Origin: an uncultured Chloroflexia bacterium
Lineage (GTDB): Bacteria; Chloroflexota; Limnocylindria; Limnocylindrales; CSP1-4
DNA: 64,000 bases
Reading direction: 5' to 3'
Assembly: GCA_963810725.1 (NCBI GenBank)
Contig: CAWEOO010000004.1
Location: 1,840-65,839 of the forward strand
Shown here in pieces: positions 1 to 64,000 of this stretch (position 1 is its first letter; each line of letters starts with the position of its first letter). A program made the position numbers and the translations under genes. The notes under the pieces were generated by a model. That model did not search any database, was not told where the DNA came from, and saw only the letters and a list, made by a program, of their open reading frames with translations.

Positions 1-800
1 GACACGACCCGCATCAGGGGTCAGACGCGCCAGGTGGTCGATGCGGCCGATGTCGCCGTAGGCTCTCAACAGGTGCCGGTCCTCGTCCGGCGTCAGCTCG
101 TGGTTGATGCTGAAGTTGCCGAGGTTGAAGAACGGGTCGCCCATGCCGGCGTACTCCCAGTCGACGATGCGGATGCGCGCACCGTCGTCGATGAAGTTCG
201 CGTTGAGGAGGTCGTTGCGGCACGGCCGCATCTCGACCGGGTTCGCGAGGCAGGCCATTTCGAGACCGGCGGCCGACAGGGGCGGCGATATCGTATGCAT
301 CCGGGGGAATCCGTACTCCGCGGGCGGCCGCCAGCGCTCGGTAGGCCTCCACGATCCGCAGCGGCACGAACAGACCCGGGATGGCCGGGCCCTCGTGGAT
401 GCGCCGCAAGAGACTGTGCCACGCGCTCCAGGGTCGCCGGCTGGTGGACGGTCACGTCGCTGACCGGTGAGCCGTCGATGAAGCGCGTGACGAGGTAGCC
501 CTCGGGGCGGATGAACGCGGTCACCTCGGGGCCCACGCCGACCCCCGCGGCGGCCACGGTCGCCGCGTGCTCGACCTCGCGGTCGATCCCAAGCAGGTGC
601 GTGTCGTTGCCGGCGAGTCGGATGACGTAGCGGTCGTCGGCACCCGGGATGGTGACCAGGAAGTTTCGGTTCGTGATGCCGCCGCTGAGGGCTGGGAGGA
701 CGAGCACGCGCCCGGCCAGCTCGGGCACCCGCTGCATGGCCGCGACGAGGTGGTCACGCAGCTCGCCGACGAGGATGTGGTCGTTCGTCATCACAACCAC
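1..800 (-). CDS. Choline/ethanolamine kinase-family phosphotransferase (frameshifted, runs off left edge)
   Basis: N-terminal LSGGITNRNF...YVIRLAG; other frames give CRNDLLNANF and IVDWEYAGMGDPFF, the kinase catalytic and Mg-binding motifs; several single-base shifts. Confidence 0.8.
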
Positions 801-878
801 CCTATCCGAGGCGGCATGCGATGCGACGCGACGATCGCTCGCCGCGCCGCATCGCCCTCCTCCCGGGAAACTGCAGGA

Positions 879-2455
879 TCAGCCGATGACGGCCTCACCG
901 GTGGCGGCATCGGCCTCCACGTGGTCCTCGCGGCCGCGAGCGGCCACGAGGTAGTAGACGATTCCGGCGATGGCGATCAGGAGCACGGTCCCCTCGAAGA
1001 ACGGGATGTCCGGCAGCCACGAGATCGGGTTGCCACCGAGGTGACCAGAGTCAACGAGGGGTTCGTGAGGTCGCGCAGGTCGGATCCGAACCCGGCGCCG
1101 AACAGCGCTGGGTCGCTCCACAGGGCGAAGTTGATGAGCATCAGCCCGCCCGAGATGAGGGCGAGGACGTTGATCACGAGACCCCAGCCGCCGAGCTTGA
1201 ACCAGGCCTGCTGGTGCGGCCAGCCGCGTAGCCGCGCCAGAGGACTCCCAGGTTGCACAGCAGGTAGGAGAGGTAGATGAGCCCGGTCGCGCCGGTCGCG
1301 ATGAGGCCCGGGCTGTCGGTGATGAAGAACGGGATGGCCGCGAGGACGCCGACGGCGACCGCGGCGTTCGTCGGCGTCCGTGAGGTCGCGTTGACGTTGC
1401 CCCAGCGAGCCGAGCGGCAGACGGCGGTCGCGGCCCATGGAGAACATCAGGCGGGTCGTCGCCCCCTGGATCGCGAGCGTACAGACATAGACGGCGATCA
1501 GGATCACCAGCAGGTAGACGTTGCCGAACGTGTCACCCAGCGCCGCCTTGATGGCGGTGGTGATCGGCGCCGGGTCGGTCAGGGCGGCCGTCATGTCCGG
1601 CGTCGCCAGGATGATCGCGAGCAGGAAGATCGCGCCGACGATGCCCGACAGCCAGATGGCCGACAGGATGCCCCGCGGCGCCTGGCGCGACGCGTCCAGT
1701 GTCTCCTCGCCGAACGTCCCGGCGGTGTCGAACCCGTAGACCACGAACAGGCTCATGAACATGGCGACCGCGAAGACCGGCAGGTAGCCACCGGTGTCGG
1801 CCGTCTCGATGCCGGCCGTCGTCGTCAGCACGGACAGGTCCTGCACCCGGAAGAACAGCAACAGGATCAGGGCGAAGACCAGCATCCCGAGGATCTCGGC
1901 CGCCACCCCGATGTTGTTGATGATCGACAGCAACCTCGCGCTGAAGCCATTGATGATCGTCGTCGTGACGAGGGTCAGGAGCGCGTAGAAGACGAGGTTG
2001 TTGAAGAACGGCAGCGGCGATGGGTCGCTCAGCTCGAAGCCGACGATACCGGACAGGACGAGCGGGACCGTCCCGGCGACCGCAGTCACCGTTACGACGC
2101 CCGCCCAGAAGTAGGACCAGCCGGTGAACCAGCCGAGCGTCCGGTTGGCCAGGCGCTTGGACCACTGGTAGATGGAGCCCGCCACCGGGAAATGGCTGGC
2201 CAGCTCGGCGAAGTTCAGGGCGACGAACGTCTGGCCCAGGATGATGATCGGCCACGACCAGAAGAACGCCGGCCCACCGACGCCGAGCCCGAGCGCGATG
2301 AGCGTGAACGTGCCGGTCGCCACGCTGATATAGCTGAAGGCGACCGCGAAGTTCGACAGGAAACCCAGCGATCGCTTGAGTTGGCTGATCCCGAGTGAGC
2401 GCAGGTGGGCATCGTCGCGCTCGGCGACATCCTGCGGATTGACGGATCCCGCCAC
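879..2455 (-). CDS. APC-family amino acid/polyamine permease (C-terminal frameshifts)
   Basis: LKRSLGFLSNFAVAFSYIS, AELASHFPVAGSIYQW, GFDTAGTFGEET; many TM segments; GAGGAGG RBS before GTG; true C-terminus in ORF 879..1121. Confidence 0.9.
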
Positions 2456-2567
2456 GATTCCTCCTCATACGGCCGCGCTTGGGGGCCGCGCGACTGACAG
2501 TGGGAGTAACTGCGAGGACGCCTGGGGATTTCCGCCGTGGCTCCCTCAAGCGGGGCGGACCTGCGCG

Positions 2568-2595
2568 AGGATAGCACCACGCGCGGGCCCGTCAA
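2568..2595 (-). promoter_or_regulatory. Sigma70-type promoter of permease operon
   Basis: TTGACG-16 bp-TATCCT with extended -10 TG. Confidence 0.5.
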
Positions 2596-2652
2596 CGCCC
2601 CGTTTTCGGTCATTGGCGACCGTCCTTGAAGGGGGCCTGAGCGCCGCCGCGG

Positions 2653-3753
2653 CTAGGGGTCGAGGCGGTAGAAGCGGAACGAATCGTGCTCGACTGGCAA
2701 GACCGTGAAGCGGCCGAACCCGGCCTCATGCGCGATCGCCTCGAGCGCGGCGGGGCGCAACACCGTGCCCGTCCCGACCGACGGCTGATCGGCGAGACCG
2801 TTGGCCAGGCACGCGACGACGCTGTAGCCATAGAACAGCCGCTCGGTCTCGTCTCCGGGGGCCGTGAAGACCTCCGCCACCCGCTCGTCAGCGACCAGGA
2901 CAGCACCACCCGGCCTCAGGAGCTTTCGAGCCGTCCCGAGGACGGCGGCGGGCTGGGCCATGTCGTGCACAGCCTCGAAGATCGTGACGAGATCGTAGCG
3001 CCCGTCACCCACGGCATCGGCGGCATCGGCGAACAGGAACGAGACGCGGTCCGCGACGCCCTCGCGTTCTGCGTGCCTCCGGGCGCGCTCGATGGACCCC
3101 GCGTCGATGTCGATGCCGTCCACGTTGATCCCCGGGAACGCGCGCGCGATCGAGATCGACGACCAGCCGGTCCCGCACGCCACGTCCGCGACCCGCCCGT
3201 CGCCAGCGCGAAGCTTTGCCGCGATGTCCGGGAGCGCGCCGATCCAGTCGCCGACGTAGGTCGCGAACTGCGGCCGGTTCAGGGCCTCCTGGGCCTCGAT
3301 GACGTCCGGGCCGTAGTCGGCCCAGTCCACGCCCTCGCCCGTTCGATAGGCAGCGAGCAGCTTCGGCATGGCGTGCGCGCTGCCCGTCACGAACCTGGAG
3401 ATCGGCGCGACGAGCCAGGCGCTCGTGGGATCGATCAGGACGGCGGCGTGGCCGTCCGGCAGCGAGTAGCGACGGGCGTCGGGAGCGGCGGCCGCGTCGT
3501 CCACATCCAGGACGGCGGCGACGGCCTGTTGCTCGAGCCATTCCCGCGCGTAGCGTGGATGGATGCCCGCCCGCTCACCCAGCTCGACCGCCGTGGCCGG
3601 GCCTTCGTCGGCAAGCGACCGGTAGAGGCCGAGCCGATCGCCGAGGTAGACGGCCTGCATCTCCAGGGCGCCCAGGGCGGCGGCCATCAGGCGACCGGCG
3701 AGGTCGTCGCGGCGCGCTTCGCCGGTCGCGGCGGGGTCAGCGGTGACGGTCAC
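2653..3753 (-). CDS. Class I SAM-dependent methyltransferase with N-terminal wHTH (Rv2258c-like)
   Basis: LGDRLGLYRSL...RYAREWL N-domain; VADVACGTGW SAM motif; FEAVHD; GGAGG RBS before GTG 3753. Confidence 0.85.
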   Translation of the reverse strand: MTVTADPAATGEARRDDLAGRLMAAALGALEMQAVYLGDRLGLYRSLADEGPATAVELGERAGIHPRYAREWLEQQAVAAVLDVDDAAAAPDARRYSLPDGHAAVLIDPTSAWLVAPISRFVTGSAHAMPKLLAAYRTGEGVDWADYGPDVIEAQEALNRPQFATYVGDWIGALPDIAAKLRAGDGRVADVACGTGWSSISIARAFPGINVDGIDIDAGSIERARRHAEREGVADRVSFLFADAADAVGDGRYDLVTIFEAVHDMAQPAAVLGTARKLLRPGGAVLVADERVAEVFTAPGDETERLFYGYSVVACLANGLADQPSVGTGTVLRPAALEAIAHEAGFGRFTVLPVEHDSFRFYRLDP

Positions 3754-3849
3754 GGAACATCCTCCGGGTTCGACTGTGGAGCGGAGGCGTCGCGCCTTGG
3801 GCGGCACGACGCCACGGAGACGATGCGGTGCCGTGCACGCTCGGCTCTA

Positions 3850-3863
3850 TGGACATTCGTCCA
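3850..3863. promoter_or_regulatory. Possible operator palindrome upstream of methyltransferase
   Basis: TGGAC-ATTC-GTCCA just downstream of a minus-strand GACCAT -10-like hexamer. Confidence 0.3.
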
Positions 3864-3888
3864 ACGATGGTCGCGACGTTCGGAGGCT

Positions 3889-5298
3889 TCAGCCCGCCGC
3901 GACCGCCTCGCGCAACGCGTCGGGGATGGGGCGGTGGACTTCGACCGGGCGGATGTACGCGGTGATCATCTCGCGCGTGCCGTTCACCCCGAGCTCCGTG
4001 TACAGGAATGAGAGCTTGCGCCGCTGAGTGGCCAGGATCTCGTCCTTGGATGGAAGGTCCCACAGCTCACGCTTGAACGGGCCGATCGCCTTCTTGCGGG
4101 TCGTGTAGATGAACTGCTCGTCCGTCTGGTCCGGCTTGCGCTCGTCGGCGCCGTTCGCGGAGCACCACGCCTCGATGGCGCGATGGAGGTCCTCCGGAAG
4201 GGCGGGATGATCGAGGAGCGTGTTCTGGAACCCGGTCGCGAGGTGGATCTCGGCGGTCTCGACAGCCGGGAAGCGGTGGAACAGCTCGTCGGGCAGCGTG
4301 GAGGCGCCGTGCTGGACGGCGCCGGCCGCGCCGTATTCGCGCCGGGCGATCTCGCCGAGCTCGCGCAGGACGTCGAAATCGAGCTTGACCTCCGCGACCC
4401 CGCCATCGGGCAGTGGCACGCCGCCGTGGCTCGTGCCGGTCTGGACGCTGACCTTGCTGACGCCGATGGCGCCGGGCATCCGGGCATCGAGCTCGCGCCG
4501 GTAGCCGTCGAGATAGGCGCGCAATTCCGCCGCGTTCGAGTTCTGCGAGCCGACCTCCCCGATCTCCCCACCGACGCTGACGGTGACTCCGTCCGCCTCG
4601 AGCGTGCGGATCAGCGCGGTCAGCTCCGCCGCTCGCACGTAGTTCTCGCGCTGCTGGTCATCGACGGTCGGTTTGGACAGGTCGACCAGCGTCGAGGAAT
4701 CGATGTCGATGTTGCGGTAGCCGGCATCGATGGCGAGCCGGCAGGCGCGCCGGATCTCCTCCGTCATCAATTCGGGGTCGGCGGCGTATTTCTTCGCATT
4801 GAACTGGTAGTGGTCGCCCTGGATGAACACCGGGGCGCGCCAGCCGGCCGCGATGGCCCCGGCCAGGACCGAGGTCGCGAAGTCGATCGGGCGCTGGTAC
4901 GTGTAGGTCTGCTCGCTGCGGGCGATCTCGAAGATGACCGCACCGACCTCGGCGCTCGCCGCGGCCTCGAATGCCGTTCGGGCCATGTCGAACGTCTGCG
5001 CCCGCAGGTTGATCGCCGGGACCGTGAAGCCCGCCACTTCGCCGCGGGCACGGGCCGTATACAGATCCTGGATGCTGGCGCTCAGCGCCCCGAGCGCCTG
5101 GCTCGCCTCCCAGACGATCCACTGGGCGGCCGAGGTCGTCGCCTCGTCCGTCGAGAACGCCGCGGTCCAGGCGAGATCGCGGATCGCGGTCGACCGGAAC
5201 GCCGCCTCGTCGTCGATGACGAGGACATCGCCCTCGAGGTGGGCGGCCGCCTTGATGGTCGAGAGCAGCTCGGCGGTCGAGGTCGCGACGTGGGGCAC
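3889..5298 (-). CDS. Class II fructose-bisphosphate aldolase-family protein (long form)
   Basis: FTVPAIN, IQGDH, GEIGEVG, GTSHGG, VQHGASTLP zinc-binding motifs. Confidence 0.85.
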   Translation of the reverse strand: MPHVATSTAELLSTIKAAAHLEGDVLVIDDEAAFRSTAIRDLAWTAAFSTDEATTSAAQWIVWEASQALGALSASIQDLYTARARGEVAGFTVPAINLRAQTFDMARTAFEAAASAEVGAVIFEIARSEQTYTYQRPIDFATSVLAGAIAAGWRAPVFIQGDHYQFNAKKYAADPELMTEEIRRACRLAIDAGYRNIDIDSSTLVDLSKPTVDDQQRENYVRAAELTALIRTLEADGVTVSVGGEIGEVGSQNSNAAELRAYLDGYRRELDARMPGAIGVSKVSVQTGTSHGGVPLPDGGVAEVKLDFDVLRELGEIARREYGAAGAVQHGASTLPDELFHRFPAVETAEIHLATGFQNTLLDHPALPEDLHRAIEAWCSANGADERKPDQTDEQFIYTTRKKAIGPFKRELWDLPSKDEILATQRRKLSFLYTELGVNGTREMITAYIRPVEVHRPIPDALREAVAAG

Positions 5299-5438
5299 GG
5301 TGGGGCGTCTCCTTGACGGCGTTCCCCGTCATGGTACGGCGCGACCGGCGGACGGTGCCGCCGACGCCGGACGGTGCCCGCGACACGGGCCGTGCCGCCG
5401 GCTCCAGGCGGTCCCGCCCGCGTGCAACGACAGGCCAT

Positions 5439-5618
5439 CCTTGCCATGCATTCACCTGGCGCGTGGTATCCGCTGAAGGACTCGTGCGAAGGCTGCGATC
5501 CGCCCCAGATCGACGCTTACCACGCACCTGAGTACTGGATGCCAAGGATTCAGGGCCACGTCGCCCGATCTGTGCGCGTGGTCCCGCATACCAGTAACCA
5601 CAGGAGTGAATGCCACAA
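5439..5618. repeat. REP-like intergenic array, family A (three 33-nt units: forward, reverse, reverse)
   Basis: Units 5439-5471(+), 5515-5547(-), 5586-5618(-) align without gaps to YCTTGGCATNCANT-N5-GGT-N3-TGGTA; same family at 43570-43741. Confidence 0.75.
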
Positions 5619-5666
5619 ATCGGCGGTCGCCTCGATCGACAGGCTCGCGACCGCGGTCCGGCGCGG

Positions 5667-6155
5667 TCAGATCTTCGGTTTGACGACCATGAGGAAGACG
5701 ATCGCCACGATCAGTAGCCCCATGCCCATGCCACCGAGCTGGACCCGCCTGATCAGCGCCATCAGCTCGGGCGGCGGACCGCTCGCGCCGGGCGGCGGCG
5801 GCGAGGACGTCATCTGGACGATGCGCTCGACGAGAGGATGCTGCACGAAGAACCCGTAGCCGTAGGCGATCAGATAGAGCACGATCCCGAGCGCGAGCCA
5901 CCAGCGATCGCGCTCGAGCGGGTTGATCCCCACGACCGCGAGCATCGCCAAGCCGGTGATCGGCAGGGTGAGGCCGACCGGCAGGACCCGTTTCGACGTG
6001 ATCGCGTGGCTTACCCGGGTCGCGAAATTGGCATGCTGCGGTTCCGCGCCGCCCATCGCCCCGACGAGCGAGAACGCGAACGTCGGCCCGAAGGCGACGA
6101 TCGCCCCCAGCACGTGCAGGAACAGCAGCCATGGGAACAGCCAGGCCAGATCCAT
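5667..6155 (-). CDS. DUF2269-like integral membrane protein
   Basis: LLFLHVLGAIVAFGP start and IVFLMVVKP end, four TM helices; GGAGG RBS. Confidence 0.75.
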   Translation of the reverse strand: MDLAWLFPWLLFLHVLGAIVAFGPTFAFSLVGAMGGAEPQHANFATRVSHAITSKRVLPVGLTLPITGLAMLAVVGINPLERDRWWLALGIVLYLIAYGYGFFVQHPLVERIVQMTSSPPPPGASGPPPELMALIRRVQLGGMGMGLLIVAIVFLMVVKPKI

Positions 6156-6213
6156 CGAACCCTCCCTCACGTGACCAGCCAAGCGGCGGGTGCCACGCAT
6201 CGGAGGATAGCCC

Positions 6214-8450
6214 CTACGACACCCGCTTCGAACGCCGTCCGACGAAGTCCACGAGCACGTATTCGCCAAGCCGTTCGGGCGTCGCGTAGAACGCCCGGCC
6301 ACGGTTGAGCTTCGTCATGTGGGCCACGAACTCGGCCAGGGCCCGGGAACGCTCCAGCATGAAGGTGTTGATCGTGATCCCTTCCTTCGTGCAGCGCTGC
6401 ACTTCGCGGAGGGTCTCGCTGATCGTCCTGCGGGTCGGCGGGTAGCTGAACTCGACCTGGCCATTCTCGAAATGGGCGGTCGGCTCGCCGTCCGTGATGA
6501 CCACGATCTCCTTGTTGGCCGACGCCTCCCGGGCCAGGATCCGGCGGGCCAGCAGCAGGCCGTGCTGGAGGTTCGTGCCGTACTCGTAGCCGTGCCACGA
6601 CAGCTCGGCCAGGGCGCCGGGCCGGATCTCACGGGCGTAGTACGCGAACCCGATGACGGTCAGGTGGTCGCGCGGGTACTGCGTCCGGATCAAGCGTGTC
6701 GAGCGCGACCGCGACCTTCTTGGCCGCCAGGAAGCAGCCGCGCAGCAGCATGGAGCGGCTCATGTCGACCAGGAGCACGGTCGCGGTGCGGGTGAGCTGC
6801 TCGGTCCGGTAGACCTCGAAGTCGGCCGCGGTCAGTCGGACGCCGCGCGCGCCACGCCGGACCGGCGCGTTCTCCTCGCGAGCGAGCGCATTCGCGAGCG
6901 TCCCCCGCAGGTCCAGGTGGAACGGGTCGCCGAACTCGAACGGCTTCGTCGTCTCCTCGCGCTCCCCGCCGCGCCCGCCGCGGTCCAGCCGATGGCCGCC
7001 GAACGCGTCGCGCTGGAGCCGGGCGAACAGGTCGTCGAGCACCTTCTGGCCGATCTTCCGGCTGCCCCGGGGCGTGAGCTCGAGATGGTCGCCGTCACGG
7101 GTCAGGTAGCCGGCCTCCTCGAGCCGCCGGGCGAGGTCGTCGAGCGTGTCGAGATCGCGGACCGCATCGTCACCCAGCAGCTCGCGGACCTGGTCGCGGT
7201 CGATGTCGGCGAGGTCGCCGGGAGCGTCGACGTCGGTGAGCGCGTCCTCCAGCCGTTCCATCGCCTGTAGCCGGGCGATCTGGGCGAGGGCGCCATCGAG
7301 CGTCAGCGACTCGTCGCCCTCGAAGCGGACCCGGTCGCCGAGCCCGCCGGGCATCAGCAGGTCCAGGTTCGAGGCGAGCTCGGCGAGGTCGAGCAGGAGC
7401 CGGTCGTCGCGCAGGAGCGCCTCCATCATCGACTCGAGCTCGGCGCGCTGCTCCGGGCTCATCGAGCGCATGAGCGACTGCATCGCGGCCATCCGCTGGG
7501 CGAGCTGGTCGATGATGTCGTCGAAGCTCTGGGCGCCGGGGAAGAACCGGCCGTGCTTGGCGAGGAAGTCGCGCACGTCCGGGTCGCGGCCACCGATCCG
7601 CTCGCGGATGAGCTCGTTGAGGTCGCGGACCATCTCCCGGTTGGCGCTGAGGTCCTCGGGGGTCATGGACCGGATGGCGTCGCTCATCCCGCCGACGAAC
7701 TGGTCCAGGACCTGCTTGCCGAGCCGCTCCACGAGCTCCTCGAAGCGGGCGCGCGCGTCGGGCTCGAGGAAGTCGTACTCGCGCAGGTCGCGGATGCGCT
7801 CGCCGACGTCGCGCGGGAGGGCGTCCAGCTGATCGAGCCGCTTCGCGGCGACGTCGCGGAGCAGCTTCTGGAGGTCGGGGTCGGGTGCATCGGGGTCGGG
7901 GCATCGCCCCCATCCGGCGCCGCGGGCGGCCCATCGGCCGAGGCGTTGGGTGCGGGCGGCGTCGCCGTGGCCTGTCGGCGGAGGCGTCAGGCAACGGCGG
8001 CGGACCGGGCGAGGCCGTGCTCGAGCGCTCGAGCCGGCTTTCGACGCCGGCCCGCTCCTGCGCGACGATCTCCTCCAGCTCCCGCCGGATGTCGCCGAGG
8101 ACGTCGCCGATCTCGAACCGCTCCCGCAGCTCCTCGCGGCGACGGGCGAGCCGATCCATGAGGTCCTGGAGCCCCGGCAGGTCGGGGCGGGTCGGGTCGC
8201 CGCTGCGCCAGCCACGCTCCATCAGCCGGCGCAGCGCCTCGGCGACGTCGCCGTCGGCCATGACGTCGTTCGAGAGCTCATCGAGGATCTCGTCCGCGCC
8301 GAGGTCCGGGACCTGCTGGCTCCCGTCCCAGCGCGAGTAGCGGGCGCGTCGGGCGAGCGCCGCCAGCGCGTCGTCCTCGGCCGCGCCCCGGTGCCGCGCC
8401 GGCGGCACGCGGCCGTCGAGATCACGCGGATCCGGCGTGTAGCCGGTCAT
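6214..8450 (-). CDS. VWA domain-containing protein (frameshifted)
   Basis: RYSRWDGSQ N-terminus, coiled-coil middle, MIDAS VDMSRSM, GTNLQHGL, VITDGEPTAH; spread over three frames. Confidence 0.85.
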
Positions 8451-8474
8451 GAGATCACCGATCGGGCGGCTGCT

Positions 8475-8830
8475 ATCGCTCTCAGCGATCGATTTCGGGG
8501 CGAAGGCGAGGTTCCGAGTCTCGAACGCGTCATCGCACCCTCGTCCGCGGCACGCCCATCGCTCTCAGCGATCTGGTTCGATGACCGTACGGATCCCCAG
8601 ATCCAACGCGACGGTGGGCTTGGGGCCCGGATTCGATCGCTCGGAGCGATGGCTCGCAGCCATCGATCCTGGCCCGAGGCCCGACGCGCGGCCGCCCAGG
8701 AACGCCAGCGCGGTCGCTTCGGGCTCGGTCGATGGCTCAGCGCCGACGGCGGCGCTCCGCGGACCTGCCCGGAAGGCGTATCGACCCCATCGCTGCCGCG
8801 TTCGCCCAGGTATCGATGGCGCACAGCCAC
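8475..8830. repeat. Two abutting REP-like arrays, family D (ATCGCT-N3-AGCGAT and ATGGCT-N3-AGCCAT cores)
   Basis: Cores at 8475-8489, 8558-8572, 8636-8650, then 8649-8663 and degenerate 8732-8746, 8816-8830; spacing 78-84 bp. Confidence 0.7.
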
Positions 8831-8869
8831 CAGCGGGGCGCGGGCCGGCGATCGGTGACGAGCCAACCG

Positions 8870-10300
8870 TCACCGGTGGTAGACCGTTCCGCCTGCGACG
8901 CGCTCCTTGTTGATCCGCCGGGCGAGGTGCAGGCCCTCGAGCAGGAACTCCACGGCCGACGCGACGACGGCCGGCTCCTCGGCCCCGTCGGTCACGTCGA
9001 ACGTGCCGAGATCGCGGACCGCGTCGCGCAAGCCCGGCACTTCGCGCGCCCACGCCACGTATTCGCGCGACGGCGTGCGCTCGCCGGTCTCGACGATGAA
9101 GCCCTCCTCGAACGCCTCGACGACCGGGTCGAGGTCGTCGAGCGTGACGCGGCGCGTGAACGTCGCGTACAGCGCCTTCGTGATGAGCCGCTCGACGATG
9201 CGCTCCTCGGGCGACTCGTCGCCGATGGACTCCAGCTCGACCTTGCCGACCGTCGAGGCCACGACCGCTCCCAGGTCCGAGACGCGCGGCGCGGCCAGCG
9301 ACTCGCCGAGACGGATCGCGCGCTTCAGCGCCGCGGCCTCGAGCACCTCCATGTTCGCCACGGAGACGCGGACCGACACGCCCGACCGCTGGCTGATCTC
9401 CGGGGAGCGGCGCGCGAGGTGCGTCAGCTCCGCGACGGCCTCCTCCATGAACGGCGGCACGACGACGACCGGCGAGCCCTCGGCCACGGCGAAGCGGTGC
9501 TTCTCCTGGCGGACGATCGACATCTCGTCGTCGAGGGTCCGCGGATAGTGCGTCCGGATCTGCGATCCCAGGCGGTCCTTGAGTGGCGTGATGATCCGGC
9601 CGCGCGACGTGTAGTCCTCCGGGTTCGCCGAGGCGACCACGTACAGGTCCAGCGGCAGACGAACGGTGAACCCGCGGATCTGGACGTCGCGTTCCTCCAG
9701 CACGTTGAGCAGCCCGACCTGGATCCGCTCGGCGAGGTCGGGCAGCTCGTTGATCGCGACGATGCCGCGGTTGGCGCGCGGGATCAGCCCGTAGTGGAGC
9801 GTCAGCTCGTCCGACAGGTAGCGGCCCTCGGCGACCTTGATCGGGTCCACCTCTCCGATCAGGTCGGCGATCGTGATGTCCGGCGTGGCGAGCTTCTCGG
9901 CGTAACGCCGGTCGCGCGGGAGCCAATCGACGGCGGTCTCGTCGCCGTCGCGCTCCACGATGGCCTTGGCGGCCGGGCTGACCGGCGCGTACGGGTCGTC
10001 GTTGAGCTCGCCGCCACGGACGATCGGGATCCACTCGTCGAGGAGGCCGACCAGGAGGCGCGCCATGCGGGTCTTCGCCTGGCCACGTTCGCCCAGGAAC
10101 ACGATGTCGTGCCCGGCCAGGATCGCGTTCTCGATCGCGGGGAGCACCGTCTCCTCGAACCCGACGACCGTCGGAAGCACCTCGGCCCCGGTCTCCAGGC
10201 GGTCGAGCAGGTTCGATCGAAGCTCGTCCTTGACGGTCCGCGAGCGCCAGCCGGCGGCCCGCAGTTCGGCGATGGTGGCGGGACGGGCGGGGGTCGGCAT
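8870..10300 (-). CDS. Mg-chelatase-like AAA+ ATPase
   Basis: Walker A variant LGERGQAKTR, DLIGEVDPIKVA, INELPDL, ASANPEDYTSRGRIITPLKDR. Confidence 0.9.
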   Translation of the reverse strand: MPTPARPATIAELRAAGWRSRTVKDELRSNLLDRLETGAEVLPTVVGFEETVLPAIENAILAGHDIVFLGERGQAKTRMARLLVGLLDEWIPIVRGGELNDDPYAPVSPAAKAIVERDGDETAVDWLPRDRRYAEKLATPDITIADLIGEVDPIKVAEGRYLSDELTLHYGLIPRANRGIVAINELPDLAERIQVGLLNVLEERDVQIRGFTVRLPLDLYVVASANPEDYTSRGRIITPLKDRLGSQIRTHYPRTLDDEMSIVRQEKHRFAVAEGSPVVVVPPFMEEAVAELTHLARRSPEISQRSGVSVRVSVANMEVLEAAALKRAIRLGESLAAPRVSDLGAVVASTVGKVELESIGDESPEERIVERLITKALYATFTRRVTLDDLDPVVEAFEEGFIVETGERTPSREYVAWAREVPGLRDAVRDLGTFDVTDGAEEPAVVASAVEFLLEGLHLARRINKERVAGGTVYHR

Positions 10301-10309
10301 GCGGTGTCC

Positions 10310-11242
10310 TCAGTTGGCGATGGGCGTGGCGCCGGCGGCGCTGGTCGTGCTTCGGTAGCCGTCGATGGCGGCGCGCACGGCGTCGACATCGACGATGCCG
10401 GCCTCGGCCAGGCCGGCGAGGTAATCGCGACGACGATCGACCTCGAGCTCGAAGTCGCCGGCCTTGCGCCCGACGCGCATCGCGAGCTCGGGGGTCACGC
10501 CCCAGCCGAAGTGCTCGAACCGTCGCGGGTCGGCTCCCACGTCGCGAGGACGGCGGGACCGAGTCGCTGGACATGGCCGTGCTCGTCGCGCGACGTCGGC
10601 CGGACGTAGTGCGCGGCGACGACCCGACGGACGCCGTCGCCGGCGGCCCGGAGGATCAGGACGACCCCGAGCCGCGACAGCTCGTCGTCGTTGACCTCCA
10701 CCGGCGGACGGCGGAGGGTCTCGAAGACCTCCTCGAGCGAGTCGGCATGGATCGTGGCGGCCAGGCCGTAGCCGATGGTGGCGGCCCGGATGGCGATGCG
10801 GGCCTCCTCGCCCCAGGTGTAGGACGGGAGGTGGTCGGAGAACTCGGGCACGAGGAGGACGGTGTCGTCGGGGCGGATCGGCGGGGGCTGCGCGGGCTGG
10901 TGCCGTCGCGGTCCGGTCCGGGGGCGGTCCGCCGCGAGGTCGGCGCCAACCGAGCTCCGTGGCCTGCGGCAGCCAGTCGAAGGTCTCCGACGAGCCCTCG
11001 AGCTCGACCGTCCGGATGCCCGGCGGCAGGAAGTCGAGGAGCGCGCCGAGGAGCGTGGACTTGCCGACTTGCCGGGCCTGGGCGGCGACGATGACCGGGA
11101 CGCGGCCCTCGATAAGGACCCACAGCGTCGCCGCCAGCTCCGCATCGAGCGTGCCGGCACGCAGCAGCTCCACGATGGAGCGCGGCGTCGGTGGCACGTG
11201 GCGAACGGCCCACCGGCCCCGCGCTGGCGAGGTGTCGGCCAA
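10310..11242 (-). CDS. Stand-alone VirB11/CpaF-like P-loop ATPase domain (two compensating frameshifts)
   Basis: LLRAGTLDAELAATLW...VGKSTLLGALLDFLP...TVELEG; ATIHADS His-box; TTG start after GGAG. Confidence 0.65.
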   Translation of the reverse strand: MADTSPARGRWAVRHVPPTPRSIVELLRAGTLDAELAATLWVLIEGRVPVIVAAQARQVGKSTLLGALLDFLPPGIRTVELEGSSETFDWLPQATELGWRRPRGGPPPDRTATAPARAAPADPPRRHRPPRARVLRPPPVLHLGRGGPHRHPGRHHRLRPGRHDPCRLARGGLRDPPPSAGGGQRRRAVAARGRPDPPGRRRRRPSGRRRALRPADVARRARPCPATRSRRPRDVGADPRRFEHFGWGVTPELAMRVGRKAGDFELEVDRRRDYLAGLAEAGIVDVDAVRAAIDGYRSTTSAAGATPIAN

Positions 11243-11372
11243 GGGAGTCTCCGAACGATCTGTGGTGGTTCCCGGTTCGGGGCGGCCAGCGTACGGCCGA
11301 CCCTCTGGAGCGTCAAACGCTGCCGCGATACCTGCCAGCGACCGTCGACATCGGTCGCCTACCATCGGGCCC

Positions 11373-11951
11373 ATGGCGCTCGGCATCCAGCCGCTCACCG
11401 CGGAACGCATCCCCGACCTCGCGACGCTGTTCGACCAGGGTGGCGACCCGAAATGGTGCTGGTGCGCGTGGTTCCGGGTCCGTGGCCGTGACTGGACCAA
11501 CGCGACGGCGGCGAGAACCGCACCTCCTCGAGACGGCGGCGCGGGAGCGGGACCACGCCCCGGGACTCGTCGCGTACGAGGACGGCGCGGTCGTCGGCTG
11601 GGTGAGCCTGGGGCCGCGCGAGGACTACGAGCGGCTCGCCTTCTCCAAGGTCCTCGCGCCCCTCGACGACGTGCCGGTCTGGTCGATCGTGTGCTTCGTC
11701 GTCGGGCGCAAGTCGCGCGGCCAGGGCGTCGCGGGCGAGCTCCTCGCCGCGGCGATCGACTACGCCCGCGATCACGGCGCGACGACCCTCGAGGCGTATC
11801 CGGTCGAGGTCACGCCGGGCGAACGGGTCCCCTCGGCCAACGCGTTCCAGGGCACGCTCGGCATGTTCGAGCGGGCCGGTTTCAAGGTCGTCGCGCGCCG
11901 CCGGGCCAAGCCGCCAGCCCGGTGCGCCCGATCGTCCGACTCAAGCTCTGA
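11373..11951 (+). CDS. GNAT N-acetyltransferase (frameshifted)
   Basis: WCWC, VGWVSLGPR, WSIVCFVV..RGQGVA, LEAYPV; TACCAT 7 nt before ATG (leaderless). Confidence 0.85.
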   Translation: MALGIQPLTAERIPDLATLFDQGGDPKWCWCAWFRVRGRDWTNATAARTAPPRDGGAGAGPRPGTRRVRGRRGRRLGEPGAARGLRAARLLQGPRAPRRRAGLVDRVLRRRAQVARPGRRGRAPRRGDRLRPRSRRDDPRGVSGRGHAGRTGPLGQRVPGHARHVRAGRFQGRRAPPGQAASPVRPIVRLKL

Positions 11952-12005
11952 CCGTCCCGCCAGACGCCGGACCTACGATGAGTGGCGCCGCGACGCCAGG
12001 CCCGC

Positions 12006-12156
12006 GGCAAGATCATCATCGGGGACGCTTATGGCCGGTCGCCGGCCGATTCTGGCGAGATCGTCACTGGGAGACGCTTCTGGGCAGGTTTCGGGCGAAT
12101 GTGGGTCGCATCGGGCCTGACAACGACCATAAGCGTCTGACGATGTCGATTTTGCC
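12006..12156. repeat. REP-like intergenic array, family E (forward, forward, reverse)
   Basis: 12006-12037 ggcaagatcatcatcggg-gacgcttatgg, 12054-12086 ggcgagatcgtcactgggagacgcttctgg, and reverse 12124-12156 ggcaaaatcgacatcgtcagacgcttatgg. Confidence 0.75.
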
Positions 12157-12328
12157 ATCGCTGAGCTGCTGGGGCGACGTGATCCGTCGTTCCGGGAGCC
12201 CGAGTGCGCGTCGACGTCAACGGTGTCTGGCGCGCTGACGTCTCGCCGGGACCTCAACGCGATGTCGACGAGCGGCCCCGCGACCGCCTACGTCATCCGT
12301 CGCTGCCCGACATCGTCATCCGCCGACG

Positions 12329-12357
12329 TTGACACCGCCCGGCCCAGCGCCTAGACT
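12329..12357 (+). promoter_or_regulatory. Near-consensus sigma70 promoter of ABC operon
   Basis: TTGACA-17 bp-TAGACT; two CGTCATCCGYCG direct repeats at 12291 and 12314 just upstream. Confidence 0.75.
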
Positions 12358-12416
12358 TCCGCTGGCGCGCAAGTCGCACGCCCTCGTCTAGCTCAAAGTT
12401 TGGAGGCGGTCTCCGA

Positions 12417-12500
12417 ATGAAGATGCTGCTGAATCTCCGACGCACCACGGCGCCCGACGGCGCTGCGGATCGCGGGAGATCTGCGCCCATCTCGAGCTAG
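12417..12500 (+). CDS. Putative 27-aa leader peptide MKMLLNLRRTTAPDGAADRGRSAPISS
   Basis: GGAGG at 12402-12406, ATG 12417, TAG 12498-12500; lies between promoter and terminator. Confidence 0.55.
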   Translation: MKMLLNLRRTTAPDGAADRGRSAPISS

Positions 12501-12536
12501 CCGCAGGCGGCAGGACCGCCTTCCGGACAGAACCCG

Positions 12537-12569
12537 AGCCGTGGGCCAGATCAGGCCCCCGGCTTTTTT
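12537..12569 (+). terminator. Intrinsic terminator in 5' leader (attenuator)
   Basis: AGCCG-T-GGGCC/AGATCA/GGCCC-C-CGGCT followed by a T run, 140 bp upstream of the first gene. Confidence 0.75.
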
Positions 12570-12709
12570 GATGCCCTTCCCTGCCACCCGGCAGGACCCA
12601 GAAGCCGACATCACGAGCCGCGAGGCCACCCGACGAAGCGTCGGACGAGGCCCGCGGCTCGTTCTTTGTCCGGAACCCACCCACCCGCCACGAACCCAGG
12701 AGCCACCAA

Positions 12710-13600
12710 GTGACCGCCACCTTGACCAACCAACTGAAGACGACGACTCCGGTGGCCAAGCCGGCGTCGTCGGCCGTGACGTCGGCGGTGCCTGCCCTGC
12801 TCATGGAGGGCGTCAGCAAGTCGTTCGTCGTCGGCCGCAAGCGCAAGCCGGTGGCCGCGATCACCGATGTGTCGTTGCGCCTCGAGCGCGGCGACATCCA
12901 CGGGATCCTCGGGGCCAACGGCTCGGGCAAGTCGACCCTCATCCGCCTCATCAGCGGGCTCCTGACCCTCGACACGGGTCGGGTCGAGGTGTTCGGCCAC
13001 GACCTCGAGCGCGAGGAGATGCAGGTCAAGCGCCTGATCAACCGGGTCAGCGTGGACGCCGCGTTCTTCAAGAAGCTGAGCCCCATGGAGAACCTGATGT
13101 TCGCGGCGCGGATCTATGGCCTCGATGGCAAGACCGCCCGCGCCGACGCCATCTCGATCATGGGCCGGCTCGGGATCGCCGAGAAGCGGACCAGCCGGCC
13201 CGTGGAGCAGATGAGCCGAGGGATGCAGCAGAAGGTCGCGATCGCGCGAGCCCTGCTGACCAGCCCGACGCTCCTGCTCCTGGACGAACCGACGACCGGC
13301 CTGGACCCGCGCAGCAAGCTCGACGTCCAGACCTTCATCGAGGAGATCAACGAGACCCATGACGCGACGATCGTCCTGACGACCCACGACCTGGCCGAGG
13401 CCGAGCGCCTCTGCGCCCAGATCACGGTCCTCAACGACGGCCGGACCATCACCGAGGGGACCCCGACCGAGCTCAAGGCGCAGACCACGCAGCGCCTGGG
13501 CCGCGAGGCGACCCTCGAGGACGTGTTCATGACCTACACCGGCCGCTCCCTCGACGACGACGTCGAAGAGGACGAGAGCGGCGACGACGAAAGACGACGG
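12710..13600 (+). CDS. ABC exporter ATP-binding subunit (DrrA-like; 3' end uncertain)
   Basis: GANGSGKST, MSRGMQQK signature, LLLDEPTTGLD, TTH, TLEDVF; AGGAG RBS; the computed read-through to 13861 is probably an indel artefact. Confidence 0.9.
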
Positions 13601-13616
13601 AAAGGAGGTGAGAACC

Positions 13617-13805
13617 ATGAACTTCAGTCAGACGGCTTTGGAGCTGGCGCGCATGCGCCAGGAGGAGCTGATCGCGGAGGCCGCGCAAGCGCGCCGAATC
13701 GAGCAGCGCCCCTCGACCATCCGCCGATTCGTCGGCCGCCGCGTCATCGCGGTGGGCGAGCGGATCGCCGCGGAACCCCGTTTCGAGCTGGCTCGGTCCC
13801 GTTAG
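13617..13805 (+). CDS. Small hypothetical protein (62 aa)
   Basis: Strong AAAGGAGGTG RBS 6 nt before ATG; helical LELARMRQEELIAEA. Confidence 0.6.
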   Translation: MNFSQTALELARMRQEELIAEAAQARRIEQRPSTIRRFVGRRVIAVGERIAAEPRFELARSR

Positions 13806-13841
13806 GACCGGGTCAGCTCCCTCGAACCAGGAGATCCTCTC

Positions 13842-14645
13842 GTGACCATCGTCGCCCATGAGCTGAGGGCCTCATACGCCTTCATCGAGCGCAACTTCTT
13901 TCTCACTCGCCGCTACTGGGGTTGGGAAGTCGCCTTCCTGATCTATTCCGTCGCGGGCGCGCTGTCGATCTCGCTCATCGGTGCCGACCAGGGCAGCCCG
14001 ACGCTGCTGCTCACGTTGATGGTGGGAGCGATCTTCTGGAACTACCTGTCGGTCGTGTTCAGCTGGATCGCCGAGACCATCTCGGTCGAGCGCTGGGAAG
14101 GCACGCTGGAGTACACGTTCATGGCGCCGATCCGGCGCTCGTCGCAGCTGCTCGGGTCGGTGCTGTACGCGATGGTCTACGGCCTCGTCCACACGGCCGT
14201 GATCTTCATCGCGCTCGTGCTGTTCTTCCCGCAGCTCGACTTCTCGAGCGCGAACCCGGCGACGGCGGTCGCGTTCATGCTGCTCGGCTCGTTCAGCTTC
14301 GTCGGGATCGGGATGATCGCCGCGATCCTGCCGCTGCTGTACGTGGAGCGCGGCGCGCAGATGACGTTCGTGCTGCAGTCCTGCCTGCTGCTCGTGAGCG
14401 GCGTGTACTACTCGGTCGAGGTGCTGCCGGACTGGATGCAGGTGCTGTCGCGCCTGTCGCCGGCGACGTACGTCCTCGACGGGGTCCGTGCCGGGCTGAT
14501 CTATGGCACGCCGATCAACGAGCTGCTCCACGACGTGTGGCCGCTGCTCGTGGCGGGCGCGGTGCTCATCCCGTTCGGGTTGTGGGCCTTCGCCCAGGCC
14601 GAGCGCTACGCCAAGCGCACCGGCAAGCTGAAGCGAGTGGGCTGA
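13842..14645 (+). CDS. ABC-2 type exporter permease
   Basis: ERWEGTLEYTFMAP, SGVYYSVEVLPDWMQ, about six TM helices. Confidence 0.9.
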   Translation: MTIVAHELRASYAFIERNFFLTRRYWGWEVAFLIYSVAGALSISLIGADQGSPTLLLTLMVGAIFWNYLSVVFSWIAETISVERWEGTLEYTFMAPIRRSSQLLGSVLYAMVYGLVHTAVIFIALVLFFPQLDFSSANPATAVAFMLLGSFSFVGIGMIAAILPLLYVERGAQMTFVLQSCLLLVSGVYYSVEVLPDWMQVLSRLSPATYVLDGVRAGLIYGTPINELLHDVWPLLVAGAVLIPFGLWAFAQAERYAKRTGKLKRVG

Positions 14646-14648
14646 GCC

Positions 14649-15776
14649 ATGACCATCGCTGCCGCGCCGACGGACCTCGGCTGGGACCCCGGGTGGGACC
14701 GGGCCTTCGAGCCGTTCGCGGCCGGAGGCCGGCGTCCCGCCCGGGTCGTCGCCGTCCACAAGGAGACCGCGATCGTTCGTGGCGACCTGGGCGGTGACCG
14801 CCCCGCCACGGTCTCCGGCCGCTTCCGGTACGAGGCGCTCGCCGCGTCCGACTTCCCGGCGGTCGGCGACTGGGTGGCGCTCGAGGCGACCGAACCCTCG
14901 GCCGGTGCCGACGACGCCGCCGTCATCGCCGCGGTCCTCCCGCGCCGAGCGGCGTTCGTGCGCAGCGCGGCCGACTCGAGCCGGCGGACCGCCGGTCACC
15001 TCGCCGATGAGCAGGTGATCGCGGCCAATGTCGATATCGCGTTCCTCGTCGCCGGGCTCGATGGTGACTTCAACCTGCGCCGGCTCGAGCGCTACCTGGC
15101 GGTGGCCTGGTCCAGTGGCGTCACTCCGGTGATCGTGCTCAACAAGGCGGACATCGCCCGCGACCTCGAGGAGCGGCTGGTGGCGGTGGCGGGCATCGCA
15201 CCGGGCGTCCCCGTCGTCGTGCTGTCGGCTTTGACCGGCGACCATGTCGCGGATCTCCTGCCGTACCTGGGTCACGGCCGGACGTCGGTCGTGCTCGGCT
15301 CATCGGGCGTGGGGAAATCGACGCTCGTGAACACCCTGCTCGGCGAGCAGCGTCAGGCGACCAGCGACGTCCGCGACGACGATTCCCGCGGTCGCCACAC
15401 GACGACACATCGCGAGCTGTTCGGGCTGCCCGGTGGGGCCTTGCTCATCGACACGCCCGGCATCCGCTCGCTCGAGGTGGCCGGTGCCGACGAGGGCGTC
15501 GACGCCGCCTTCGACGATATCGCCGAGCTGGCCCTCCAGTGCCGCTTCAGCGACTGCCGCCACGATGGCGAGCCGGGATGTGCGGTGCGCCGGGCCATCG
15601 CCGCCGCGAGCCTGGGCGAGGACCGTCTCGCCAGCTACCGAAAGCTGGAACGGGAGCTCGCCCATGCCGAGCGACGCGAGGATCCCCGCCTGCGGGCCGC
15701 GGAGGCCAAGCGCTGGCGCGCGGTCCACAAGGCCGTCGACCGCCACATGGACCAGAAATACGGGAGGGAGCGATGA
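14649..15776 (+). CDS. rsgA: Ribosome small subunit-dependent GTPase A
   Basis: PAVGDWV, AANVD, LNKAD, GSSGVGKSTL, GRHTTT, DTPG, zinc finger CRFSDCRHDGEPGC. Confidence 0.95.
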   Translation: MTIAAAPTDLGWDPGWDRAFEPFAAGGRRPARVVAVHKETAIVRGDLGGDRPATVSGRFRYEALAASDFPAVGDWVALEATEPSAGADDAAVIAAVLPRRAAFVRSAADSSRRTAGHLADEQVIAANVDIAFLVAGLDGDFNLRRLERYLAVAWSSGVTPVIVLNKADIARDLEERLVAVAGIAPGVPVVVLSALTGDHVADLLPYLGHGRTSVVLGSSGVGKSTLVNTLLGEQRQATSDVRDDDSRGRHTTTHRELFGLPGGALLIDTPGIRSLEVAGADEGVDAAFDDIAELALQCRFSDCRHDGEPGCAVRRAIAAASLGEDRLASYRKLERELAHAERREDPRLRAAEAKRWRAVHKAVDRHMDQKYGRER

Positions 15777-16792
15777 CGACCACGACCGGGGAGGCCCTGC
15801 TCGACCTTGCGGACGCGCCCGCGATCGACGGGCTGCGTTTCCGGCGGCCGCGTGGCGATGAGGCGGACTACGAGGCGATGGCGGCCGTCATCACCGCGGC
15901 CAACCTGCACGACGGGCTGGAAGAGATCCAGCTGGCGCGCCACGTCCGCGAGGAGCTGGAGACCTCCGTGGGCCTCGATCTCGCGACCGACGTCGTGCTC
16001 ACGGAGATCGATGGCCGCCCGGTCGCGGAATCCGGCGTCGAGCGAACCGTCCGGGACGGCATCGTGGTGTATGACCTGTGGGGCCACGTGCATCCCGAGG
16101 TTCGCCGTCGGGGGCTGGGCCGGGCCTTGCTGCACGAGAACCTGCGTCGCGTCGCCGAGCGAGCTGCCGGCGAGTCGGCCGATGAGGTCGTCGAGATTCG
16201 CACCCACGCGCAGGAGAACGAGGTCGGCCATCGGGCCCTCCTCGGCAAGCACGGACTCGAACCGATCCGCTGGTTCTTCGTGATGCGTCGGGCGAGCCTC
16301 GACGACATCCCGGACGCTCCTTTCCCCGACGGCCTGGAATACCGGCCGGTGACCCCCGACCAGCACCGGGCGATCTTCGATGCGGAGGTCGAGGCATTCC
16401 GCGACCACTGGAGTTCGCGGGAGAAGACCGACGAGGACTTCGAACGCACGTTCCGGCGCGAGGAGCTGACCACGGACCTGTGGGTCGTCGCCTGGGATGG
16501 CGACGAGATCGCCGGGGTCGTCCAGACCTGGATCTGGCCCGAGGAGAACGCGACCCTCGGCGTGGCCCGCGGATGGCTCGAGCACATCAGCGTGCGTCGA
16601 CCGTGGCGCCGACGCGGTCTCGGCCGGGCCATCACGGCCGAAGCGCTGCGCCGCCTGGCAGGCGCCGGCATGACCGAGGCGAGCCTCGGGGTCGACGCCG
16701 AGAACCCGACCGGGGCGCTCGGGCTGTATGAGGGCCTGGGGTTCGAGGTCCACCAGCGCTGGATCACATATCGCGGATCCCTCCAGGACTGA
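15773..16792 (+). CDS. Tandem-domain GNAT acetyltransferase (MshD-like fold)
   Basis: Two acetyl-CoA motifs VHPEVRRRGLG and VRRPWRRRGLG; LGVDAENPTGALGLYEGLGF; ATGA overlap with rsgA. Confidence 0.85.
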   Translation: MTTTTGEALLDLADAPAIDGLRFRRPRGDEADYEAMAAVITAANLHDGLEEIQLARHVREELETSVGLDLATDVVLTEIDGRPVAESGVERTVRDGIVVYDLWGHVHPEVRRRGLGRALLHENLRRVAERAAGESADEVVEIRTHAQENEVGHRALLGKHGLEPIRWFFVMRRASLDDIPDAPFPDGLEYRPVTPDQHRAIFDAEVEAFRDHWSSREKTDEDFERTFRREELTTDLWVVAWDGDEIAGVVQTWIWPEENATLGVARGWLEHISVRRPWRRRGLGRAITAEALRRLAGAGMTEASLGVDAENPTGALGLYEGLGFEVHQRWITYRGSLQD

Positions 16793-16845
16793 CGGGCGTC
16801 GCGGGCGTCGACTCGTGGCATCATCTGGGGGGACGCCGCTGGAGG

Positions 16846-17271
16846 ATGTCGATCATGCGGTCCTACCTGATCGTGGCCAACCAGACGCTGACGAGCCAGT
16901 CGCTCACGGACGCGATCACGGCCCGCCTTGCTGATGGACCGGTGCGGACCCACGTCGTGGTGCCGCTCAGCCCGGTCGGCGGCCGGCTCACCTGGGACGA
17001 GGCCGAGTCCCGGACCGTCGCGCAGAGCAGGCTCGAAGAGGTCGTCGCGCGTCTGCGAGAGATGGGCGCCGAATCCGATGGCGAGGTGGGCGACCGCGAT
17101 CCGGTGATGGCGGTCAAGGATGCCCTGCGTGGGCGGGAGATCGACGAGGTCATCGTCTCGACGCTGCCCAAGGGGATGTCTCGGTGGCTCGGAGAGGACG
17201 TGCCGAGCCGCCTGCGGGACTCTGTCCCGGTGCCGGTGACCGTCGTGACGCAGGAGGAGCCCGGCGCCTGA
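16846..17271 (+). CDS. Universal-stress-protein-like protein
   Basis: YLIVANQT, GEVGDRDP, DEVIVSTLP..SRWL, VPVTVV; GGAGG RBS. Confidence 0.7.
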   Translation: MSIMRSYLIVANQTLTSQSLTDAITARLADGPVRTHVVVPLSPVGGRLTWDEAESRTVAQSRLEEVVARLREMGAESDGEVGDRDPVMAVKDALRGREIDEVIVSTLPKGMSRWLGEDVPSRLRDSVPVPVTVVTQEEPGA

Positions 17272-17284
17272 GCCCGCCCGCGGA

Positions 17285-17923
17285 TCAGGCGAAGAGGCGC
17301 CCACCGTCGCGCACGAGCTCCAGCCACGCGCGCTCGCGGCCGATCGTCGTGGTGCCGCCGTGGCCCGGGAAGACCTGGACTGCGTCCTCCAGCTCGGTCA
17401 GTCGGGCGAGCGACGTCACCATCGCCTCCGGATCGCCGCCCGGCAGGTCGACCCGGCCCCAGCCCCCGGCGAAGAGCGTGTCGCCGCTGTACAGCAGGCC
17501 CTGGTCGCGGTCGAGGAGGCACACGGATCCCTCCGTGTGACCGGGCGTGTGCAGCACCGTCAGGCGGATCTCGCCAAAGCGGATCTCGCCGCCCTCGGCG
17601 AGCTCGACCGCCGGGATCGACGGCACGATCTCGAACGGCGCCGACACGGGCTGTGGGTCGGTCAGGCGCTCGCGGTCGAGCGGGTGGACCCCGATGTCGG
17701 CAGCGGTATGCTCGGCGACGGCGGCGTTGTCGCCGATGTGATCCCAGTGCCCGTGCGTCGACACGATGAGCTTGAGCGTCCAGTCGCGCGCGGCCAGCTC
17801 GTCGGCGATCCAGGCGAGGCACGGCGTCGCGGTGTCGATGGCGATCGCCTCGCGCGTGCGCGCGTCTGCAAGCACGTGGACGTTCGTGGCGATGGGCCCG
17901 ACGACGCGATGCAGCCGCTCCAT
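17285..17923 (-). CDS. MBL-fold metallo-hydrolase (glyoxalase II-like)
   Basis: THGHWDHIG, HTPGHT, SGDTLF, PGHG. Confidence 0.9.
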   Translation of the reverse strand: MERLHRVVGPIATNVHVLADARTREAIAIDTATPCLAWIADELAARDWTLKLIVSTHGHWDHIGDNAAVAEHTAADIGVHPLDRERLTDPQPVSAPFEIVPSIPAVELAEGGEIRFGEIRLTVLHTPGHTEGSVCLLDRDQGLLYSGDTLFAGGWGRVDLPGGDPEAMVTSLARLTELEDAVQVFPGHGGTTTIGRERAWLELVRDGGRLFA

Positions 17924-17932
17924 GGCGGCGCC

Positions 17933-18379
17933 CTAGCTCGTGCTCTCCAGCTTCGTCTTCATACAGTCGAAGGTCTGGCCGATCATCTTGGTGGCGGTCC
18001 CCTCGATCATCCGCGCCCCGACGCTGGCGATCGTGCCGGCGATGTTGACGTCGGCCTCCCAGTCCATCCTGGTGCCACCGGCCTCGCCGTCCGAGAGGCG
18101 CATCTGGGCGGTCGCATCCACGGCGCTTCCCGGGGCCTGGCCGTGGGCCTTGATCGTGGCCGCCTCCGGTGGCGTCGTCTCTGCGAATTCCATGTTCACG
18201 ACGAAGCGCGCGCTGATGAACCCGATGCCCACCTTGGCCGAGGCTTTGAAGTGGGTATCGTCGATGACCTCGATCGTCTCGACGCCCGGGCCGCACTGGC
18301 CGACCTGGTTCGGATCGATGACGAACGCCCAGACGCGGTCGCGCGGCGCGGCGATCTCGACGGAGCCTTCGAAATGCAT
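17933..18379 (-). CDS. coxG: CO dehydrogenase accessory protein CoxG (SRPBCC)
   Basis: MHFEGSVEIAAPRDRVW..DP..CGPG, GTIASVGARMI; downstream of coxL. Confidence 0.85.
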   Translation of the reverse strand: MHFEGSVEIAAPRDRVWAFVIDPNQVGQCGPGVETIEVIDDTHFKASAKVGIGFISARFVVNMEFAETTPPEAATIKAHGQAPGSAVDATAQMRLSDGEAGGTRMDWEADVNIAGTIASVGARMIEGTATKMIGQTFDCMKTKLESTS

Positions 18380-18407
18380 GCGGTCCTCCAGGACGTACGA
18401 CCGGGTG

Positions 18408-19467
18408 TCAGTCGGGCAAGGATACCGACGGCGGGGCCATGCCGGCGGTCCCCGGCGATGCGAGGAACGCGGCCGGCTCCTTGATGAACCGGGTCCGGCA
18501 GCCGATCGAGCAGAACGCGTAGACGACCCCGTCGTGCTCTGCCAGATGGCGGGCATGCGCACCGTCCACTGTCATGCCGCACACCGGATCGACCAGGACG
18601 ATGTCGTCGACCACGGGCTGCAGGCTGATCGTCTCCGGCAGGCCGCCCGCAACGGTGGCAGGCCCCGGTGACGCCACGAAGTCCGCCCGTCCGCGGCGGA
18701 CCTGGACGAGCTCGGCCAGGATCGAGAGGGCGATCTCCTCGGCGGTCTCGGCGCCGAGGTCCAGACCGGCCGGCGCCCGGAGCGCGGCGATGCGGTCCTC
18801 CCCCACGGTCGTCTCCTCACGTAGCCAGTCGCGCACGACGGCGGCCCGCGTCGGCGACGCGACGAGGCCCACGTAGGAGGCGTCGCGGGTCAGCGCGAGC
18901 CCGACGGCCTCCTCGTCCCAGATGCCCTGGCTGGCGACGACGACATACGGGGAGGCGTCCGGATCCAGGCCACGGATGTCGGCCGAGGCGTGGACCCGGG
19001 CCGTTGGGAACGCACCCGCGTCGGCGATCGGATCGATCACGGTGACCTTCCAACCGGCGGCCGCGCCGAGCGTGGCGAGGGCGCCGGCGATCGGCGTGGT
19101 CCCGGCGATCCAGAGCTGGGGGGCGGGCAGATGCGGTTCCACGTAGATCTCCAGCGTGCCACCGGAGTGGCAGGTCATGACGAGCTCGATGACACCGTCC
19201 GCCCGGCGGCCCTCGGCCGGACCGTCCTTCGAGAGGCGGAGGAGCCTCGGTTGGCCGTCGGCAAGGGCACGAAGGGCTTCCCGGACCACCACGGGCTGGG
19301 CGCAGCTGCCGCCGACCCAGCCCTCGATCGTGCCGTCCGGATGGACGATCCCGCTCGCCCCGGGGCGGGCCGAGGTCGGCTTGCGCACCGCCACGACCGT
19401 CGCGACGACGAACGGGCGGCCCTGCGCCGTCCAGCTCCGTGGCACGGGCGAACGTGGTAGCGGCCAT
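18408..19467 (-). CDS. XdhC/CoxF-family maturation factor with C-terminal YHS domain (5' frameshift)
   Basis: GWVGGSCAQP, MTCHSGG, PAGLDLGAETAEEIALSILAE, then DPVCGMTV...YAFCSIGC. Confidence 0.85.
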
Positions 19468-19478
19468 TCTTGTGGTCC

Positions 19479-21869
19479 CTAGGACAGGCCTTTCTCGTGC
19501 AGGATGGCCCAGACCTTCTGGGGCGTGATCGGGATGTCGATGTTGCGGACACCGAGGTGCCACAACGCGTCGACGACCGCGTTGGCGATCGCCGGTGGAG
19601 CGCCGACCGTGGCTGATTCACCGACGCCCTTCGCCCCGATCGGGTGATGCGGCGACGGCGTCACCGTCTTGGCCACCTCCCAGGCCGGCGTCTCCATGGC
19701 CGTCGGCACGAGGTAGTCCATGAACGTGCCGGCCATGTTGTTGCCCAGCTCGTCGTAGGTGATCTCCTCGTACAGCGCCGGCGCAAGGCCCATCGTCAGG
19801 CCGCCATGAATTTGTCCGTCGACGATCATCGGGTTGATGATGTTGCCGCAGTCATCGACGGCCACGAACCGGCGGATGTTGACTCGGCCCGTCCCCTTGT
19901 CGATGTCGACGACGCAGATGTACGACCCGAACGGGAACGTCAGGTTCGGCGGGTCGTAGTAGTTGACCGCCTCGAGCCCGGCCTCCATCCCCTGCGGGTG
20001 GTTGGTGTACGCGGCGAAGGCGATCTCCTGAATGGTCTTGAACCGGTCCGGCGATCCCTTCACGCTGAACTTGCCGGGCTCCCAGTCGAGATCCTCCTCC
20101 GACACCTCCATCAGGTGCGCGGCGAGCGTGCGGGCCTTGGCCTGGATCTTGCGCGCGGCCATCGCGGCCGCGGCACCCGCCACCGGCGTGGACCGCGACG
20201 CATACGTGCCCAGACCGTAGGGCGCCGTGTCCGTGTCGCCGTACTCGATCTTGATGTCCTGCACCGGGAAGCCCAGCTCCTCCGCGATGATCTGGGCGAA
20301 CGTGGTCTCGTGGCCCTGGCCCTGAGTCTGCACGCCGATGCGGGCGAGGACCTTGCCCGTCGGATGCACCCGAATCTCGCACGAATCGAACATCTTGAGC
20401 CCGAGGATGTCGAAGTCGTGCGACGGCCCGGCCCCGACGATCTCGGTGAAGGAGCTGATGCCGATGCCCATGAGTTCGCCGCGTTCGCGCTTCTCGGCCT
20501 GCTCCTTGCGCAGCCCGGCGTAGTCGATCATGTCCATGGCCTTCTGGAGCGCCGGGCCGTAGTCGCCCGAGTCGTACTCCCAGCCGGTCGGGGTCTTGTA
20601 CGGGAACTGGTCCTTGCGGATGAAGTTCTCCATCCGCAGCTGGGCCGGGTCCTTGCCGATGTCGTGGGCGAGGATGTCGACCATCCGCTCGATGGCGTGG
20701 ACGGCCTCGGTCACCCGGAATGAGCAGCGGTAGGCCACGCCGCCCGGTGGCTTGTTCGTGTAGACGCCATCGACTTCGACGAACGCATTATCGAAGTCGT
20801 ACGAGCCGGTGATCACGTTGAAGAGGCCGGCCGGGAACTTGGACGGGTCGGCGGCGGCATCCGAGTACCCGTGATCGGCGATCGTTTTCACCTTCAGGGC
20901 GGTGATCCGGCCTTCCTTCGTCGCCCCCATCTCGGCATGGATGTGGTAATCGCGGGCGAACGAGTCCGCCTGCAGGTTCTCGCTACGATCTTCGATCCAC
21001 TTGACCGGCTTGCCGATCAGGAACGAGGCAGCGACGGCCAGGACATAGCCCGGGTACACGGGCACCTTGCCCCCGAAGCCACCGCCGATGTCGTGCGTCT
21101 TGACCCGGATGTTCTGCTCGTAGATGGGCAGGCCGGCGCCACCGGCAACGAGGGCGAGCACCGTCCGGATGGCGTGCGGTGCCTGGCTGGTCATGTGCAG
21201 CGTGAGCTGCTGGCGGACGGGGTCCCAATCCGCGACGCAGCCGCACGTCTCGATCGATGCGACATGGATGCGTGGGATGTAGATGTCCTGCTCGACCCGC
21301 ACGTCGGCCGCCGTGAGCGCCGCGTCGGCCTTGGCCGCATCGCCCGATTCCCAGTGCCAGATGCGGTTGTTGGCTTTCTCCGGGCCACGGTCGGGCCGGA
21401 GCACGAACGCATCGGGTTCGAGGGCCTTGTGCGGGTCGACGATGACCGGCAGCGGCTCGTAGTCGACGAGGACGGCGGCGACGCCGTCGGCGGCGGCATA
21501 CCGGGAGGTGGCGATGACCGCCGCGACCTCCTGCGATTGGTACATGACGGTGTCCACCGGGAGCACCATCTGCATGTCGCCCGCGAGGGTCGGCATCCAG
21601 TGGAGCTTGTAGCCCTCCAGGTCCTTGCCGGTGACCACCGCGGCGACACCCGGGACCTTCAGCGCCTCGGAGGCGTCGATCGACTTGATCGTCGCGTGGG
21701 CGTAGGGACTCCGCACGATGTCGAGCCAGAGCTGCCCCGGCAGATTGACGTCCTCGATGTACTCGCCGGCCCCGCGGATGAAGCGCGGGTCCTCCTTGCG
21801 CTTGACGGAATGGCCCATGCCTCCGATCTCGGGGGAGGTCCGCAGCTCGGCTTCGGTTTCGGTCGTCAT
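19479..21869 (-). CDS. coxL: Aerobic CO dehydrogenase large subunit, form I
   Basis: RKEDPRFIRG, GGGFGGK, active-site AYRCSFR (about 20715-20735), GQGHETT, GAKGVGES; M-S-L order. Confidence 0.95.
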   Translation of the reverse strand: MTTETEAELRTSPEIGGMGHSVKRKEDPRFIRGAGEYIEDVNLPGQLWLDIVRSPYAHATIKSIDASEALKVPGVAAVVTGKDLEGYKLHWMPTLAGDMQMVLPVDTVMYQSQEVAAVIATSRYAAADGVAAVLVDYEPLPVIVDPHKALEPDAFVLRPDRGPEKANNRIWHWESGDAAKADAALTAADVRVEQDIYIPRIHVASIETCGCVADWDPVRQQLTLHMTSQAPHAIRTVLALVAGGAGLPIYEQNIRVKTHDIGGGFGGKVPVYPGYVLAVAASFLIGKPVKWIEDRSENLQADSFARDYHIHAEMGATKEGRITALKVKTIADHGYSDAAADPSKFPAGLFNVITGSYDFDNAFVEVDGVYTNKPPGGVAYRCSFRVTEAVHAIERMVDILAHDIGKDPAQLRMENFIRKDQFPYKTPTGWEYDSGDYGPALQKAMDMIDYAGLRKEQAEKRERGELMGIGISSFTEIVGAGPSHDFDILGLKMFDSCEIRVHPTGKVLARIGVQTQGQGHETTFAQIIAEELGFPVQDIKIEYGDTDTAPYGLGTYASRSTPVAGAAAAMAARKIQAKARTLAAHLMEVSEEDLDWEPGKFSVKGSPDRFKTIQEIAFAAYTNHPQGMEAGLEAVNYYDPPNLTFPFGSYICVVDIDKGTGRVNIRRFVAVDDCGNIINPMIVDGQIHGGLTMGLAPALYEEITYDELGNNMAGTFMDYLVPTAMETPAWEVAKTVTPSPHHPIGAKGVGESATVGAPPAIANAVVDALWHLGVRNIDIPITPQKVWAILHEKGLS

Positions 21870-21882
21870 CGTCGTCGCTCCC

Positions 21883-22431
21883 TCAACCGGCCGCGGCCGG
21901 TTCGGCCGAGACTTCCTGACCGTCGACGGTCTCCGCGGCCACGACCGGCGCCGATTCGCTCTCGCGGAGCACTCCGGCGGCCTGCTGGATGGCCTTCACG
22001 ATGTTCACGTAGCCGGTGCAGCGGCAGAGGTTGCCGCTGATCCCCTCGCGGATCTCGGCCTCGGACGGGTCGGGGTTCTGGCCGAGGAGCCACTCCGCCT
22101 GCATGATCATGCCCGGGGTACAGAACCCGCACTGGAGACCGTGCTGGTCCCAGAACGCCTGCTGGAGCGGGTGGAGCGTCGCGCCATCGGCGATTTCTTC
22201 GATGGTCCGGATCTCACGGCCGTCGGCCTGGACGGCGAGCATCGTGCACGACTTGGCGCTCTGGCCGTCGACGTGGACGGTGCACGCGCCGCAGTTGCTG
22301 GTGTCGCATCCCACGTGGGTGCCGGTCAGCCCGAGGTTCTCTCGAAGGAGATGGACGAGGAGCAGGCGCGGCTCGACGTCGACTTCGTGGGTCTCGCCGT
22401 TAACGGTGATGCTGATGTGGTGCATCGTCAT
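21883..22431 (-). CDS. coxS: CO dehydrogenase small (2Fe-2S) subunit
   Basis: [25 protein letters not shown]. Confidence 0.95.
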
Positions 22432-22445
22432 CGTGGCCTCTCGAT

Positions 22446-23321
22446 CTACGAGTAGGACATGGCACGGCCGACGGCGCTGCGCAGCGACCGGACGGTCATC
22501 TCCGCGGCCATGGCGCGCTTGTATTCGATCGGTCCGCGGACGTCGCCGGCGGGTCTCGCCTGGGCGCCGGCCGCGTCACCGGCCCTGCGAAACAGCTCCT
22601 CCGACGGCGGTTCGCCTTGGAGGATCCCCTCCGCGTCCGTCGCCGCGAACGGGGTCTCGGCGACGGCCGTGAGACCGACGCCGGCGTTCTCGATGCGGCC
22701 GTCCGGCGCCAGCCCGATGACCACCGCCGATCCGACCGTGGCGAAGTCACCGACCTTGCGCTCGAGCTTCGTGTAGGCGCCGCCCGTGCCCTTCGGCCGG
22801 GCGCGGATGCGGATCTCGGTGAGCACCTCCGTGGGCTCGATCGCTGTCGCGAACGTGTCGAGGAAGAAGTCACGCGACTTGATCAGCCGCTCACCGGACT
22901 GGCCGCGGCAGACGATCGTGGCGTTGACCGCCAGGAGCATCGCCGGCCAGTCGCTGGCCGGGTCCGCGTGCGCGACCGAGCCACCGATCGTGCCCCAGTT
23001 GCGCACCTGTGGGTCGCCGATGACCCCGGTCAGGTCGATGAGGCCCGGGTAGTGGTCCTGGACGATCTCGTTGTCGTGGATCTGGCGGTGCGTGGCGCGG
23101 GCCCCGATGCGCAGCTCGTCGTCGGTCTCGGAGATGGCATCGAGTCCGGTGAGGTCGCGCATGTCCACGAGGAGGGCCGGCTGCGCGAGGCGGAGCTTGA
23201 TCAGCGGGATGAGGCTGTAGCCACCTGACAGTAGCTTCGCCTCGCCTTGGCGGTCCTTGAGGATCCGTAACGTCTCGTCCAGGGTTCCCGGACGGACGTA
23301 GTCGAACTGGGCCGGGATCAT
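22446..23321 (-). CDS. coxM: CO dehydrogenase medium (FAD) subunit
   Basis: [41 protein letters not shown]. Confidence 0.95.
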
Positions 23322-23602
23322 CGCTCGCCTGCCTCCTCCCCCGCCGCGGCGGGGACTCCTCGGCCCGTCCGCCCTGGGCGGCCACCGAACGTTTGGCGAT
23401 GCAGGGCGACGGTCGAGCTGCGTCCCTCAGGCTCGATCGCGTCCGAAGTTGCGACGGTTGTCGCGAAAGTATCCGCCCGGTGTCGTTGGCACGTCAACGG
23501 AATTTCGCGGCCGGTCCCGCCGACGCACTCGATGCCGCATACGGCTCGGCCGCGCCCGGTCGAGCGCCTGGCGCGGAGCGCGGACCGGTCGAGCGGGCCC
23601 GC

Positions 23603-24373
23603 TCAGGCCACCGCCAGCGGCTCGCCAGTCTCGAGGAACGTCTTGAGGCCGGACACGATGTACACGATGCCGCCGGTGAACTCGGCCTCGACCTGGAGCC
23701 CGGCACGATGGCGGTCGTGACCACCAGACGGGTCGGGTCTTCCGCGCTCCTCACCGGGCTCGATCGCCCAGGTCATCCGAACGGGGCCCTCGCGCCTCGA
23801 TCTCGGGCGACCAGCGCGGATGGAACGACATCGCGACGCGCCGGCCCGGGTTCGATCTCGAGCACCTCGCCGTCGGCGGCGACCGAGCCGTCCGGATAGG
23901 TGTATGCGATCGGGGCGCCGGGCGCCCAGGTCGAGGCCACGCGCGTGCCGTAGTAGTAGCCGACGGTGTCGTCGCCATCGGTGATCGCGCGCCAGACCCG
24001 CTCGGGCGACGCCTTGATGTACACGGAGTAGACGTGATCGACGGGGTCCATCGGAGCCTCCAGCGTTCGTTTCAGGAAGGACATCGCCCCAACGACGGGC
24101 TCGGCGAACTTGCCGATCCATCGATCGTGGGCGAGGCGGATCGGCACCGGGTTGAGGAAGTGGCGCTTCTCGCGGCCGACCTTCTGGGTCGTCACGAGAT
24201 CGGCCGCCTCCAGCACGCCCAGGTGCTTCATGACCCCGAACCGCGTCATGCTCGGGCAGCGCCGCGCACAGCTCACCGAGCGTCTGGCCATCGCGCTCGA
24301 AGAGCCGGTCGAGGAGGACCCGCCGACCGGGATCAGCGAGTGCCCGAAAGATCGGGGCCATGTCGTCCGTCAC
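23603..24373 (-). CDS. ArsR-family regulator fused to SRPBCC/AHSA1 domain (frameshifted)
   Basis: FRALADPGRR..L, MTRFGVMKHL.VLE, GREKRHFLNPVPI; then YIKASPERVWRAIT...SGLKTFLETG. Confidence 0.85.
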   Translation of the reverse strand: MTDDMAPIFRALADPGRRVLLDRLFERDGQTLGELCAALPEHDAVRGHEAPGRAGGGRSRDDPEGRPREAPLPQPGADPPRPRSMDRQVRRARRWGDVLPETNAGGSDGPRRSRLLRVHQGVARAGLARDHRWRRHRRLLLRHARGLDLGARRPDRIHLSGRLGRRRRRGARDRTRAGASRCRSIRAGRPRSRREGPVRMTWAIEPGEERGRPDPSGGHDRHRAGLQVEAEFTGGIVYIVSGLKTFLETGEPLAVA

Positions 24374-24380
24374 GGCCGCG

Positions 24381-24410
24381 ATATTATGTGACTAAATAGT
24401 CACGTGTCAA
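24381..24410 (-). promoter_or_regulatory. Leaderless promoter with autoregulatory operator
   Basis: TTGACA-18 bp-TAATAT, 7 nt before GTG; perfect GTGACTA-AA-TAGTCAC palindrome at 24388-24403 in the spacer. Confidence 0.8.
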
Positions 24411-24451
24411 GCCGGTTGCGCGCTGGTTGCTTGCCTCGTCGCCCGGCGACT

Positions 24452-24991
24452 TCAGGGTGTCGGCGCCGGCTCGCACACCTGCCAGATGCCGTTCTGGCGG
24501 ACGACGCGAACGGTCTCGTCGACCGGCAGTTCGTAACGTCCGCTGCCGATCAGGTCGAGCACCTGGTCGAGCAGCGCCTGGTCGACCGGCTCGCCCCGGG
24601 CCGCGATGCCGGCGCGATAGGCGGCCTCGTACCGAGCTGGGTCGATGATCTCGACGAGGGTTCCCGACAATGACACCAGCGCCACGTCGCGGTCCCGCCG
24701 CTCCTCCACGACCGACAGGCCCGAGGCGTCAAACGTGATCAGCGCGAAGCCTTCCTCGAACGAGAGGCCGTCCACTGCTCCCGTGATGCCGCTGATGACG
24801 AACGGCATCTGGCCATCGCCTCGACGCTCGGGGCAGACATAGAGCGCCGCCGCGCTGAGGTCGTGCGCCACGGTGCTCGCCACCGCCCCACGCACGGCGT
24901 CGGCGGCCTCCGGGGATCCCGGGAGCAGCGAGCACGCTGCGATGGCGATCGCCAGGACTGCGGCCCCGCCAAGTCCCCTGAACGTTCCCAC
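24452..24991 (-). CDS. Hypothetical lipoprotein
   Basis: Signal peptide with lipobox AIAIAAC; C-terminal W..C typical of small NTF2-like lipoproteins. Confidence 0.55.
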   Translation of the reverse strand: MGTFRGLGGAAVLAIAIAACSLLPGSPEAADAVRGAVASTVAHDLSAAALYVCPERRGDGQMPFVISGITGAVDGLSFEEGFALITFDASGLSVVEERRDRDVALVSLSGTLVEIIDPARYEAAYRAGIAARGEPVDQALLDQVLDLIGSGRYELPVDETVRVVRQNGIWQVCEPAPTP

Positions 24992-25038
24992 GTCACCTCT
25001 CTGGGATCGATCGATCGTCGGAGGTCGTTCGCCCTCCA

Positions 25039-25611
25039 TCAAGCCGGCTGGCGCGCCACACGGTAGCGGAGGTAGACGACGCTCGAGTTAAACGTGCGGG
25101 TCTCGACGAGTTCGAGATCCACCCGGCGCTTGCGCTGCGGAAAGTACGGAATGCCTCCGCCGACCAGCACCGGGTAGACCACCACCCGGTACTCGTCGAT
25201 CAGATCCAGCGCAGCCGCCTCGGCGGCGAGCGTCGCGCCGCCGATCGCGATGTCACCCTCCCCCGGCTCGGCTCGCAAGCGCTCGATCTCCTCCGCGAGG
25301 CCGCCGGAGGCCAAGCGGGCAGCACCCTGCACCGCCGACAGCGTCGTGGAGAAGACCACCTTCGGGAGCGGGTTCCACAGCGCGGCCCACTCGAGCTCTG
25401 CGTCGTCGAGCGATCGATCCTGGTCGGCGGTCTCCCAGTACAGCATCGTCTCGTACAGCCGCCGTCCCAGCAGGTGGACGCCGACCTCTCGTATCTCGTC
25501 GATCCAGAAGCGAAAGACCTCCGCGTCGAAGCCCGGCCAGTCGAAGCCGCCGTCCGGCCCGACGATGTAGCCGTCCAGTGAGGCGTTCATAGAATAGGTC
25601 ACGCTGCGCAT
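25039..25611 (-). CDS. Dihydrofolate reductase/RibD C-terminal family protein
   Basis: SLDGYI, LLGRRLYE, PKVVFSTTL, GGATLA, LIDEY...PVLVGGG. Confidence 0.9.
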   Translation of the reverse strand: MRSVTYSMNASLDGYIVGPDGGFDWPGFDAEVFRFWIDEIREVGVHLLGRRLYETMLYWETADQDRSLDDAELEWAALWNPLPKVVFSTTLSAVQGAARLASGGLAEEIERLRAEPGEGDIAIGGATLAAEAAALDLIDEYRVVVYPVLVGGGIPYFPQRKRRVDLELVETRTFNSSVVYLRYRVARQPA

Positions 25612-25684
25612 CAGAAGTCCTCCTCGGTGACGCTTTCAGGGACGACGTGGACGGTGTGCTCGCGCCGGCCGGGCAAGCGCAGTC

Positions 25685-26161
25685 TCATCGCCGCGTCGTC
25701 GTCCGCCGCAAACGCAGGCTGGCCGCCAATGCGATCAGGCCGACGATCCCGACCAGGGGGGCGGTGAAGGGAGGCCAGAGGAACTCTTTCGCCGTTCCGA
25801 GTGGCGGTAGGAAGAGATCTGGGTTGTCGTCACCCGGAAAGACGTACATCCAGAGGATCGAAGCGCCGGCCGCCGCGACGATCATGAGCGCAAGCAGCGC
25901 AGCGACCGTGGCGAAGCGAGAGACGCCGTTGCGGCGGAGCCCATCGAGCCCGATCGCGGCCAGCCCGATACCGGCGAAGGCACTGACGACGCCGAACCCA
26001 AGGTCAAGCCCGGAATACTCCGAGATCGCCATGAGCATCCCGCCACACGGCGTCGACGGACAGGTGCCCCAGGTCCAGAAGGACAGGAGCACCGTCAGCA
26101 CGCCCGTCAGCAGCAGGGCCAGCGCCGCGCCCCGTGCGTCGATCGACTTCGCTTCGGTCAT
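25685..26161 (-). CDS. Hypothetical membrane protein
   Basis: Four hydrophobic segments, CPSTPC loop, basic C-terminus. Confidence 0.55.
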   Translation of the reverse strand: MTEAKSIDARGAALALLLTGVLTVLLSFWTWGTCPSTPCGGMLMAISEYSGLDLGFGVVSAFAGIGLAAIGLDGLRRNGVSRFATVAALLALMIVAAAGASILWMYVFPGDDNPDLFLPPLGTAKEFLWPPFTAPLVGIVGLIALAASLRLRRTTTRR

Positions 26162-26269
26162 TGCGCAAGTCTCCACGGCTGAGCAATGCGACGCTCGTTG
26201 CCGGCGTCTGGTCGCACGCAACTATCAAACGACCGTGCCTACCGATCCGGCGGCCCACGCGACGTCGCG

Positions 26270-27094
26270 CTACCGGAGGAGCCCCCGTCTCGCGTCCGCC
26301 AGCCCCTCCTCGTTCCCGGCATCGGTGTCGAAACCCGTCAGGTCGCGGCGCCGGATCCGATCCGAGAAATAGCACGCCTGCACCGCCCAGCGGAAGGCGA
26401 GGAACACGGCGGCGCCGGCGATCTCGTCGGACCTGATCGGGGCCGTCCGAGCGTACGCAGCCAGGACACGTTCGTCCGTGTAGAGCCAGGCGGAGGCGGC
26501 GTCGTAGAGGAGTGGCCCGTGGCATGCCGCGCCCCAATCGATCAATGCCACGCCATCCTCGCTGGCCAGGAACGCTTCCGGAGCCGGGTCGCCGTGCAGG
26601 ATCCCGTGGGTCACGGTCGGCGCGAGTCGGTCAGCCGCCTCGATCGCTTCGGTCGCGGCGGTTCGGAGGACCGGCTCGTCGATCAAGGTTGGGTCGATCC
26701 ACGTCCAGGGCCAGCGATCGAGCTCGGACGGAACGGGGGCTCCTACCAGGAGTGCGTGGGCACGGCCCAGCGTCTCGCCCAGCACGTCGACCGCTTCGCT
26801 GGAGGTGTCGAGACCACGTCCGTCGACGAACCGCAGCAGGGCGACCAGTCGATCGCCGCGAACTTCCATCCGCACCGGTCGGCCGGTCCGCAATCCTCGC
26901 TCGTCGAGCCATGCTGCGACGCGAAGGCCAGCTCCCTCGGACGCGTCGGCGACCTTGAGCACGTAGCGCTCCGTGCCGGACGAGACCATCCAGGACGACG
27001 AGTTCATCGCGACGAGCGCCGACCGCGTGGCTCCCTCGCCGAGCCATTCCTGGACCGCCCCGTCCGCGATCCGGTCGTCCGCGGACAGGCTCAC
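26270..27094 (-). CDS. APH/homoserine-kinase-type phosphotransferase
   Basis: YVLK, LGRAH, HGILHGDP, LIDWG. Confidence 0.8.
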   Translation of the reverse strand: MSLSADDRIADGAVQEWLGEGATRSALVAMNSSSWMVSSGTERYVLKVADASEGAGLRVAAWLDERGLRTGRPVRMEVRGDRLVALLRFVDGRGLDTSSEAVDVLGETLGRAHALLVGAPVPSELDRWPWTWIDPTLIDEPVLRTAATEAIEAADRLAPTVTHGILHGDPAPEAFLASEDGVALIDWGAACHGPLLYDAASAWLYTDERVLAAYARTAPIRSDEIAGAAVFLAFRWAVQACYFSDRIRRRDLTGFDTDAGNEEGLADARRGLLR

Positions 27095-27278
27095 GCCATC
27101 TCCATCCGCGGGCACGATGGCGCAAACGGGCGCACCGCGCAACGCTCCGACCGTCGGCGAGTCGATCCGGGCCGAACACGATCCATGGGCCGGTTGTGGC
27201 TACAATCCGGCGGCCCCGGACGACGTCCCCTAAGACGATGGTCCGCGGCGAGACGCTCTCGATGGAGGGGCCCCGACC

Positions 27279-28798
27279 GTGGATGCACCGGCCGCCCGGA
27301 TCGCCGAGCCGCGGGCCTGGTTCGACCGACAGCGCGGGCAGATCGAGGTCGTGGCCCTCGGCGCGATCCTCGTCGCGGTGGCGATCGCGGCCGCCTGGCT
27401 GATCGGGCAGGCGACCCCGCTGGGATGGGACGAGGCGGTGTACGCGTCGAGATCGCGGTCCCTGCTGACGGATGCGCCGTCATCGACGTGGGCGATCTAT
27501 CGCGCGCCGGGCCTGCCGGTGGTCGGGTTGATCGGCGGAGCGTTCGGGTTCACCGACGCCAACCTTCGCGCGGTGGCGCTGGCCATGAGCCTTGGCTCGC
27601 TGGCGATGGCGTGGGCCTTTGCGCGCACGCTGTGGGGTCCCCTCGCGGCGATCATCGCGCTGCTGACGATCGTCGGGTCGCCGGTGGTGATCGCGGAGCT
27701 CGTGCTGTTCCACACGGACCTTCCGGCGGCCGGCCTCCTGCTGGCCCTGATGCTGCTCGTCTGGCACGAGTTCGAGCGCCGCCCCGAGCCGGGCCGGCTT
27801 CTGCTCGTCGCGGCCCCACTCGCGGCGCTGGCCTTCTACGTCAGGTACGGATCCATCCTGCCGATCGGTGGCATCGCGATCGCCGCCGTGCTGCTCTGGC
27901 ACCGAGCGATGCTGCGCAACCCACGGCTCGTCGGCGCCACGATCGCTTTTCGCCGCCGTCCTGTTCGCGCCACACATCCTCGAGGCCATGAGCCGGACCG
28001 GATCGCCGCTCGGGATCATCACGAGCGCCGGCGAGCAGGTCGACACGTCGGAGCCGATCGAGACGGCGGTTCGGTATCTCGGGTGGCTACCGGCCCAGCT
28101 CGCCCACCGGCTCGGGTTCGCGGTGATGGTCGCGGGTGTCGTGCACGGCGCGATCGTCGTCCTGGACGCGATCCGACGGCGCGACCTGACGCCGGCCGCA
28201 CGTCGCTACCTCTGGTTGTACGTCCCGGCGGGCGTCACGATGTTCGGGCTCGTCCTGCAGTCGCACCCGGAGCAGCGCTACGTGCTGTTCCCTGTGATCC
28301 TCGCGATCATCGCAGGAGCCGGGGCGGTGTCGGCCGGGGTCGACTGGCTCCGGGACCGGCCCGGCCTGGCCGACCGGCAGCACGTCCTGGACGCGGCGAT
28401 CATCGGCGGACTGCTCGTCGTGGCGGTCGTCGCGGGCTCGGTCGGGGCGCGGCGCGTCGTCGCGATCGAACGAGAAAGCGACGATTCGCGGTGGCTGCCG
28501 GCCGTCGGCCAGCTGATCGATGGCGACGCCGAAGGCCAGTGCGCCGTGGTGACCTCGGTACCGCCGATCGTCGAGTGGTACTCGCGCTGCGCCGCCGACG
28601 CAGTTCAGCACCGCCGGGCGCGGACGGCCCTCGCAGACGGGAGCCATCAACGACCCGGCCTATGTCGTGTTCTCGGACATCGACGAACGCCGGGCTTCGC
28701 CCAAGACCATCGAGCGCTATCGAGCGCTTGTGGTGCCCCGGGCCGTCCCCCTGGACGGCGCGCCCGCCGAGGTCGAGGTCTACCGCCTCACACCGTGA
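27279..28798 (+). CDS. GT-C fold membrane glycosyltransferase (GT39/PMT-like; frameshifted)
   Basis: LGWDEAVY loop after TM1, RAPGLP, TD motif, EQRYVLFP; many TM helices; three frames. Confidence 0.75.
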
Positions 28799-28880
28799 AC
28801 GCAATTTCGTGCTGGACGGCAGGGAGTACAGTGGCTGCGGTCCCCGCCCTGTCTGCACGTCCAGCCACAGGGTGAATACC

Positions 28881-29760
28881 ATGCCTCGCTCACTCGCAGT
28901 CCTGCTCTCATGCGGGCTCCTGCTGCTCGGTTCGCTGGCCTTCGGCGGCGCGGCCGCCGCCGGCGACATCGCCCCACGACTACCTGTACGAACGGGGTGC
29001 CGGACACCGCCGGCCTCGGGGCGATCTGCGAAGTCACGATCGTAAACACGATCACACCGACCGGCGGTTCTGCGGTCGTGACCGTCCGTGAATGCCACGG
29101 CGCGGCCAATGACGCGGAAGCCGACTGTTCGGCGAGCGAGTCCGGGGTCCTCTTGGCGGAACCGGTCTCGGTCGTGAACACAGTGCAACAACGCGCTCAA
29201 TGGCGGCGGCGGCACGATGGAGTGCAGCGTCGACATCACCAACAACTTCGTCGGCGTCGACCCGGCCCCGGTGAACGACGCGACGGTCAACCAATGCAAC
29301 GGTTCGGGCGCCGGCCCGGGCGGTGACATCACGACCGGCTGCGATCCGTTCCCCGCGAATACGACCAACGCGACGATCACGCAGTGCAACGGATCGGCGA
29401 ATGGCCTGACCCTCGTCGAGATGACCTGCACCGCGTCCGGCACCACGTCCGCGCGTTCGTCGTGACCGTCAACCAGTGCAACGACTCCGTCAACGGTGGT
29501 GGCGCGTTGCTCATCTGCTCCGCGAACATCGAGAACAACGCCGTCGCCGCGGCCCCACACCGACGCCGACGGCGACCCCGTCCACGGGGGGCGGCTCGAC
29601 GCCCGCGCCTCCTGGAGCGACGCCACCCGCCACCGACGCAGCAGTCTCGGCCGAGCCAGACGGGTCGGGCACGGCGGCCGCCCTCGTGGGGCTCTTCCTG
29701 GTCTTCGCCAGTGCGTTGGTTGTGAGCCGACGACCGCAGCGCAGGAATCGGAGGTCGCTG
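28881..29760 (+). CDS. Secreted Cys-rich repeat protein with C-terminal anchor (frameshifted; end approximate)
   Basis: Signal peptide; four QCN(N/G/D) motifs; PTPT linker; TPPATD + TM helix + RRPQRRNRR tail. Confidence 0.65.
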
Positions 29761-29818
29761 ATCGAGCCCCGGAGGAAACTCGGTCGCCGCGCGCTCTTCG
29801 GCGCGGCCACCGAGCCCT

Positions 29819-30424
29819 TCAGTCGCGCCGTCGGAACTGCGGCGGGACCTCGTCCTGGGCCGCGTTCTCCGCGGCTTCGGCGATGCGGCGCGCGCGCGTC
29901 TCCGGGCGCTTGGCCTGGGAGATCCAGTCCAGGATGGCCCGGCGTCGCGACCTGTTGAAGGCGTCCCAGCGCTCATGGGCGGGCGGATTCGCGACCAGCG
30001 CCTCGGCAAGGTCGTCCGGCACGACGAGGTTCTCGACATCGTCCAGCCGTGTCCACGATCCGTTCCGCTTCGCCTCGTCGATCGCGTCGAGGCCGGCCGG
30101 CAGCATCAGCCCGGCCACGATCAGCCGCTCGACGCGGGCCTTGTTCGTGCGCGCCCAGCCGCTGGTCGGTCGGCGCGGCGAGAACCACTGGAGCCCTCGC
30201 TGCTCGTCGAGCCGACCGGCGACGGAATCGATCCAGCCGACGCACAGCGCCTCCTCGACGGCCTCCTCGTACGCGACGCTCGTGCGGCCGGACCCGCGGC
30301 GCCACGAGACGAGGTGCACGCCGCTCGACGTCGCGTGGTTTGCGACGAGCCACGCCCGCCACCCCGCGCGGTCGAACGGACCGGCCATCGGCCGGCCATC
30401 GGGCGCCAACTCGTCGTCGCTCAT
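29819..30424 (-). CDS. YdeI/OmpD-associated family protein
   Basis: WRAWL..NH, YEEAVEEALCVGWIDS, FSPRRPTSGW..TNK.RV, AKRPETRARRI. Confidence 0.9.
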   Translation of the reverse strand: MSDDELAPDGRPMAGPFDRAGWRAWLVANHATSSGVHLVSWRRGSGRTSVAYEEAVEEALCVGWIDSVAGRLDEQRGLQWFSPRRPTSGWARTNKARVERLIVAGLMLPAGLDAIDEAKRNGSWTRLDDVENLVVPDDLAEALVANPPAHERWDAFNRSRRRAILDWISQAKRPETRARRIAEAAENAAQDEVPPQFRRRD

Positions 30425-31842
30425 GGGGCTCCTCCCGGGGTCCAGGTCACGATCCCGATCGGCAGCGGGCGCTGGCCGACGAGCCCAACCTGTCCATCGC
30501 GATCCTCCTCGATGAGGTCGTCCATCGCCGCACGGAAGCGGCGGTCCGCCGCGCCCCCCGGCTCGATCCAGAGCTGTCGCCGCAGGAACCCCTCGAGTTC
30601 CTCGCGCGACGCGAAACGGCGCGGCTCGCGCTCGAGCCGCTCGATCGCTGGCTCCCGGCCGCGCGCCCGCAACAGCTCGATGAAGTCCGGCAACGCCGGC
30701 AGCGAGACCCGCGCCTCGCCGTGGACCGGCGGCCAGCAGACGTCGGCGATCGACGACGGCTGGCGCTCCATGAGCATCGCGACGCACAGCCGACGGGCGA
30801 CCGACTCCATCGCCACCAGGAACGGCCCGATGGCCTCGATGTCGTAGCCGACGTGGGCGATGAGCGCGACATCGGCCGCGAACGGGGCTGGGTCGGCGGG
30901 CGGCCAGCGCGTCTCGACGGCGCGAACGTTGTCGATCCCGTGCTCGGCCGCGATCTCGCGAAGGCCGTCGAGCATCGAGGCCGACGGGTCGAGGGCGACC
31001 ACCTCCCCGCCCGAGGGCGCCAGGGCCCGCGCGATCGGCAGCGCGTAGCGGCCGGCACCCGCGCCGATGTCGAGCCAGCGCTCGCCCGGCCGGACCAGCC
31101 GAAGCAGGGCGTCGAGGGCTGGCTCGTCGGTCCGCGTCGGGTCGGCCCGGAAGAGCCCGGTGACCGGCGCGTAGAAATCGGTGCCGTCGGGGACCTCGCG
31201 GAACCGGTCGACCTGCTCGGCGTTCGCCCGGACGCGCGCCGCCCAGTTCGCCTCCAGGAGCGTGACGAGGTCGGAGCGGGTGTCGATGTCGGGATTCCCC
31301 ACCGGCGTGTCCACGGGCACCTCACGCACGAGCTCGGGATGGGCGGCGATGACCGGGCCGAGGCCGCGGTCGCCGGTCGTTTCGGCGGCGAGGCCGAATG
31401 CGCCCCGGCCCAGGAAGACGGGGTTGCGCCCGCCGTCGCCGTCATACACCGGCACCACGATGGGTCGGGCAGCGTCGGGCGACGCGTCGAGCAGCGCGCG
31501 GATCGTCTCGACCGACAGCAGCGGCTGATCTCCAAGCACGATGAGCGCGCCATCGACGGCATCGTCCAGGGCCTCGACCCCGATCCGCACCGAGGTCGAC
31601 AGGCCCCGACCGGGATCCGGGTTCCGGATGCGCCGCTCGCGGCGCCAGTCGATCGCCCCCTCGAGGGCCTCGGCGTCATCACCGAGGACGACGACCACCT
31701 CCCCGACCCCGGCGTCCGCCAGGCGATCCAGCACGTGCTGCAACACCGGTCGTCCGGCGAGCGAGGCCAGGAGCTTGCCGCCACCGAACCGCGACCCCGC
31801 GCCGGCGGCCAGGACGACGGCCGCGACGCCCCGGGTCGTCAT
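30421..31842 (-). CDS. MocA-like Moco nucleotidyltransferase fused to class I SAM methyltransferase
   Basis: VVLAAGAGSRFGGGKLL, LGDQP, GRNPVF, DIDT followed in frame by WLDIGAGAGRYA, LDPSASM. Confidence 0.85.
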   Translation of the reverse strand: MTTRGVAAVVLAAGAGSRFGGGKLLASLAGRPVLQHVLDRLADAGVGEVVVVLGDDAEALEGAIDWRRERRIRNPDPGRGLSTSVRIGVEALDDAVDGALIVLGDQPLLSVETIRALLDASPDAARPIVVPVYDGDGGRNPVFLGRGAFGLAAETTGDRGLGPVIAAHPELVREVPVDTPVGNPDIDTRSDLVTLLEANWAARVRANAEQVDRFREVPDGTDFYAPVTGLFRADPTRTDEPALDALLRLVRPGERWLDIGAGAGRYALPIARALAPSGGEVVALDPSASMLDGLREIAAEHGIDNVRAVETRWPPADPAPFAADVALIAHVGYDIEAIGPFLVAMESVARRLCVAMLMERQPSSIADVCWPPVHGEARVSLPALPDFIELLRARGREPAIERLEREPRRFASREELEGFLRRQLWIEPGGAADRRFRAAMDDLIEEDRDGQVGLVGQRPLPIGIVTWTPGGAP

Positions 31843-32951
31843 CGGGCGGTCGCGAGCGCCCGCTCCTTCATCGGGCGACCCGAGCCGCCGTACCGCTCGG
31901 CGACGATCTCGGCCAGGATCGCGAGCGCCGTCTCGGCCGGGGCGCGCCCGCCGAGATCGAGGCCCACGGGTCCGCGCAGCCGGCCGAGCTCCTCCTCGCT
32001 CACGCCGGCTTCCAGCAGCCGCCGGCCACGCTCGGCCTGGGTCTTGCGCGAACCCACGGCGCCGACGTATCGGCAATCGCGGCGCAGCGCCTCGATGATG
32101 GCCGGCTCATCGAACTTGACGTCGTGGGTCAGAACGGCGACCGCGTCGTTTGGCCCCAGGCCGATCTCGTCCGCGACCTCGTCCGGCCAGCCGACGACGA
32201 GCCGGTCGACGTCGGGGAAGCGCTCGGGGGTCGCGAACGACGCCCGGCCATCGATCACGACGGTCTCGAAGCCGAGCTCCTTCGCGAGGCGGACGAGCGA
32301 GCGAGCGACCTCGACGGCACCCACGACCACGAGCCGAGGCCGGACCGGGTAGACCTCGACGAAGAGCGAGCGACCGCCGAGCTCCACCGTTCGCGACAGG
32401 CCGCGTCTTAGGGCTTCGGTGGCCGCCTCGACGAGCTGCGCGTCGAGGGTCGCATCGCCGAGCGTGCCCTCGAGGGTCCCATCGTCGTGGACCGCGAGCG
32501 TGGCGGTCGGCGGTGCGCCCGGCCCCGGCTCGTGAGGGCCGAAGTCGGCCGGTGGCGAGTCCCCGGGGAGCGGCGTGACGACGGCCGTGCCACGTCCCCC
32601 GGCCCCCAGCGACTCGATCGCCGCGGTCACCGCGCCCGACGGGACGGCCGGCTCCACGAGCACATCGATGGTGCCGCCGCAGGCCAGCCCCACGTCCCAC
32701 GCTTGCTCGTCGCTGATGCCGTAGCGGAAGACCCGGGCGTGGCCGTCGGCGCGGGCCTTCTCGATCTCCTCGGCCGCGGCGCCCTCGACGCAGCCACCGC
32801 TGACTGAGCCCGCGATCCGGCCGTCGCTCGCGTACAGCAGGACGGCGCCTTCGGGCCGTGGCGCGGACCCGAACGTGCGGACCACGACGGCGCGGCCGAC
32901 GTCGATCCCCTCCCCTTGCCAGGCCTGGAGCGTGTCGAGGAGCTCCTTCAT
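31839..32951 (-). CDS. XdhC/CoxI-family Moco chaperone
   Basis: GSAPRPEGA, GSVSGGCVEG, GLACGG, LTHDVKFD, VGSRKT, PVGLDLG. Confidence 0.9.
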   Translation of the reverse strand: MKELLDTLQAWQGEGIDVGRAVVVRTFGSAPRPEGAVLLYASDGRIAGSVSGGCVEGAAAEEIEKARADGHARVFRYGISDEQAWDVGLACGGTIDVLVEPAVPSGAVTAAIESLGAGGRGTAVVTPLPGDSPPADFGPHEPGPGAPPTATLAVHDDGTLEGTLGDATLDAQLVEAATEALRRGLSRTVELGGRSLFVEVYPVRPRLVVVGAVEVARSLVRLAKELGFETVVIDGRASFATPERFPDVDRLVVGWPDEVADEIGLGPNDAVAVLTHDVKFDEPAIIEALRRDCRYVGAVGSRKTQAERGRRLLEAGVSEEELGRLRGPVGLDLGGRAPAETALAILAEIVAERYGGSGRPMKERALATAR

Positions 32952-34360
32952 CGGATGGGCCTGGCCGTGCTGGGATCCGTCGGCGTGCCGCCGACGACGG
33001 ACGGCGGGGCCACCGTGGAACTGGCGGCCCCGGCCACCTCGGCGACCCCGGGGAGTGCCGCGTGGGCGGCCGCCTCGCTCCCCCGTCGCGTGTCGGCCGA
33101 GCGCACGCCGCCCAGGATTTCGCCGAGCCGTTCCAGCGACGCGACGGTGCCCGCCGGCAGGAAGTCGTCGATGTACGGGTACGCCGCCCGCATCCCACCG
33201 GCCAGCGGCTGGTAGCCGGGCGTGCCGGCCAGCGGATTGAGCCAGACCAACCGGTGGCAGTTGCGACGCAGCCTCGCGGTCTCGGCCGCCACGATGGCCG
33301 GGTCGCCGCGATCCCAGCCGTCCGACACGACGATCACGACTCCGCTGGAGCGCAACGAGCGGCGGGCCCACTTCTGGTTGAAGGTCCGGAAGCTCTCCCC
33401 GATCCGCGTCCCGCCTGCCCAGTCGTTGACCGTGTCGGCGACGCGGGCGAGCGCGCGGTCGCGGTCCTTGTCACGGAGCAGCCGCGTCACGCGCGTGAGT
33501 CGTGTTCCGAAGACGAACGACTCGGCGCGGACCTCTGACGACGCCGAGAGCGCCTGGACGAAGCGCAACAGCAGTCGCGAGTGCCGCTCCATCGAACCCG
33601 AAATGTCGCACAGGACCACGAGCGAGCGGGGCTCCTTCACCGGCCGTCGCCAGACCCACGTCAGCAGCTGCCCACCCGTGCCGAGGTTGCGCCGGAACAT
33701 CGCCCGCGGGGCGAGCCGCCGGCCGTGGGAATGCAGCTCGTAGCGACGGGTCCGGCGCTGCTCGAGACGTGGGATCAGCGCGTCCACCAGCCGCTCCGCG
33801 TCGCGCAGCTCGGCCGGCGTCATGCGGTCGAACTCGCGGTGGCGCAACGCCTCGCCGCGCGAATACGCGTCGGGGGCGACGACGACGCCCTCGACGTCGG
33901 TGTCGTCGTCGGCGTCGTCCTCGCCGGCCGACGGGATCGGGATGCCCCGCTCGTCGGGGCTCGCCTCGACCCGCTCCTGGCCGGCGGCCGGCTCCGCCTG
34001 GCCGGACGCCTCGCCGTCGAGATCCCCCTCGTCACTCGGTGACGGCAGCGGCGGGGCCGCGAAATCCCCGCCCCGTCGCCGGCGCTGTCGCCACCAGCGG
34101 TCGAACACCGCGTCGTAGATCGGCCGGTCGTCGCGGCGGCGGACGAAGACGGCCTCGCCGGCGGCCCGGACCTGCTCCCGCTCGCCCACGTCGACGAGCG
34201 GCAGAGCCCTGGCGTAGTCCACGGCCGCTCCCAGGTCCACGGCGAGGCCGGCGGCCCGCAGCGCTCGCCCGAACCCGACCGCCTCGCGAAGCAGCCGCCG
34301 GCCGTCCACCTCGTCGCCCCACGGCGCCGTCACGATCGCGGGATCGCCGCCAGCCTGCAT
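32948..34360 (-). CDS. coxE: CoxE-like VWA protein
   Basis: FGRALRAAG, CDISGSMERHS, FGTRLTRVT, GGTRIG, SDGWDRGD, WLNPL. Confidence 0.85.
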   Translation of the reverse strand: MQAGGDPAIVTAPWGDEVDGRRLLREAVGFGRALRAAGLAVDLGAAVDYARALPLVDVGEREQVRAAGEAVFVRRRDDRPIYDAVFDRWWRQRRRRGGDFAAPPLPSPSDEGDLDGEASGQAEPAAGQERVEASPDERGIPIPSAGEDDADDDTDVEGVVVAPDAYSRGEALRHREFDRMTPAELRDAERLVDALIPRLEQRRTRRYELHSHGRRLAPRAMFRRNLGTGGQLLTWVWRRPVKEPRSLVVLCDISGSMERHSRLLLRFVQALSASSEVRAESFVFGTRLTRVTRLLRDKDRDRALARVADTVNDWAGGTRIGESFRTFNQKWARRSLRSSGVVIVVSDGWDRGDPAIVAAETARLRRNCHRLVWLNPLAGTPGYQPLAGGMRAAYPYIDDFLPAGTVASLERLGEILGGVRSADTRRGSEAAAHAALPGVAEVAGAASSTVAPPSVVGGTPTDPSTARPIR

Positions 34361-34380
34361 CCCGTCACTCTGCCACGAAG

Positions 34381-36543
34381 TCAGGACTCGGGCGCCACGG
34401 GACTCCGTGGGCCCAGGGGCCCAGGGGCCGGCGCGTGGATCACCTCGTAGCCGGAGTCGTTCGAGAGCACGTCGACGGCCCCGTCCGCCAGGTGGATGTC
34501 CATCGATCCCTTGCCGACGCGGAGGTTCCGAATGCGGATCTCGGGCAGCCAATCCGGCAACGCAGGATTCACGAACAGCCGCCGTCCGTCCGCGTCGCAC
34601 GTCGCGTGCAGGCCACACAGGATCGCGACGAACCGGAAGACCGAGCCCGCCGCCCAGGCCTGCGGCACGTTGGCGCCGAGATACGGGACCGGGAAACTGG
34701 CCGGGATCCGGGGAAGGCCCGAGAAGAGCTCCGGCAGGCGTTGCCCGACCAGCCGTTCCGCCGCATCGAAGATGCCCTTGGCGATCTGGGCGGCTTCCGC
34801 GTTGAACCCGTACCGGCGGAACCCGCCGGCGATCGTCGCGTTGTCGTGCGGCCAGACCGAGCCCGTCTGGTACGAGAACGGGTTGTAGTACGTGTGGTCC
34901 GACGACAGCGTCCGCACCCCCCAGCCCGACCACATGTCCGGCGCCATCAGCCGGCGCACGACCCGCCCGGCGCGCTCCGGCGGGACGATCCCGGACTGGA
35001 GCAGGTGGCCGGCGTTCGACGCGACGCTCCGGATCGGCTCGCGGCGCCCGTTGAGACCCAGGTAGTACGTGCCCTCTTCCTCCCACCAGAACCTGTCGTT
35101 GAACCGTTCGTACAGGCGCTTCGCTTCGCGTCGCAGCCGCCGGGCGTCCTCGGGTCGGTCGAGCACCTCGTAGATGTCGGCCATCCGGATCTTCGCGTCG
35201 TAGACGTAACCCTGCAGCTCGCAGGCTGCGATCGGCAAGGGGGAGATGGTGCCATCCGCCTCGACGATCGCATCGCCCGCGTCCTTCCACGCCTGGTTGT
35301 AGTGGCCATGCGACGAGCGCGTCTTGTACTCCTGGAACCCATCGTTGTTCCGGTCGCCGAAGGTGTCGATCCAGGTCATCGCGGCCTCGGCATTCGGCAG
35401 GTATCGCCGCAGCAGGGCCGGGTCGGCGCTCCAGTGGTACAGGTAGGACAGCACGATCACGAACAGGCTGGTCGCATCGTGCGTCCCGTAGTACGGCTGG
35501 TACGGCAGGATCTTCAGCTTGGCGAGCTCCCCGTGCCGGATCTCATGGGGGATCTTGCCCGGCTCCATATCGCGCTCGGGATCGTCCTCGGTCGCCTGCA
35601 GCTCCGAAAGGCGGCGCAGCGCCCCGGCAGCGAATTCCGGGAAGCCGGAGATGCCCTGCATCGACACGATCAGCGAGTCGCGCCCGAACAGGGTCACGAA
35701 CCAGGGCACGCCCGCGGCGGGGATGAAGACCCCGCGCTCGAACGTCGGGTCTTCGAGCTTCAGCGCCTCGAGGTCGCGCACCGCCTGGTCCCAGGCCCGA
35801 TCCACGACGGGATTGGGCGTCTCGACGCTGACGTTGGGCAGGTGCTTGGCGCCGACCTTGCGCAGCGGCGCATCTACCGCGTTGCAGTCGAGCGTGACCA
35901 GGCGACGGCTCGACGCGGTGACCGGCAGCCACTTGAGACAGGCGTGCCAGACGTCCTTGGGCGGCATCGTCGCGACGAACACGAGGCTCCCGTTCGCGAA
36001 CTGGGGCGGCGACGACGCGCGCTCGACAGCGACGATCAGCTCGCGCCGAAAGTCGCCGTTCACGTAGTTGGTGTGGAGCTCCCCGCGCGAGCGGAACCAG
36101 CGGGAGTTCAGCTCGCCGCGGCGCACGATCTGCCCGCCCTTGACGTCGAAGATGTCGGCGAAATCGGAGAGGATCGCGATCTCGATCGTGAGCCGGACGG
36201 GCCGTAGCGAATAGTTGACCAGGTCGTAGTCCTCGTGGACGCCATCGGCCACGGTCCGGTCCAGGCGGAGGGCCAGCGACTGGCGCGGGATCGGGCCGTC
36301 CGTGTCGACCAGCGCGTCGTTCGTGTACTCGAAGCGCGACGAGAAGAATTGGATCGGCGCCGAGCTCAGGAGCAGCGGGCGGACCCCGTTGATCCGCACG
36401 TCGTAGCCGGAGATGAACCGCGTGTCCCGGGTGAAGAACCCGTCGTCATCGCCGAGCACACGGCCGTCGGGCTGGCACACGAGCACGCGGTCGTCGCGAT
36501 TGATGGTGATCGTAGACGGTCCGATCTGGACCGGAAAGGTCAT
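34381..36543 (-). CDS. Amylo-alpha-1,6-glucosidase/glycogen debranching family protein
   Basis: GFFTRDTRFIS N-domain, AAGVPWFVTLFGRD, PGKIPHE, YYGTHDAT, WKDAGD, GSVWPHDN, PQAW. Confidence 0.9.
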   Translation of the reverse strand: MTFPVQIGPSTITINRDDRVLVCQPDGRVLGDDDGFFTRDTRFISGYDVRINGVRPLLLSSAPIQFFSSRFEYTNDALVDTDGPIPRQSLALRLDRTVADGVHEDYDLVNYSLRPVRLTIEIAILSDFADIFDVKGGQIVRRGELNSRWFRSRGELHTNYVNGDFRRELIVAVERASSPPQFANGSLVFVATMPPKDVWHACLKWLPVTASSRRLVTLDCNAVDAPLRKVGAKHLPNVSVETPNPVVDRAWDQAVRDLEALKLEDPTFERGVFIPAAGVPWFVTLFGRDSLIVSMQGISGFPEFAAGALRRLSELQATEDDPERDMEPGKIPHEIRHGELAKLKILPYQPYYGTHDATSLFVIVLSYLYHWSADPALLRRYLPNAEAAMTWIDTFGDRNNDGFQEYKTRSSHGHYNQAWKDAGDAIVEADGTISPLPIAACELQGYVYDAKIRMADIYEVLDRPEDARRLRREAKRLYERFNDRFWWEEEGTYYLGLNGRREPIRSVASNAGHLLQSGIVPPERAGRVVRRLMAPDMWSGWGVRTLSSDHTYYNPFSYQTGSVWPHDNATIAGGFRRYGFNAEAAQIAKGIFDAAERLVGQRLPELFSGLPRIPASFPVPYLGANVPQAWAAGSVFRFVAILCGLHATCDADGRRLFVNPALPDWLPEIRIRNLRVGKGSMDIHLADGAVDVLSNDSGYEVIHAPAPGPLGPRSPVAPES

Positions 36544-36558
36544 CGCGGCATCATGCGA

Positions 36559-36957
36559 TCAAACCTCCGGTGTCAGCCGCGCGATGAGGTCCTCGACGAG
36601 GCCCCTCCACTCGTCGGCGTCGTCGGTCTCCGCCCACAGCTCAGAGAGCTCGGACGCGTTGAGGACGCGCTCGACAGCGGTTCGAGCCCGCGCAGTGTGT
36701 TCGGGCGTCACGCCCGGCGCCAAGTGCGTGACGAGCGTGGCGATCTCCTCGCTCAGGCCGGGGAGCGGCCGGCCGATCGCGGCCGCGACGACCTCGGCCG
36801 CGGCGATCGCCTCCACGTCGGTCGGCGCGGACAGGTCGGACGAGCGGACCGCGTCGTCGAGGGCCGACTCGATGGCGGTGATCCCACCGTCCTCGAGCTC
36901 GCCGACCCAGTCCAGCGCATCGTCGTTATCGAACGCTCCCGTTCCCCAGGCGCCCAT
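36559..36957 (-). CDS. DUF4259-like protein
   Basis: MGAWGTGAFDNDDALDW start and SELSELW C-terminal motif. Confidence 0.8.
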   Translation of the reverse strand: MGAWGTGAFDNDDALDWVGELEDGGITAIESALDDAVRSSDLSAPTDVEAIAAAEVVAAAIGRPLPGLSEEIATLVTHLAPGVTPEHTARARTAVERVLNASELSELWAETDDADEWRGLVEDLIARLTPEV

Positions 36958-36985
36958 GGTCCCTCCGTCGGTCAGCCGTGAACTG

Positions 36986-37921
36986 TCAGCCCCGTGCCGC
37001 GACCTCGCTGAGCATGCGCGCGGCCTGCTCGCCCCGGATCTGGCGGATGTCCTCTTCGTACTTGAGGACGACACCGAGCGTCTCGTCGACGAGGGCTGGT
37101 GACAGTTCCACGGCGCCCAGCGACAGGAGGGCCGCGGCCCAGTCCAGGGTCTCGGCGATGCCCGGCACCTTCGTGAGATCCGCCTCGCGCAGCCGGTGGA
37201 CGAAGCCCACGACCTCCGTCGCGAGCCGCTCGGGTGCGGCCGGGACGCGCGCCAGCACGATCTCGAACTCCTTCTGGGCGGTCGGATAGTCGATCCAGTG
37301 GTAGAGGCACCGCCGCTTGAGCGCGTCGTGCACCTCGCGGGTCCGGTTGGAGGTCAGGATCACGCGCGGTGGGAGCTCGGCCGTGATGGTCCCGATCTCC
37401 GGCACCGTGACCTGGAAATCGGACAGGATCTCGAGCAGATACGCCTCGAACTCCTCGTCGGCGCGGTCGATCTCATCGATCAGGAGCACCGGCGCGATCC
37501 CGTCGTCCGCCTCGAGCGCCTGCAGCAGCGGCCGCCGGATCAGGAATTCCGAGCTGAAGATGTCGTGCGCGGTCGCCTGTTCCGCGCCGCCACGGGCTTC
37601 GAGCAGCCGGATCTCGAGCATCTGGCGCGGGTAATTCCACTCGTAGACCGCGGTGTTGACGTCAAGGCCCTCGTAGCACTGGAGGCGGATCAGTCGCGCA
37701 CCGAGGGACAAGGCGAGGACCTTGGCGAGCTCCGTCTTGCCGACGCCGGCCTCACCCTCGAGCAGCAGTGGGCGCCCGAGCTCGAGCGCGAGGAACACCG
37801 CGGTCGTGAGCGAACGGTCCGCGATGTAGTCGCGCCCGCGGAATTCCTCGGTCAGCGCCTCGATCGAGCGCGTGCCGGCTGGACGCTGGTCGCGATCGGA
37901 GGTCGGGGCCTGGTCGGACAT
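36986..37921 (-). CDS. coxD: CoxD-type MoxR AAA+ ATPase
   Basis: LEGEAGVGKT, RLQCYEGLD, LIDEIDRAD, TSNRTREVHDALKRRC. Confidence 0.9.
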   Translation of the reverse strand: MSDQAPTSDRDQRPAGTRSIEALTEEFRGRDYIADRSLTTAVFLALELGRPLLLEGEAGVGKTELAKVLALSLGARLIRLQCYEGLDVNTAVYEWNYPRQMLEIRLLEARGGAEQATAHDIFSSEFLIRRPLLQALEADDGIAPVLLIDEIDRADEEFEAYLLEILSDFQVTVPEIGTITAELPPRVILTSNRTREVHDALKRRCLYHWIDYPTAQKEFEIVLARVPAAPERLATEVVGFVHRLREADLTKVPGIAETLDWAAALLSLGAVELSPALVDETLGVVLKYEEDIRQIRGEQAARMLSEVAARG

Positions 37922-37992
37922 CGTGCAGGGATGCTACACGGACGGCCCGGGCGTGCGTGCACGTCGGGGCGTTTCGCCGCCCCGAAGCTCCG

Positions 37993-38508
37993 TCAGCCGA
38001 TCTCGACCGTGGATTCCACCGGCACCGCCCGTCGGGCCAGGTCGTCGACCGGACAATGAGAACGGCCCCAATCGACGATCGCCCGCACCCGATCCTCGTC
38101 GGCCGTCGCGGACGCCACCCGCACGGCGACCCGCACGCTCAGCGGCCCGGCCCGCACCGAAGGGTCGATCCCGAGGATCCCCCGATCGTCGGATTCGCTA
38201 TCGACCGTGACCTCGAGAGCCGAGAGCTCGACCCCTTCGACCGCGGCCGCCATGGAGATGAGCGTCGCGACACACGACGCATAGCCCGCCCGGAACAGCC
38301 ACGCTGGGGACGGCGCGCTGCCGCCACCACCGACCGCCGACACCATGTCTGTCGTGAGCGAGGCGCCGTCGGGTCCCTCGACCCTGACGCGCAGGCCGTC
38401 CTCGACGGTGGCGGTCGCAGCCGAGTCCCGGTATCGGGCCTCATCCGGGTGGGCGGCAAGGTACTCACGGGCGCCGGCTACGGCCGTCGCGATGTCGTTC
38501 GATGCCAT
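37993..38508 (-). CDS. OsmC-family protein
   Basis: GGGGSAPSP...ASC and HCPV cysteine pair; GGAGG RBS. Confidence 0.8.
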   Translation of the reverse strand: MASNDIATAVAGAREYLAAHPDEARYRDSAATATVEDGLRVRVEGPDGASLTTDMVSAVGGGGSAPSPAWLFRAGYASCVATLISMAAAVEGVELSALEVTVDSESDDRGILGIDPSVRAGPLSVRVAVRVASATADEDRVRAIVDWGRSHCPVDDLARRAVPVESTVEIG

Positions 38509-38524
38509 CGATCCTCCCATGCAC

Positions 38525-39568
38525 TCAGCCTTCCGGCGCGTCCAGCTCCCTCGCGTATGCTGGGAATCGGAACCGCTGCGAGCGGGTCAGGATCCCGCCG
38601 TGCCCCAGCTTCGCCACGGTCCGCTCGGACGCCGGCTCGCCCGCCAGCAGGCGCGGCAGCAACAGGTCCACGGCCGTGGCCTTCGAATACGCCCCGCACG
38701 TCGGCAGCCCCAGGATAGATGTCCCGCCGACGCGCGCCAGCCAGAGCATGGATCCGGGGTGCGCGGGCACGCCCCGTCGCACCAGCCGCCCACCGAGCGC
38801 GTCGATGGCCGTGAAGAACGTGTCTCGCGGATCCGTGCTGGCGGACCCAGCGGTCAGGATCAGGTCCGCGGTCTCGGCACCGCGCGTGAACCGCCCGATG
38901 GCCGTCTCCACGGCGTCCGCATCGTCGTCGACGTAAACGATCTCGAGGATCTTCGAGCCCAACCCTTCGACCTTGGCGCGAACGCTCGCCTCGAACCGCT
39001 CGCGCGCGGCCCCCCGGACGGATTCCTTGACCACGACCCCCACTCGCCGCTGGATGAATTGCGAGACCCAGACGACCGGCTGACTCCCGAAACCCGCCAG
39101 CCGCGCGGCCGCGTCGATGATCCCGGCGTCGACGATGTGCGGCGCGATCTTGACGCTCGCGACGAGGTCGCCGCGCTCGACGATCTGGCCGTCGAAGACC
39201 GTGAAGACCTCGAGCGGGTCGAGCCGGTTGATCCGATCGAGCTCAGCCACCAGCACCGTCACGACACCGGCCGCCGAGGCCACGAGGTCGAGGCGGCTCT
39301 GGTTCGGCCCGCGCGCGTCGAGGTTCTCCCCGGCGACCGCCTTCGCCAGCCGGATCGCGGCGTCGTCCTCGTGCAGCTCACCGGGCTCGACGACGAGGAT
39401 CGTCACCGGCGGACCGGGATCCGCCGCCGCGAGCGCCAGCAGGTCGTCCTCGGACAGCCGTCGACCCTTGGTCCAGCGCTTACCGCCGACCGACAGGTCC
39501 TTCGTCAGGACCCCATCCATCAGCCTCCCGGGTACGCGCCGACCAGGAGTGACCTGCTCGACGCGCAC
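38525..39568 (-). CDS. Molybdopterin-binding (MoeA/MogA-like) protein
   Basis: GELHEDDAA, ASVKIAP, TAGSASTDPRD, GVPAHPGSMLW, LGLPTCG, LLPRLLAG. Confidence 0.8.
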   Translation of the reverse strand: MRVEQVTPGRRVPGRLMDGVLTKDLSVGGKRWTKGRRLSEDDLLALAAADPGPPVTILVVEPGELHEDDAAIRLAKAVAGENLDARGPNQSRLDLVASAAGVVTVLVAELDRINRLDPLEVFTVFDGQIVERGDLVASVKIAPHIVDAGIIDAAARLAGFGSQPVVWVSQFIQRRVGVVVKESVRGAARERFEASVRAKVEGLGSKILEIVYVDDDADAVETAIGRFTRGAETADLILTAGSASTDPRDTFFTAIDALGGRLVRRGVPAHPGSMLWLARVGGTSILGLPTCGAYSKATAVDLLLPRLLAGEPASERTVAKLGHGGILTRSQRFRFPAYARELDAPEG

Positions 39569-39586
39569 GTCCGGGCGACGCGCGCT

Positions 39587-40435
39587 TCAGGCGGGGCCGG
39601 CGAGCGCGGCTTCGATCGCGCGGCGGGTATAGACCACCGCCATGCGCGTTCGATAGTCGCGACTCGCGTGGATATCGTCGTTGACCGTCTGACCCTCCGC
39701 CGCATGCTCGGCGGCAGCCGCCACCGCGGCCGGGGAACCGTCGCTCCCCGTGAGGGCGGCTTCCACCGCCTTCGCGCGATAGGCCACCTCGCCCACCCCG
39801 GTCAGCGCGACCCGGGCGTGCGAGATGGACCCACCGGATCGCGCGACGACGGCGCAGACGCCGACGATCGAGTAGCCCGAGGCTGGGTGCTCCAGTTTCT
39901 GGTACGAACCCTGCGCTCCCGCCGGCAGCGGACCGCGGCGCAGCTCGGTCAGGATCTCGTCCGCCCCGATGTCGCTCGTGAACGCTCCCTTGAGGAACCC
40001 GTCGATCGGCGCGACCCGTTCGCCGCCCTTCGAGCGCAGCACGACCTCGTAGTCGAGCGCCAACGCCAGGGCCGGCAGGTCCGAGGCCGGGTCGGCGTGG
40101 GCGATGGCGCCCCCGACCGTCCCGCGATTGCGCACCTGGACGTCGCCGATCCCGCGGATGCAGTCGGCGGCGAAGCCGAGGGGCGTGGCCTCGAGTGCCT
40201 CCGCGTACGTCGTGAGCGCCCCGATCTTGAAGCCGCCGTCGCGCGTCGAGCCGGCCCCCCGCAGCTCACTGAGCCGCCCGATGTCGACGAGCATGCCGGG
40301 CGCTGCCAGTCGCAGTTTCATCAGCGGCAGCAGGCTCATCCCGCCCGCGAGGACCTTCGCGTCCCCACCGGCGAGCGCCGTGAGCGCATCGTCGAGCGAC
40401 GTCGGTCGCCGGTACTCGAACTGCGCCGGGATCAT
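39587..40435 (-). CDS. Mo-hydroxylase FAD subunit (CoxM-like, second cluster)
   Basis: MIPAQFEY, AGGMSLLPLMKLR, IGDVQVRNRGTVGG.AHADP. Confidence 0.9.
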   Translation of the reverse strand: MIPAQFEYRRPTSLDDALTALAGGDAKVLAGGMSLLPLMKLRLAAPGMLVDIGRLSELRGAGSTRDGGFKIGALTTYAEALEATPLGFAADCIRGIGDVQVRNRGTVGGAIAHADPASDLPALALALDYEVVLRSKGGERVAPIDGFLKGAFTSDIGADEILTELRRGPLPAGAQGSYQKLEHPASGYSIVGVCAVVARSGGSISHARVALTGVGEVAYRAKAVEAALTGSDGSPAAVAAAAEHAAEGQTVNDDIHASRDYRTRMAVVYTRRAIEAALAGPA

Positions 40436-42859
40436 GCCTGGCCTCCCTTCGCGGACTGGATCGCCGACCAGACCTTCTCCGCGGTGTACGGCATGTCGAG
40501 GTGGCGGATGCCGAGGCCGCTGAGGGCATCGATGACCGCGTTCGCGGCCGCCGCGGTCGAGGCGATCGCGCCGGCCTCGCCGACACCCTTCACCCCGAGC
40601 GGGTTCACCGGCGAGGGGGTGACGGTCTGGTCGAGCTCCAGGTTCGGGAACTGCGACGCCTTCGGCAGCGCGTAGTCGAGCATGGAGCCCGTCAGGAGCT
40701 GCCCGTCGTCGTTGTAGACGGCCCCCTCCCAGAGCGCCTGGCCGACGCCCTGGGCGATGCCGCCGTGGAGCTGCCCATCCACGATCATCGGATTGATCTT
40801 GTTGCCGACGTCATCGACGGCCACGTAGCGGACGAGCTCGACGACGCCGGTCTCCTCGTCGATCTCGACGACGGCGATGTGCGTGCCGAACGGCCAGGTG
40901 CAGTTCGGCGTGTCGTAGTAGGCGGTCTCGTCGAGATACGGCTCCATGCCCTCGGGCGCATCGAACGCGAGGTCGAGCGCGAAGGCGATCTCCTGGAACG
41001 TCTTCTTGCGGTCGGGCGAGCCCTTGACCGAATAGGTCGCGCCGTCGATCTCGATGTCGTCGGGCGACGCCTCGAGCATATGCGCGGCGTAGCGCCGCGC
41101 CTTGTCCTTGATCTTGTCCGCGGCCTTGATGGCGGCCGTCATCCCGACCGACGAGGTCCGGCTGCCGTACGACCCGTAGCCGAACGGCGTCCCCTGCGTG
41201 TCGGAGTGCTGGACGATGATGTCCTCCATCGGGATGCCGAGCTCGTGGCTCATGACCTGCGCGTAGGTCGTCTCATGACCCTGGCCCTGCGGCTGGGTGC
41301 CCACCGTGACGATGACCTTGCCGGTCAGGTGGACCCGGACGTTGGCCGATTCCCACATGGCCGCGCCCCAGCCCTCGCCGACGGCGCCGATCCATTTGCT
41401 GGGCGCGACACCGCAGACCTCGATGTACGTCGAGAGGCCCATGCCCAGGAGCTTGCCGCGGCTCTTGGCCTCGGCCTTCTTGGCAGCGAGGTCGCTGTAG
41501 CCGACGGTCTTGAGGGCCATGTCCATCGCCGGCTCGTAGTTGCCCGAGTCGATGTAGATCTTGGCGCCGCCGCTGGCGGTGCCCAGGCCGGACGGGTTCT
41601 CGTACGGGAACTGGTCGGGCTGGATGAAGTTGCGCCGGCGGAGTTCGGCCCGGTCCATGCCGATCTCGGCTGCGAACAGGTCCATCGCCCGCTCGATGAC
41701 GTAGGTCGCCTCCGGACGACCGGCGCCGCGGTAGGCGTCCACGAACACGGTGTTCGTGTAGACGCCGGTGACCTCCGCGTAGACGTTCGGGATCTTGTAG
41801 CAGCCGGCACAGGACCCGGGCGTAGAGCGTGGTCGGGATGCCCGGTCCGATCGTGGACAGGCGGCCACCGAGGTTGGCCAGCGTCTTGACCCGCAGGCCG
41901 GTGACCTCGCCGTCCTTCTTGCCGGCGATCTCGAGGTAGGTGATGTGGTCGCGGCCGTGGATCGTGCTCTGGTAGTTCTCGCGCCGGCCCTCGACCCACT
42001 TGACCGGGCGACCACCGATCTTCTTGCTGGCGAACATCGTCAGCGCCATGTCGGCATAGCAGAAGATCTTCGTCCCGAAAGCGCCACCGACGTCCGGGCT
42101 GATGCAACGGATCTTGTGCTCCGGGATGCCGGTCACGAACGCCGCCAGCAGCAGCCGCTGGATGTGCGGGGTCTGGCTGGACATCCAGACCGTGTACTCG
42201 TCGGTGCCTGGGTTGTACCAGCCGATGTCGCCGCGCGTCTCCATCGGGTTGGGGATGAGGCGCTGGTTGACGATCCGCTGGCGGACGACGACCTCGGCGC
42301 CGTCGATCGCGGCGTCCGTGCCGGCCTTGTCGCCGACGTTCCACTCGAAGACGATGTTGTTGGGGGCGTTCTCGTGGAGCTGCGGCGCGCCGGGTTGGGT
42401 GGCCTTCTCCGCGTCGACGACGGTCGGCAGCGGCTCCCAGTCAACGGTGATCGCCTCGATGGCGTCGTAGGCCTGCGCCTCGGTCTCGGCGACGACCGCC
42501 GCGACCCCCTCCCCGGTCCATTTGACGTCGTCCGTCGCGAGGATCCGCGGCGTGTTGACGTTGTTCTGGATGCCCGCACTCCCACCGGCCGGCCAGGCCA
42601 TCGGCAGCGGGTTGTACGGGATGTCCGCCCCGACGATCACGGTCACGACGCCCGGCATCGATTCCGCCGCCGACGTGTCGATCGAGCGGATCTTCGCGTG
42701 CGCGTACGGGCTGCGCAGGATGGCCATGTGGGTCATCGACTGGAGCTTGATGTCGTCGAGGTAGCGGCCTTCGCCGGTGATGAAGCGCGGGTCCTCGGTC
42801 CGCTTGACCGGCTTGCCGAGGACGGTTTCGATGGCGGGAGGGTCGAGGACGTCGGTCAT
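40432..42859 (-). CDS. Mo-hydroxylase large subunit, form II CoxL/XDH family (one frameshift near 41810)
   Basis: RTEDPRFITG, GGAFGTK, AYRGAGR (about 41716-41736), GQGHETT, GVKGVGE. Confidence 0.9.
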
Positions 42860-42876
42860 GGTGGTCTCCCCTTCCC

Positions 42877-43374
<498 letters not shown>

Positions 43375-43513
43375 GAGCCGACCTCCTTCGACGACTGAGT
43401 GCCAGTGGCGACCGGCCGTCCCGGCCCTCGACGGGGGGCGGTGCCGTGCGTCTTGCTGGAGCATCCGGAGCCTCGGGCCGACGGATCGCGCACGTTCGGC
43501 GAGAGGTCCGACG

Positions 43514-43542
43514 ATGGTGGCACCGCACGGTGCCGGAATCAA
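43514..43542 (-). promoter_or_regulatory. Putative promoter/operator of second cox-like operon
   Basis: TTGATT-17 bp-CACCAT; perfect GGCACCG-CA-CGGTGCC palindrome (43519-43534) in the spacer. Confidence 0.5.
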
Positions 43543-43569
43543 GCCCGCGGCGCGGAGGATGACGCCGAT

Positions 43570-43741
43570 TCTTGGCATCCAGTCACAGCGTTACTGCTAT
43601 GAGCCGAATCCACGGCGAATCGACCTCGCAACCGGCGTGATCCCTGGAATCCACGCACGCGAAGGCTGCGTTGGACCCGATCGAGCGCCCGATCCGCCGA
43701 ATTGTGGGTGATACAACCCACCCCAGTACTGCATGCCAAGG
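43570..43741. repeat. REP-like intergenic element, family A (forward + reverse units as terminal inverted repeats)
   Basis: 43570-43602(+) and 43709-43741(-) match the 5439-5618 units; internal GCGAAGGCTGCG also shared with 5486-5497. Confidence 0.75.
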
Positions 43742-43855
43742 TTCCTCGCACGGAGCTCACCTGCCGGCGTGAACTCGGGTTCCGGGACCGGCGCGCCGCG
43801 ATTCGGGTGCGGAAGACGGCGCCGAACTGGCTTCGTGGCGCCGGCGCGGCGCGGG

Positions 43856-45115
43856 TCAGGCGCCGGCCACGTCCTCCAGGGCGGCGCCGAGGCCGTCGAC
43901 CATCGTGTCGATCTCGCCTTCGGTGATCACGAAGGCCGGGGAGATGTGGAGGGCGTGGCCGCGCAGGACGCGCGTGGCGATCCCATGGCCCAGCGCCGCG
44001 GCGACGACCCGTGCCGGGATCCCCGGATCCGCGGCCAACCGGTCCGGTGCGATCGCGACGGCCGCCGTCAGCCCAACGGTCCGGATCTCCCCGACGAGCG
44101 GCAGCGTGGCCAGCCGCCGCACCGCGCTGTCCAGTACGGGTTCCAACGCCGCGACACGAGCCACGAGCCGGTCGCGCTCCAGGATGTCGAGGTTGGCCCC
44201 GGCGGCCGCACAGGCCGCGGCGTGCCCGGAATACGTATAGCCGTGCATGAACGCCGGCCCCGGCGCCGGTCCGTCCCAGAACGGCTCCTGCACGCGGCGC
44301 CCAACGATGACGCCACCCAGCGGGAAGTACCCCGACGTGACGGCCTTGGCGAAGAGGATCATGTCGGGCTCGATGGAGTAGCGCTCCGACCCCCACAGCA
44401 CCCCGGTCCGCCCGAACCCGGTGATCACCTCGTCGGCGATGAGCAGGACGTCGTGCTCGCGGCACAGCCGCTGGACCTCGGCCCAATACGAGGGCTCGGG
44501 CGGATAGACGCCGCCGGCCCCGATGAACGGCTCCCCGATGAATGCGGCGATCTCGGCGCCGCGCGACTCGAACAACGCGCCCAGGCTCTCGGTGTCATTC
44601 GCCCCGACGTTGACGACTTCCTCGATGATCTCGCCCCCGTAGCCCGTCTTGTTGCCGGGGATGCCGGCGAGGGCCGTGCCCCAGGCATGCATCCCGTGGT
44701 AGCCGTGCTCGCGCGACACGATGACCCGCTTTCCGGGCTGGCCCTGCACGTCCCAGTAGCGCCGCGCAAGCTTGGCCGCCGTGTCCACAGCGTCCGAGCC
44801 GCCCGAACCGAAGAAGACGACGGCCTCGACGATGGGTGCCATCGCGGCGAGGCGCTCGGCCAGGGCGATCGTCGGCTCCGACGTGTAGGCACCGAACGAT
44901 GAGTACGCCGGCAGCCGCTTGAGCTGCTCCGCGACCGCGTCCGCGATCTCGTGCCGCGAGAACCCGACGGCGCAGTACCAGAGGGCGGCGGTCGCGTCCA
45001 GGAAGCGCCGGCCGTCGACCGACTCGAGCCAGACCCCCTCCCCGGATCGAAAGACGATCTCCTTGTCCTTGACCGCGTGCATGTCGGCGAAGCCGTGCCA
45101 GAACCTGGACTGCAT
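43856..45115 (-). CDS. Class III PLP aminotransferase (omega-amino acid/polyamine type)
   Basis: FWHGF, GGSDAVDTA, GYHG, AFIGEP, IADEVITGFGRTG, FAKAVTSGY, HGYTYSGH. Confidence 0.9.
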   Translation of the reverse strand: MQSRFWHGFADMHAVKDKEIVFRSGEGVWLESVDGRRFLDATAALWYCAVGFSRHEIADAVAEQLKRLPAYSSFGAYTSEPTIALAERLAAMAPIVEAVVFFGSGGSDAVDTAAKLARRYWDVQGQPGKRVIVSREHGYHGMHAWGTALAGIPGNKTGYGGEIIEEVVNVGANDTESLGALFESRGAEIAAFIGEPFIGAGGVYPPEPSYWAEVQRLCREHDVLLIADEVITGFGRTGVLWGSERYSIEPDMILFAKAVTSGYFPLGGVIVGRRVQEPFWDGPAPGPAFMHGYTYSGHAAACAAAGANLDILERDRLVARVAALEPVLDSAVRRLATLPLVGEIRTVGLTAAVAIAPDRLAADPGIPARVVAAALGHGIATRVLRGHALHISPAFVITEGEIDTMVDGLGAALEDVAGA

Positions 45116-45339
45116 TAGGAGTCAACCCTCCCGGACATGGACATGCGAAGCATGGTACGGGCTCGCCCGTCGCTTCGGCATGTGCGCGGCCACCGATGCT
45201 CGGCTGCGTTGTCCGGAAGCCGACACGGCGTGGACGAGATGGAACGGTAGGCTTGATCCCCGGCGCGACGACGTCCGTCGCCTGCGTCGCGTCTTGCCAT
45301 ATCGATCATGAGCCCGATGGGCGCAGTGCAGGGGTTCTG

Positions 45340-45939
45340 GTGACGATCGACAGACTCGGCGGCGCGCTTGTCCTTGCATCTTGTGTTCTGCTCGTCGGCA
45401 CGGCAGCTGCTGCGATCGGTGGCGAGTCGGTCAGCATCGCCGGCCCAAGCTTGGGCGCCAACGTATTCACGGCGGCTCTCCTGCTGCTGGCATCGGGCGC
45501 TGCGATCCTCGCGGTCACCGCGCCAGCGGGCCTCCGGAGCCGTGCCGTTCGAGCCGGTCTTGGCATGCTCGCTGGTGGGATCGTCACGAGCACCGCCACG
45601 GCGAACGCGTCGGCGAGCAGCTACCTCATCATCGTCTTTCTCGCGGGCAACGTGGCGACGTTGTTCGGCCTCGCGACGACCGCTCTCGCGTTCCTCAGCT
45701 CAAGCGGTAGGCCGCGGTGGATCGGGTTCGCATTCTTGGCGGGTTTGCTACTGGTGATCGCGGCCGTCGTGGGGGCAAACGCGGCCGTTGGCGCCGATGG
45801 GTCGCCGTCGAAGGGCCTGCAAGGCGTCACCGGCGTTCTAGCGGTCTTCGGCGCAGCCGCCATGGTCCTTGCCATCTCCGGCATCGGCCTCATCGGCGTT
45901 CGGCCTGGGCTCAAAGGACAAGACGGCCCATTCGCTTGA
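45340..45939 (+). CDS. Hypothetical membrane protein
   Basis: About six Ala/Gly-rich hydrophobic segments. Confidence 0.55.
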   Translation: MTIDRLGGALVLASCVLLVGTAAAAIGGESVSIAGPSLGANVFTAALLLLASGAAILAVTAPAGLRSRAVRAGLGMLAGGIVTSTATANASASSYLIIVFLAGNVATLFGLATTALAFLSSSGRPRWIGFAFLAGLLLVIAAVVGANAAVGADGSPSKGLQGVTGVLAVFGAAAMVLAISGIGLIGVRPGLKGQDGPFA

Positions 45940-46962
45940 TTGTCACCGAGTAGGGAACTGGGGCGACGGCCGGTGAGGCAAGGACGTGGCCGCGGCATCA
46001 GACTGGCCGCCGCGTACTACCTGATCGCGGGTCTGATCGGGACGGCGCTCGGTGCCTATTACGGGCTTTCGCTCGCGCAGGCGATCCTCGGCGACTACGG
46101 TCACTCCCTCCAGGACTTCCTTGTACCGATCGTCGGGTCGCTCGTCGGCGTGACCTTGCTCCCGAGCGCCAGGCGGCTTCGGCGAGACCCGCCCCAACTG
46201 GGGCTGTTGGTAGGCGCGGGTGTCGTGGTCGGCCTCGCCGTGGCGGCGCTTCCGATCGTCCTGATTCTCTGGGTCGCGGACCTCTTCGGCTCCTTCAACG
46301 TCTTCGGCTCCGAGATCCCAACCGTCAGGCTCGTCCTGCCCTTTGTCGGACCGCTCCTGTGGGCCATCGCAAGCGCCGTGGCGATCTGGCGGCAGGCCAC
46401 CCGCGAGGAGCGCCGCGCTTTGGTGATGGGCCTCGGGGCCGCCTCGCTGATCACTGTCCTCGTGCCCCTGCTCATCGGGCTGGTCGGCGGTATCGCGGCC
46501 GCGTCGCGGCCCGTGATCACCGAATCACTCGGCACGATGACGCTTCGCCTTGAGGGCCCGATCGACCTGTTCCACTCGGGCGAGGCTCAGTGCGCCGTCG
46601 ACGCCTCCGGCGAGCAACTGTCCGTGAGTCGAGAACCTGACCCGGATTTGCAGGACCCCGATGAACGGTTCTCCCTCACGACGGCGACCGTGACGGCGCG
46701 TGACCGGTCCGCAAGCGGGCGCGAGCCGCGCGACGACGGGCTGGAGCTCTTGATCATGATCGGAAATCCCTACGCCGACGACGAGGAAGCTCGCGGCGCG
46801 CACCTCGTGTCGACCCAGAACAGCGTCCTCGAGGGTGGGTGGGACGGGGCCAGTGGGAGCCTCCGCTTCGCAAGGCTTGCCGCACGTCCGTATGGCGGGG
46901 GTCCTCCGGAGGACACGATCGAGTGGGAGGGCACCGTCGAGTGGACGTGCCCGAACATGTGA
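45940..46962 (+). CDS. Hypothetical membrane protein with soluble C-terminal domain
   Basis: Five TM segments, then an acidic beta-rich domain with two Cys ending VEWTCP. Confidence 0.6.
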   Translation: MSPSRELGRRPVRQGRGRGIRLAAAYYLIAGLIGTALGAYYGLSLAQAILGDYGHSLQDFLVPIVGSLVGVTLLPSARRLRRDPPQLGLLVGAGVVVGLAVAALPIVLILWVADLFGSFNVFGSEIPTVRLVLPFVGPLLWAIASAVAIWRQATREERRALVMGLGAASLITVLVPLLIGLVGGIAAASRPVITESLGTMTLRLEGPIDLFHSGEAQCAVDASGEQLSVSREPDPDLQDPDERFSLTTATVTARDRSASGREPRDDGLELLIMIGNPYADDEEARGAHLVSTQNSVLEGGWDGASGSLRFARLAARPYGGGPPEDTIEWEGTVEWTCPNM

Positions 46963-47111
46963 CGCTCTGACCTCAAACCGGCCATCGACGAGGGACATTC
47001 CGACACCCCCAGCGACGACCCCGACCCGCGGTCCGACTCAGCGGCGACCGGGGGGTTCGTTGGTGAGGTCGGTCGCCCGAGCTGAATGGTGCAGCGATCC
47101 TGCGCCGGGTG

Positions 47112-47972
47112 TCACGACCGCCGGCGTGGTCGTGGCGCCCGTGGCTCGTACCGACCCAGCGCCGCGCTGCGTTTGTCGATGGCTCTGGGGTCGATGGTCG
47201 CCAGCTGCTCATCACGCGGGGCGGCCGCCAGCCGTGCGGCGTCGCCCAGGCGCCGGACCTTCTCCGCGGCGACGGACCATGGCAACGCAGCCAGCGAACC
47301 GGCCGTGGCGAGCCCCACCCGAGCCGGCCCGCGGCCACGGGTCGAGGCCCCGTACCGTGCCGCCCACAACAACATCTCCGGGCTGTCATCGCTGCCCGCT
47401 CGTGTGGACAGCGCGCCGCAGATCAAGCCTCGCTCCGCCGGCCAGGCCGTGGCCAGCCGCCAGTTGTCGGGTCCGTCGATGAGGTCGACGGCGAGGCTCG
47501 CGTAGGCGCCGGCGTGGAGCGTCTCGATCCCGGCGTCGTCGGCGCTGCCGCCCGTGATCGCGAGCGAGAGGTGGACGTCGGCGCCGAGGTCGGAGGTCAA
47601 GCTCACGTGCGCGCTCGTGAACCGCGCACGAGCGTCGGCGTCCGCACCGATGCCGGTCGCCGCCGGCTCGTGGACCTCGATCCACCGGCAGCCGGCATCG
47701 GCCAGGGCGAGCAACAGCCCACGCAACGCCTCGGCGGGCCGGCCGCTCGTGTACGGGCCAACGACGACCGCCTTGACCAGCCGATCGGTTCGGGCCGCGG
47801 TCGCCTGCCACCCGCCGACGGGATCCTCGCCCTCGAGCGCCCAGCCGGCATCGGTCAGCGGCTCGAGCCCATGCGCGGCCTGGAGCGCCAGGACGGCGTC
47901 GAGGAGCGCCTCGGGCGCGGCATCGTCGGCCAGTGGAGGCCGTGGCAACGACCCCAGGAGCGTGGCGAACAT
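47112..47972 (-). CDS. Cobalamin-independent methionine synthase (MetE)-like barrel, zinc ligands apparently missing
   Basis: TLLGSLPRP, QAAHGLEPLTD, KAVVVGPYT, LADAGCRWIEVHEP, EKVRRL. Confidence 0.7.
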   Translation of the reverse strand: MFATLLGSLPRPPLADDAAPEALLDAVLALQAAHGLEPLTDAGWALEGEDPVGGWQATAARTDRLVKAVVVGPYTSGRPAEALRGLLLALADAGCRWIEVHEPAATGIGADADARARFTSAHVSLTSDLGADVHLSLAITGGSADDAGIETLHAGAYASLAVDLIDGPDNWRLATAWPAERGLICGALSTRAGSDDSPEMLLWAARYGASTRGRGPARVGLATAGSLAALPWSVAAEKVRRLGDAARLAAAPRDEQLATIDPRAIDKRSAALGRYEPRAPRPRRRS

Positions 47973-47994
47973 CGAGGCGACGCAGCGAAGTCGG

Positions 47995-49184
47995 TCAGGC
48001 GGTCCGGATGGCCGTACCGACAAGCAGGCCGGCGACCACCACGATGACCACGACGCCGAGCGCGATGACCGACGCAAATGGCGGCACCTTGGCCATGTGC
48101 GCAGACCCCGCCTCCCTGCCACGCTGCCAGAGCGAGGCGAGAGTCTGGACCCGCGTCGGCGGGATGATGGCGCCGAGCCAGAGGCCTGCGGCCAGCCCGC
48201 CGAGGTGGGCGGCGTTGTCGATGCCCGGCACTGCGAACCCGAAGAGCAGGTTGATGACGATCAGCATCCCAAGCTGGCTCACGATCGAGCGGCTCTGCTT
48301 GTCGACGGGATGGTGGATCCGGCCCGCCGCCAGGAGCAGCCCGAACAGCCCGAAGACCGCCCCCGACGCCCCGACCGATGGCACATCGCCACCCAGGACG
48401 AAGCTGCCGATCGAACCGGCAGCGGCACACGCGAGATAGAAGACCAGGAAGTTCAGCGACCCGTACCAGCGCTCCACGATGCGGCCGGACAGGTAGAGCG
48501 CGTACATGTTGAAGAAGAGGTGCAGCTCGTTGCCGTGCAGCAGCGTGACCGTCCACAGCCGCCAGTACTCGCCGGCGGCGACGGCCGGCTTATCCAGCTG
48601 CGAGGGCGTCGTACAGCGCCCCACCCTCCACCGACAAGCGAGCAGACAGCGACACGATGACGGTTGCCGCGATGAGGACCATCGTCACCGAAAGGAGCGG
48701 TGCATCCCCCCGCCCCTTGGCGAAATAGCGGCGCGCTGCCTTCGGATCGCCCGACTCCTTGACGAGCCAGCCGAGCCGGGTCGCGATCTCCGCCTTGTCC
48801 CCCGCGGGCGCGCGGCGGTCCGCCTGGCGGTAGGCCTCGATGGCGCCGCCGAGGTCGCCAGCCCGGACCCGAGCCGCGGCGACGTTCCGCCAGGCCGGAT
48901 ACGTCGATGGCGTCTCGCCGACCTTGACGGCCGCCTCCCACGAGGTGAGCGCCGAATTCGTCGTCCCCGAGTCGATAGCGGGCTTCGCCCAGACCCAGGA
49001 GGCCCGCAGCCGTGATCGCGGCGTCATCGAACCCGATGACTCGCCCGTAGCGGACGGCCGCGTCCGCGAATTCGCCCGCCTTGAGCGCGGCGTCGGCCAG
49101 TTCCAGGAGGGCGGTCGCCTCATCGCGCGACAGGCGCCCGGACCGTGACGGGTCAGGGCCGACGGGGGGTTGGGGATCGTCCAT
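47995..49184 (-). CDS. TPR-containing rhomboid intramembrane serine protease (frameshifted)
   Basis: N-terminal TPR-like helices; GEYWRL, HLFFNM, catalytic GASG and AHLGG. Confidence 0.85.
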
Positions 49185-49211
49185 CGAGCCGACGATACTA
49201 GACTTGCCCCC

Positions 49212-49925
49212 ATGTGCGGACGGTTCACCCAGGAGCGCCCGGCGTCCGAGCTTGCCGAGATCTTCGCCGCCGAGCCCCTCGTGGACGATCCGGGTGCCCG
49301 CTTCAATGTCGCTCCGACCGACGAGGTCCTGGTCGTCGTCCAGCGCGAGGAGCGACGGGCGATCACGGCGTACCGCTGGGGCCTCGTCCCGCACTGGTCG
49401 GCGGACCTCAAGACCGGCTCACGCATGTTCAACGCCCGGGCCGAGACGCTGACCACGAGCCCGGCCTTCCGAGAAGCCTTCAAGCGCCGCCGCTGCCTCA
49501 TCCCGGCCGAGTCGTTCTACGAGTGGAAGCGCGAGGGGAGCGTCCGCCAGCCGTATCGAGTCGTGCGCGAGGACGGGCGACCGCTGGCGTTCGCCGGATT
49601 ATGGGCGGGCTGGAAGGACCCATCGACCGAACAGGTCCGGCGCACGTGCACGATCGTGACCACGACACCGAACGAGGCGATCGCCGGCCTGCATGACCGG
49701 ATGCCCGTGCTGATCCCGGACGACGCCTGGGAGCGCTGGCTGCATCCGACCGCGACGGCGCCGGACGAGCTGCTGGCGATGCTCCAGCCGACGGACGAGA
49801 TCGCCCTGCGGATCTACCCGGTCAACCGCGATGTCAACGATGTGCGGCGCGACGGGCCTGAGCTCATCGAGCCACAGGTCGTGGCCGCCGCTGCCGCCCC
49901 GGCGGAGGGCACGCTCGGGATCTAG
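49212..49925 (+). CDS. SOS response-associated peptidase (SRAP/HMCES/YedK family)
   Basis: MCGRF N-terminus, RWGLVP.W, FNARAET, RRCLIPA..FYEW, HDRMP. Confidence 0.95.
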   Translation: MCGRFTQERPASELAEIFAAEPLVDDPGARFNVAPTDEVLVVVQREERRAITAYRWGLVPHWSADLKTGSRMFNARAETLTTSPAFREAFKRRRCLIPAESFYEWKREGSVRQPYRVVREDGRPLAFAGLWAGWKDPSTEQVRRTCTIVTTTPNEAIAGLHDRMPVLIPDDAWERWLHPTATAPDELLAMLQPTDEIALRIYPVNRDVNDVRRDGPELIEPQVVAAAAAPAEGTLGI

Positions 49926-50596
49926 GCGGCAGGTGCCGCGGTCAGGTCGCGGTAGGCAGCGGCGGCATCGTCGCCGCGCGACAGGGCGGCGGCATATCGC
50001 CCGATGCGCGCCCCGACTCCCTCCGCGTCGTCGGCCCGCGCCGCGACCACGAGGGCATCGGCGGGGACGCCGGCGCGGGACGTCGCCCTCCGGCTCGAGC
50101 ACCACCACCAGCCGGGCGCCCGCCCAGCCGGCCGCCGAGACGGCTTCGGCCAGCAGCTCCGACGACGGATGCACGGCGACGAGCACGCCGAAATCGGTCA
50201 GATAGCGAAGCGCCAGGGAGACGTCGGCAGCGTCGAGGGCCGGGCGGAGGCCGGCGGGCGCCGCGGCCTCGTCGACGGTCGTGCCGGACCCGTCGCGCGC
50301 GGCGCCGTCCGTGGTGGCTCGGTCGAGTCGTCGAGAGCAGGGTCGGTGGGCTCGTCCGTTCGCGCCCGGACGGGCGTGAGGCGCGACGGGTCACGCAGCG
50401 TCGCCACGTGGCCGACGCCGTCCCGCGCCAGCGCAAGCAGCACCGCATCCCCCGCCGGGTCGTCGCCGGCCTTCGAGATGAACTCGACCCGCGCGCCCGC
50501 AGCGGCCGCCGCTGCGGCGACCGCGGGCGCGAGCCCATCCGGCTCGGGCTCCTCCACGGATCCACGCAGACCAAGTCCACCGATGACCACGATCAC
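49922..50596 (-). CDS. Hypothetical protein with PfkB-like N-terminal segment (frameshifted)
   Basis: IVVIGG, GARVEFISKAGDDPAGD..L..L..DGV; TACGCT 6 nt before GTG. Confidence 0.5.
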
Positions 50597-50695
50597 GACC
50601 GAAGCGTAGCGTGCGGGACCGTCCGGGGACGTGCGGAGATGTGCGGGTATGTCGGCCTGTCAGACGACGTTGCCACCCTGCACCGAAACCGGCCG

Positions 50696-50783
50696 AATGT
50701 CATTGGCTGGGCAAGGTAGGTACTAGTACTATCGGCCCTCGCCAGCTCGGGGGAGCGCGCAGTGATCTCACAGGCACTCGGGG
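50696..50783 (+). promoter_or_regulatory. Tad-cassette promoter/operator, copy 1
   Basis: AATGTCATT palindrome, GCAAGGT.GG.A.TAGTACTATCGGC with -10 TACTAT (50727-50732), GGCACTCGGGG; duplicated at 54134. Confidence 0.7.
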
Positions 50784-51439
50784 TCCTAGTCGGCCGTTTC
50801 TGGGCTCGATCTTCCGATTCGACCCGTGGTCAGTCGCTGGTCGAATTCACCTTGGTCGTGCCGATCCTCCTCATCCTCGTCGTTGCGATCGGGGACTTCG
50901 GGAGGATCTTCGCTACCGGCGTCCTCATCGAGTCCGCCGCACGCAGCGGGGCGGAGCTGGCTGCGAATGACTACCTGGCCGACCCGCCAGGCAGCGATAC
51001 CGCTCCGGCGGTCTATCTGAGTGACCCGGCACCCCCCAACTCCGTCGACCCGGGTTACTACGCCGAGCTTCACGAGCGCGTCGCCCGTGCCATCTGCGTC
51101 GAGACGCAGGAGCTCCCCAACAGCAACTACGACCCCGTAACCGGCGAGTGCACCGGCATGCCATTCGTGATGGTGTGCATCCACGACGGCCAGGACGACG
51201 AGTGTCACAGCGAGTCATTCGGAGCCGCCGTTTCGGCCGGTTGCGACCAGTTCACGCCTCCACCGAGCAATAGCCATGGAGGATCGGGCACGCCGCGCTG
51301 GGCGGAAGTCCGGATCTGTTACCAGTTCACGTCCCTCGTCGACATGCCGTTGTTCTCGTTCGGAGAATTCTGGCTCCAGAAGTCACGGACCTTCGCGATC
51401 CCGTGCTACTTCGTGCTGGGCACCGACGAATGCGGCTGA
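50762..51439 (+). CDS. TadE-family minor pilin
   Basis: RG|QSLVEF prepilin site, hydrophobic helix, AARSGA; several Cys. Confidence 0.85.
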   Translation: MISQALGVLVGRFWARSSDSTRGQSLVEFTLVVPILLILVVAIGDFGRIFATGVLIESAARSGAELAANDYLADPPGSDTAPAVYLSDPAPPNSVDPGYYAELHERVARAICVETQELPNSNYDPVTGECTGMPFVMVCIHDGQDDECHSESFGAAVSAGCDQFTPPPSNSHGGSGTPRWAEVRICYQFTSLVDMPLFSFGEFWLQKSRTFAIPCYFVLGTDECG

Positions 51440-52170
51440 GTTCCCTCCCCCGCTTTCCGCATCCGCGAGCCCCACAACGTCGAGGGCAGGCGTTGGTCGA
51501 GTTCGCCCTCGTCTTCCCGATCTTCATGGCCCTGCTCTTCGCCATCATCGTGCTGGGGTTGTACGTCTTCTACAACCAGCAGCTGGAGAACGCCGGCCGA
51601 GAGGCAGCCCGGTATGCGGCGCTGCACAGTTCGACGTCCCAGTGCCCGACCGTCTCGCAGCTCGACCCACGTAACGACATGCGCCCCGCGTCCGGTTCGT
51701 ATTGGCGATGCGACGCACCAGAGAACGGTTGGCCCGAGATGACGGGAAGGGCCCGCGCCAATATCTGGGGCATGGCGCCGAACCAGGTGTCGCTCAGCGC
51801 CTGCTGGTCTGGCTATATCAATCCGATCACCCTGAATCGAGATGAGCTCTCGAAGACGCCGGGCGTAGCCTTCGCTAATTGCACGATCGGTGGCGTTGAT
51901 CCGCGGGTGGATCCGTCCCTTTTGGCCTGCCCAGCACCCGTGACGACCCCATCAGCAGACCCCAACCGCGAGTTCGCCATCGCGGACGGAGACGACACGG
52001 CCAGCAACGTCGCCGTCGCCGCAGGCACTGGGGCCGACACGCACTACGACACGACAGTGACCGTCTACACGTGTTTCAACTGGGTGCCCCCGATGGCCGG
52101 CTTCGTGATGGTCCCAAGCGCGATCACGCTCCGTGCCGTGTTCACTGAAGTCCTGCAGCGTCAGCAATGA
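51430..52170 (+). CDS. TadE-family minor pilin
   Basis: RG|QALVEF, hydrophobic helix, AGREAARYA. Confidence 0.85.
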   Translation: MRLSSLPRFPHPRAPQRRGQALVEFALVFPIFMALLFAIIVLGLYVFYNQQLENAGREAARYAALHSSTSQCPTVSQLDPRNDMRPASGSYWRCDAPENGWPEMTGRARANIWGMAPNQVSLSACWSGYINPITLNRDELSKTPGVAFANCTIGGVDPRVDPSLLACPAPVTTPSADPNREFAIADGDDTASNVAVAAGTGADTHYDTTVTVYTCFNWVPPMAGFVMVPSAITLRAVFTEVLQRQQ

Positions 52171-53684
52171 GGATGTTTTCGATGACGCATCAGCGACCGG
52201 AACGCGGGCAGATCCTGGTGATCTTCGCCGGGGGTGTCGTGACGATCCTCCTGATCGCCGCGCTCGTGATCGATCTGGGTCTCACGTTCATCGTCCGTCG
52301 CACGGAGCAGAACGCGATCGATCCCGGAGCGATCGCCGCGGCCCGATTCATCCACGCGCCGGGCGGGACTCACGGCGACATGGTCGCTGCCGCCTGTTTC
52401 TATGCCCAACACAATGGCTTCTTCGCGAATGCTCCCGGCTACCCGACGAATACGGGTTGCATCCAGGCCAACGATCCGGATGGGACCACGCTCACCGTGA
52501 ACTGGCCGCCAGGGCCCGGCGCGGGCACCTTCGCGGGCGATCCGGACAAGGTCGAGGTCATGATCAGTCGTCCGCATCGGGCGCTGCTGGCCAATGTCAT
52601 CGGCATCGGCCAGATCAAGGTCACCAGCTCCGCCGTCGCGGCGTTTGACGATGGGAACTCGAACTCGAGCTCATTGATCGCGCTCGATCCGGGCGGCTGC
52701 TCCGGTCAGCCCGCCGGATTCATCACGGGCGGCGGAAGCGTCGAGATCACGCCGTCCGCACCCGGCATCGAGGGTGGCTTCGTCCACGTCAATTCGAGCT
52801 GTGGCCTGGGCACCAGCGACGACATCTGCGCGTCGGGCAGCGGTGCGCTCAAGATCAGCGGCGGTCCCAGCAACCTCACGGCCCCGAAGGTCTATGTCGT
52901 GGGTGCCTGCGAGGGCGGACCACTCAATCCGCCCTCGGTGCTCGACGAGGGGAGCGTGATCATCGGCGATCCGCTTGCGGACCTGCCACCGCCCTCGTTC
53001 GGGCCGCCCGGCGCCCATTGTGGTGACCCGCTCGATCCGGCGACCGTTCAAACGACCGCAGCGGGCGCGGAGGGCTGCACGTTCAACGGCAACGGCGTGA
53101 CGTACAACCTGCTCCCGGGCGTGTACTACGGCGGCTGGAAGATCGGTGGAAACGGCGTAACGCTCCACCTCGAGCCCGGCATCTACGTCATCGCCGGGGG
53201 AGGGATCTCGCTCAATGCGTCCGGCACCATCACATCCGTCGAGCTTTCGACCGGAGGTCCCGCGCCCGTGATGTTCTTCAGCACCGACGATCCCGTGTAT
53301 GCGGCCGCCTGCAAGGCGGGTGGCGGTGGCGGCAACCAATGCCAGGACAAGATCAACTTCACGGCGAACTCGGACCTGCTGCTGCAGGGCCTGACCAGCG
53401 GGCCGTACCGGGGGATCCTCATCTGGCAGGACGGGGACGGCAGCGGCGCGACGGCCGGGCCAGACCTCGATGTCAATCTGTCGGGCCAGACGGCCCTCAA
53501 CCTCTCGGGGACCATCTACAACCCGAGGGGTACGGTCACCGTCGACGGTGGCGGGATCGCAAACGGCTACGCCTCGGTCCAGATCATCTCCTGGCGCTGG
53601 AAGGTGGCCGGCTCGGGCACGCTGCACATGCCATACGACCCGAACATGCTCTACCAGTTCATGTACAAAGGCCTCGTCCGCTAG
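52167..53684 (+). CDS. TadG-like large pseudopilin/adhesin
   Basis: RG|QILVIF, IDLG...QNAID..AIAAA, Gly/Cys-rich beta domain with LPGVY and GTIYNP. Confidence 0.8.
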   Translation: MRMFSMTHQRPERGQILVIFAGGVVTILLIAALVIDLGLTFIVRRTEQNAIDPGAIAAARFIHAPGGTHGDMVAAACFYAQHNGFFANAPGYPTNTGCIQANDPDGTTLTVNWPPGPGAGTFAGDPDKVEVMISRPHRALLANVIGIGQIKVTSSAVAAFDDGNSNSSSLIALDPGGCSGQPAGFITGGGSVEITPSAPGIEGGFVHVNSSCGLGTSDDICASGSGALKISGGPSNLTAPKVYVVGACEGGPLNPPSVLDEGSVIIGDPLADLPPPSFGPPGAHCGDPLDPATVQTTAAGAEGCTFNGNGVTYNLLPGVYYGGWKIGGNGVTLHLEPGIYVIAGGGISLNASGTITSVELSTGGPAPVMFFSTDDPVYAAACKAGGGGGNQCQDKINFTANSDLLLQGLTSGPYRGILIWQDGDGSGATAGPDLDVNLSGQTALNLSGTIYNPRGTVTVDGGGIANGYASVQIISWRWKVAGSGTLHMPYDPNMLYQFMYKGLVR

Positions 53685-53777
53685 CGGTATTCGGCCCTCG
53701 AGCGTCCCAAGAGTCCGGGGTGGGCTGGTACGAGCGAGCCTCTCGCACGCGAGCGCCGTGTGCCTGACGATCGGGGC

Positions 53778-54029
53778 ATGAAGCGCCTCATCGCCGGCCC
53801 GCTGTGGTTCATCTCCTTCGCGTTGATGTATGAGCTGCTGTGGTCGTTGACCGGGGTCCCGCGCATGATCGGCCCCGTGATGGCGTCCCTTGTCGGGGTG
53901 ATGGTCTGGGTCGACCCGATGCACTGGTTCTGGCCGGTCACAGCGAACCGCTCGAGCACGGCCGCCTTCCCCAGCGCTCCACGCTTCCGCCAAGTAGCCC
54001 ACACCGCGGACCTGGCCATCGCCGCGTAG
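53778..54029 (+). CDS. Small two-TM membrane protein (paralog of 56489..56707)
   Basis: MKRLIAGPLWF...G.P...P...DP..FWP. Confidence 0.65.
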   Translation: MKRLIAGPLWFISFALMYELLWSLTGVPRMIGPVMASLVGVMVWVDPMHWFWPVTANRSSTAAFPSAPRFRQVAHTADLAIAA

Positions 54030-54133
54030 ACGGCGCCGCCCTCGGGATTGTGCCGGCTCCCCATCTCGCGCACGCCCGCGCCGACGCTCCGGGCAACGTT
54101 CCGTGCGGGTCCATGTCCGGAAAACGACATGCC

Positions 54134-54222
54134 AATGACATTCCCAGTGCAAGGTTGGCAGTAGTACTATCGGCGCCCCGCGGGGGCGGGACCGCGCACG
54201 AGAGTACTCAGGGCACTCGGGG
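54134..54222 (+). promoter_or_regulatory. Tad-cassette promoter/operator, copy 2
   Basis: AATGACATT palindrome starts 31 bp before TACTAT (54165-54170), same spacing as copy 1; GGCACTCGGGG at 54212. Confidence 0.7.
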
Positions 54223-54283
54223 AACCCGGCTGCGCGGACGGGCGAGAGCCGATCGAACATCGTTGGGCCAGCGCGAGTCTGCC

Positions 54284-54731
54284 ATGCGACAGTCGAACTT
54301 CCGGCGCCGCTCTCGGGGCCAGAGCCTCGCGGAGTTCGCCCTCGTCTTTCCGATCCTGATGCTGATCGTCGGCGGGATCATCCAGTTCGGCGTGATCTTC
54401 TGGGGACAGAACACCCTGACCCAGATCGCACGCGACACTGGGCGGTGGGCGGCGACCCAGGTCACGTGTCCCAGCGTTGGAACCGTGATGCCGATCGCGA
54501 ACAGCATCGCCGCCGAGTCATCGTTGATCGGTTATGGGACGGGCTCACCCTGGACGGGGACCAATATCCAGGTGGTCCTGTCCGGCGATCCCTGCCCCGT
54601 GGCTATCGAACGCCGAGGTGGCGTTCGTGACCATCACCCTGAACCACCAGGTCCCGATCTTCTTTCCGTTCGTTCCAGGCAACGGGAACCTGAGCACCTC
54701 GGCGCAATTCCGGATGGAGCCGACGCCATGA
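54284..54731 (+). CDS. TadE-family minor pilin (frameshift near 54600)
   Basis: RG|QSLAEF, ARDTGRWA; C-terminus VTITLNHQVPIFFPFV...STSAQFRME in shifted frame; ATGA overlap with next gene. Confidence 0.8.
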
Positions 54732-56470
54732 CCCCCCTGAGCCGCCGGAACCAGCGGGGCCAGGTCCTGCCCCTGTTCGCCATCCTCCTGATCGGGCTCT
54801 TTGGCGTCGCCGCGCTGGCGATCGATGTCAGCGGCATGTTGGCGGCGAAGCGGGCGTACCGCAGTGCCGCCGACGGTGCGTCCCTCGCCGGCGCGCAGGA
54901 TCTCCAGATCACGGGAACGCGGGCCGTGACTTCCGTCGAGCGCATCAACGCCCGAACGCACGCGCTGGAGGATCTCGTCAGGCAGTACGGCATCGTGGGC
55001 CCCCTTCCGGCGGCGTGCGATACGTCCACTGACACTGACGTCTCCGACGCCTGCGTGCTGCCCGGGACCGATTACCACGTGTCCATCAGGGCAGGCACGA
55101 CCACCGGTCCCGGGGCCATCGCCTGCCAGAACTGCGACCCGGCCCGGTCGGTGCAGGTCAGCCTGCGTAATGCGAAGCACGAATTGTCCTTCGCCCGCCT
55201 GTTCGGCCAGAGCACCTGGAGCGTCGGATCGACGTCGGTGGCTGGCCTCGCCTTCGCGAAGTCGTACACGCTCGTCACCCTGCGGCCACCCAAGGACTCG
55301 GGCGCCACCTTCCTCGTCAACGACATCGTGCTCAACGGTAACGGCACCGTCGTCAACATCAATCAAGGCGATGTGGGCACGAACGCCAACATGGAATACG
55401 CGGGCAGCGGTGCCGTCCTCAATCTCGACTCCGGCTACGGCATGTTCTACTTCGACCCGTACTTCGCCCCGAAGTGGTGGACGGCTCCACCCATCCCGCC
55501 GACGCAGCTGGTGCAGCAGCTGCCGACCCTGATCCCGGATCCGAATTACACGTACCCGGCGATGCGGGGCAGCCTGGGTTCGGCGCCTTGCCCGAGCGGG
55601 CCGGCGAACTGCGCGCCGACGTTCACGAACGCCCGCATCTCCTCGTGTGGCGTTCCGGGTGCCAATCCCGCATGCACGCGCGCGGACCTGGACCCAACGG
55701 GCTGTGGAGCTGAGTACACGTACCTCCAAACGAGCGTGTATACGTTCATGCTCGGGCACCCCCAGGACCGGGTCTACTGCTACCAGCCAGGCACCTACGA
55801 TCCCAGCAGCAATCCGAACAGCATCGACGCCCCGACGGGCGACGTCGTGCTCCTCATGCCCGGCGCCTACGAGTTCAAGAGCCCGTTCGGTGGGCTGAAG
55901 ATCCGCGGTCGACTGCTTGGCGGCTACCGACCGGCTTCAGGCGTGGCGCTCATGTTCGACGAGTGCGCGAACCAGTGCACGTTCGACGGCAATAACGCGG
56001 AGACGATCGCCCTGAACGCCGGGTCGAAGTTCCCACGAGGCACGCTCGGCACGGCCGCCTCGGCCGCGATCGACTGGGACAACCAGCCCGTGGTGACGAG
56101 CGGGCCTGCGTCACCGACACCGGCGATCCTCATGACGCTGCTCGTGGTCAAGGACCCGACGTGCTTCGTCCCGACATCTCCGCCGTTCGTCGAGCCGCCA
56201 GGGTGCGATCCGGGCTCGCCGACGAACTTCACGATCAACATCGGTGGTGGCGGCCAGCTCGACATCGAGGGGGTCCAGTACATGCCCACGGACAACGTGG
56301 CGATCGCGGGTAGCTCGGACGGCAACGGGACGGTGGGACAGATCATCGCCTGGACGGTGACGTACTCCGGCGGCACCACGCTGTATCAGGAAGGTGCCGG
56401 GACCCAGGGACCTGGGACGTTACGTCTTGACGGCGCGTGCACCGCTCCGGGCACACCCTGCAATCCGTGA
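54728..56470 (+). CDS. TadG-like large pseudopilin/adhesin
   Basis: RG|QVLPLF, AIDVS...AADGASLAGA, Cys-rich domain, QPGTY, GVQYMP...GQIIAW. Confidence 0.8.
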   Translation: MTPLSRRNQRGQVLPLFAILLIGLFGVAALAIDVSGMLAAKRAYRSAADGASLAGAQDLQITGTRAVTSVERINARTHALEDLVRQYGIVGPLPAACDTSTDTDVSDACVLPGTDYHVSIRAGTTTGPGAIACQNCDPARSVQVSLRNAKHELSFARLFGQSTWSVGSTSVAGLAFAKSYTLVTLRPPKDSGATFLVNDIVLNGNGTVVNINQGDVGTNANMEYAGSGAVLNLDSGYGMFYFDPYFAPKWWTAPPIPPTQLVQQLPTLIPDPNYTYPAMRGSLGSAPCPSGPANCAPTFTNARISSCGVPGANPACTRADLDPTGCGAEYTYLQTSVYTFMLGHPQDRVYCYQPGTYDPSSNPNSIDAPTGDVVLLMPGAYEFKSPFGGLKIRGRLLGGYRPASGVALMFDECANQCTFDGNNAETIALNAGSKFPRGTLGTAASAAIDWDNQPVVTSGPASPTPAILMTLLVVKDPTCFVPTSPPFVEPPGCDPGSPTNFTINIGGGGQLDIEGVQYMPTDNVAIAGSSDGNGTVGQIIAWTVTYSGGTTLYQEGAGTQGPGTLRLDGACTAPGTPCNP

Positions 56471-56488
56471 CGTGAGGAGCGCGACGGG

Positions 56489-56707
56489 CTAGCCGGCCTC
56501 ACCGAGCGCCGACCGGGAAGCGGCCGATACGGGCTGAGAGGGACGTGGCCAGAACAGCCCTGCCGGGTCGAGCCCGACGAAGGCTGCGACCGAGACGGCG
56601 GTCATGGGCACGAGCCACGAGGGCAACCCGAACACGAAGGCGCCAATCGCAGCAACCATCCAACCGGCCACGAACCAGAGCGGGACCGCGACGACTCGTT
56701 TGAACAT
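56489..56707 (-). CDS. Small two-TM membrane protein (paralog of 53778..54029)
   Basis: MFKRVVAVPLWF...GLP...P...DPAGLFWP. Confidence 0.65.
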   Translation of the reverse strand: MFKRVVAVPLWFVAGWMVAAIGAFVFGLPSWLVPMTAVSVAAFVGLDPAGLFWPRPSQPVSAASRSALGEAG

Positions 56708-56825
56708 GCCTGAACCATGGTCCCGACGCGTCCCCACGGGAATAGCGCGGGCGTACCGGGGGGACGGCTCAAAAGTCATCGACGCGGGCGACCGATCCCT
56801 GGTCCGAGTCCGGGGTGCGAAGGTT

Positions 56826-58377
56826 TCAGGGCGCTTCCCGGTCGTCCGCGTCGGCGTCGGCCGCGGCCGGCTCGTCGGCGGTGCCGGCCAGGTCCGGGTC
56901 CTCGGCGCCCACCGTGGGGCCGCTGTCCCCGCCCTCGTCGACGGCCACCTCGAGCCCCTCGGGGACCGGCCCGAGCGCCTGCGGCGCCTCGTCGTGCTCG
57001 ATGACGACCGTGCCGAGGCCGGCGGTCTCCAGGAGCGGGCCGATCGCGTCGGCGTCACCGACGAGCACGATGGCGGCCTCATCGATCCGGAGATGCTCGC
57101 GGGCCGCGGCGGCGGCCTCTTCGATGCCGACGGCCTCGATCCGGCGGCGGTACTCGATCAGCTCCTCGACCGGCAAGCCGTGGATCGCCAGGCCGGACAG
57201 GGCCGCGGCGACCGCGCCGGGAGTCTCGAACCGGAGCGGGAACACGCCCACGAGGAAATCACGCGCCGCGGCGAGCTCACTGGCCTCGACCGCCGTGTCG
57301 CGCATCCGCTCGAGCTCGGCCAGGGTGTCGATGACGGCCGGAACGGTGACTTCCGTGTTGACGGCGGCCCGCGCGCTGAACGGGCCCGGCACCACGGCGC
57401 ATGTCGAAGCCGGCGCTCGCCCCGTAGGTGTAGCCCTTGGCCTCGCGCAGCTGCATGTTCAGCCGCGAATTGAAGAGCCCACCGAGGATGGCGCTCATGA
57501 CCGAGACCGCGTGGAAATCGGCGATCCGTCGCGGCAGCCCCGGATGGCCGATCCGGATCTCGGTCTGGACCGATCCCGGTCGATGCACGACCCGGATCCG
57601 GCGGGCAGTCGCGGCAGCCGTGTCGACGATCTTGCCGCCGCCGCGCGGCGATTCCGGCGCGGTCCACGCGTCGAGCAGGTCATGCACCATCGCGACCGCG
57701 TCCTGGCCGCCGAGATCGCCCGCCACCACGAGCGTGGCCCGCGAGGGATCGACGGTCCTCGCGTAGGCGCGCCGCAGCACGCCGGCATCGAGCCGCTCGA
57801 CGGTCTCGCGAGTGCCGCCGGACGGCCGGTGGTAGGGCGATTCGGGCGCGTAGATCGTGTCGATGAACGCTTCGTCGGCCCGGCGGCGCGGATCGGCCTG
57901 GGCCTGCAGCAGGTCGTTGAGCCGCTCGTCGCGCAGCCGCTCGACCTCGTCCGGCGGGAACGTCGGCCGGAGCAGGACCTCGGCCAGGAGCTCGAGGGCG
58001 GCGCGCAACCGGGTCGTCGGCACGTCGACGCTGACACTGGTGGCGTCCCAGCCCGCATCGGCGTGGAGCGAGGCGCCCAGCCGCTCGCTCGCCTCGATCA
58101 GGGCGACGGCGTCGTATCGCTCGGTGCCCTCGGTCAGGGCGCGCGCGGCGAGGACCGCGGCCCCGCCCTCGTCCGCGGGCTCGTCGACGGCACCGGTCGG
58201 GATCACCACCGACGCGCTGACCAGCGGCCGGCCGGGCAGGTCGGCGACGAAGACCGTCAGGCCGTTGTCGAGTCGCGCCTGGGCGAGGCTCGGGAACTCG
58301 TACGGCCGCGGGACCCCGGGCGTCGGGCGTTCGGCGACGACGTTCCCGTCGAGCTCGAGGCGGTCCGTGGCGGTCAT
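56826..58377 (-). CDS. M16 peptidase, non-catalytic subunit (frameshifted)
   Basis: LDNGLTV, no HxxEH, LGGLFNSRL..LREAKGYTYG. Confidence 0.85.
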
Positions 58378-59752
58378 GCCGCGACCTCCTCGTCCTGCTC
58401 GGTTTCCGTCTCGGCCTTCTCGTCCGTGTCGCTTTCGACGACACCGGAGTCCGCCGGCGCCATCTCGGGCAGGTACGTCAGGACGAGGCGGTTGTCCGGC
58501 CGGAAGGTCGCGGCCGCGACCTCGAGGATCGCCTCGGGCGTGACCGACAGGTAGCGCCCCAGCATCTCGTTGATGAGGCCCGGATCGTCGAAGAGCGTCG
58601 CGTACATCGACAGCCGGTCGGCGCGTTCCTCGACCCGCTGCAGCGCCCCCAGCTCGTCGGCCTCGACCAGCGCGAAGGCCCGGGCGAGCTCGTCGGCGCT
58701 CACCGGCTCGACGGCGAGTCGTTCGGTCTCCTCGTGCAGGGCGGCCTCCACGCGTTCGACGGTCACGCCCGGCCGGACGGTCGCCCAGCCGGCGATGATC
58801 GATGCCCCGCCGATGAACCCCAGCGTGAACAGGGCCACGTCCTGGGCGATGCGCTCGTCGCGCACGAGGCGCCGGTGCAGCCGGCTGCCCTTGCCGCCGG
58901 CCAGGATCTGGCCGGCGATCTCGAGGGCGTCGAGCCGTCGGTCGCCGTACACCGGCGCGCGAAAGCCGACGTAGATGCGCGGCAACGGCACCCGGTCATG
59001 GACGACCTCGCGGATCTCGGCACCGAGCGTGCGGGGGCAGCGACAGGTCGCCGAGCGGCGGGATCGAGGGGTTGGCCGGGATGGCGCCGAAGTAGCGCTC
59101 GACGCTGCGCCGGACCTCGGGCGTGTCCACGTCGCCCACGACCGAGAGCACGGCGTTGTTCGGCGCGTAGTAGGTCCGGAAGAACTCGCTGACGTCCTCG
59201 ATCGAGGCGGCGTCGAGGTCCTCCATCGAGCCGATCGTCGAGTGGTGGTACGGGTGCTCCGGCGGGTAGAGGTGGGCCTGCAGCTTCTCCTGCCACGTGC
59301 CGTACGGCCGGTTGTCGTAGGACCAGCGCTTCTCGTTCTTCACGACCTCGCGCTGGTTGTCGAGGTTCTCCTGGCTCAGCGCGTCGAGCAGGGTCGCCAT
59401 CCGGTCCGCCTCGAGCCACAGCGCGAGATCGAGCTGGTGGGACGGCAGGGTCTCGAAGTAGTTCGTCCGGTCCAGCCACGTCGTGCCGTTCATCGTGCCG
59501 CCGGCGGCCTGGATGAGCGCGATGTGCTCGGCCTTGCCGACGTGCCTGGAGCCCTGGAACATCACGTGCTCGAACAGGTGCGCGAAGCCGGTCTTGCCGG
59601 GCTGCTCGTGCTTGGAGCCGACGTCGTACCAGACGTTGACCGCGACGACCGGGGCGAGGTGGTCCTCCGCGACGATCAGGCGAAGGCCGTTGGCGAGGCG
59701 CTCATCGCTGATAGGCCGTGGTCGGGATCGGGGTGGTCGGGCTGGTCGGCAC
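58374..59752 (-). CDS. M16 zinc peptidase, catalytic subunit (frameshifted)
   Basis: LANGLR, WYDVGS, GFAHLFEHVMFQGS (HxxEH), REVVKNE, YYAPNNA. Confidence 0.9.
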
Positions 59753-59867
59753 GCGCGGCTCCTGGGACGGGGCGGAGTCGTTGCGGTGGGTCGGCGACTG
59801 GGCCGAGGCGAGTGGGGTCGATCGTACCGCGTCGGATCGGTCCCGGCCGCGGCGCTCGAGTTCGCAG

Positions 59868-60056
59868 CGTGCATCGGGTGCACCTATCGACGAACGGACA
59901 CGTTCTCGTGCCCCGCTCGTGCACTGGGTGCGGCTATCGGCGAACGGACGTGTCGCCAGACCCCGTTCATGCACCTGGTGCACGGGCTGGCCATTGGGGA
60001 CCTGGATCCAGCCTGGTCCGGGCCTCTCCTTCGTCGATACGAGCGTGGGGTGCACG
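59868..60056. repeat. REP-like intergenic array, family C (three direct units at 50-bp period plus one inverted)
   Basis: GTGCAY-N3-GTGCAC-type cores at 59869, 59919, 59969; TATCGRCGAACGGAC follows the first two; inverted copy 60030-60056. Confidence 0.75.
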
Positions 60057-60103
60057 TGGGCCCGCCTACGCAGCGATGAGCCGTGTTCCGTAGACTCATC
60101 GAC

Positions 60104-60754
60104 ATGACTGATCGAATGGCCGGGGCGCGCCTCGTCGCGCTCGTCGCGCTGGCCGCTGCCGCGGCAACCCTGCTCCTCTTCCCATCGATCGTCGCCGCGC
60201 ATGCCGAGCTGCTCGAGGCCACCCCGGCGGACGGGGCCACGGTCGAGGGCACGCCCGCAGAGATCAGCGCGCGGTTCAGCGAGCCGCTGGAGACCGATGG
60301 ATCGACCTTCTCGATCCGCAACGCCGCTGGCGAGCGCCTGGCGGTCGGTCGGATCGATCCGGACGACCGGACCCGCCTGATCATCGACCCCATCCCGGAG
60401 CTCGCTCCCGGTGCGTACGAGATTCGCTGGCGGGCCGCCAGCGCCGACGGCCACGCCGAAAATGACACCTGGACCTTCACGGTCGTGGCCCCGACACCGA
60501 CGAAGTCACTGCCGACGCCGACGCCGTCGGCCGAGCCCTCGATCGGCGGCGACGCCGAGTGCCGAGCCCGGCGCCCAGCGCCACCCCGGACGCGACACCC
60601 GCCTCGAGCCCGTCGGCATCGCCCGGTCCATCGGACCCCGCGGGCTGCCAGCGACGGCGACGTGATCCTGCCGATCATCGCAGCGCTCGCCATCGTCCTC
60701 ATCGCGGCCGGGTTCCTGCTCTCGCGACGCGGCCGACCTTCGGACCGCGTGTGA
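60104..60754 (+). CDS. copC: Membrane-anchored CopC copper-binding protein
   Basis: Signal peptide then HAELLEATPADG, FSEP, WRAASADGH; Pro/Thr linker, C-terminal TM; TAGACT 7 nt before ATG. Confidence 0.85.
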   Translation: MTDRMAGARLVALVALAAAAATLLLFPSIVAAHAELLEATPADGATVEGTPAEISARFSEPLETDGSTFSIRNAAGERLAVGRIDPDDRTRLIIDPIPELAPGAYEIRWRAASADGHAENDTWTFTVVAPTPTKSLPTPTPSAEPSIGGDAECRARRPAPPRTRHPPRARRHRPVHRTPRAASDGDVILPIIAALAIVLIAAGFLLSRRGRPSDRV

Positions 60755-62158
60755 GCGAGCGACGCCTGGGCCGGCTCGCCGCCGGTCTCTCGATCCTCGG
60801 AGCGATCGCCCTCAGCGCACCTGCGGCGGTCCTCGCCCACACGCTGAACCCGACCTACACGAGCCGGCTGCCGCTGGCGGTGTACCTCGCGGGCGCTGCC
60901 GCGACCGTGGCCTTGTCGTTCATCTTCGTGCTCGTCCGCGACGTCCGGGCCGAGCGCCCCGAAACCGACGGAGGCGGGCCGGCTGCCACCCGCGCCGTTG
61001 CGCCTGGCGTTGCGTGCGCTCGGGCTCCTCGCCTGGCTCTGGATCATCGCCCAGGGGATCATCGGCGGGTCCAGCAGCGCCGAGGTCGCGACCCTGTTCA
61101 TCTGGGTCTACGGCTGGGTCGGCGTGGCCATGGTGTCCGCGATCGTCGGGCCGGTATGGCATTTCCTGGACCCGTTCTCGACGCTGCACGACCTGGGTGC
61201 GGCCGTCGTCAAGCGACTCGGCGTGACGCCGTGGCAGGTGGCCGACTATCCGGACCGGCTCGGTCGATGGCCCGCGGCCATCGGTCTCGCGGTCGTCGTC
61301 TGGGTGGAGCTCGTGCTCGACGCCGGCTCCCAGACCCTCTTCATCATCCTCGTCGGCTACACGGCGTACACCCTCGCGATGATGGCGCAGTTCGGACGGG
61401 ACGCCTGGCGCTCCAACGCCGAGGTCTTCACGGTCTGGTTCCGACTGCTCGGCCGGCTCGCCCCCGTCGCCCTCGCCGACGAGATCCGGGCGCGTCCGCC
61501 GGCGGCCGTTCCTGCCAGGGCCTCCTGGAGCCCGGCTGGACGATGCCCGATGTCGTGATCATCGCGCTCGGCGTGGGCTCGATCCTGTTCGACGGGCTGT
61601 CGCAGACGCAGATCTGGTTCGACCTGTTCGGCGTGCCGGCGCTGCCCGCGCAGACCGTGCTGCTCATCGGCTTCCTCGGGATCGTGATCGCGCTCGCGCT
61701 CGCGGTCACGCGCTTCGTGGGGGTCGGGGCGACGGGCGCGGGACTCCTGCCGATCGCCGTCGGCTACCTCGTCGCGCATTACCTGACGTATCTGCTGATC
61801 GAGGGACAGCGCGGCATCATCGCGCTGTCCGACCCGTTCCAGCGGGGCTGGGACCTGTTCGGGACCGCGTTCTACGAGGTCTCGGGATCGTGGCTGCCGC
61901 CGGGCCTCGTCTGGACGGTGCAGCTCGCGGCGGTCGTCGGCGGACACATGCTCGGAGCGTGGGGCGGCCACGTGGTCGCGGCGCTGGACGCGCCGCGGGG
62001 CATGTCCGCCGGACGCTGCGGACCGGCAGATCCCGCTCGCGGTCGTCATGGTCGCCCTCACGACCCTGACGCTGTGGTCGCTCGGTCAGTCGATCGTCGT
62101 CACGCCCGAAGAGGCGCCCGCGGCTCAGACGGTCGCGACGAGTGCCCGCCGGGGCTGA
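60751..62158 (+). CDS. Polytopic membrane protein (resembles the 'fenitrothion hydrolase' FedB-like family; frameshifted)
   Basis: VLA|H...LPLAVYLAGAAATVALSF, FDGLSQT, LLPIAVGYLVAHY, SDPF..GWDLFGTA, VVGGH; GTGA overlap with copC. Confidence 0.7.
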
Positions 62159-62176
62159 CCGGGGGCCGGCACCCAC

Positions 62177-64000
<1,824 letters not shown>

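Follow-up and report, generated by a model that had tools for sequence, protein, structure and literature searches.

Four families of dispersed structured repeats in an uncultured Limnocylindria genome and their putative pairing with single-copy HTH-nuclease genes

The 64,000-nt stretch of DNA analysed here (the window) contains five intergenic loci which are copies of four families of dispersed structured repeats. On present evidence, we consider it probable (roughly 60%) that these are non-autonomous, REP/REPIN-like families, each paired with its own single-copy gene for a helix-turn-helix (HTH) protein carrying a predicted nuclease domain, which would mobilise them. A broader proposition is advanced more tentatively and at somewhat less than even odds: that proteins combining XRE-type HTH and PD-(D/E)xK domains make up a new repeat-mobilising class analogous to RAYT but on a restriction-endonuclease fold, diversified within Limnocylindria into many specificities, one family each, and with cassettes that hop by recombination between resident copies of the elements.

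Repeat loci in the window

Units were placed by profile search at all five loci outlined in the original prediction. They are as follows (window coordinates).

5437-5619, unstranded: locus A, family A/D; three ~33-nt units, ordered + - -, at 5437-5470 (+), 5517-5549 (-) and 5587-5619 (-) by the nhmmer unit profile (C4:7276-7309 (+), 7356-7388 (-) and 7426-7458 (-) on the contig)
8451-8869, unstranded: locus B insertion of 419 nt, with an AAA+ ATPase gene on one side and the downstream gene on the other; ends TCACCGATCG / CGATCGGTGA
8473-8489, 8556-8572, 8634-8650: locus B, B1 palindromes, CCATCGCT-NNN-AGCGATGG
8648-8664, 8815-8831: locus B, B2 palindromes, GATGGCT-NNN-AGCCATC
12006-12156, plus strand: locus C, family C; ends GGCAAGATCATC...GTCGATTTTGCC; units 12006-12040 (+), 12054-12083 (+) and 12122-12156 (-) by the unit profile
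43568-43742, unstranded: locus D, family A/D; inverted end units 43568-43601 (+) and 43710-43742 (-)
59868-60056, plus strand: locus E, family E; direct units 50 nt apart; units 59868-59899 (+), 59918-59949 (+) and 60027-60056 (-) by the unit profile

Loci A and D, suspected to be two occurrences of one family, are joined by a single unit profile (consensus aTTCTTGGCATcCAgT...GTGGTATC). The stretch 8475-8830 had been described as two elements but makes better sense as a single composite, B1+B2; the B1-B2 pairing is found at three loci besides locus B. The genes on the two sides of this insertion had been taken for an AAA+/VWA pair. The upstream gene is indeed AAA+ (AAA_5), but the downstream one has no VWA match in Pfam, even at E 0.05.

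The 3.5-Mb genome (G000; a 78.7% complete assembly in which contig C5 is duplicated) was searched with nhmmer unit profiles and scripts, as a check that could refute the original prediction. Family C comprises 72 units at 21 loci, family E 33 units over 17 loci, and family A/D 23 units over 11 loci. The families are spread over seven contigs and are not restricted to the window loci. The predicted 6-3-6 palindromic cores are present but are just the middle of longer units of about 30-36 nt. Elements are 150-190 nt long and are built of one to seven direct units, 50-82 nt apart, followed by a closing inverted unit; nearly every cluster has its two outer units inverted. Coexistence of several families with a common geometry, as initially proposed, is seen in the four families of the window, all with inverted outer units. 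Units end in GGCAGGATCGAC (C), CGTGCAC (E), TTCTTGGCAT (A/D) and CCATCGCT (B), and family C carries the terminal inverted repeats yGGCAGGATCGAC...GTCGATCCTGCCr.

The GTAG/CGTC tag, judged by eye, is absent from the unit consensuses of C, E, A/D and B. A search for Y1 transposases (PF01797) at E 0.01 gave no match in the 78.7% complete assembly and was positive in 6 of 14 control genomes; no RAYT was found in the genome. The earlier remark that the proteobacterial REP pattern is not obvious here agrees with both results.

No cluster of families C, E or A/D lies within a called gene, according to crude gene calls covering ~80% of the genome (3068 genes, called with a simple caller made for this analysis). 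Most elements are located 26-110 nt past the stop codon of the upstream gene; for family C, the element runs in the direction of transcription in 11 of the 14 same-strand contexts.

Folding and element ends

Compared with dinucleotide shuffles, RNA folds of the elements gave z values of -5.4 (C), -4.0 (E), -4.6 (D), -3.0 (A) and -2.1/-1.9 (B1/B2); the control of 25 random intergenic 160-mers had a mean of -0.43 (sd 1.3). Element ends pair with each other in minimum-energy folds, and the locus C element forms a single hairpin over its full length. Left and right units within one element are no more alike than units across elements, and a selected hairpin is therefore without covariation support. 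Target-site duplications were not seen within 20 nt on either side of the clusters (21 of C, 17 of E, 11 of A/D), and a possible 4-5-nt GTCA repeat is present at the locus B junction. We saw no precise excision or insertion product.

Empty orthologous sites and turnover among relatives

A position not conserved in relatives, as implied by the idea of a mobile repeat, was observed for all five window loci: for every one of them, at least one congener has the orthologous site empty. At locus A, conserved blocks are separated by 44 nt in G038 vs 324 nt here. The gap at locus B, 419 nt in the studied genome, measures -4, -4, 51, 7, 97, 10, 0, 268, 1, 50 and 3 nt in 11 relatives; the gene pair overlaps by 4 nt in G042 and G038, and contigs of soil relatives join position 8449 to 8870. 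At locus C, G038 has 88 nt and G014 has 43 nt vs 338 nt here, the site being short or empty in both. Locus D is empty in G042 (23 vs 301 nt) and G038 (44 vs 303 nt), and in G014 it holds a shorter remnant with the left unit. G014 and G042 share the locus E element at the orthologous site, and G038 lacks it (24 vs 238 nt). Genes flanking the loci are 87-94% identical between species despite these unconserved element positions.

Sequence comparison shows that the families have spread recently, in lineage-specific bursts. Family C has 20 blast matches in the studied genome; 38 of the 40 congeners, the closest one (G042) included, gave none. Such absences were scored by blast with short repeats against genomes that are incomplete and fragmented, and the relatives are not independent. 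The same orthologous sites hold different families in relatives, which could represent turnover in place instead of repeated insertion.

Operator sites, with few loci and conserved positions, were considered as a candidate explanation and rejected, given tens of loci per family and empty orthologous sites for all five.

Genes bracketed by the repeats

Within the genome, 5 of the 3068 called genes have units of one and the same family within 350 nt on either side. Four of them are paralogs, each with its own family (C, E, B and FAM4; hypergeometric p = 1.7e-10), and the fifth is an SMP-30-like neighbour of one of these paralogs, L001. Nine such paralogs, on four contigs, were found in the genome, all with an XRE-type HTH fused to a PD-(D/E)xK nuclease domain. 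They are candidates for the diversified cognate enzymes that the original prediction placed elsewhere. Among the enzyme types it listed for search, "other PD-(D/E)xK nuclease" is the one that turned up flanked by the families, on one side only for A/D, and co-occurrence in relatives agrees with this. Candidate cognate genes are listed below.

G000:C7:4029-4748: L001, candidate for family C, flanked on both sides
C7:82434-83078: L008, candidate for family E, flanked on both sides
C7:150877-151611: L005, candidate for family B, flanked on both sides
C8:1102577-1103335: L003, family A/D, one side only, element 158 nt upstream
C1:156701-157432: L004, FAM4 (a family absent from the window), flanked on both sides

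All candidate cognate genes are situated outside the window. The pairing of A/D with L003, taken alone, is weak. The remaining paralogs, L002, L006, L007 and L009, are without a recognisable cognate family; three have orthologs in G042, likewise without flanking repeats. A degenerate unit or an ATAAGCG box is found just upstream of several paralog start codons. Besides the element-gene-element units, blast and profile searches of the genome disclosed no longer copies, and the proteins of these units match only HTH families in Pfam and NCBIfam.

Features of the HTH-nuclease proteins

All nine paralogs score above the HTH_3 or HTH_31 cut-off in the N-terminal domain. Profile matches of the HTH in PDB include C.BclI (best, 3.6e-12), HigA2 and others, the closest solved relatives being repressors, antitoxins and restriction-modification (R-M) controller proteins. 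In the nuclease domain no Pfam or NCBIfam family passes, and HSDR_N_2, MmcB-like and sce7726 are sub-threshold. The AF2 model (pLDDT 95) has an alpha-beta-beta-beta-alpha-beta core (H79-95, E100-109, E112-122, E127-134, H140-160 and E167-175). Across 103 diverse members, with a mean column identity of 29%, E104 is conserved in 102, D117 and E132 in 103 each, and K134 in 84, being substituted in the other 19; motif variants are ExK, ExQ and ExE, and they recall the active-site variants known in the type II enzymes BglII and BamHI.

The top structural neighbour of the C-terminal domain (residues 80-223) is 2okf, the fdxN-element excision-controlling factor (Z 9.8, rmsd 2.9, 113 aligned). Further VIA-align Z values, for residues about 64-224, are 9.1 (1y88), 8.9 (2vld, 7bdv), 8.4 (6wxw) and 8.1 (1xmx). 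Other PD-(D/E)xK neighbours are AF1548, a P. abyssi repair endonuclease and Can2/Card1, and those found by Foldseek are Shedu SduA, BstEII and R2 endonuclease, with 8ps5 at E 1e-4. The models assign the C-terminal domain to the PD-(D/E)xK nuclease fold with conserved acidic residues, and nuclease activity is predicted.

A homodimer model scored 0.70 (best of 3 controls, 0.00). Of proteins solved as pairs, 20 of 30 reached that mark, compared with 1 of 23 among those solved as single chains. Agreement between runs covered at least 70% of contacts, and partner pLDDT was at least 77. Because the interface consists of the HTH plus linker, this result may reflect memory of solved XRE dimers.

The protein family is large, with 1088 clusters (50% identity, E <= 1e-30). 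Members occur in 29 of the 31 genomes sampled from two families of the class and in 0 of the 270 other Chloroflexota genomes sampled; no relatives were found in the viral collection.

Pairing of genes and repeats across relatives

Orthologs of the paralogs and the repeat families co-occur across the five relatives compared. L008 has orthologs only in G042 (87%) and G014 (93%), and family E matches below E 1e-5 are confined to the same two genomes; in G042 (locus L126) E units lie to either side of the ortholog, and in G014 they lie upstream of it. An ortholog of L004 is present only in G014 (84%), where FAM4 has 14 matches, two of them right beside it; each of the remaining four gave no more than a single marginal match. 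For L001, L003 and L005 no ortholog above 63% exists in any of the five, and families C, A/D and B are missing or marginal in them, except for the locus D remnant in G014.

In G074, which belongs to another family of the class and is 98% complete, four of seven paralogs have matching left and right flanks in gene-specific pairs. Flanks of L167 match over 117 nt with 100% identity. One flank element has 33 matches throughout that genome, and two flank families are present in only 2-3 copies. Flanking on both sides is nevertheless a minority state elsewhere, with left-right matches at 10 of 74 Limnocylindrales loci, and 8 of 219 in a mismatched-pair control with flanks taken from different genomes. 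The proportion of paralogs flanked on both sides is 1/10 in G042, 0/10 in G036, 0/6 in G108 and 0/7 in G326.

Proposed mechanism and comparison with known systems

According to the preferred reading, an HTH dimer would read the family-specific unit and the nuclease domain would cut at or near element ends; elements would thereby be copied or moved in trans to further intergenic sites. Recombination between element copies may also move the gene itself, in the form of an element-gene-element cassette.

To our knowledge, REP/REPIN-RAYT systems are the only well-described bacterial short-repeat families kept with a dedicated single-copy enzyme. REP/REPIN elements and RAYT (TnpA-REP) genes are described in Proteobacteria (PMC8266576, PMC5581495 and PMC3733652), and these systems rest on HUH single-strand transposases. 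The families studied here resemble them in that the units are short, structured and extragenic, number in the tens and pair in inverted orientation into a larger hairpin. Also as in those systems, a genome has several distinct families, each associated with a single-copy gene that lies between its own repeats; in both, the short elements multiply and the gene does not. Here, however, the flanked gene encodes XRE-HTH + PD-(D/E)xK instead of a Y1 HUH transposase, units of about 30-36 nt in elements of 150-190 nt carry no GTAG/CGTC tag, the host belongs to class Limnocylindria (Chloroflexota), and the cognate genes are patchy between close species, unlike the stably inherited RAYT. We regard this as a REP/RAYT-like system with a different enzyme class, which was not found in the literature searched.

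Nucleases of this fold are also known to work in transposition. TnsA of Tn7 is a PD-(D/E)xK nuclease that acts with the DDE transposase TnsB inside a large transposon, a precedent for end cuts of a mobile element made by a restriction-endonuclease-like nuclease; the paralogs differ in having no TnsB-type partner beside their genes. The protein of 2okf, which we take to be XisH, has a PD-(D/E)xK-like fold and is tied to DNA-element excision in Anabaena. Unlike the paralogs, it has neither an HTH fusion nor repeat families, and at 12% identity the likeness is one of fold only.

Alternative explanations

The best placed of the alternatives, although unlikely, is that the mobile entity is the whole element-gene-element unit (about 1.1-1.2 kb), an IS-like or cassette-like selfish gene encoding its own transposase or recombination nuclease, with the 150-190-nt copies as its gene-less MITEs. 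MITEs accompany parent insertion sequences, as in Correia and Nezha-type elements, and the repeats resemble them in length, terminal inverted repeats, intergenic location, presence/absence polymorphism and lineage-specific bursts. Several genes do lie between two complete elements in direct orientation (L001, L126 in G042, and L165-L167 in G074), paralogs with abundant families have no orthologs in the closest relative, which fits horizontal gain, and the G074 flank families with 2-3 copies are as expected of a newly arrived unit. However, each paralog is single-copy and none of the nine is more than 55% identical to L001, so that multiplication of the gene-bearing form within the genome is not what is seen; a whole element stands on each side of the gene in place of one left and one right end, in contrast to a MITE with its parent. 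The viral collection contained no relative. Compared with known MITE systems, a clear target-site duplication and a longer copy with a known transposase domain were not seen. This alternative and the preferred reading differ only in who parasitises whom.

Next in rank, and improbable too, is an explanation in which the proteins are DNA-binding regulators or nucleoid organisers with a nuclease-like domain used for oligomerisation or sensing, and the repeats are operator arrays, autoregulatory sites included, spread by slippage, recombination or unrelated machinery. The HTH is a classical XRE one with C.BclI as its best match, in the manner of R-M C proteins, and the degenerate units or ATAAGCG boxes ahead of paralog starts are as in autoregulation; placement past stop codons and co-orientation of family C would suit a transcript-end role. 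On the other hand, three acidic active-site residues are invariant or nearly so in members that have otherwise diverged widely, positions are unconserved between species with highly similar flanking genes, family C arose at about 20 sites in one lineage, and one element splits a gene pair that overlaps in relatives. Set against R-M systems, inspection of flanks and crude gene calls recognised no methyltransferase gene beside the paralogs, which number nine or more per genome, and recognition-like sequences are abundant in the host's own genome.

Coincidence or artefact, with unrelated repeats and genes gathering in long intergenic regions or mis-binned contigs, could draw on the incomplete assembly, its duplicated contig and the 8/219 matches of mismatched flanks, but is very improbable when four families each bracket a different paralog, the pattern is seen again in G042, G014 and G074, and families and paralogs occupy seven and four contigs, respectively.

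Implications

If the broader proposition is true, no REP-type pairing of repeat and enzyme would precede this one outside the HUH world. The case would show that the arrangement of repeat plus keeper evolved more than once, with the same architecture and an unrelated enzyme fold. From RAYT, the case differs in enzyme fold, in its uncultured soil phylum and in family turnover between sister species. A large uncharacterised protein family would gain a testable function. With matched pairs of protein and roughly 30-bp site, sequence specificity could be read by comparison, and under the broader proposition the system would constitute a natural library of programmable pairs, each of a nuclease and a site of about 30 bp. 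In practical terms, a large part of the variable intergenic DNA of these genomes is accounted for by the elements, which are probably also behind some of the contig breaks in the assemblies.

Organization of the repeat families

Repeat units were located with nhmmer profiles made from the copies in the window, and searched in the source genome (G000; 3,507,660 bases in 10 contigs, ~70% G+C, rated 78.7% complete), where the window occupies positions 1840-65839 of contig C4. Close homologues of the window proteins, as well as 80 related loci, carry source labels of Chloroflexota, Candidatus Limnocylindrales, or Limnocylindria MAGs, and the source is accordingly taken to be an uncultured bacterium of this class. 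The five intergenic loci of the original prediction share one architecture as proposed, and their families recur genome-wide. The family suggested to occur twice is that of loci A and D, and the window holds four families in total. A fifth abundant family, FAM4, is absent from the window.

Repeat families of the source genome (window coordinates unless a contig is named; each locus count that includes contig C5 is too high by one)
5437..5619 and 43568..43742 (loci A and D): family A/D, ~170-185 nt; 23 units in 11 clusters
8451..8869 (locus B): family B, B1 palindromes CCATCGCT-NNN-AGCGATGG, then B2 palindromes GATGGCT-NNN-AGCCATC
12006..12156 (locus C): family C; 72 units in 21 clusters (20 without the duplicate contig C5)
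59868..60056 (locus E): family E; 33 units in 17 clusters, direct units at a 50-nt period
contigs C1:156462-156697, C1:157497-157854, C4:109476-109714, C8:560076-560248 and others: FAM4, core GTCGCGTGGCAGACGACGCC; 23 units at 9 loci, tandem arrays with a ~62-nt period

A reverse-oriented, 96% identical copy of window positions 3800-13900 (contig C4, 5639-15739) lies at 4029-14143 of contig C5 (47.6 kb) and includes loci A, B, and C at 97-100% identity. This copy probably represents another strain or haplotype that was binned together with the main one, and not a genuine duplication.

The canonical family C element is 151-155 nt long, with units in the order + + - and ends of the form yGGCAGGATCGAC...GTCGATCCTGCCr, while longer copies contain as many as 7 direct units with a 50-nt period and end in a single inverted unit. 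The 6-3-6 palindromic cores on which the families had been recognized are real, but they are merely the centres of 30-36-nt units. Locus B had been described as two elements; pairing of B1 with B2, at a period of ~82 nt, was found again at three further loci, and the locus is therefore one composite element. Of the AAA+/VWA gene pair thought to enclose it, the upstream gene does encode an AAA+ ATPase and the downstream one gave no VWA match. The latter (window 6629-8450, minus strand) consists of two overlapping long ORFs in different frames (6629-8215 and 7170-8450), neither with a significant Pfam domain, and its similarity to relatives reaches position 8449; a frameshift or an assembly error could be the cause.

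The anticipated intergenic bias was confirmed: none of the family C, E, or A/D clusters lies within a gene call, as judged from crude calls, and most are located 26-110 nt past the preceding gene's stop codon. Predicted folds are hairpins spanning the whole element (RNA z -1.9 to -5.9, versus -0.43 +/- 1.3 for random intergenic pieces). Covariation of left and right units, expected of a maintained hairpin, gave the opposite result in families C and E, where unit identity is 0.714 and 0.692 within elements versus 0.753 and 0.745 between elements, respectively. Throughout the genome, the 4-6-nt centre of units in these two families is not inverted along with the arms, so that GGGG in a left unit corresponds to CCCC in the reoriented right one. 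In consequence, the same G-run or C-run lies on one strand at both element ends, and left and right units within an element are less similar to each other than units taken from separate elements. Families E and A/D also have one unit type at the left end and another at the right. The non-inverting centres suggest a strand-specific reading or feature, or distinct left and right ends, and together with the distinct end types they argue against a simple symmetric hairpin.

No Rfam family matched anywhere in the window at gathering thresholds. A search of sequencing runs with sampled words listed no RNA run, the best run containing at most 0.14 of the words; the four runs examined were contigs of relatives and are uninformative as to expression.

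The window also contains paralogous gene clusters at 19479-22431 and 40432-43578, ~21 kb apart and 72-77% identical in several nucleotide blocks, whose matching parts are the direct-repeat blocks D1, D2, D6, D9, and D12. A [2Fe-2S] Fer2_2 protein terminates the second cluster, which lies beside locus D. The pair is the product of ordinary gene duplication and has no relation to the repeat elements.

Empty sites and turnover among relatives

Comparison of 10-kb and 19-kb window queries across congeners showed that gene order is kept while the length of intergenic gaps varies. Filled and empty sites, proposed as a check on mobility, were both found. The gap at locus B is 419 nt here versus -4, -4, 51, 7, 97, 10, 0, 268, 1, 50, and 3 nt in eleven relatives, the flanking genes overlapping by 4 nt in G042 and G038; contigs of soil relatives join position 8449 straight to 8870. 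G038 has empty sites for loci A, D, and E and a short or empty one for locus C; the locus C site is also short or empty in G014, and that of locus D is also empty in G042. Target-site duplications, the other mark suggested for inspection, were not evident in the 20-nt flanks of the family C, E, and A/D clusters, and the locus B junction shows a possible 4-5-nt GTCA repeat.

In a BLAST search family C had 20 matches in the source genome and none in 38 of 40 congeners; among the 38 is G042, whose flanking genes are 87-94% identical. Family E was detected only in the source genome, G014, and G042, with marginal matches in G038 and G047. A scan of 120 loci of relatives (402,840 nt) with the profiles of families C, E, and A/D and with the B pattern recovered the source genome's own locus, one family E locus in G042 (L126), and one weak family C match (L106), and nothing else. 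Judged from these sequence comparisons, the empty orthologous sites and the distribution of families C and E are marks of recent, lineage-specific spread.

Some orthologous sites are occupied by other palindromic families: TGACC-NNN-GGTCA units (CTGACC-CAC-GGTCAAC) at the locus B site of G033 (L038), AGTCC-N5-GGACT units (AGTCC-CCACA-GGACT) at the locus C site of G036 (L041), and GCATGCAC-type units at the locus C site of G042 (L031). The genus therefore holds many more families than the source genome, and certain sites have been occupied repeatedly.

Pairing of repeat families with HTH-nuclease genes

A search for genes bracketed by one family revealed three genes of ~230 codons, each enclosed by a repeat family of its own; their products are related. 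Profile search of the source genome extended them to nine full-length paralogs (L001-L009), which combine an XRE-type HTH with a PD-(D/E)xK nuclease-fold domain. Taking as flanked any gene with units of one family within 350 nt on both sides, 5 of the 3068 called genes qualified (positions from crude gene calls), and four of them are these paralogs (hypergeometric p = 1.7e-10), which provides a candidate for the consistently flanked gene that had been sought. The fifth is an SMP-30-like gene adjoining L001, within a family C cluster.

Paralogs of the source genome and their repeat families
L001: family C on both sides
L008: family E on both sides
L005: family B on both sides
L004: FAM4 on both sides, inverted arrays of 4 and 6 units
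L003: complete A/D element 158 nt upstream

Gene and repeat family are paired in a sequence-specific manner. By the pairings of L001, L003, L005, and L008, a candidate partner gene outside the window can be named for each of the four window families, in agreement with the expected diversified set of cognate enzymes, whose role in movement is inferred. Four paralogs are without a recognisable repeat family.

An ATAAGCG(T/C)C-like box, corresponding to the family C unit core, is located upstream of the start codons of L001, L002, L006, L007, and L009 and within ~40-120 nt of them, thus also at paralogs without a multi-copy family (contigs C7, C4, and C8); it may be an autoregulatory operator. 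A 95-aa ORF with only the HTH, weakly related to the paralogs, adjoins another family built of GATGCCGCTGA-GTGCATCAGCC units (ORF and repeats at C7:93027-93314, C7:93377-93626, C3:59978-60141, and C3:66126-66233), and may be a truncated paralog with repeats of its own. Beside a family C cluster, an ORF at C7:6601-6760 includes a 21-residue stretch like the L001 HTH (16/21 identical by eye); this may be a degenerate second L001 gene, and it fell below the tblastn threshold.

The nine paralogs were compared with all paralogs of five relatives, with orthologs defined by at least 80% identity. Orthologs of L008 are limited to G042 (87%) and G014 (93%), which are also the only two with clear family E matches; the gene again lies between two E elements in G042 and has an E unit just upstream in G014. 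The only L004 ortholog is in G014 (84%), where FAM4 has 14 matches, two of them directly beside it; the family has one marginal match each in G042, G038, and G047, and none in G049. L001, L003, and L005 are without an ortholog in the five relatives (best 63%), and families C, A/D, and B are absent or marginal there, except for a D remnant at the orthologous site in G014. Because the relatives are related and the genomes incomplete, this co-occurrence is a consistent pattern, not statistical proof.

In G074, from a different family of the class (98% complete), left and right flanks match at 4 of 7 paralogs (164 nt at 82%, 140 nt at 84%, 117 nt at 100%, and one short pair), with no cross-match to flanks of other paralogs. 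One of these elements has 33 genome-wide matches and the other two only 2-3 copies. Counting against generality, left-right flank matches occur at 10 of 74 Limnocylindrales loci versus 8 of 219 mismatched controls, and at 1/10, 0/10, 0/6, and 0/7 paralogs in G042, G036, G108, and G326, respectively.

Features of the HTH-nuclease protein

Pfam and NCBIfam recognise the N-terminal XRE-type HTH and no family in the remaining ~170 residues, for which all sub-threshold matches are to PD-(D/E)xK families. An AlphaFold2 model built on a 103-sequence alignment (pLDDT 95) shows an alpha-beta-beta-beta-alpha-beta core, whose first three strands bear E104, D117, and E132. These residues are conserved in 102, 103, and 103 of the 103 sequences, respectively, in an alignment with a mean column identity of 29%. 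At the fourth active-site position, 84 sequences have K, 9 have Q, 4 have H, 3 have W, and 3 have E; bona fide restriction enzymes include ExQ and ExE variants. For residues ~80-223, the nearest structure by VIA-align is the cyanobacterial fdxN-element excision-controlling factor (Z 9.8, rmsd 2.9, 113 aligned), followed by other endonuclease-fold proteins at Z 8-9, while Foldseek neighbours are Shedu SduA, VC1899, Card1, R2 endonuclease, and BstEII.

The homodimer model scored 0.70 versus 0.00 for the best of three controls; among proteins of solved structure, 20 of 30 known as pairs and 1 of 23 known as single chains attain that mark. Runs share at least 70% of contacts, and partner pLDDT is 77 or higher. 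The predicted interface comprises the HTH and linker, and may be a mere echo of solved XRE dimers. The models thus describe a conserved nuclease-fold active site fused to a DNA-binding domain in a predicted dimer.

The protein family comprises 1088 clusters at 50% identity (E <= 1e-30). Among 300 other Chloroflexota genomes sampled, it is present in 15/16 genomes of one family of the class and 14/15 of a second, each carrying 2 to 9 or more copies, and in none of the remaining 270. None of 100 pattern matches in IMG/VR viral contigs was confirmed as a relative, PADLOC matched the HTH domain only, with no defence family for the nuclease domain, and residues 70-225, searched against the ESM Atlas, matched unnamed clusters only, most often from Chloroflexota.

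Proposed mechanism and comparison with known systems

We consider it reasonably probable (about 0.6) that the HTH-nucleases are the enzymes mobilising their repeat families. An HTH dimer would bind the family-specific unit and the nuclease domain would cut at the element, which could drive its copying or movement in trans, by analogy with what is thought of RAYT and REPINs. The element-gene-element layout with direct flanks that are in some cases identical, and the patchy presence of paralogs between sister species, suggest that the gene may travel with one element copy and enter at a resident copy by recombination; that the gene-bearing unit is itself a true autonomous element seems unlikely. 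A pure regulator acting on the repeats as operators is likewise an unlikely reading, since all five loci are empty or short at the orthologous site in at least one relative and are not fixed operators. A CRISPR-like array was dropped (at most 7 direct units with an inverted closing unit, no adjacent cas genes seen), as was restriction-modification (no methyltransferase neighbour recognised by inspection of flanks, sites abundant in the host genome).

The elements resemble MITEs in size and terminal inverted repeats, but differ in having no clear target-site duplication and no classical transposase partner. Their likeness to REP/REPIN-RAYT, the proteobacterial short-repeat system with a Y1 HUH transposase, is in the proposed way of working, whereas two of its defining features are missing here: the GTAG/CGTC tag, as already noted in the original prediction, and the HUH enzyme, no Y1/RAYT transposase being found in the 78.7% complete source genome. 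No description of these repeats or of a repeat-associated HTH-PD-(D/E)xK protein was found in full-text searches of the open literature, which is no proof of their being unpublished. Within the literature searched, then, this is a REP/RAYT-like arrangement without earlier description, and one with a different class of enzyme.
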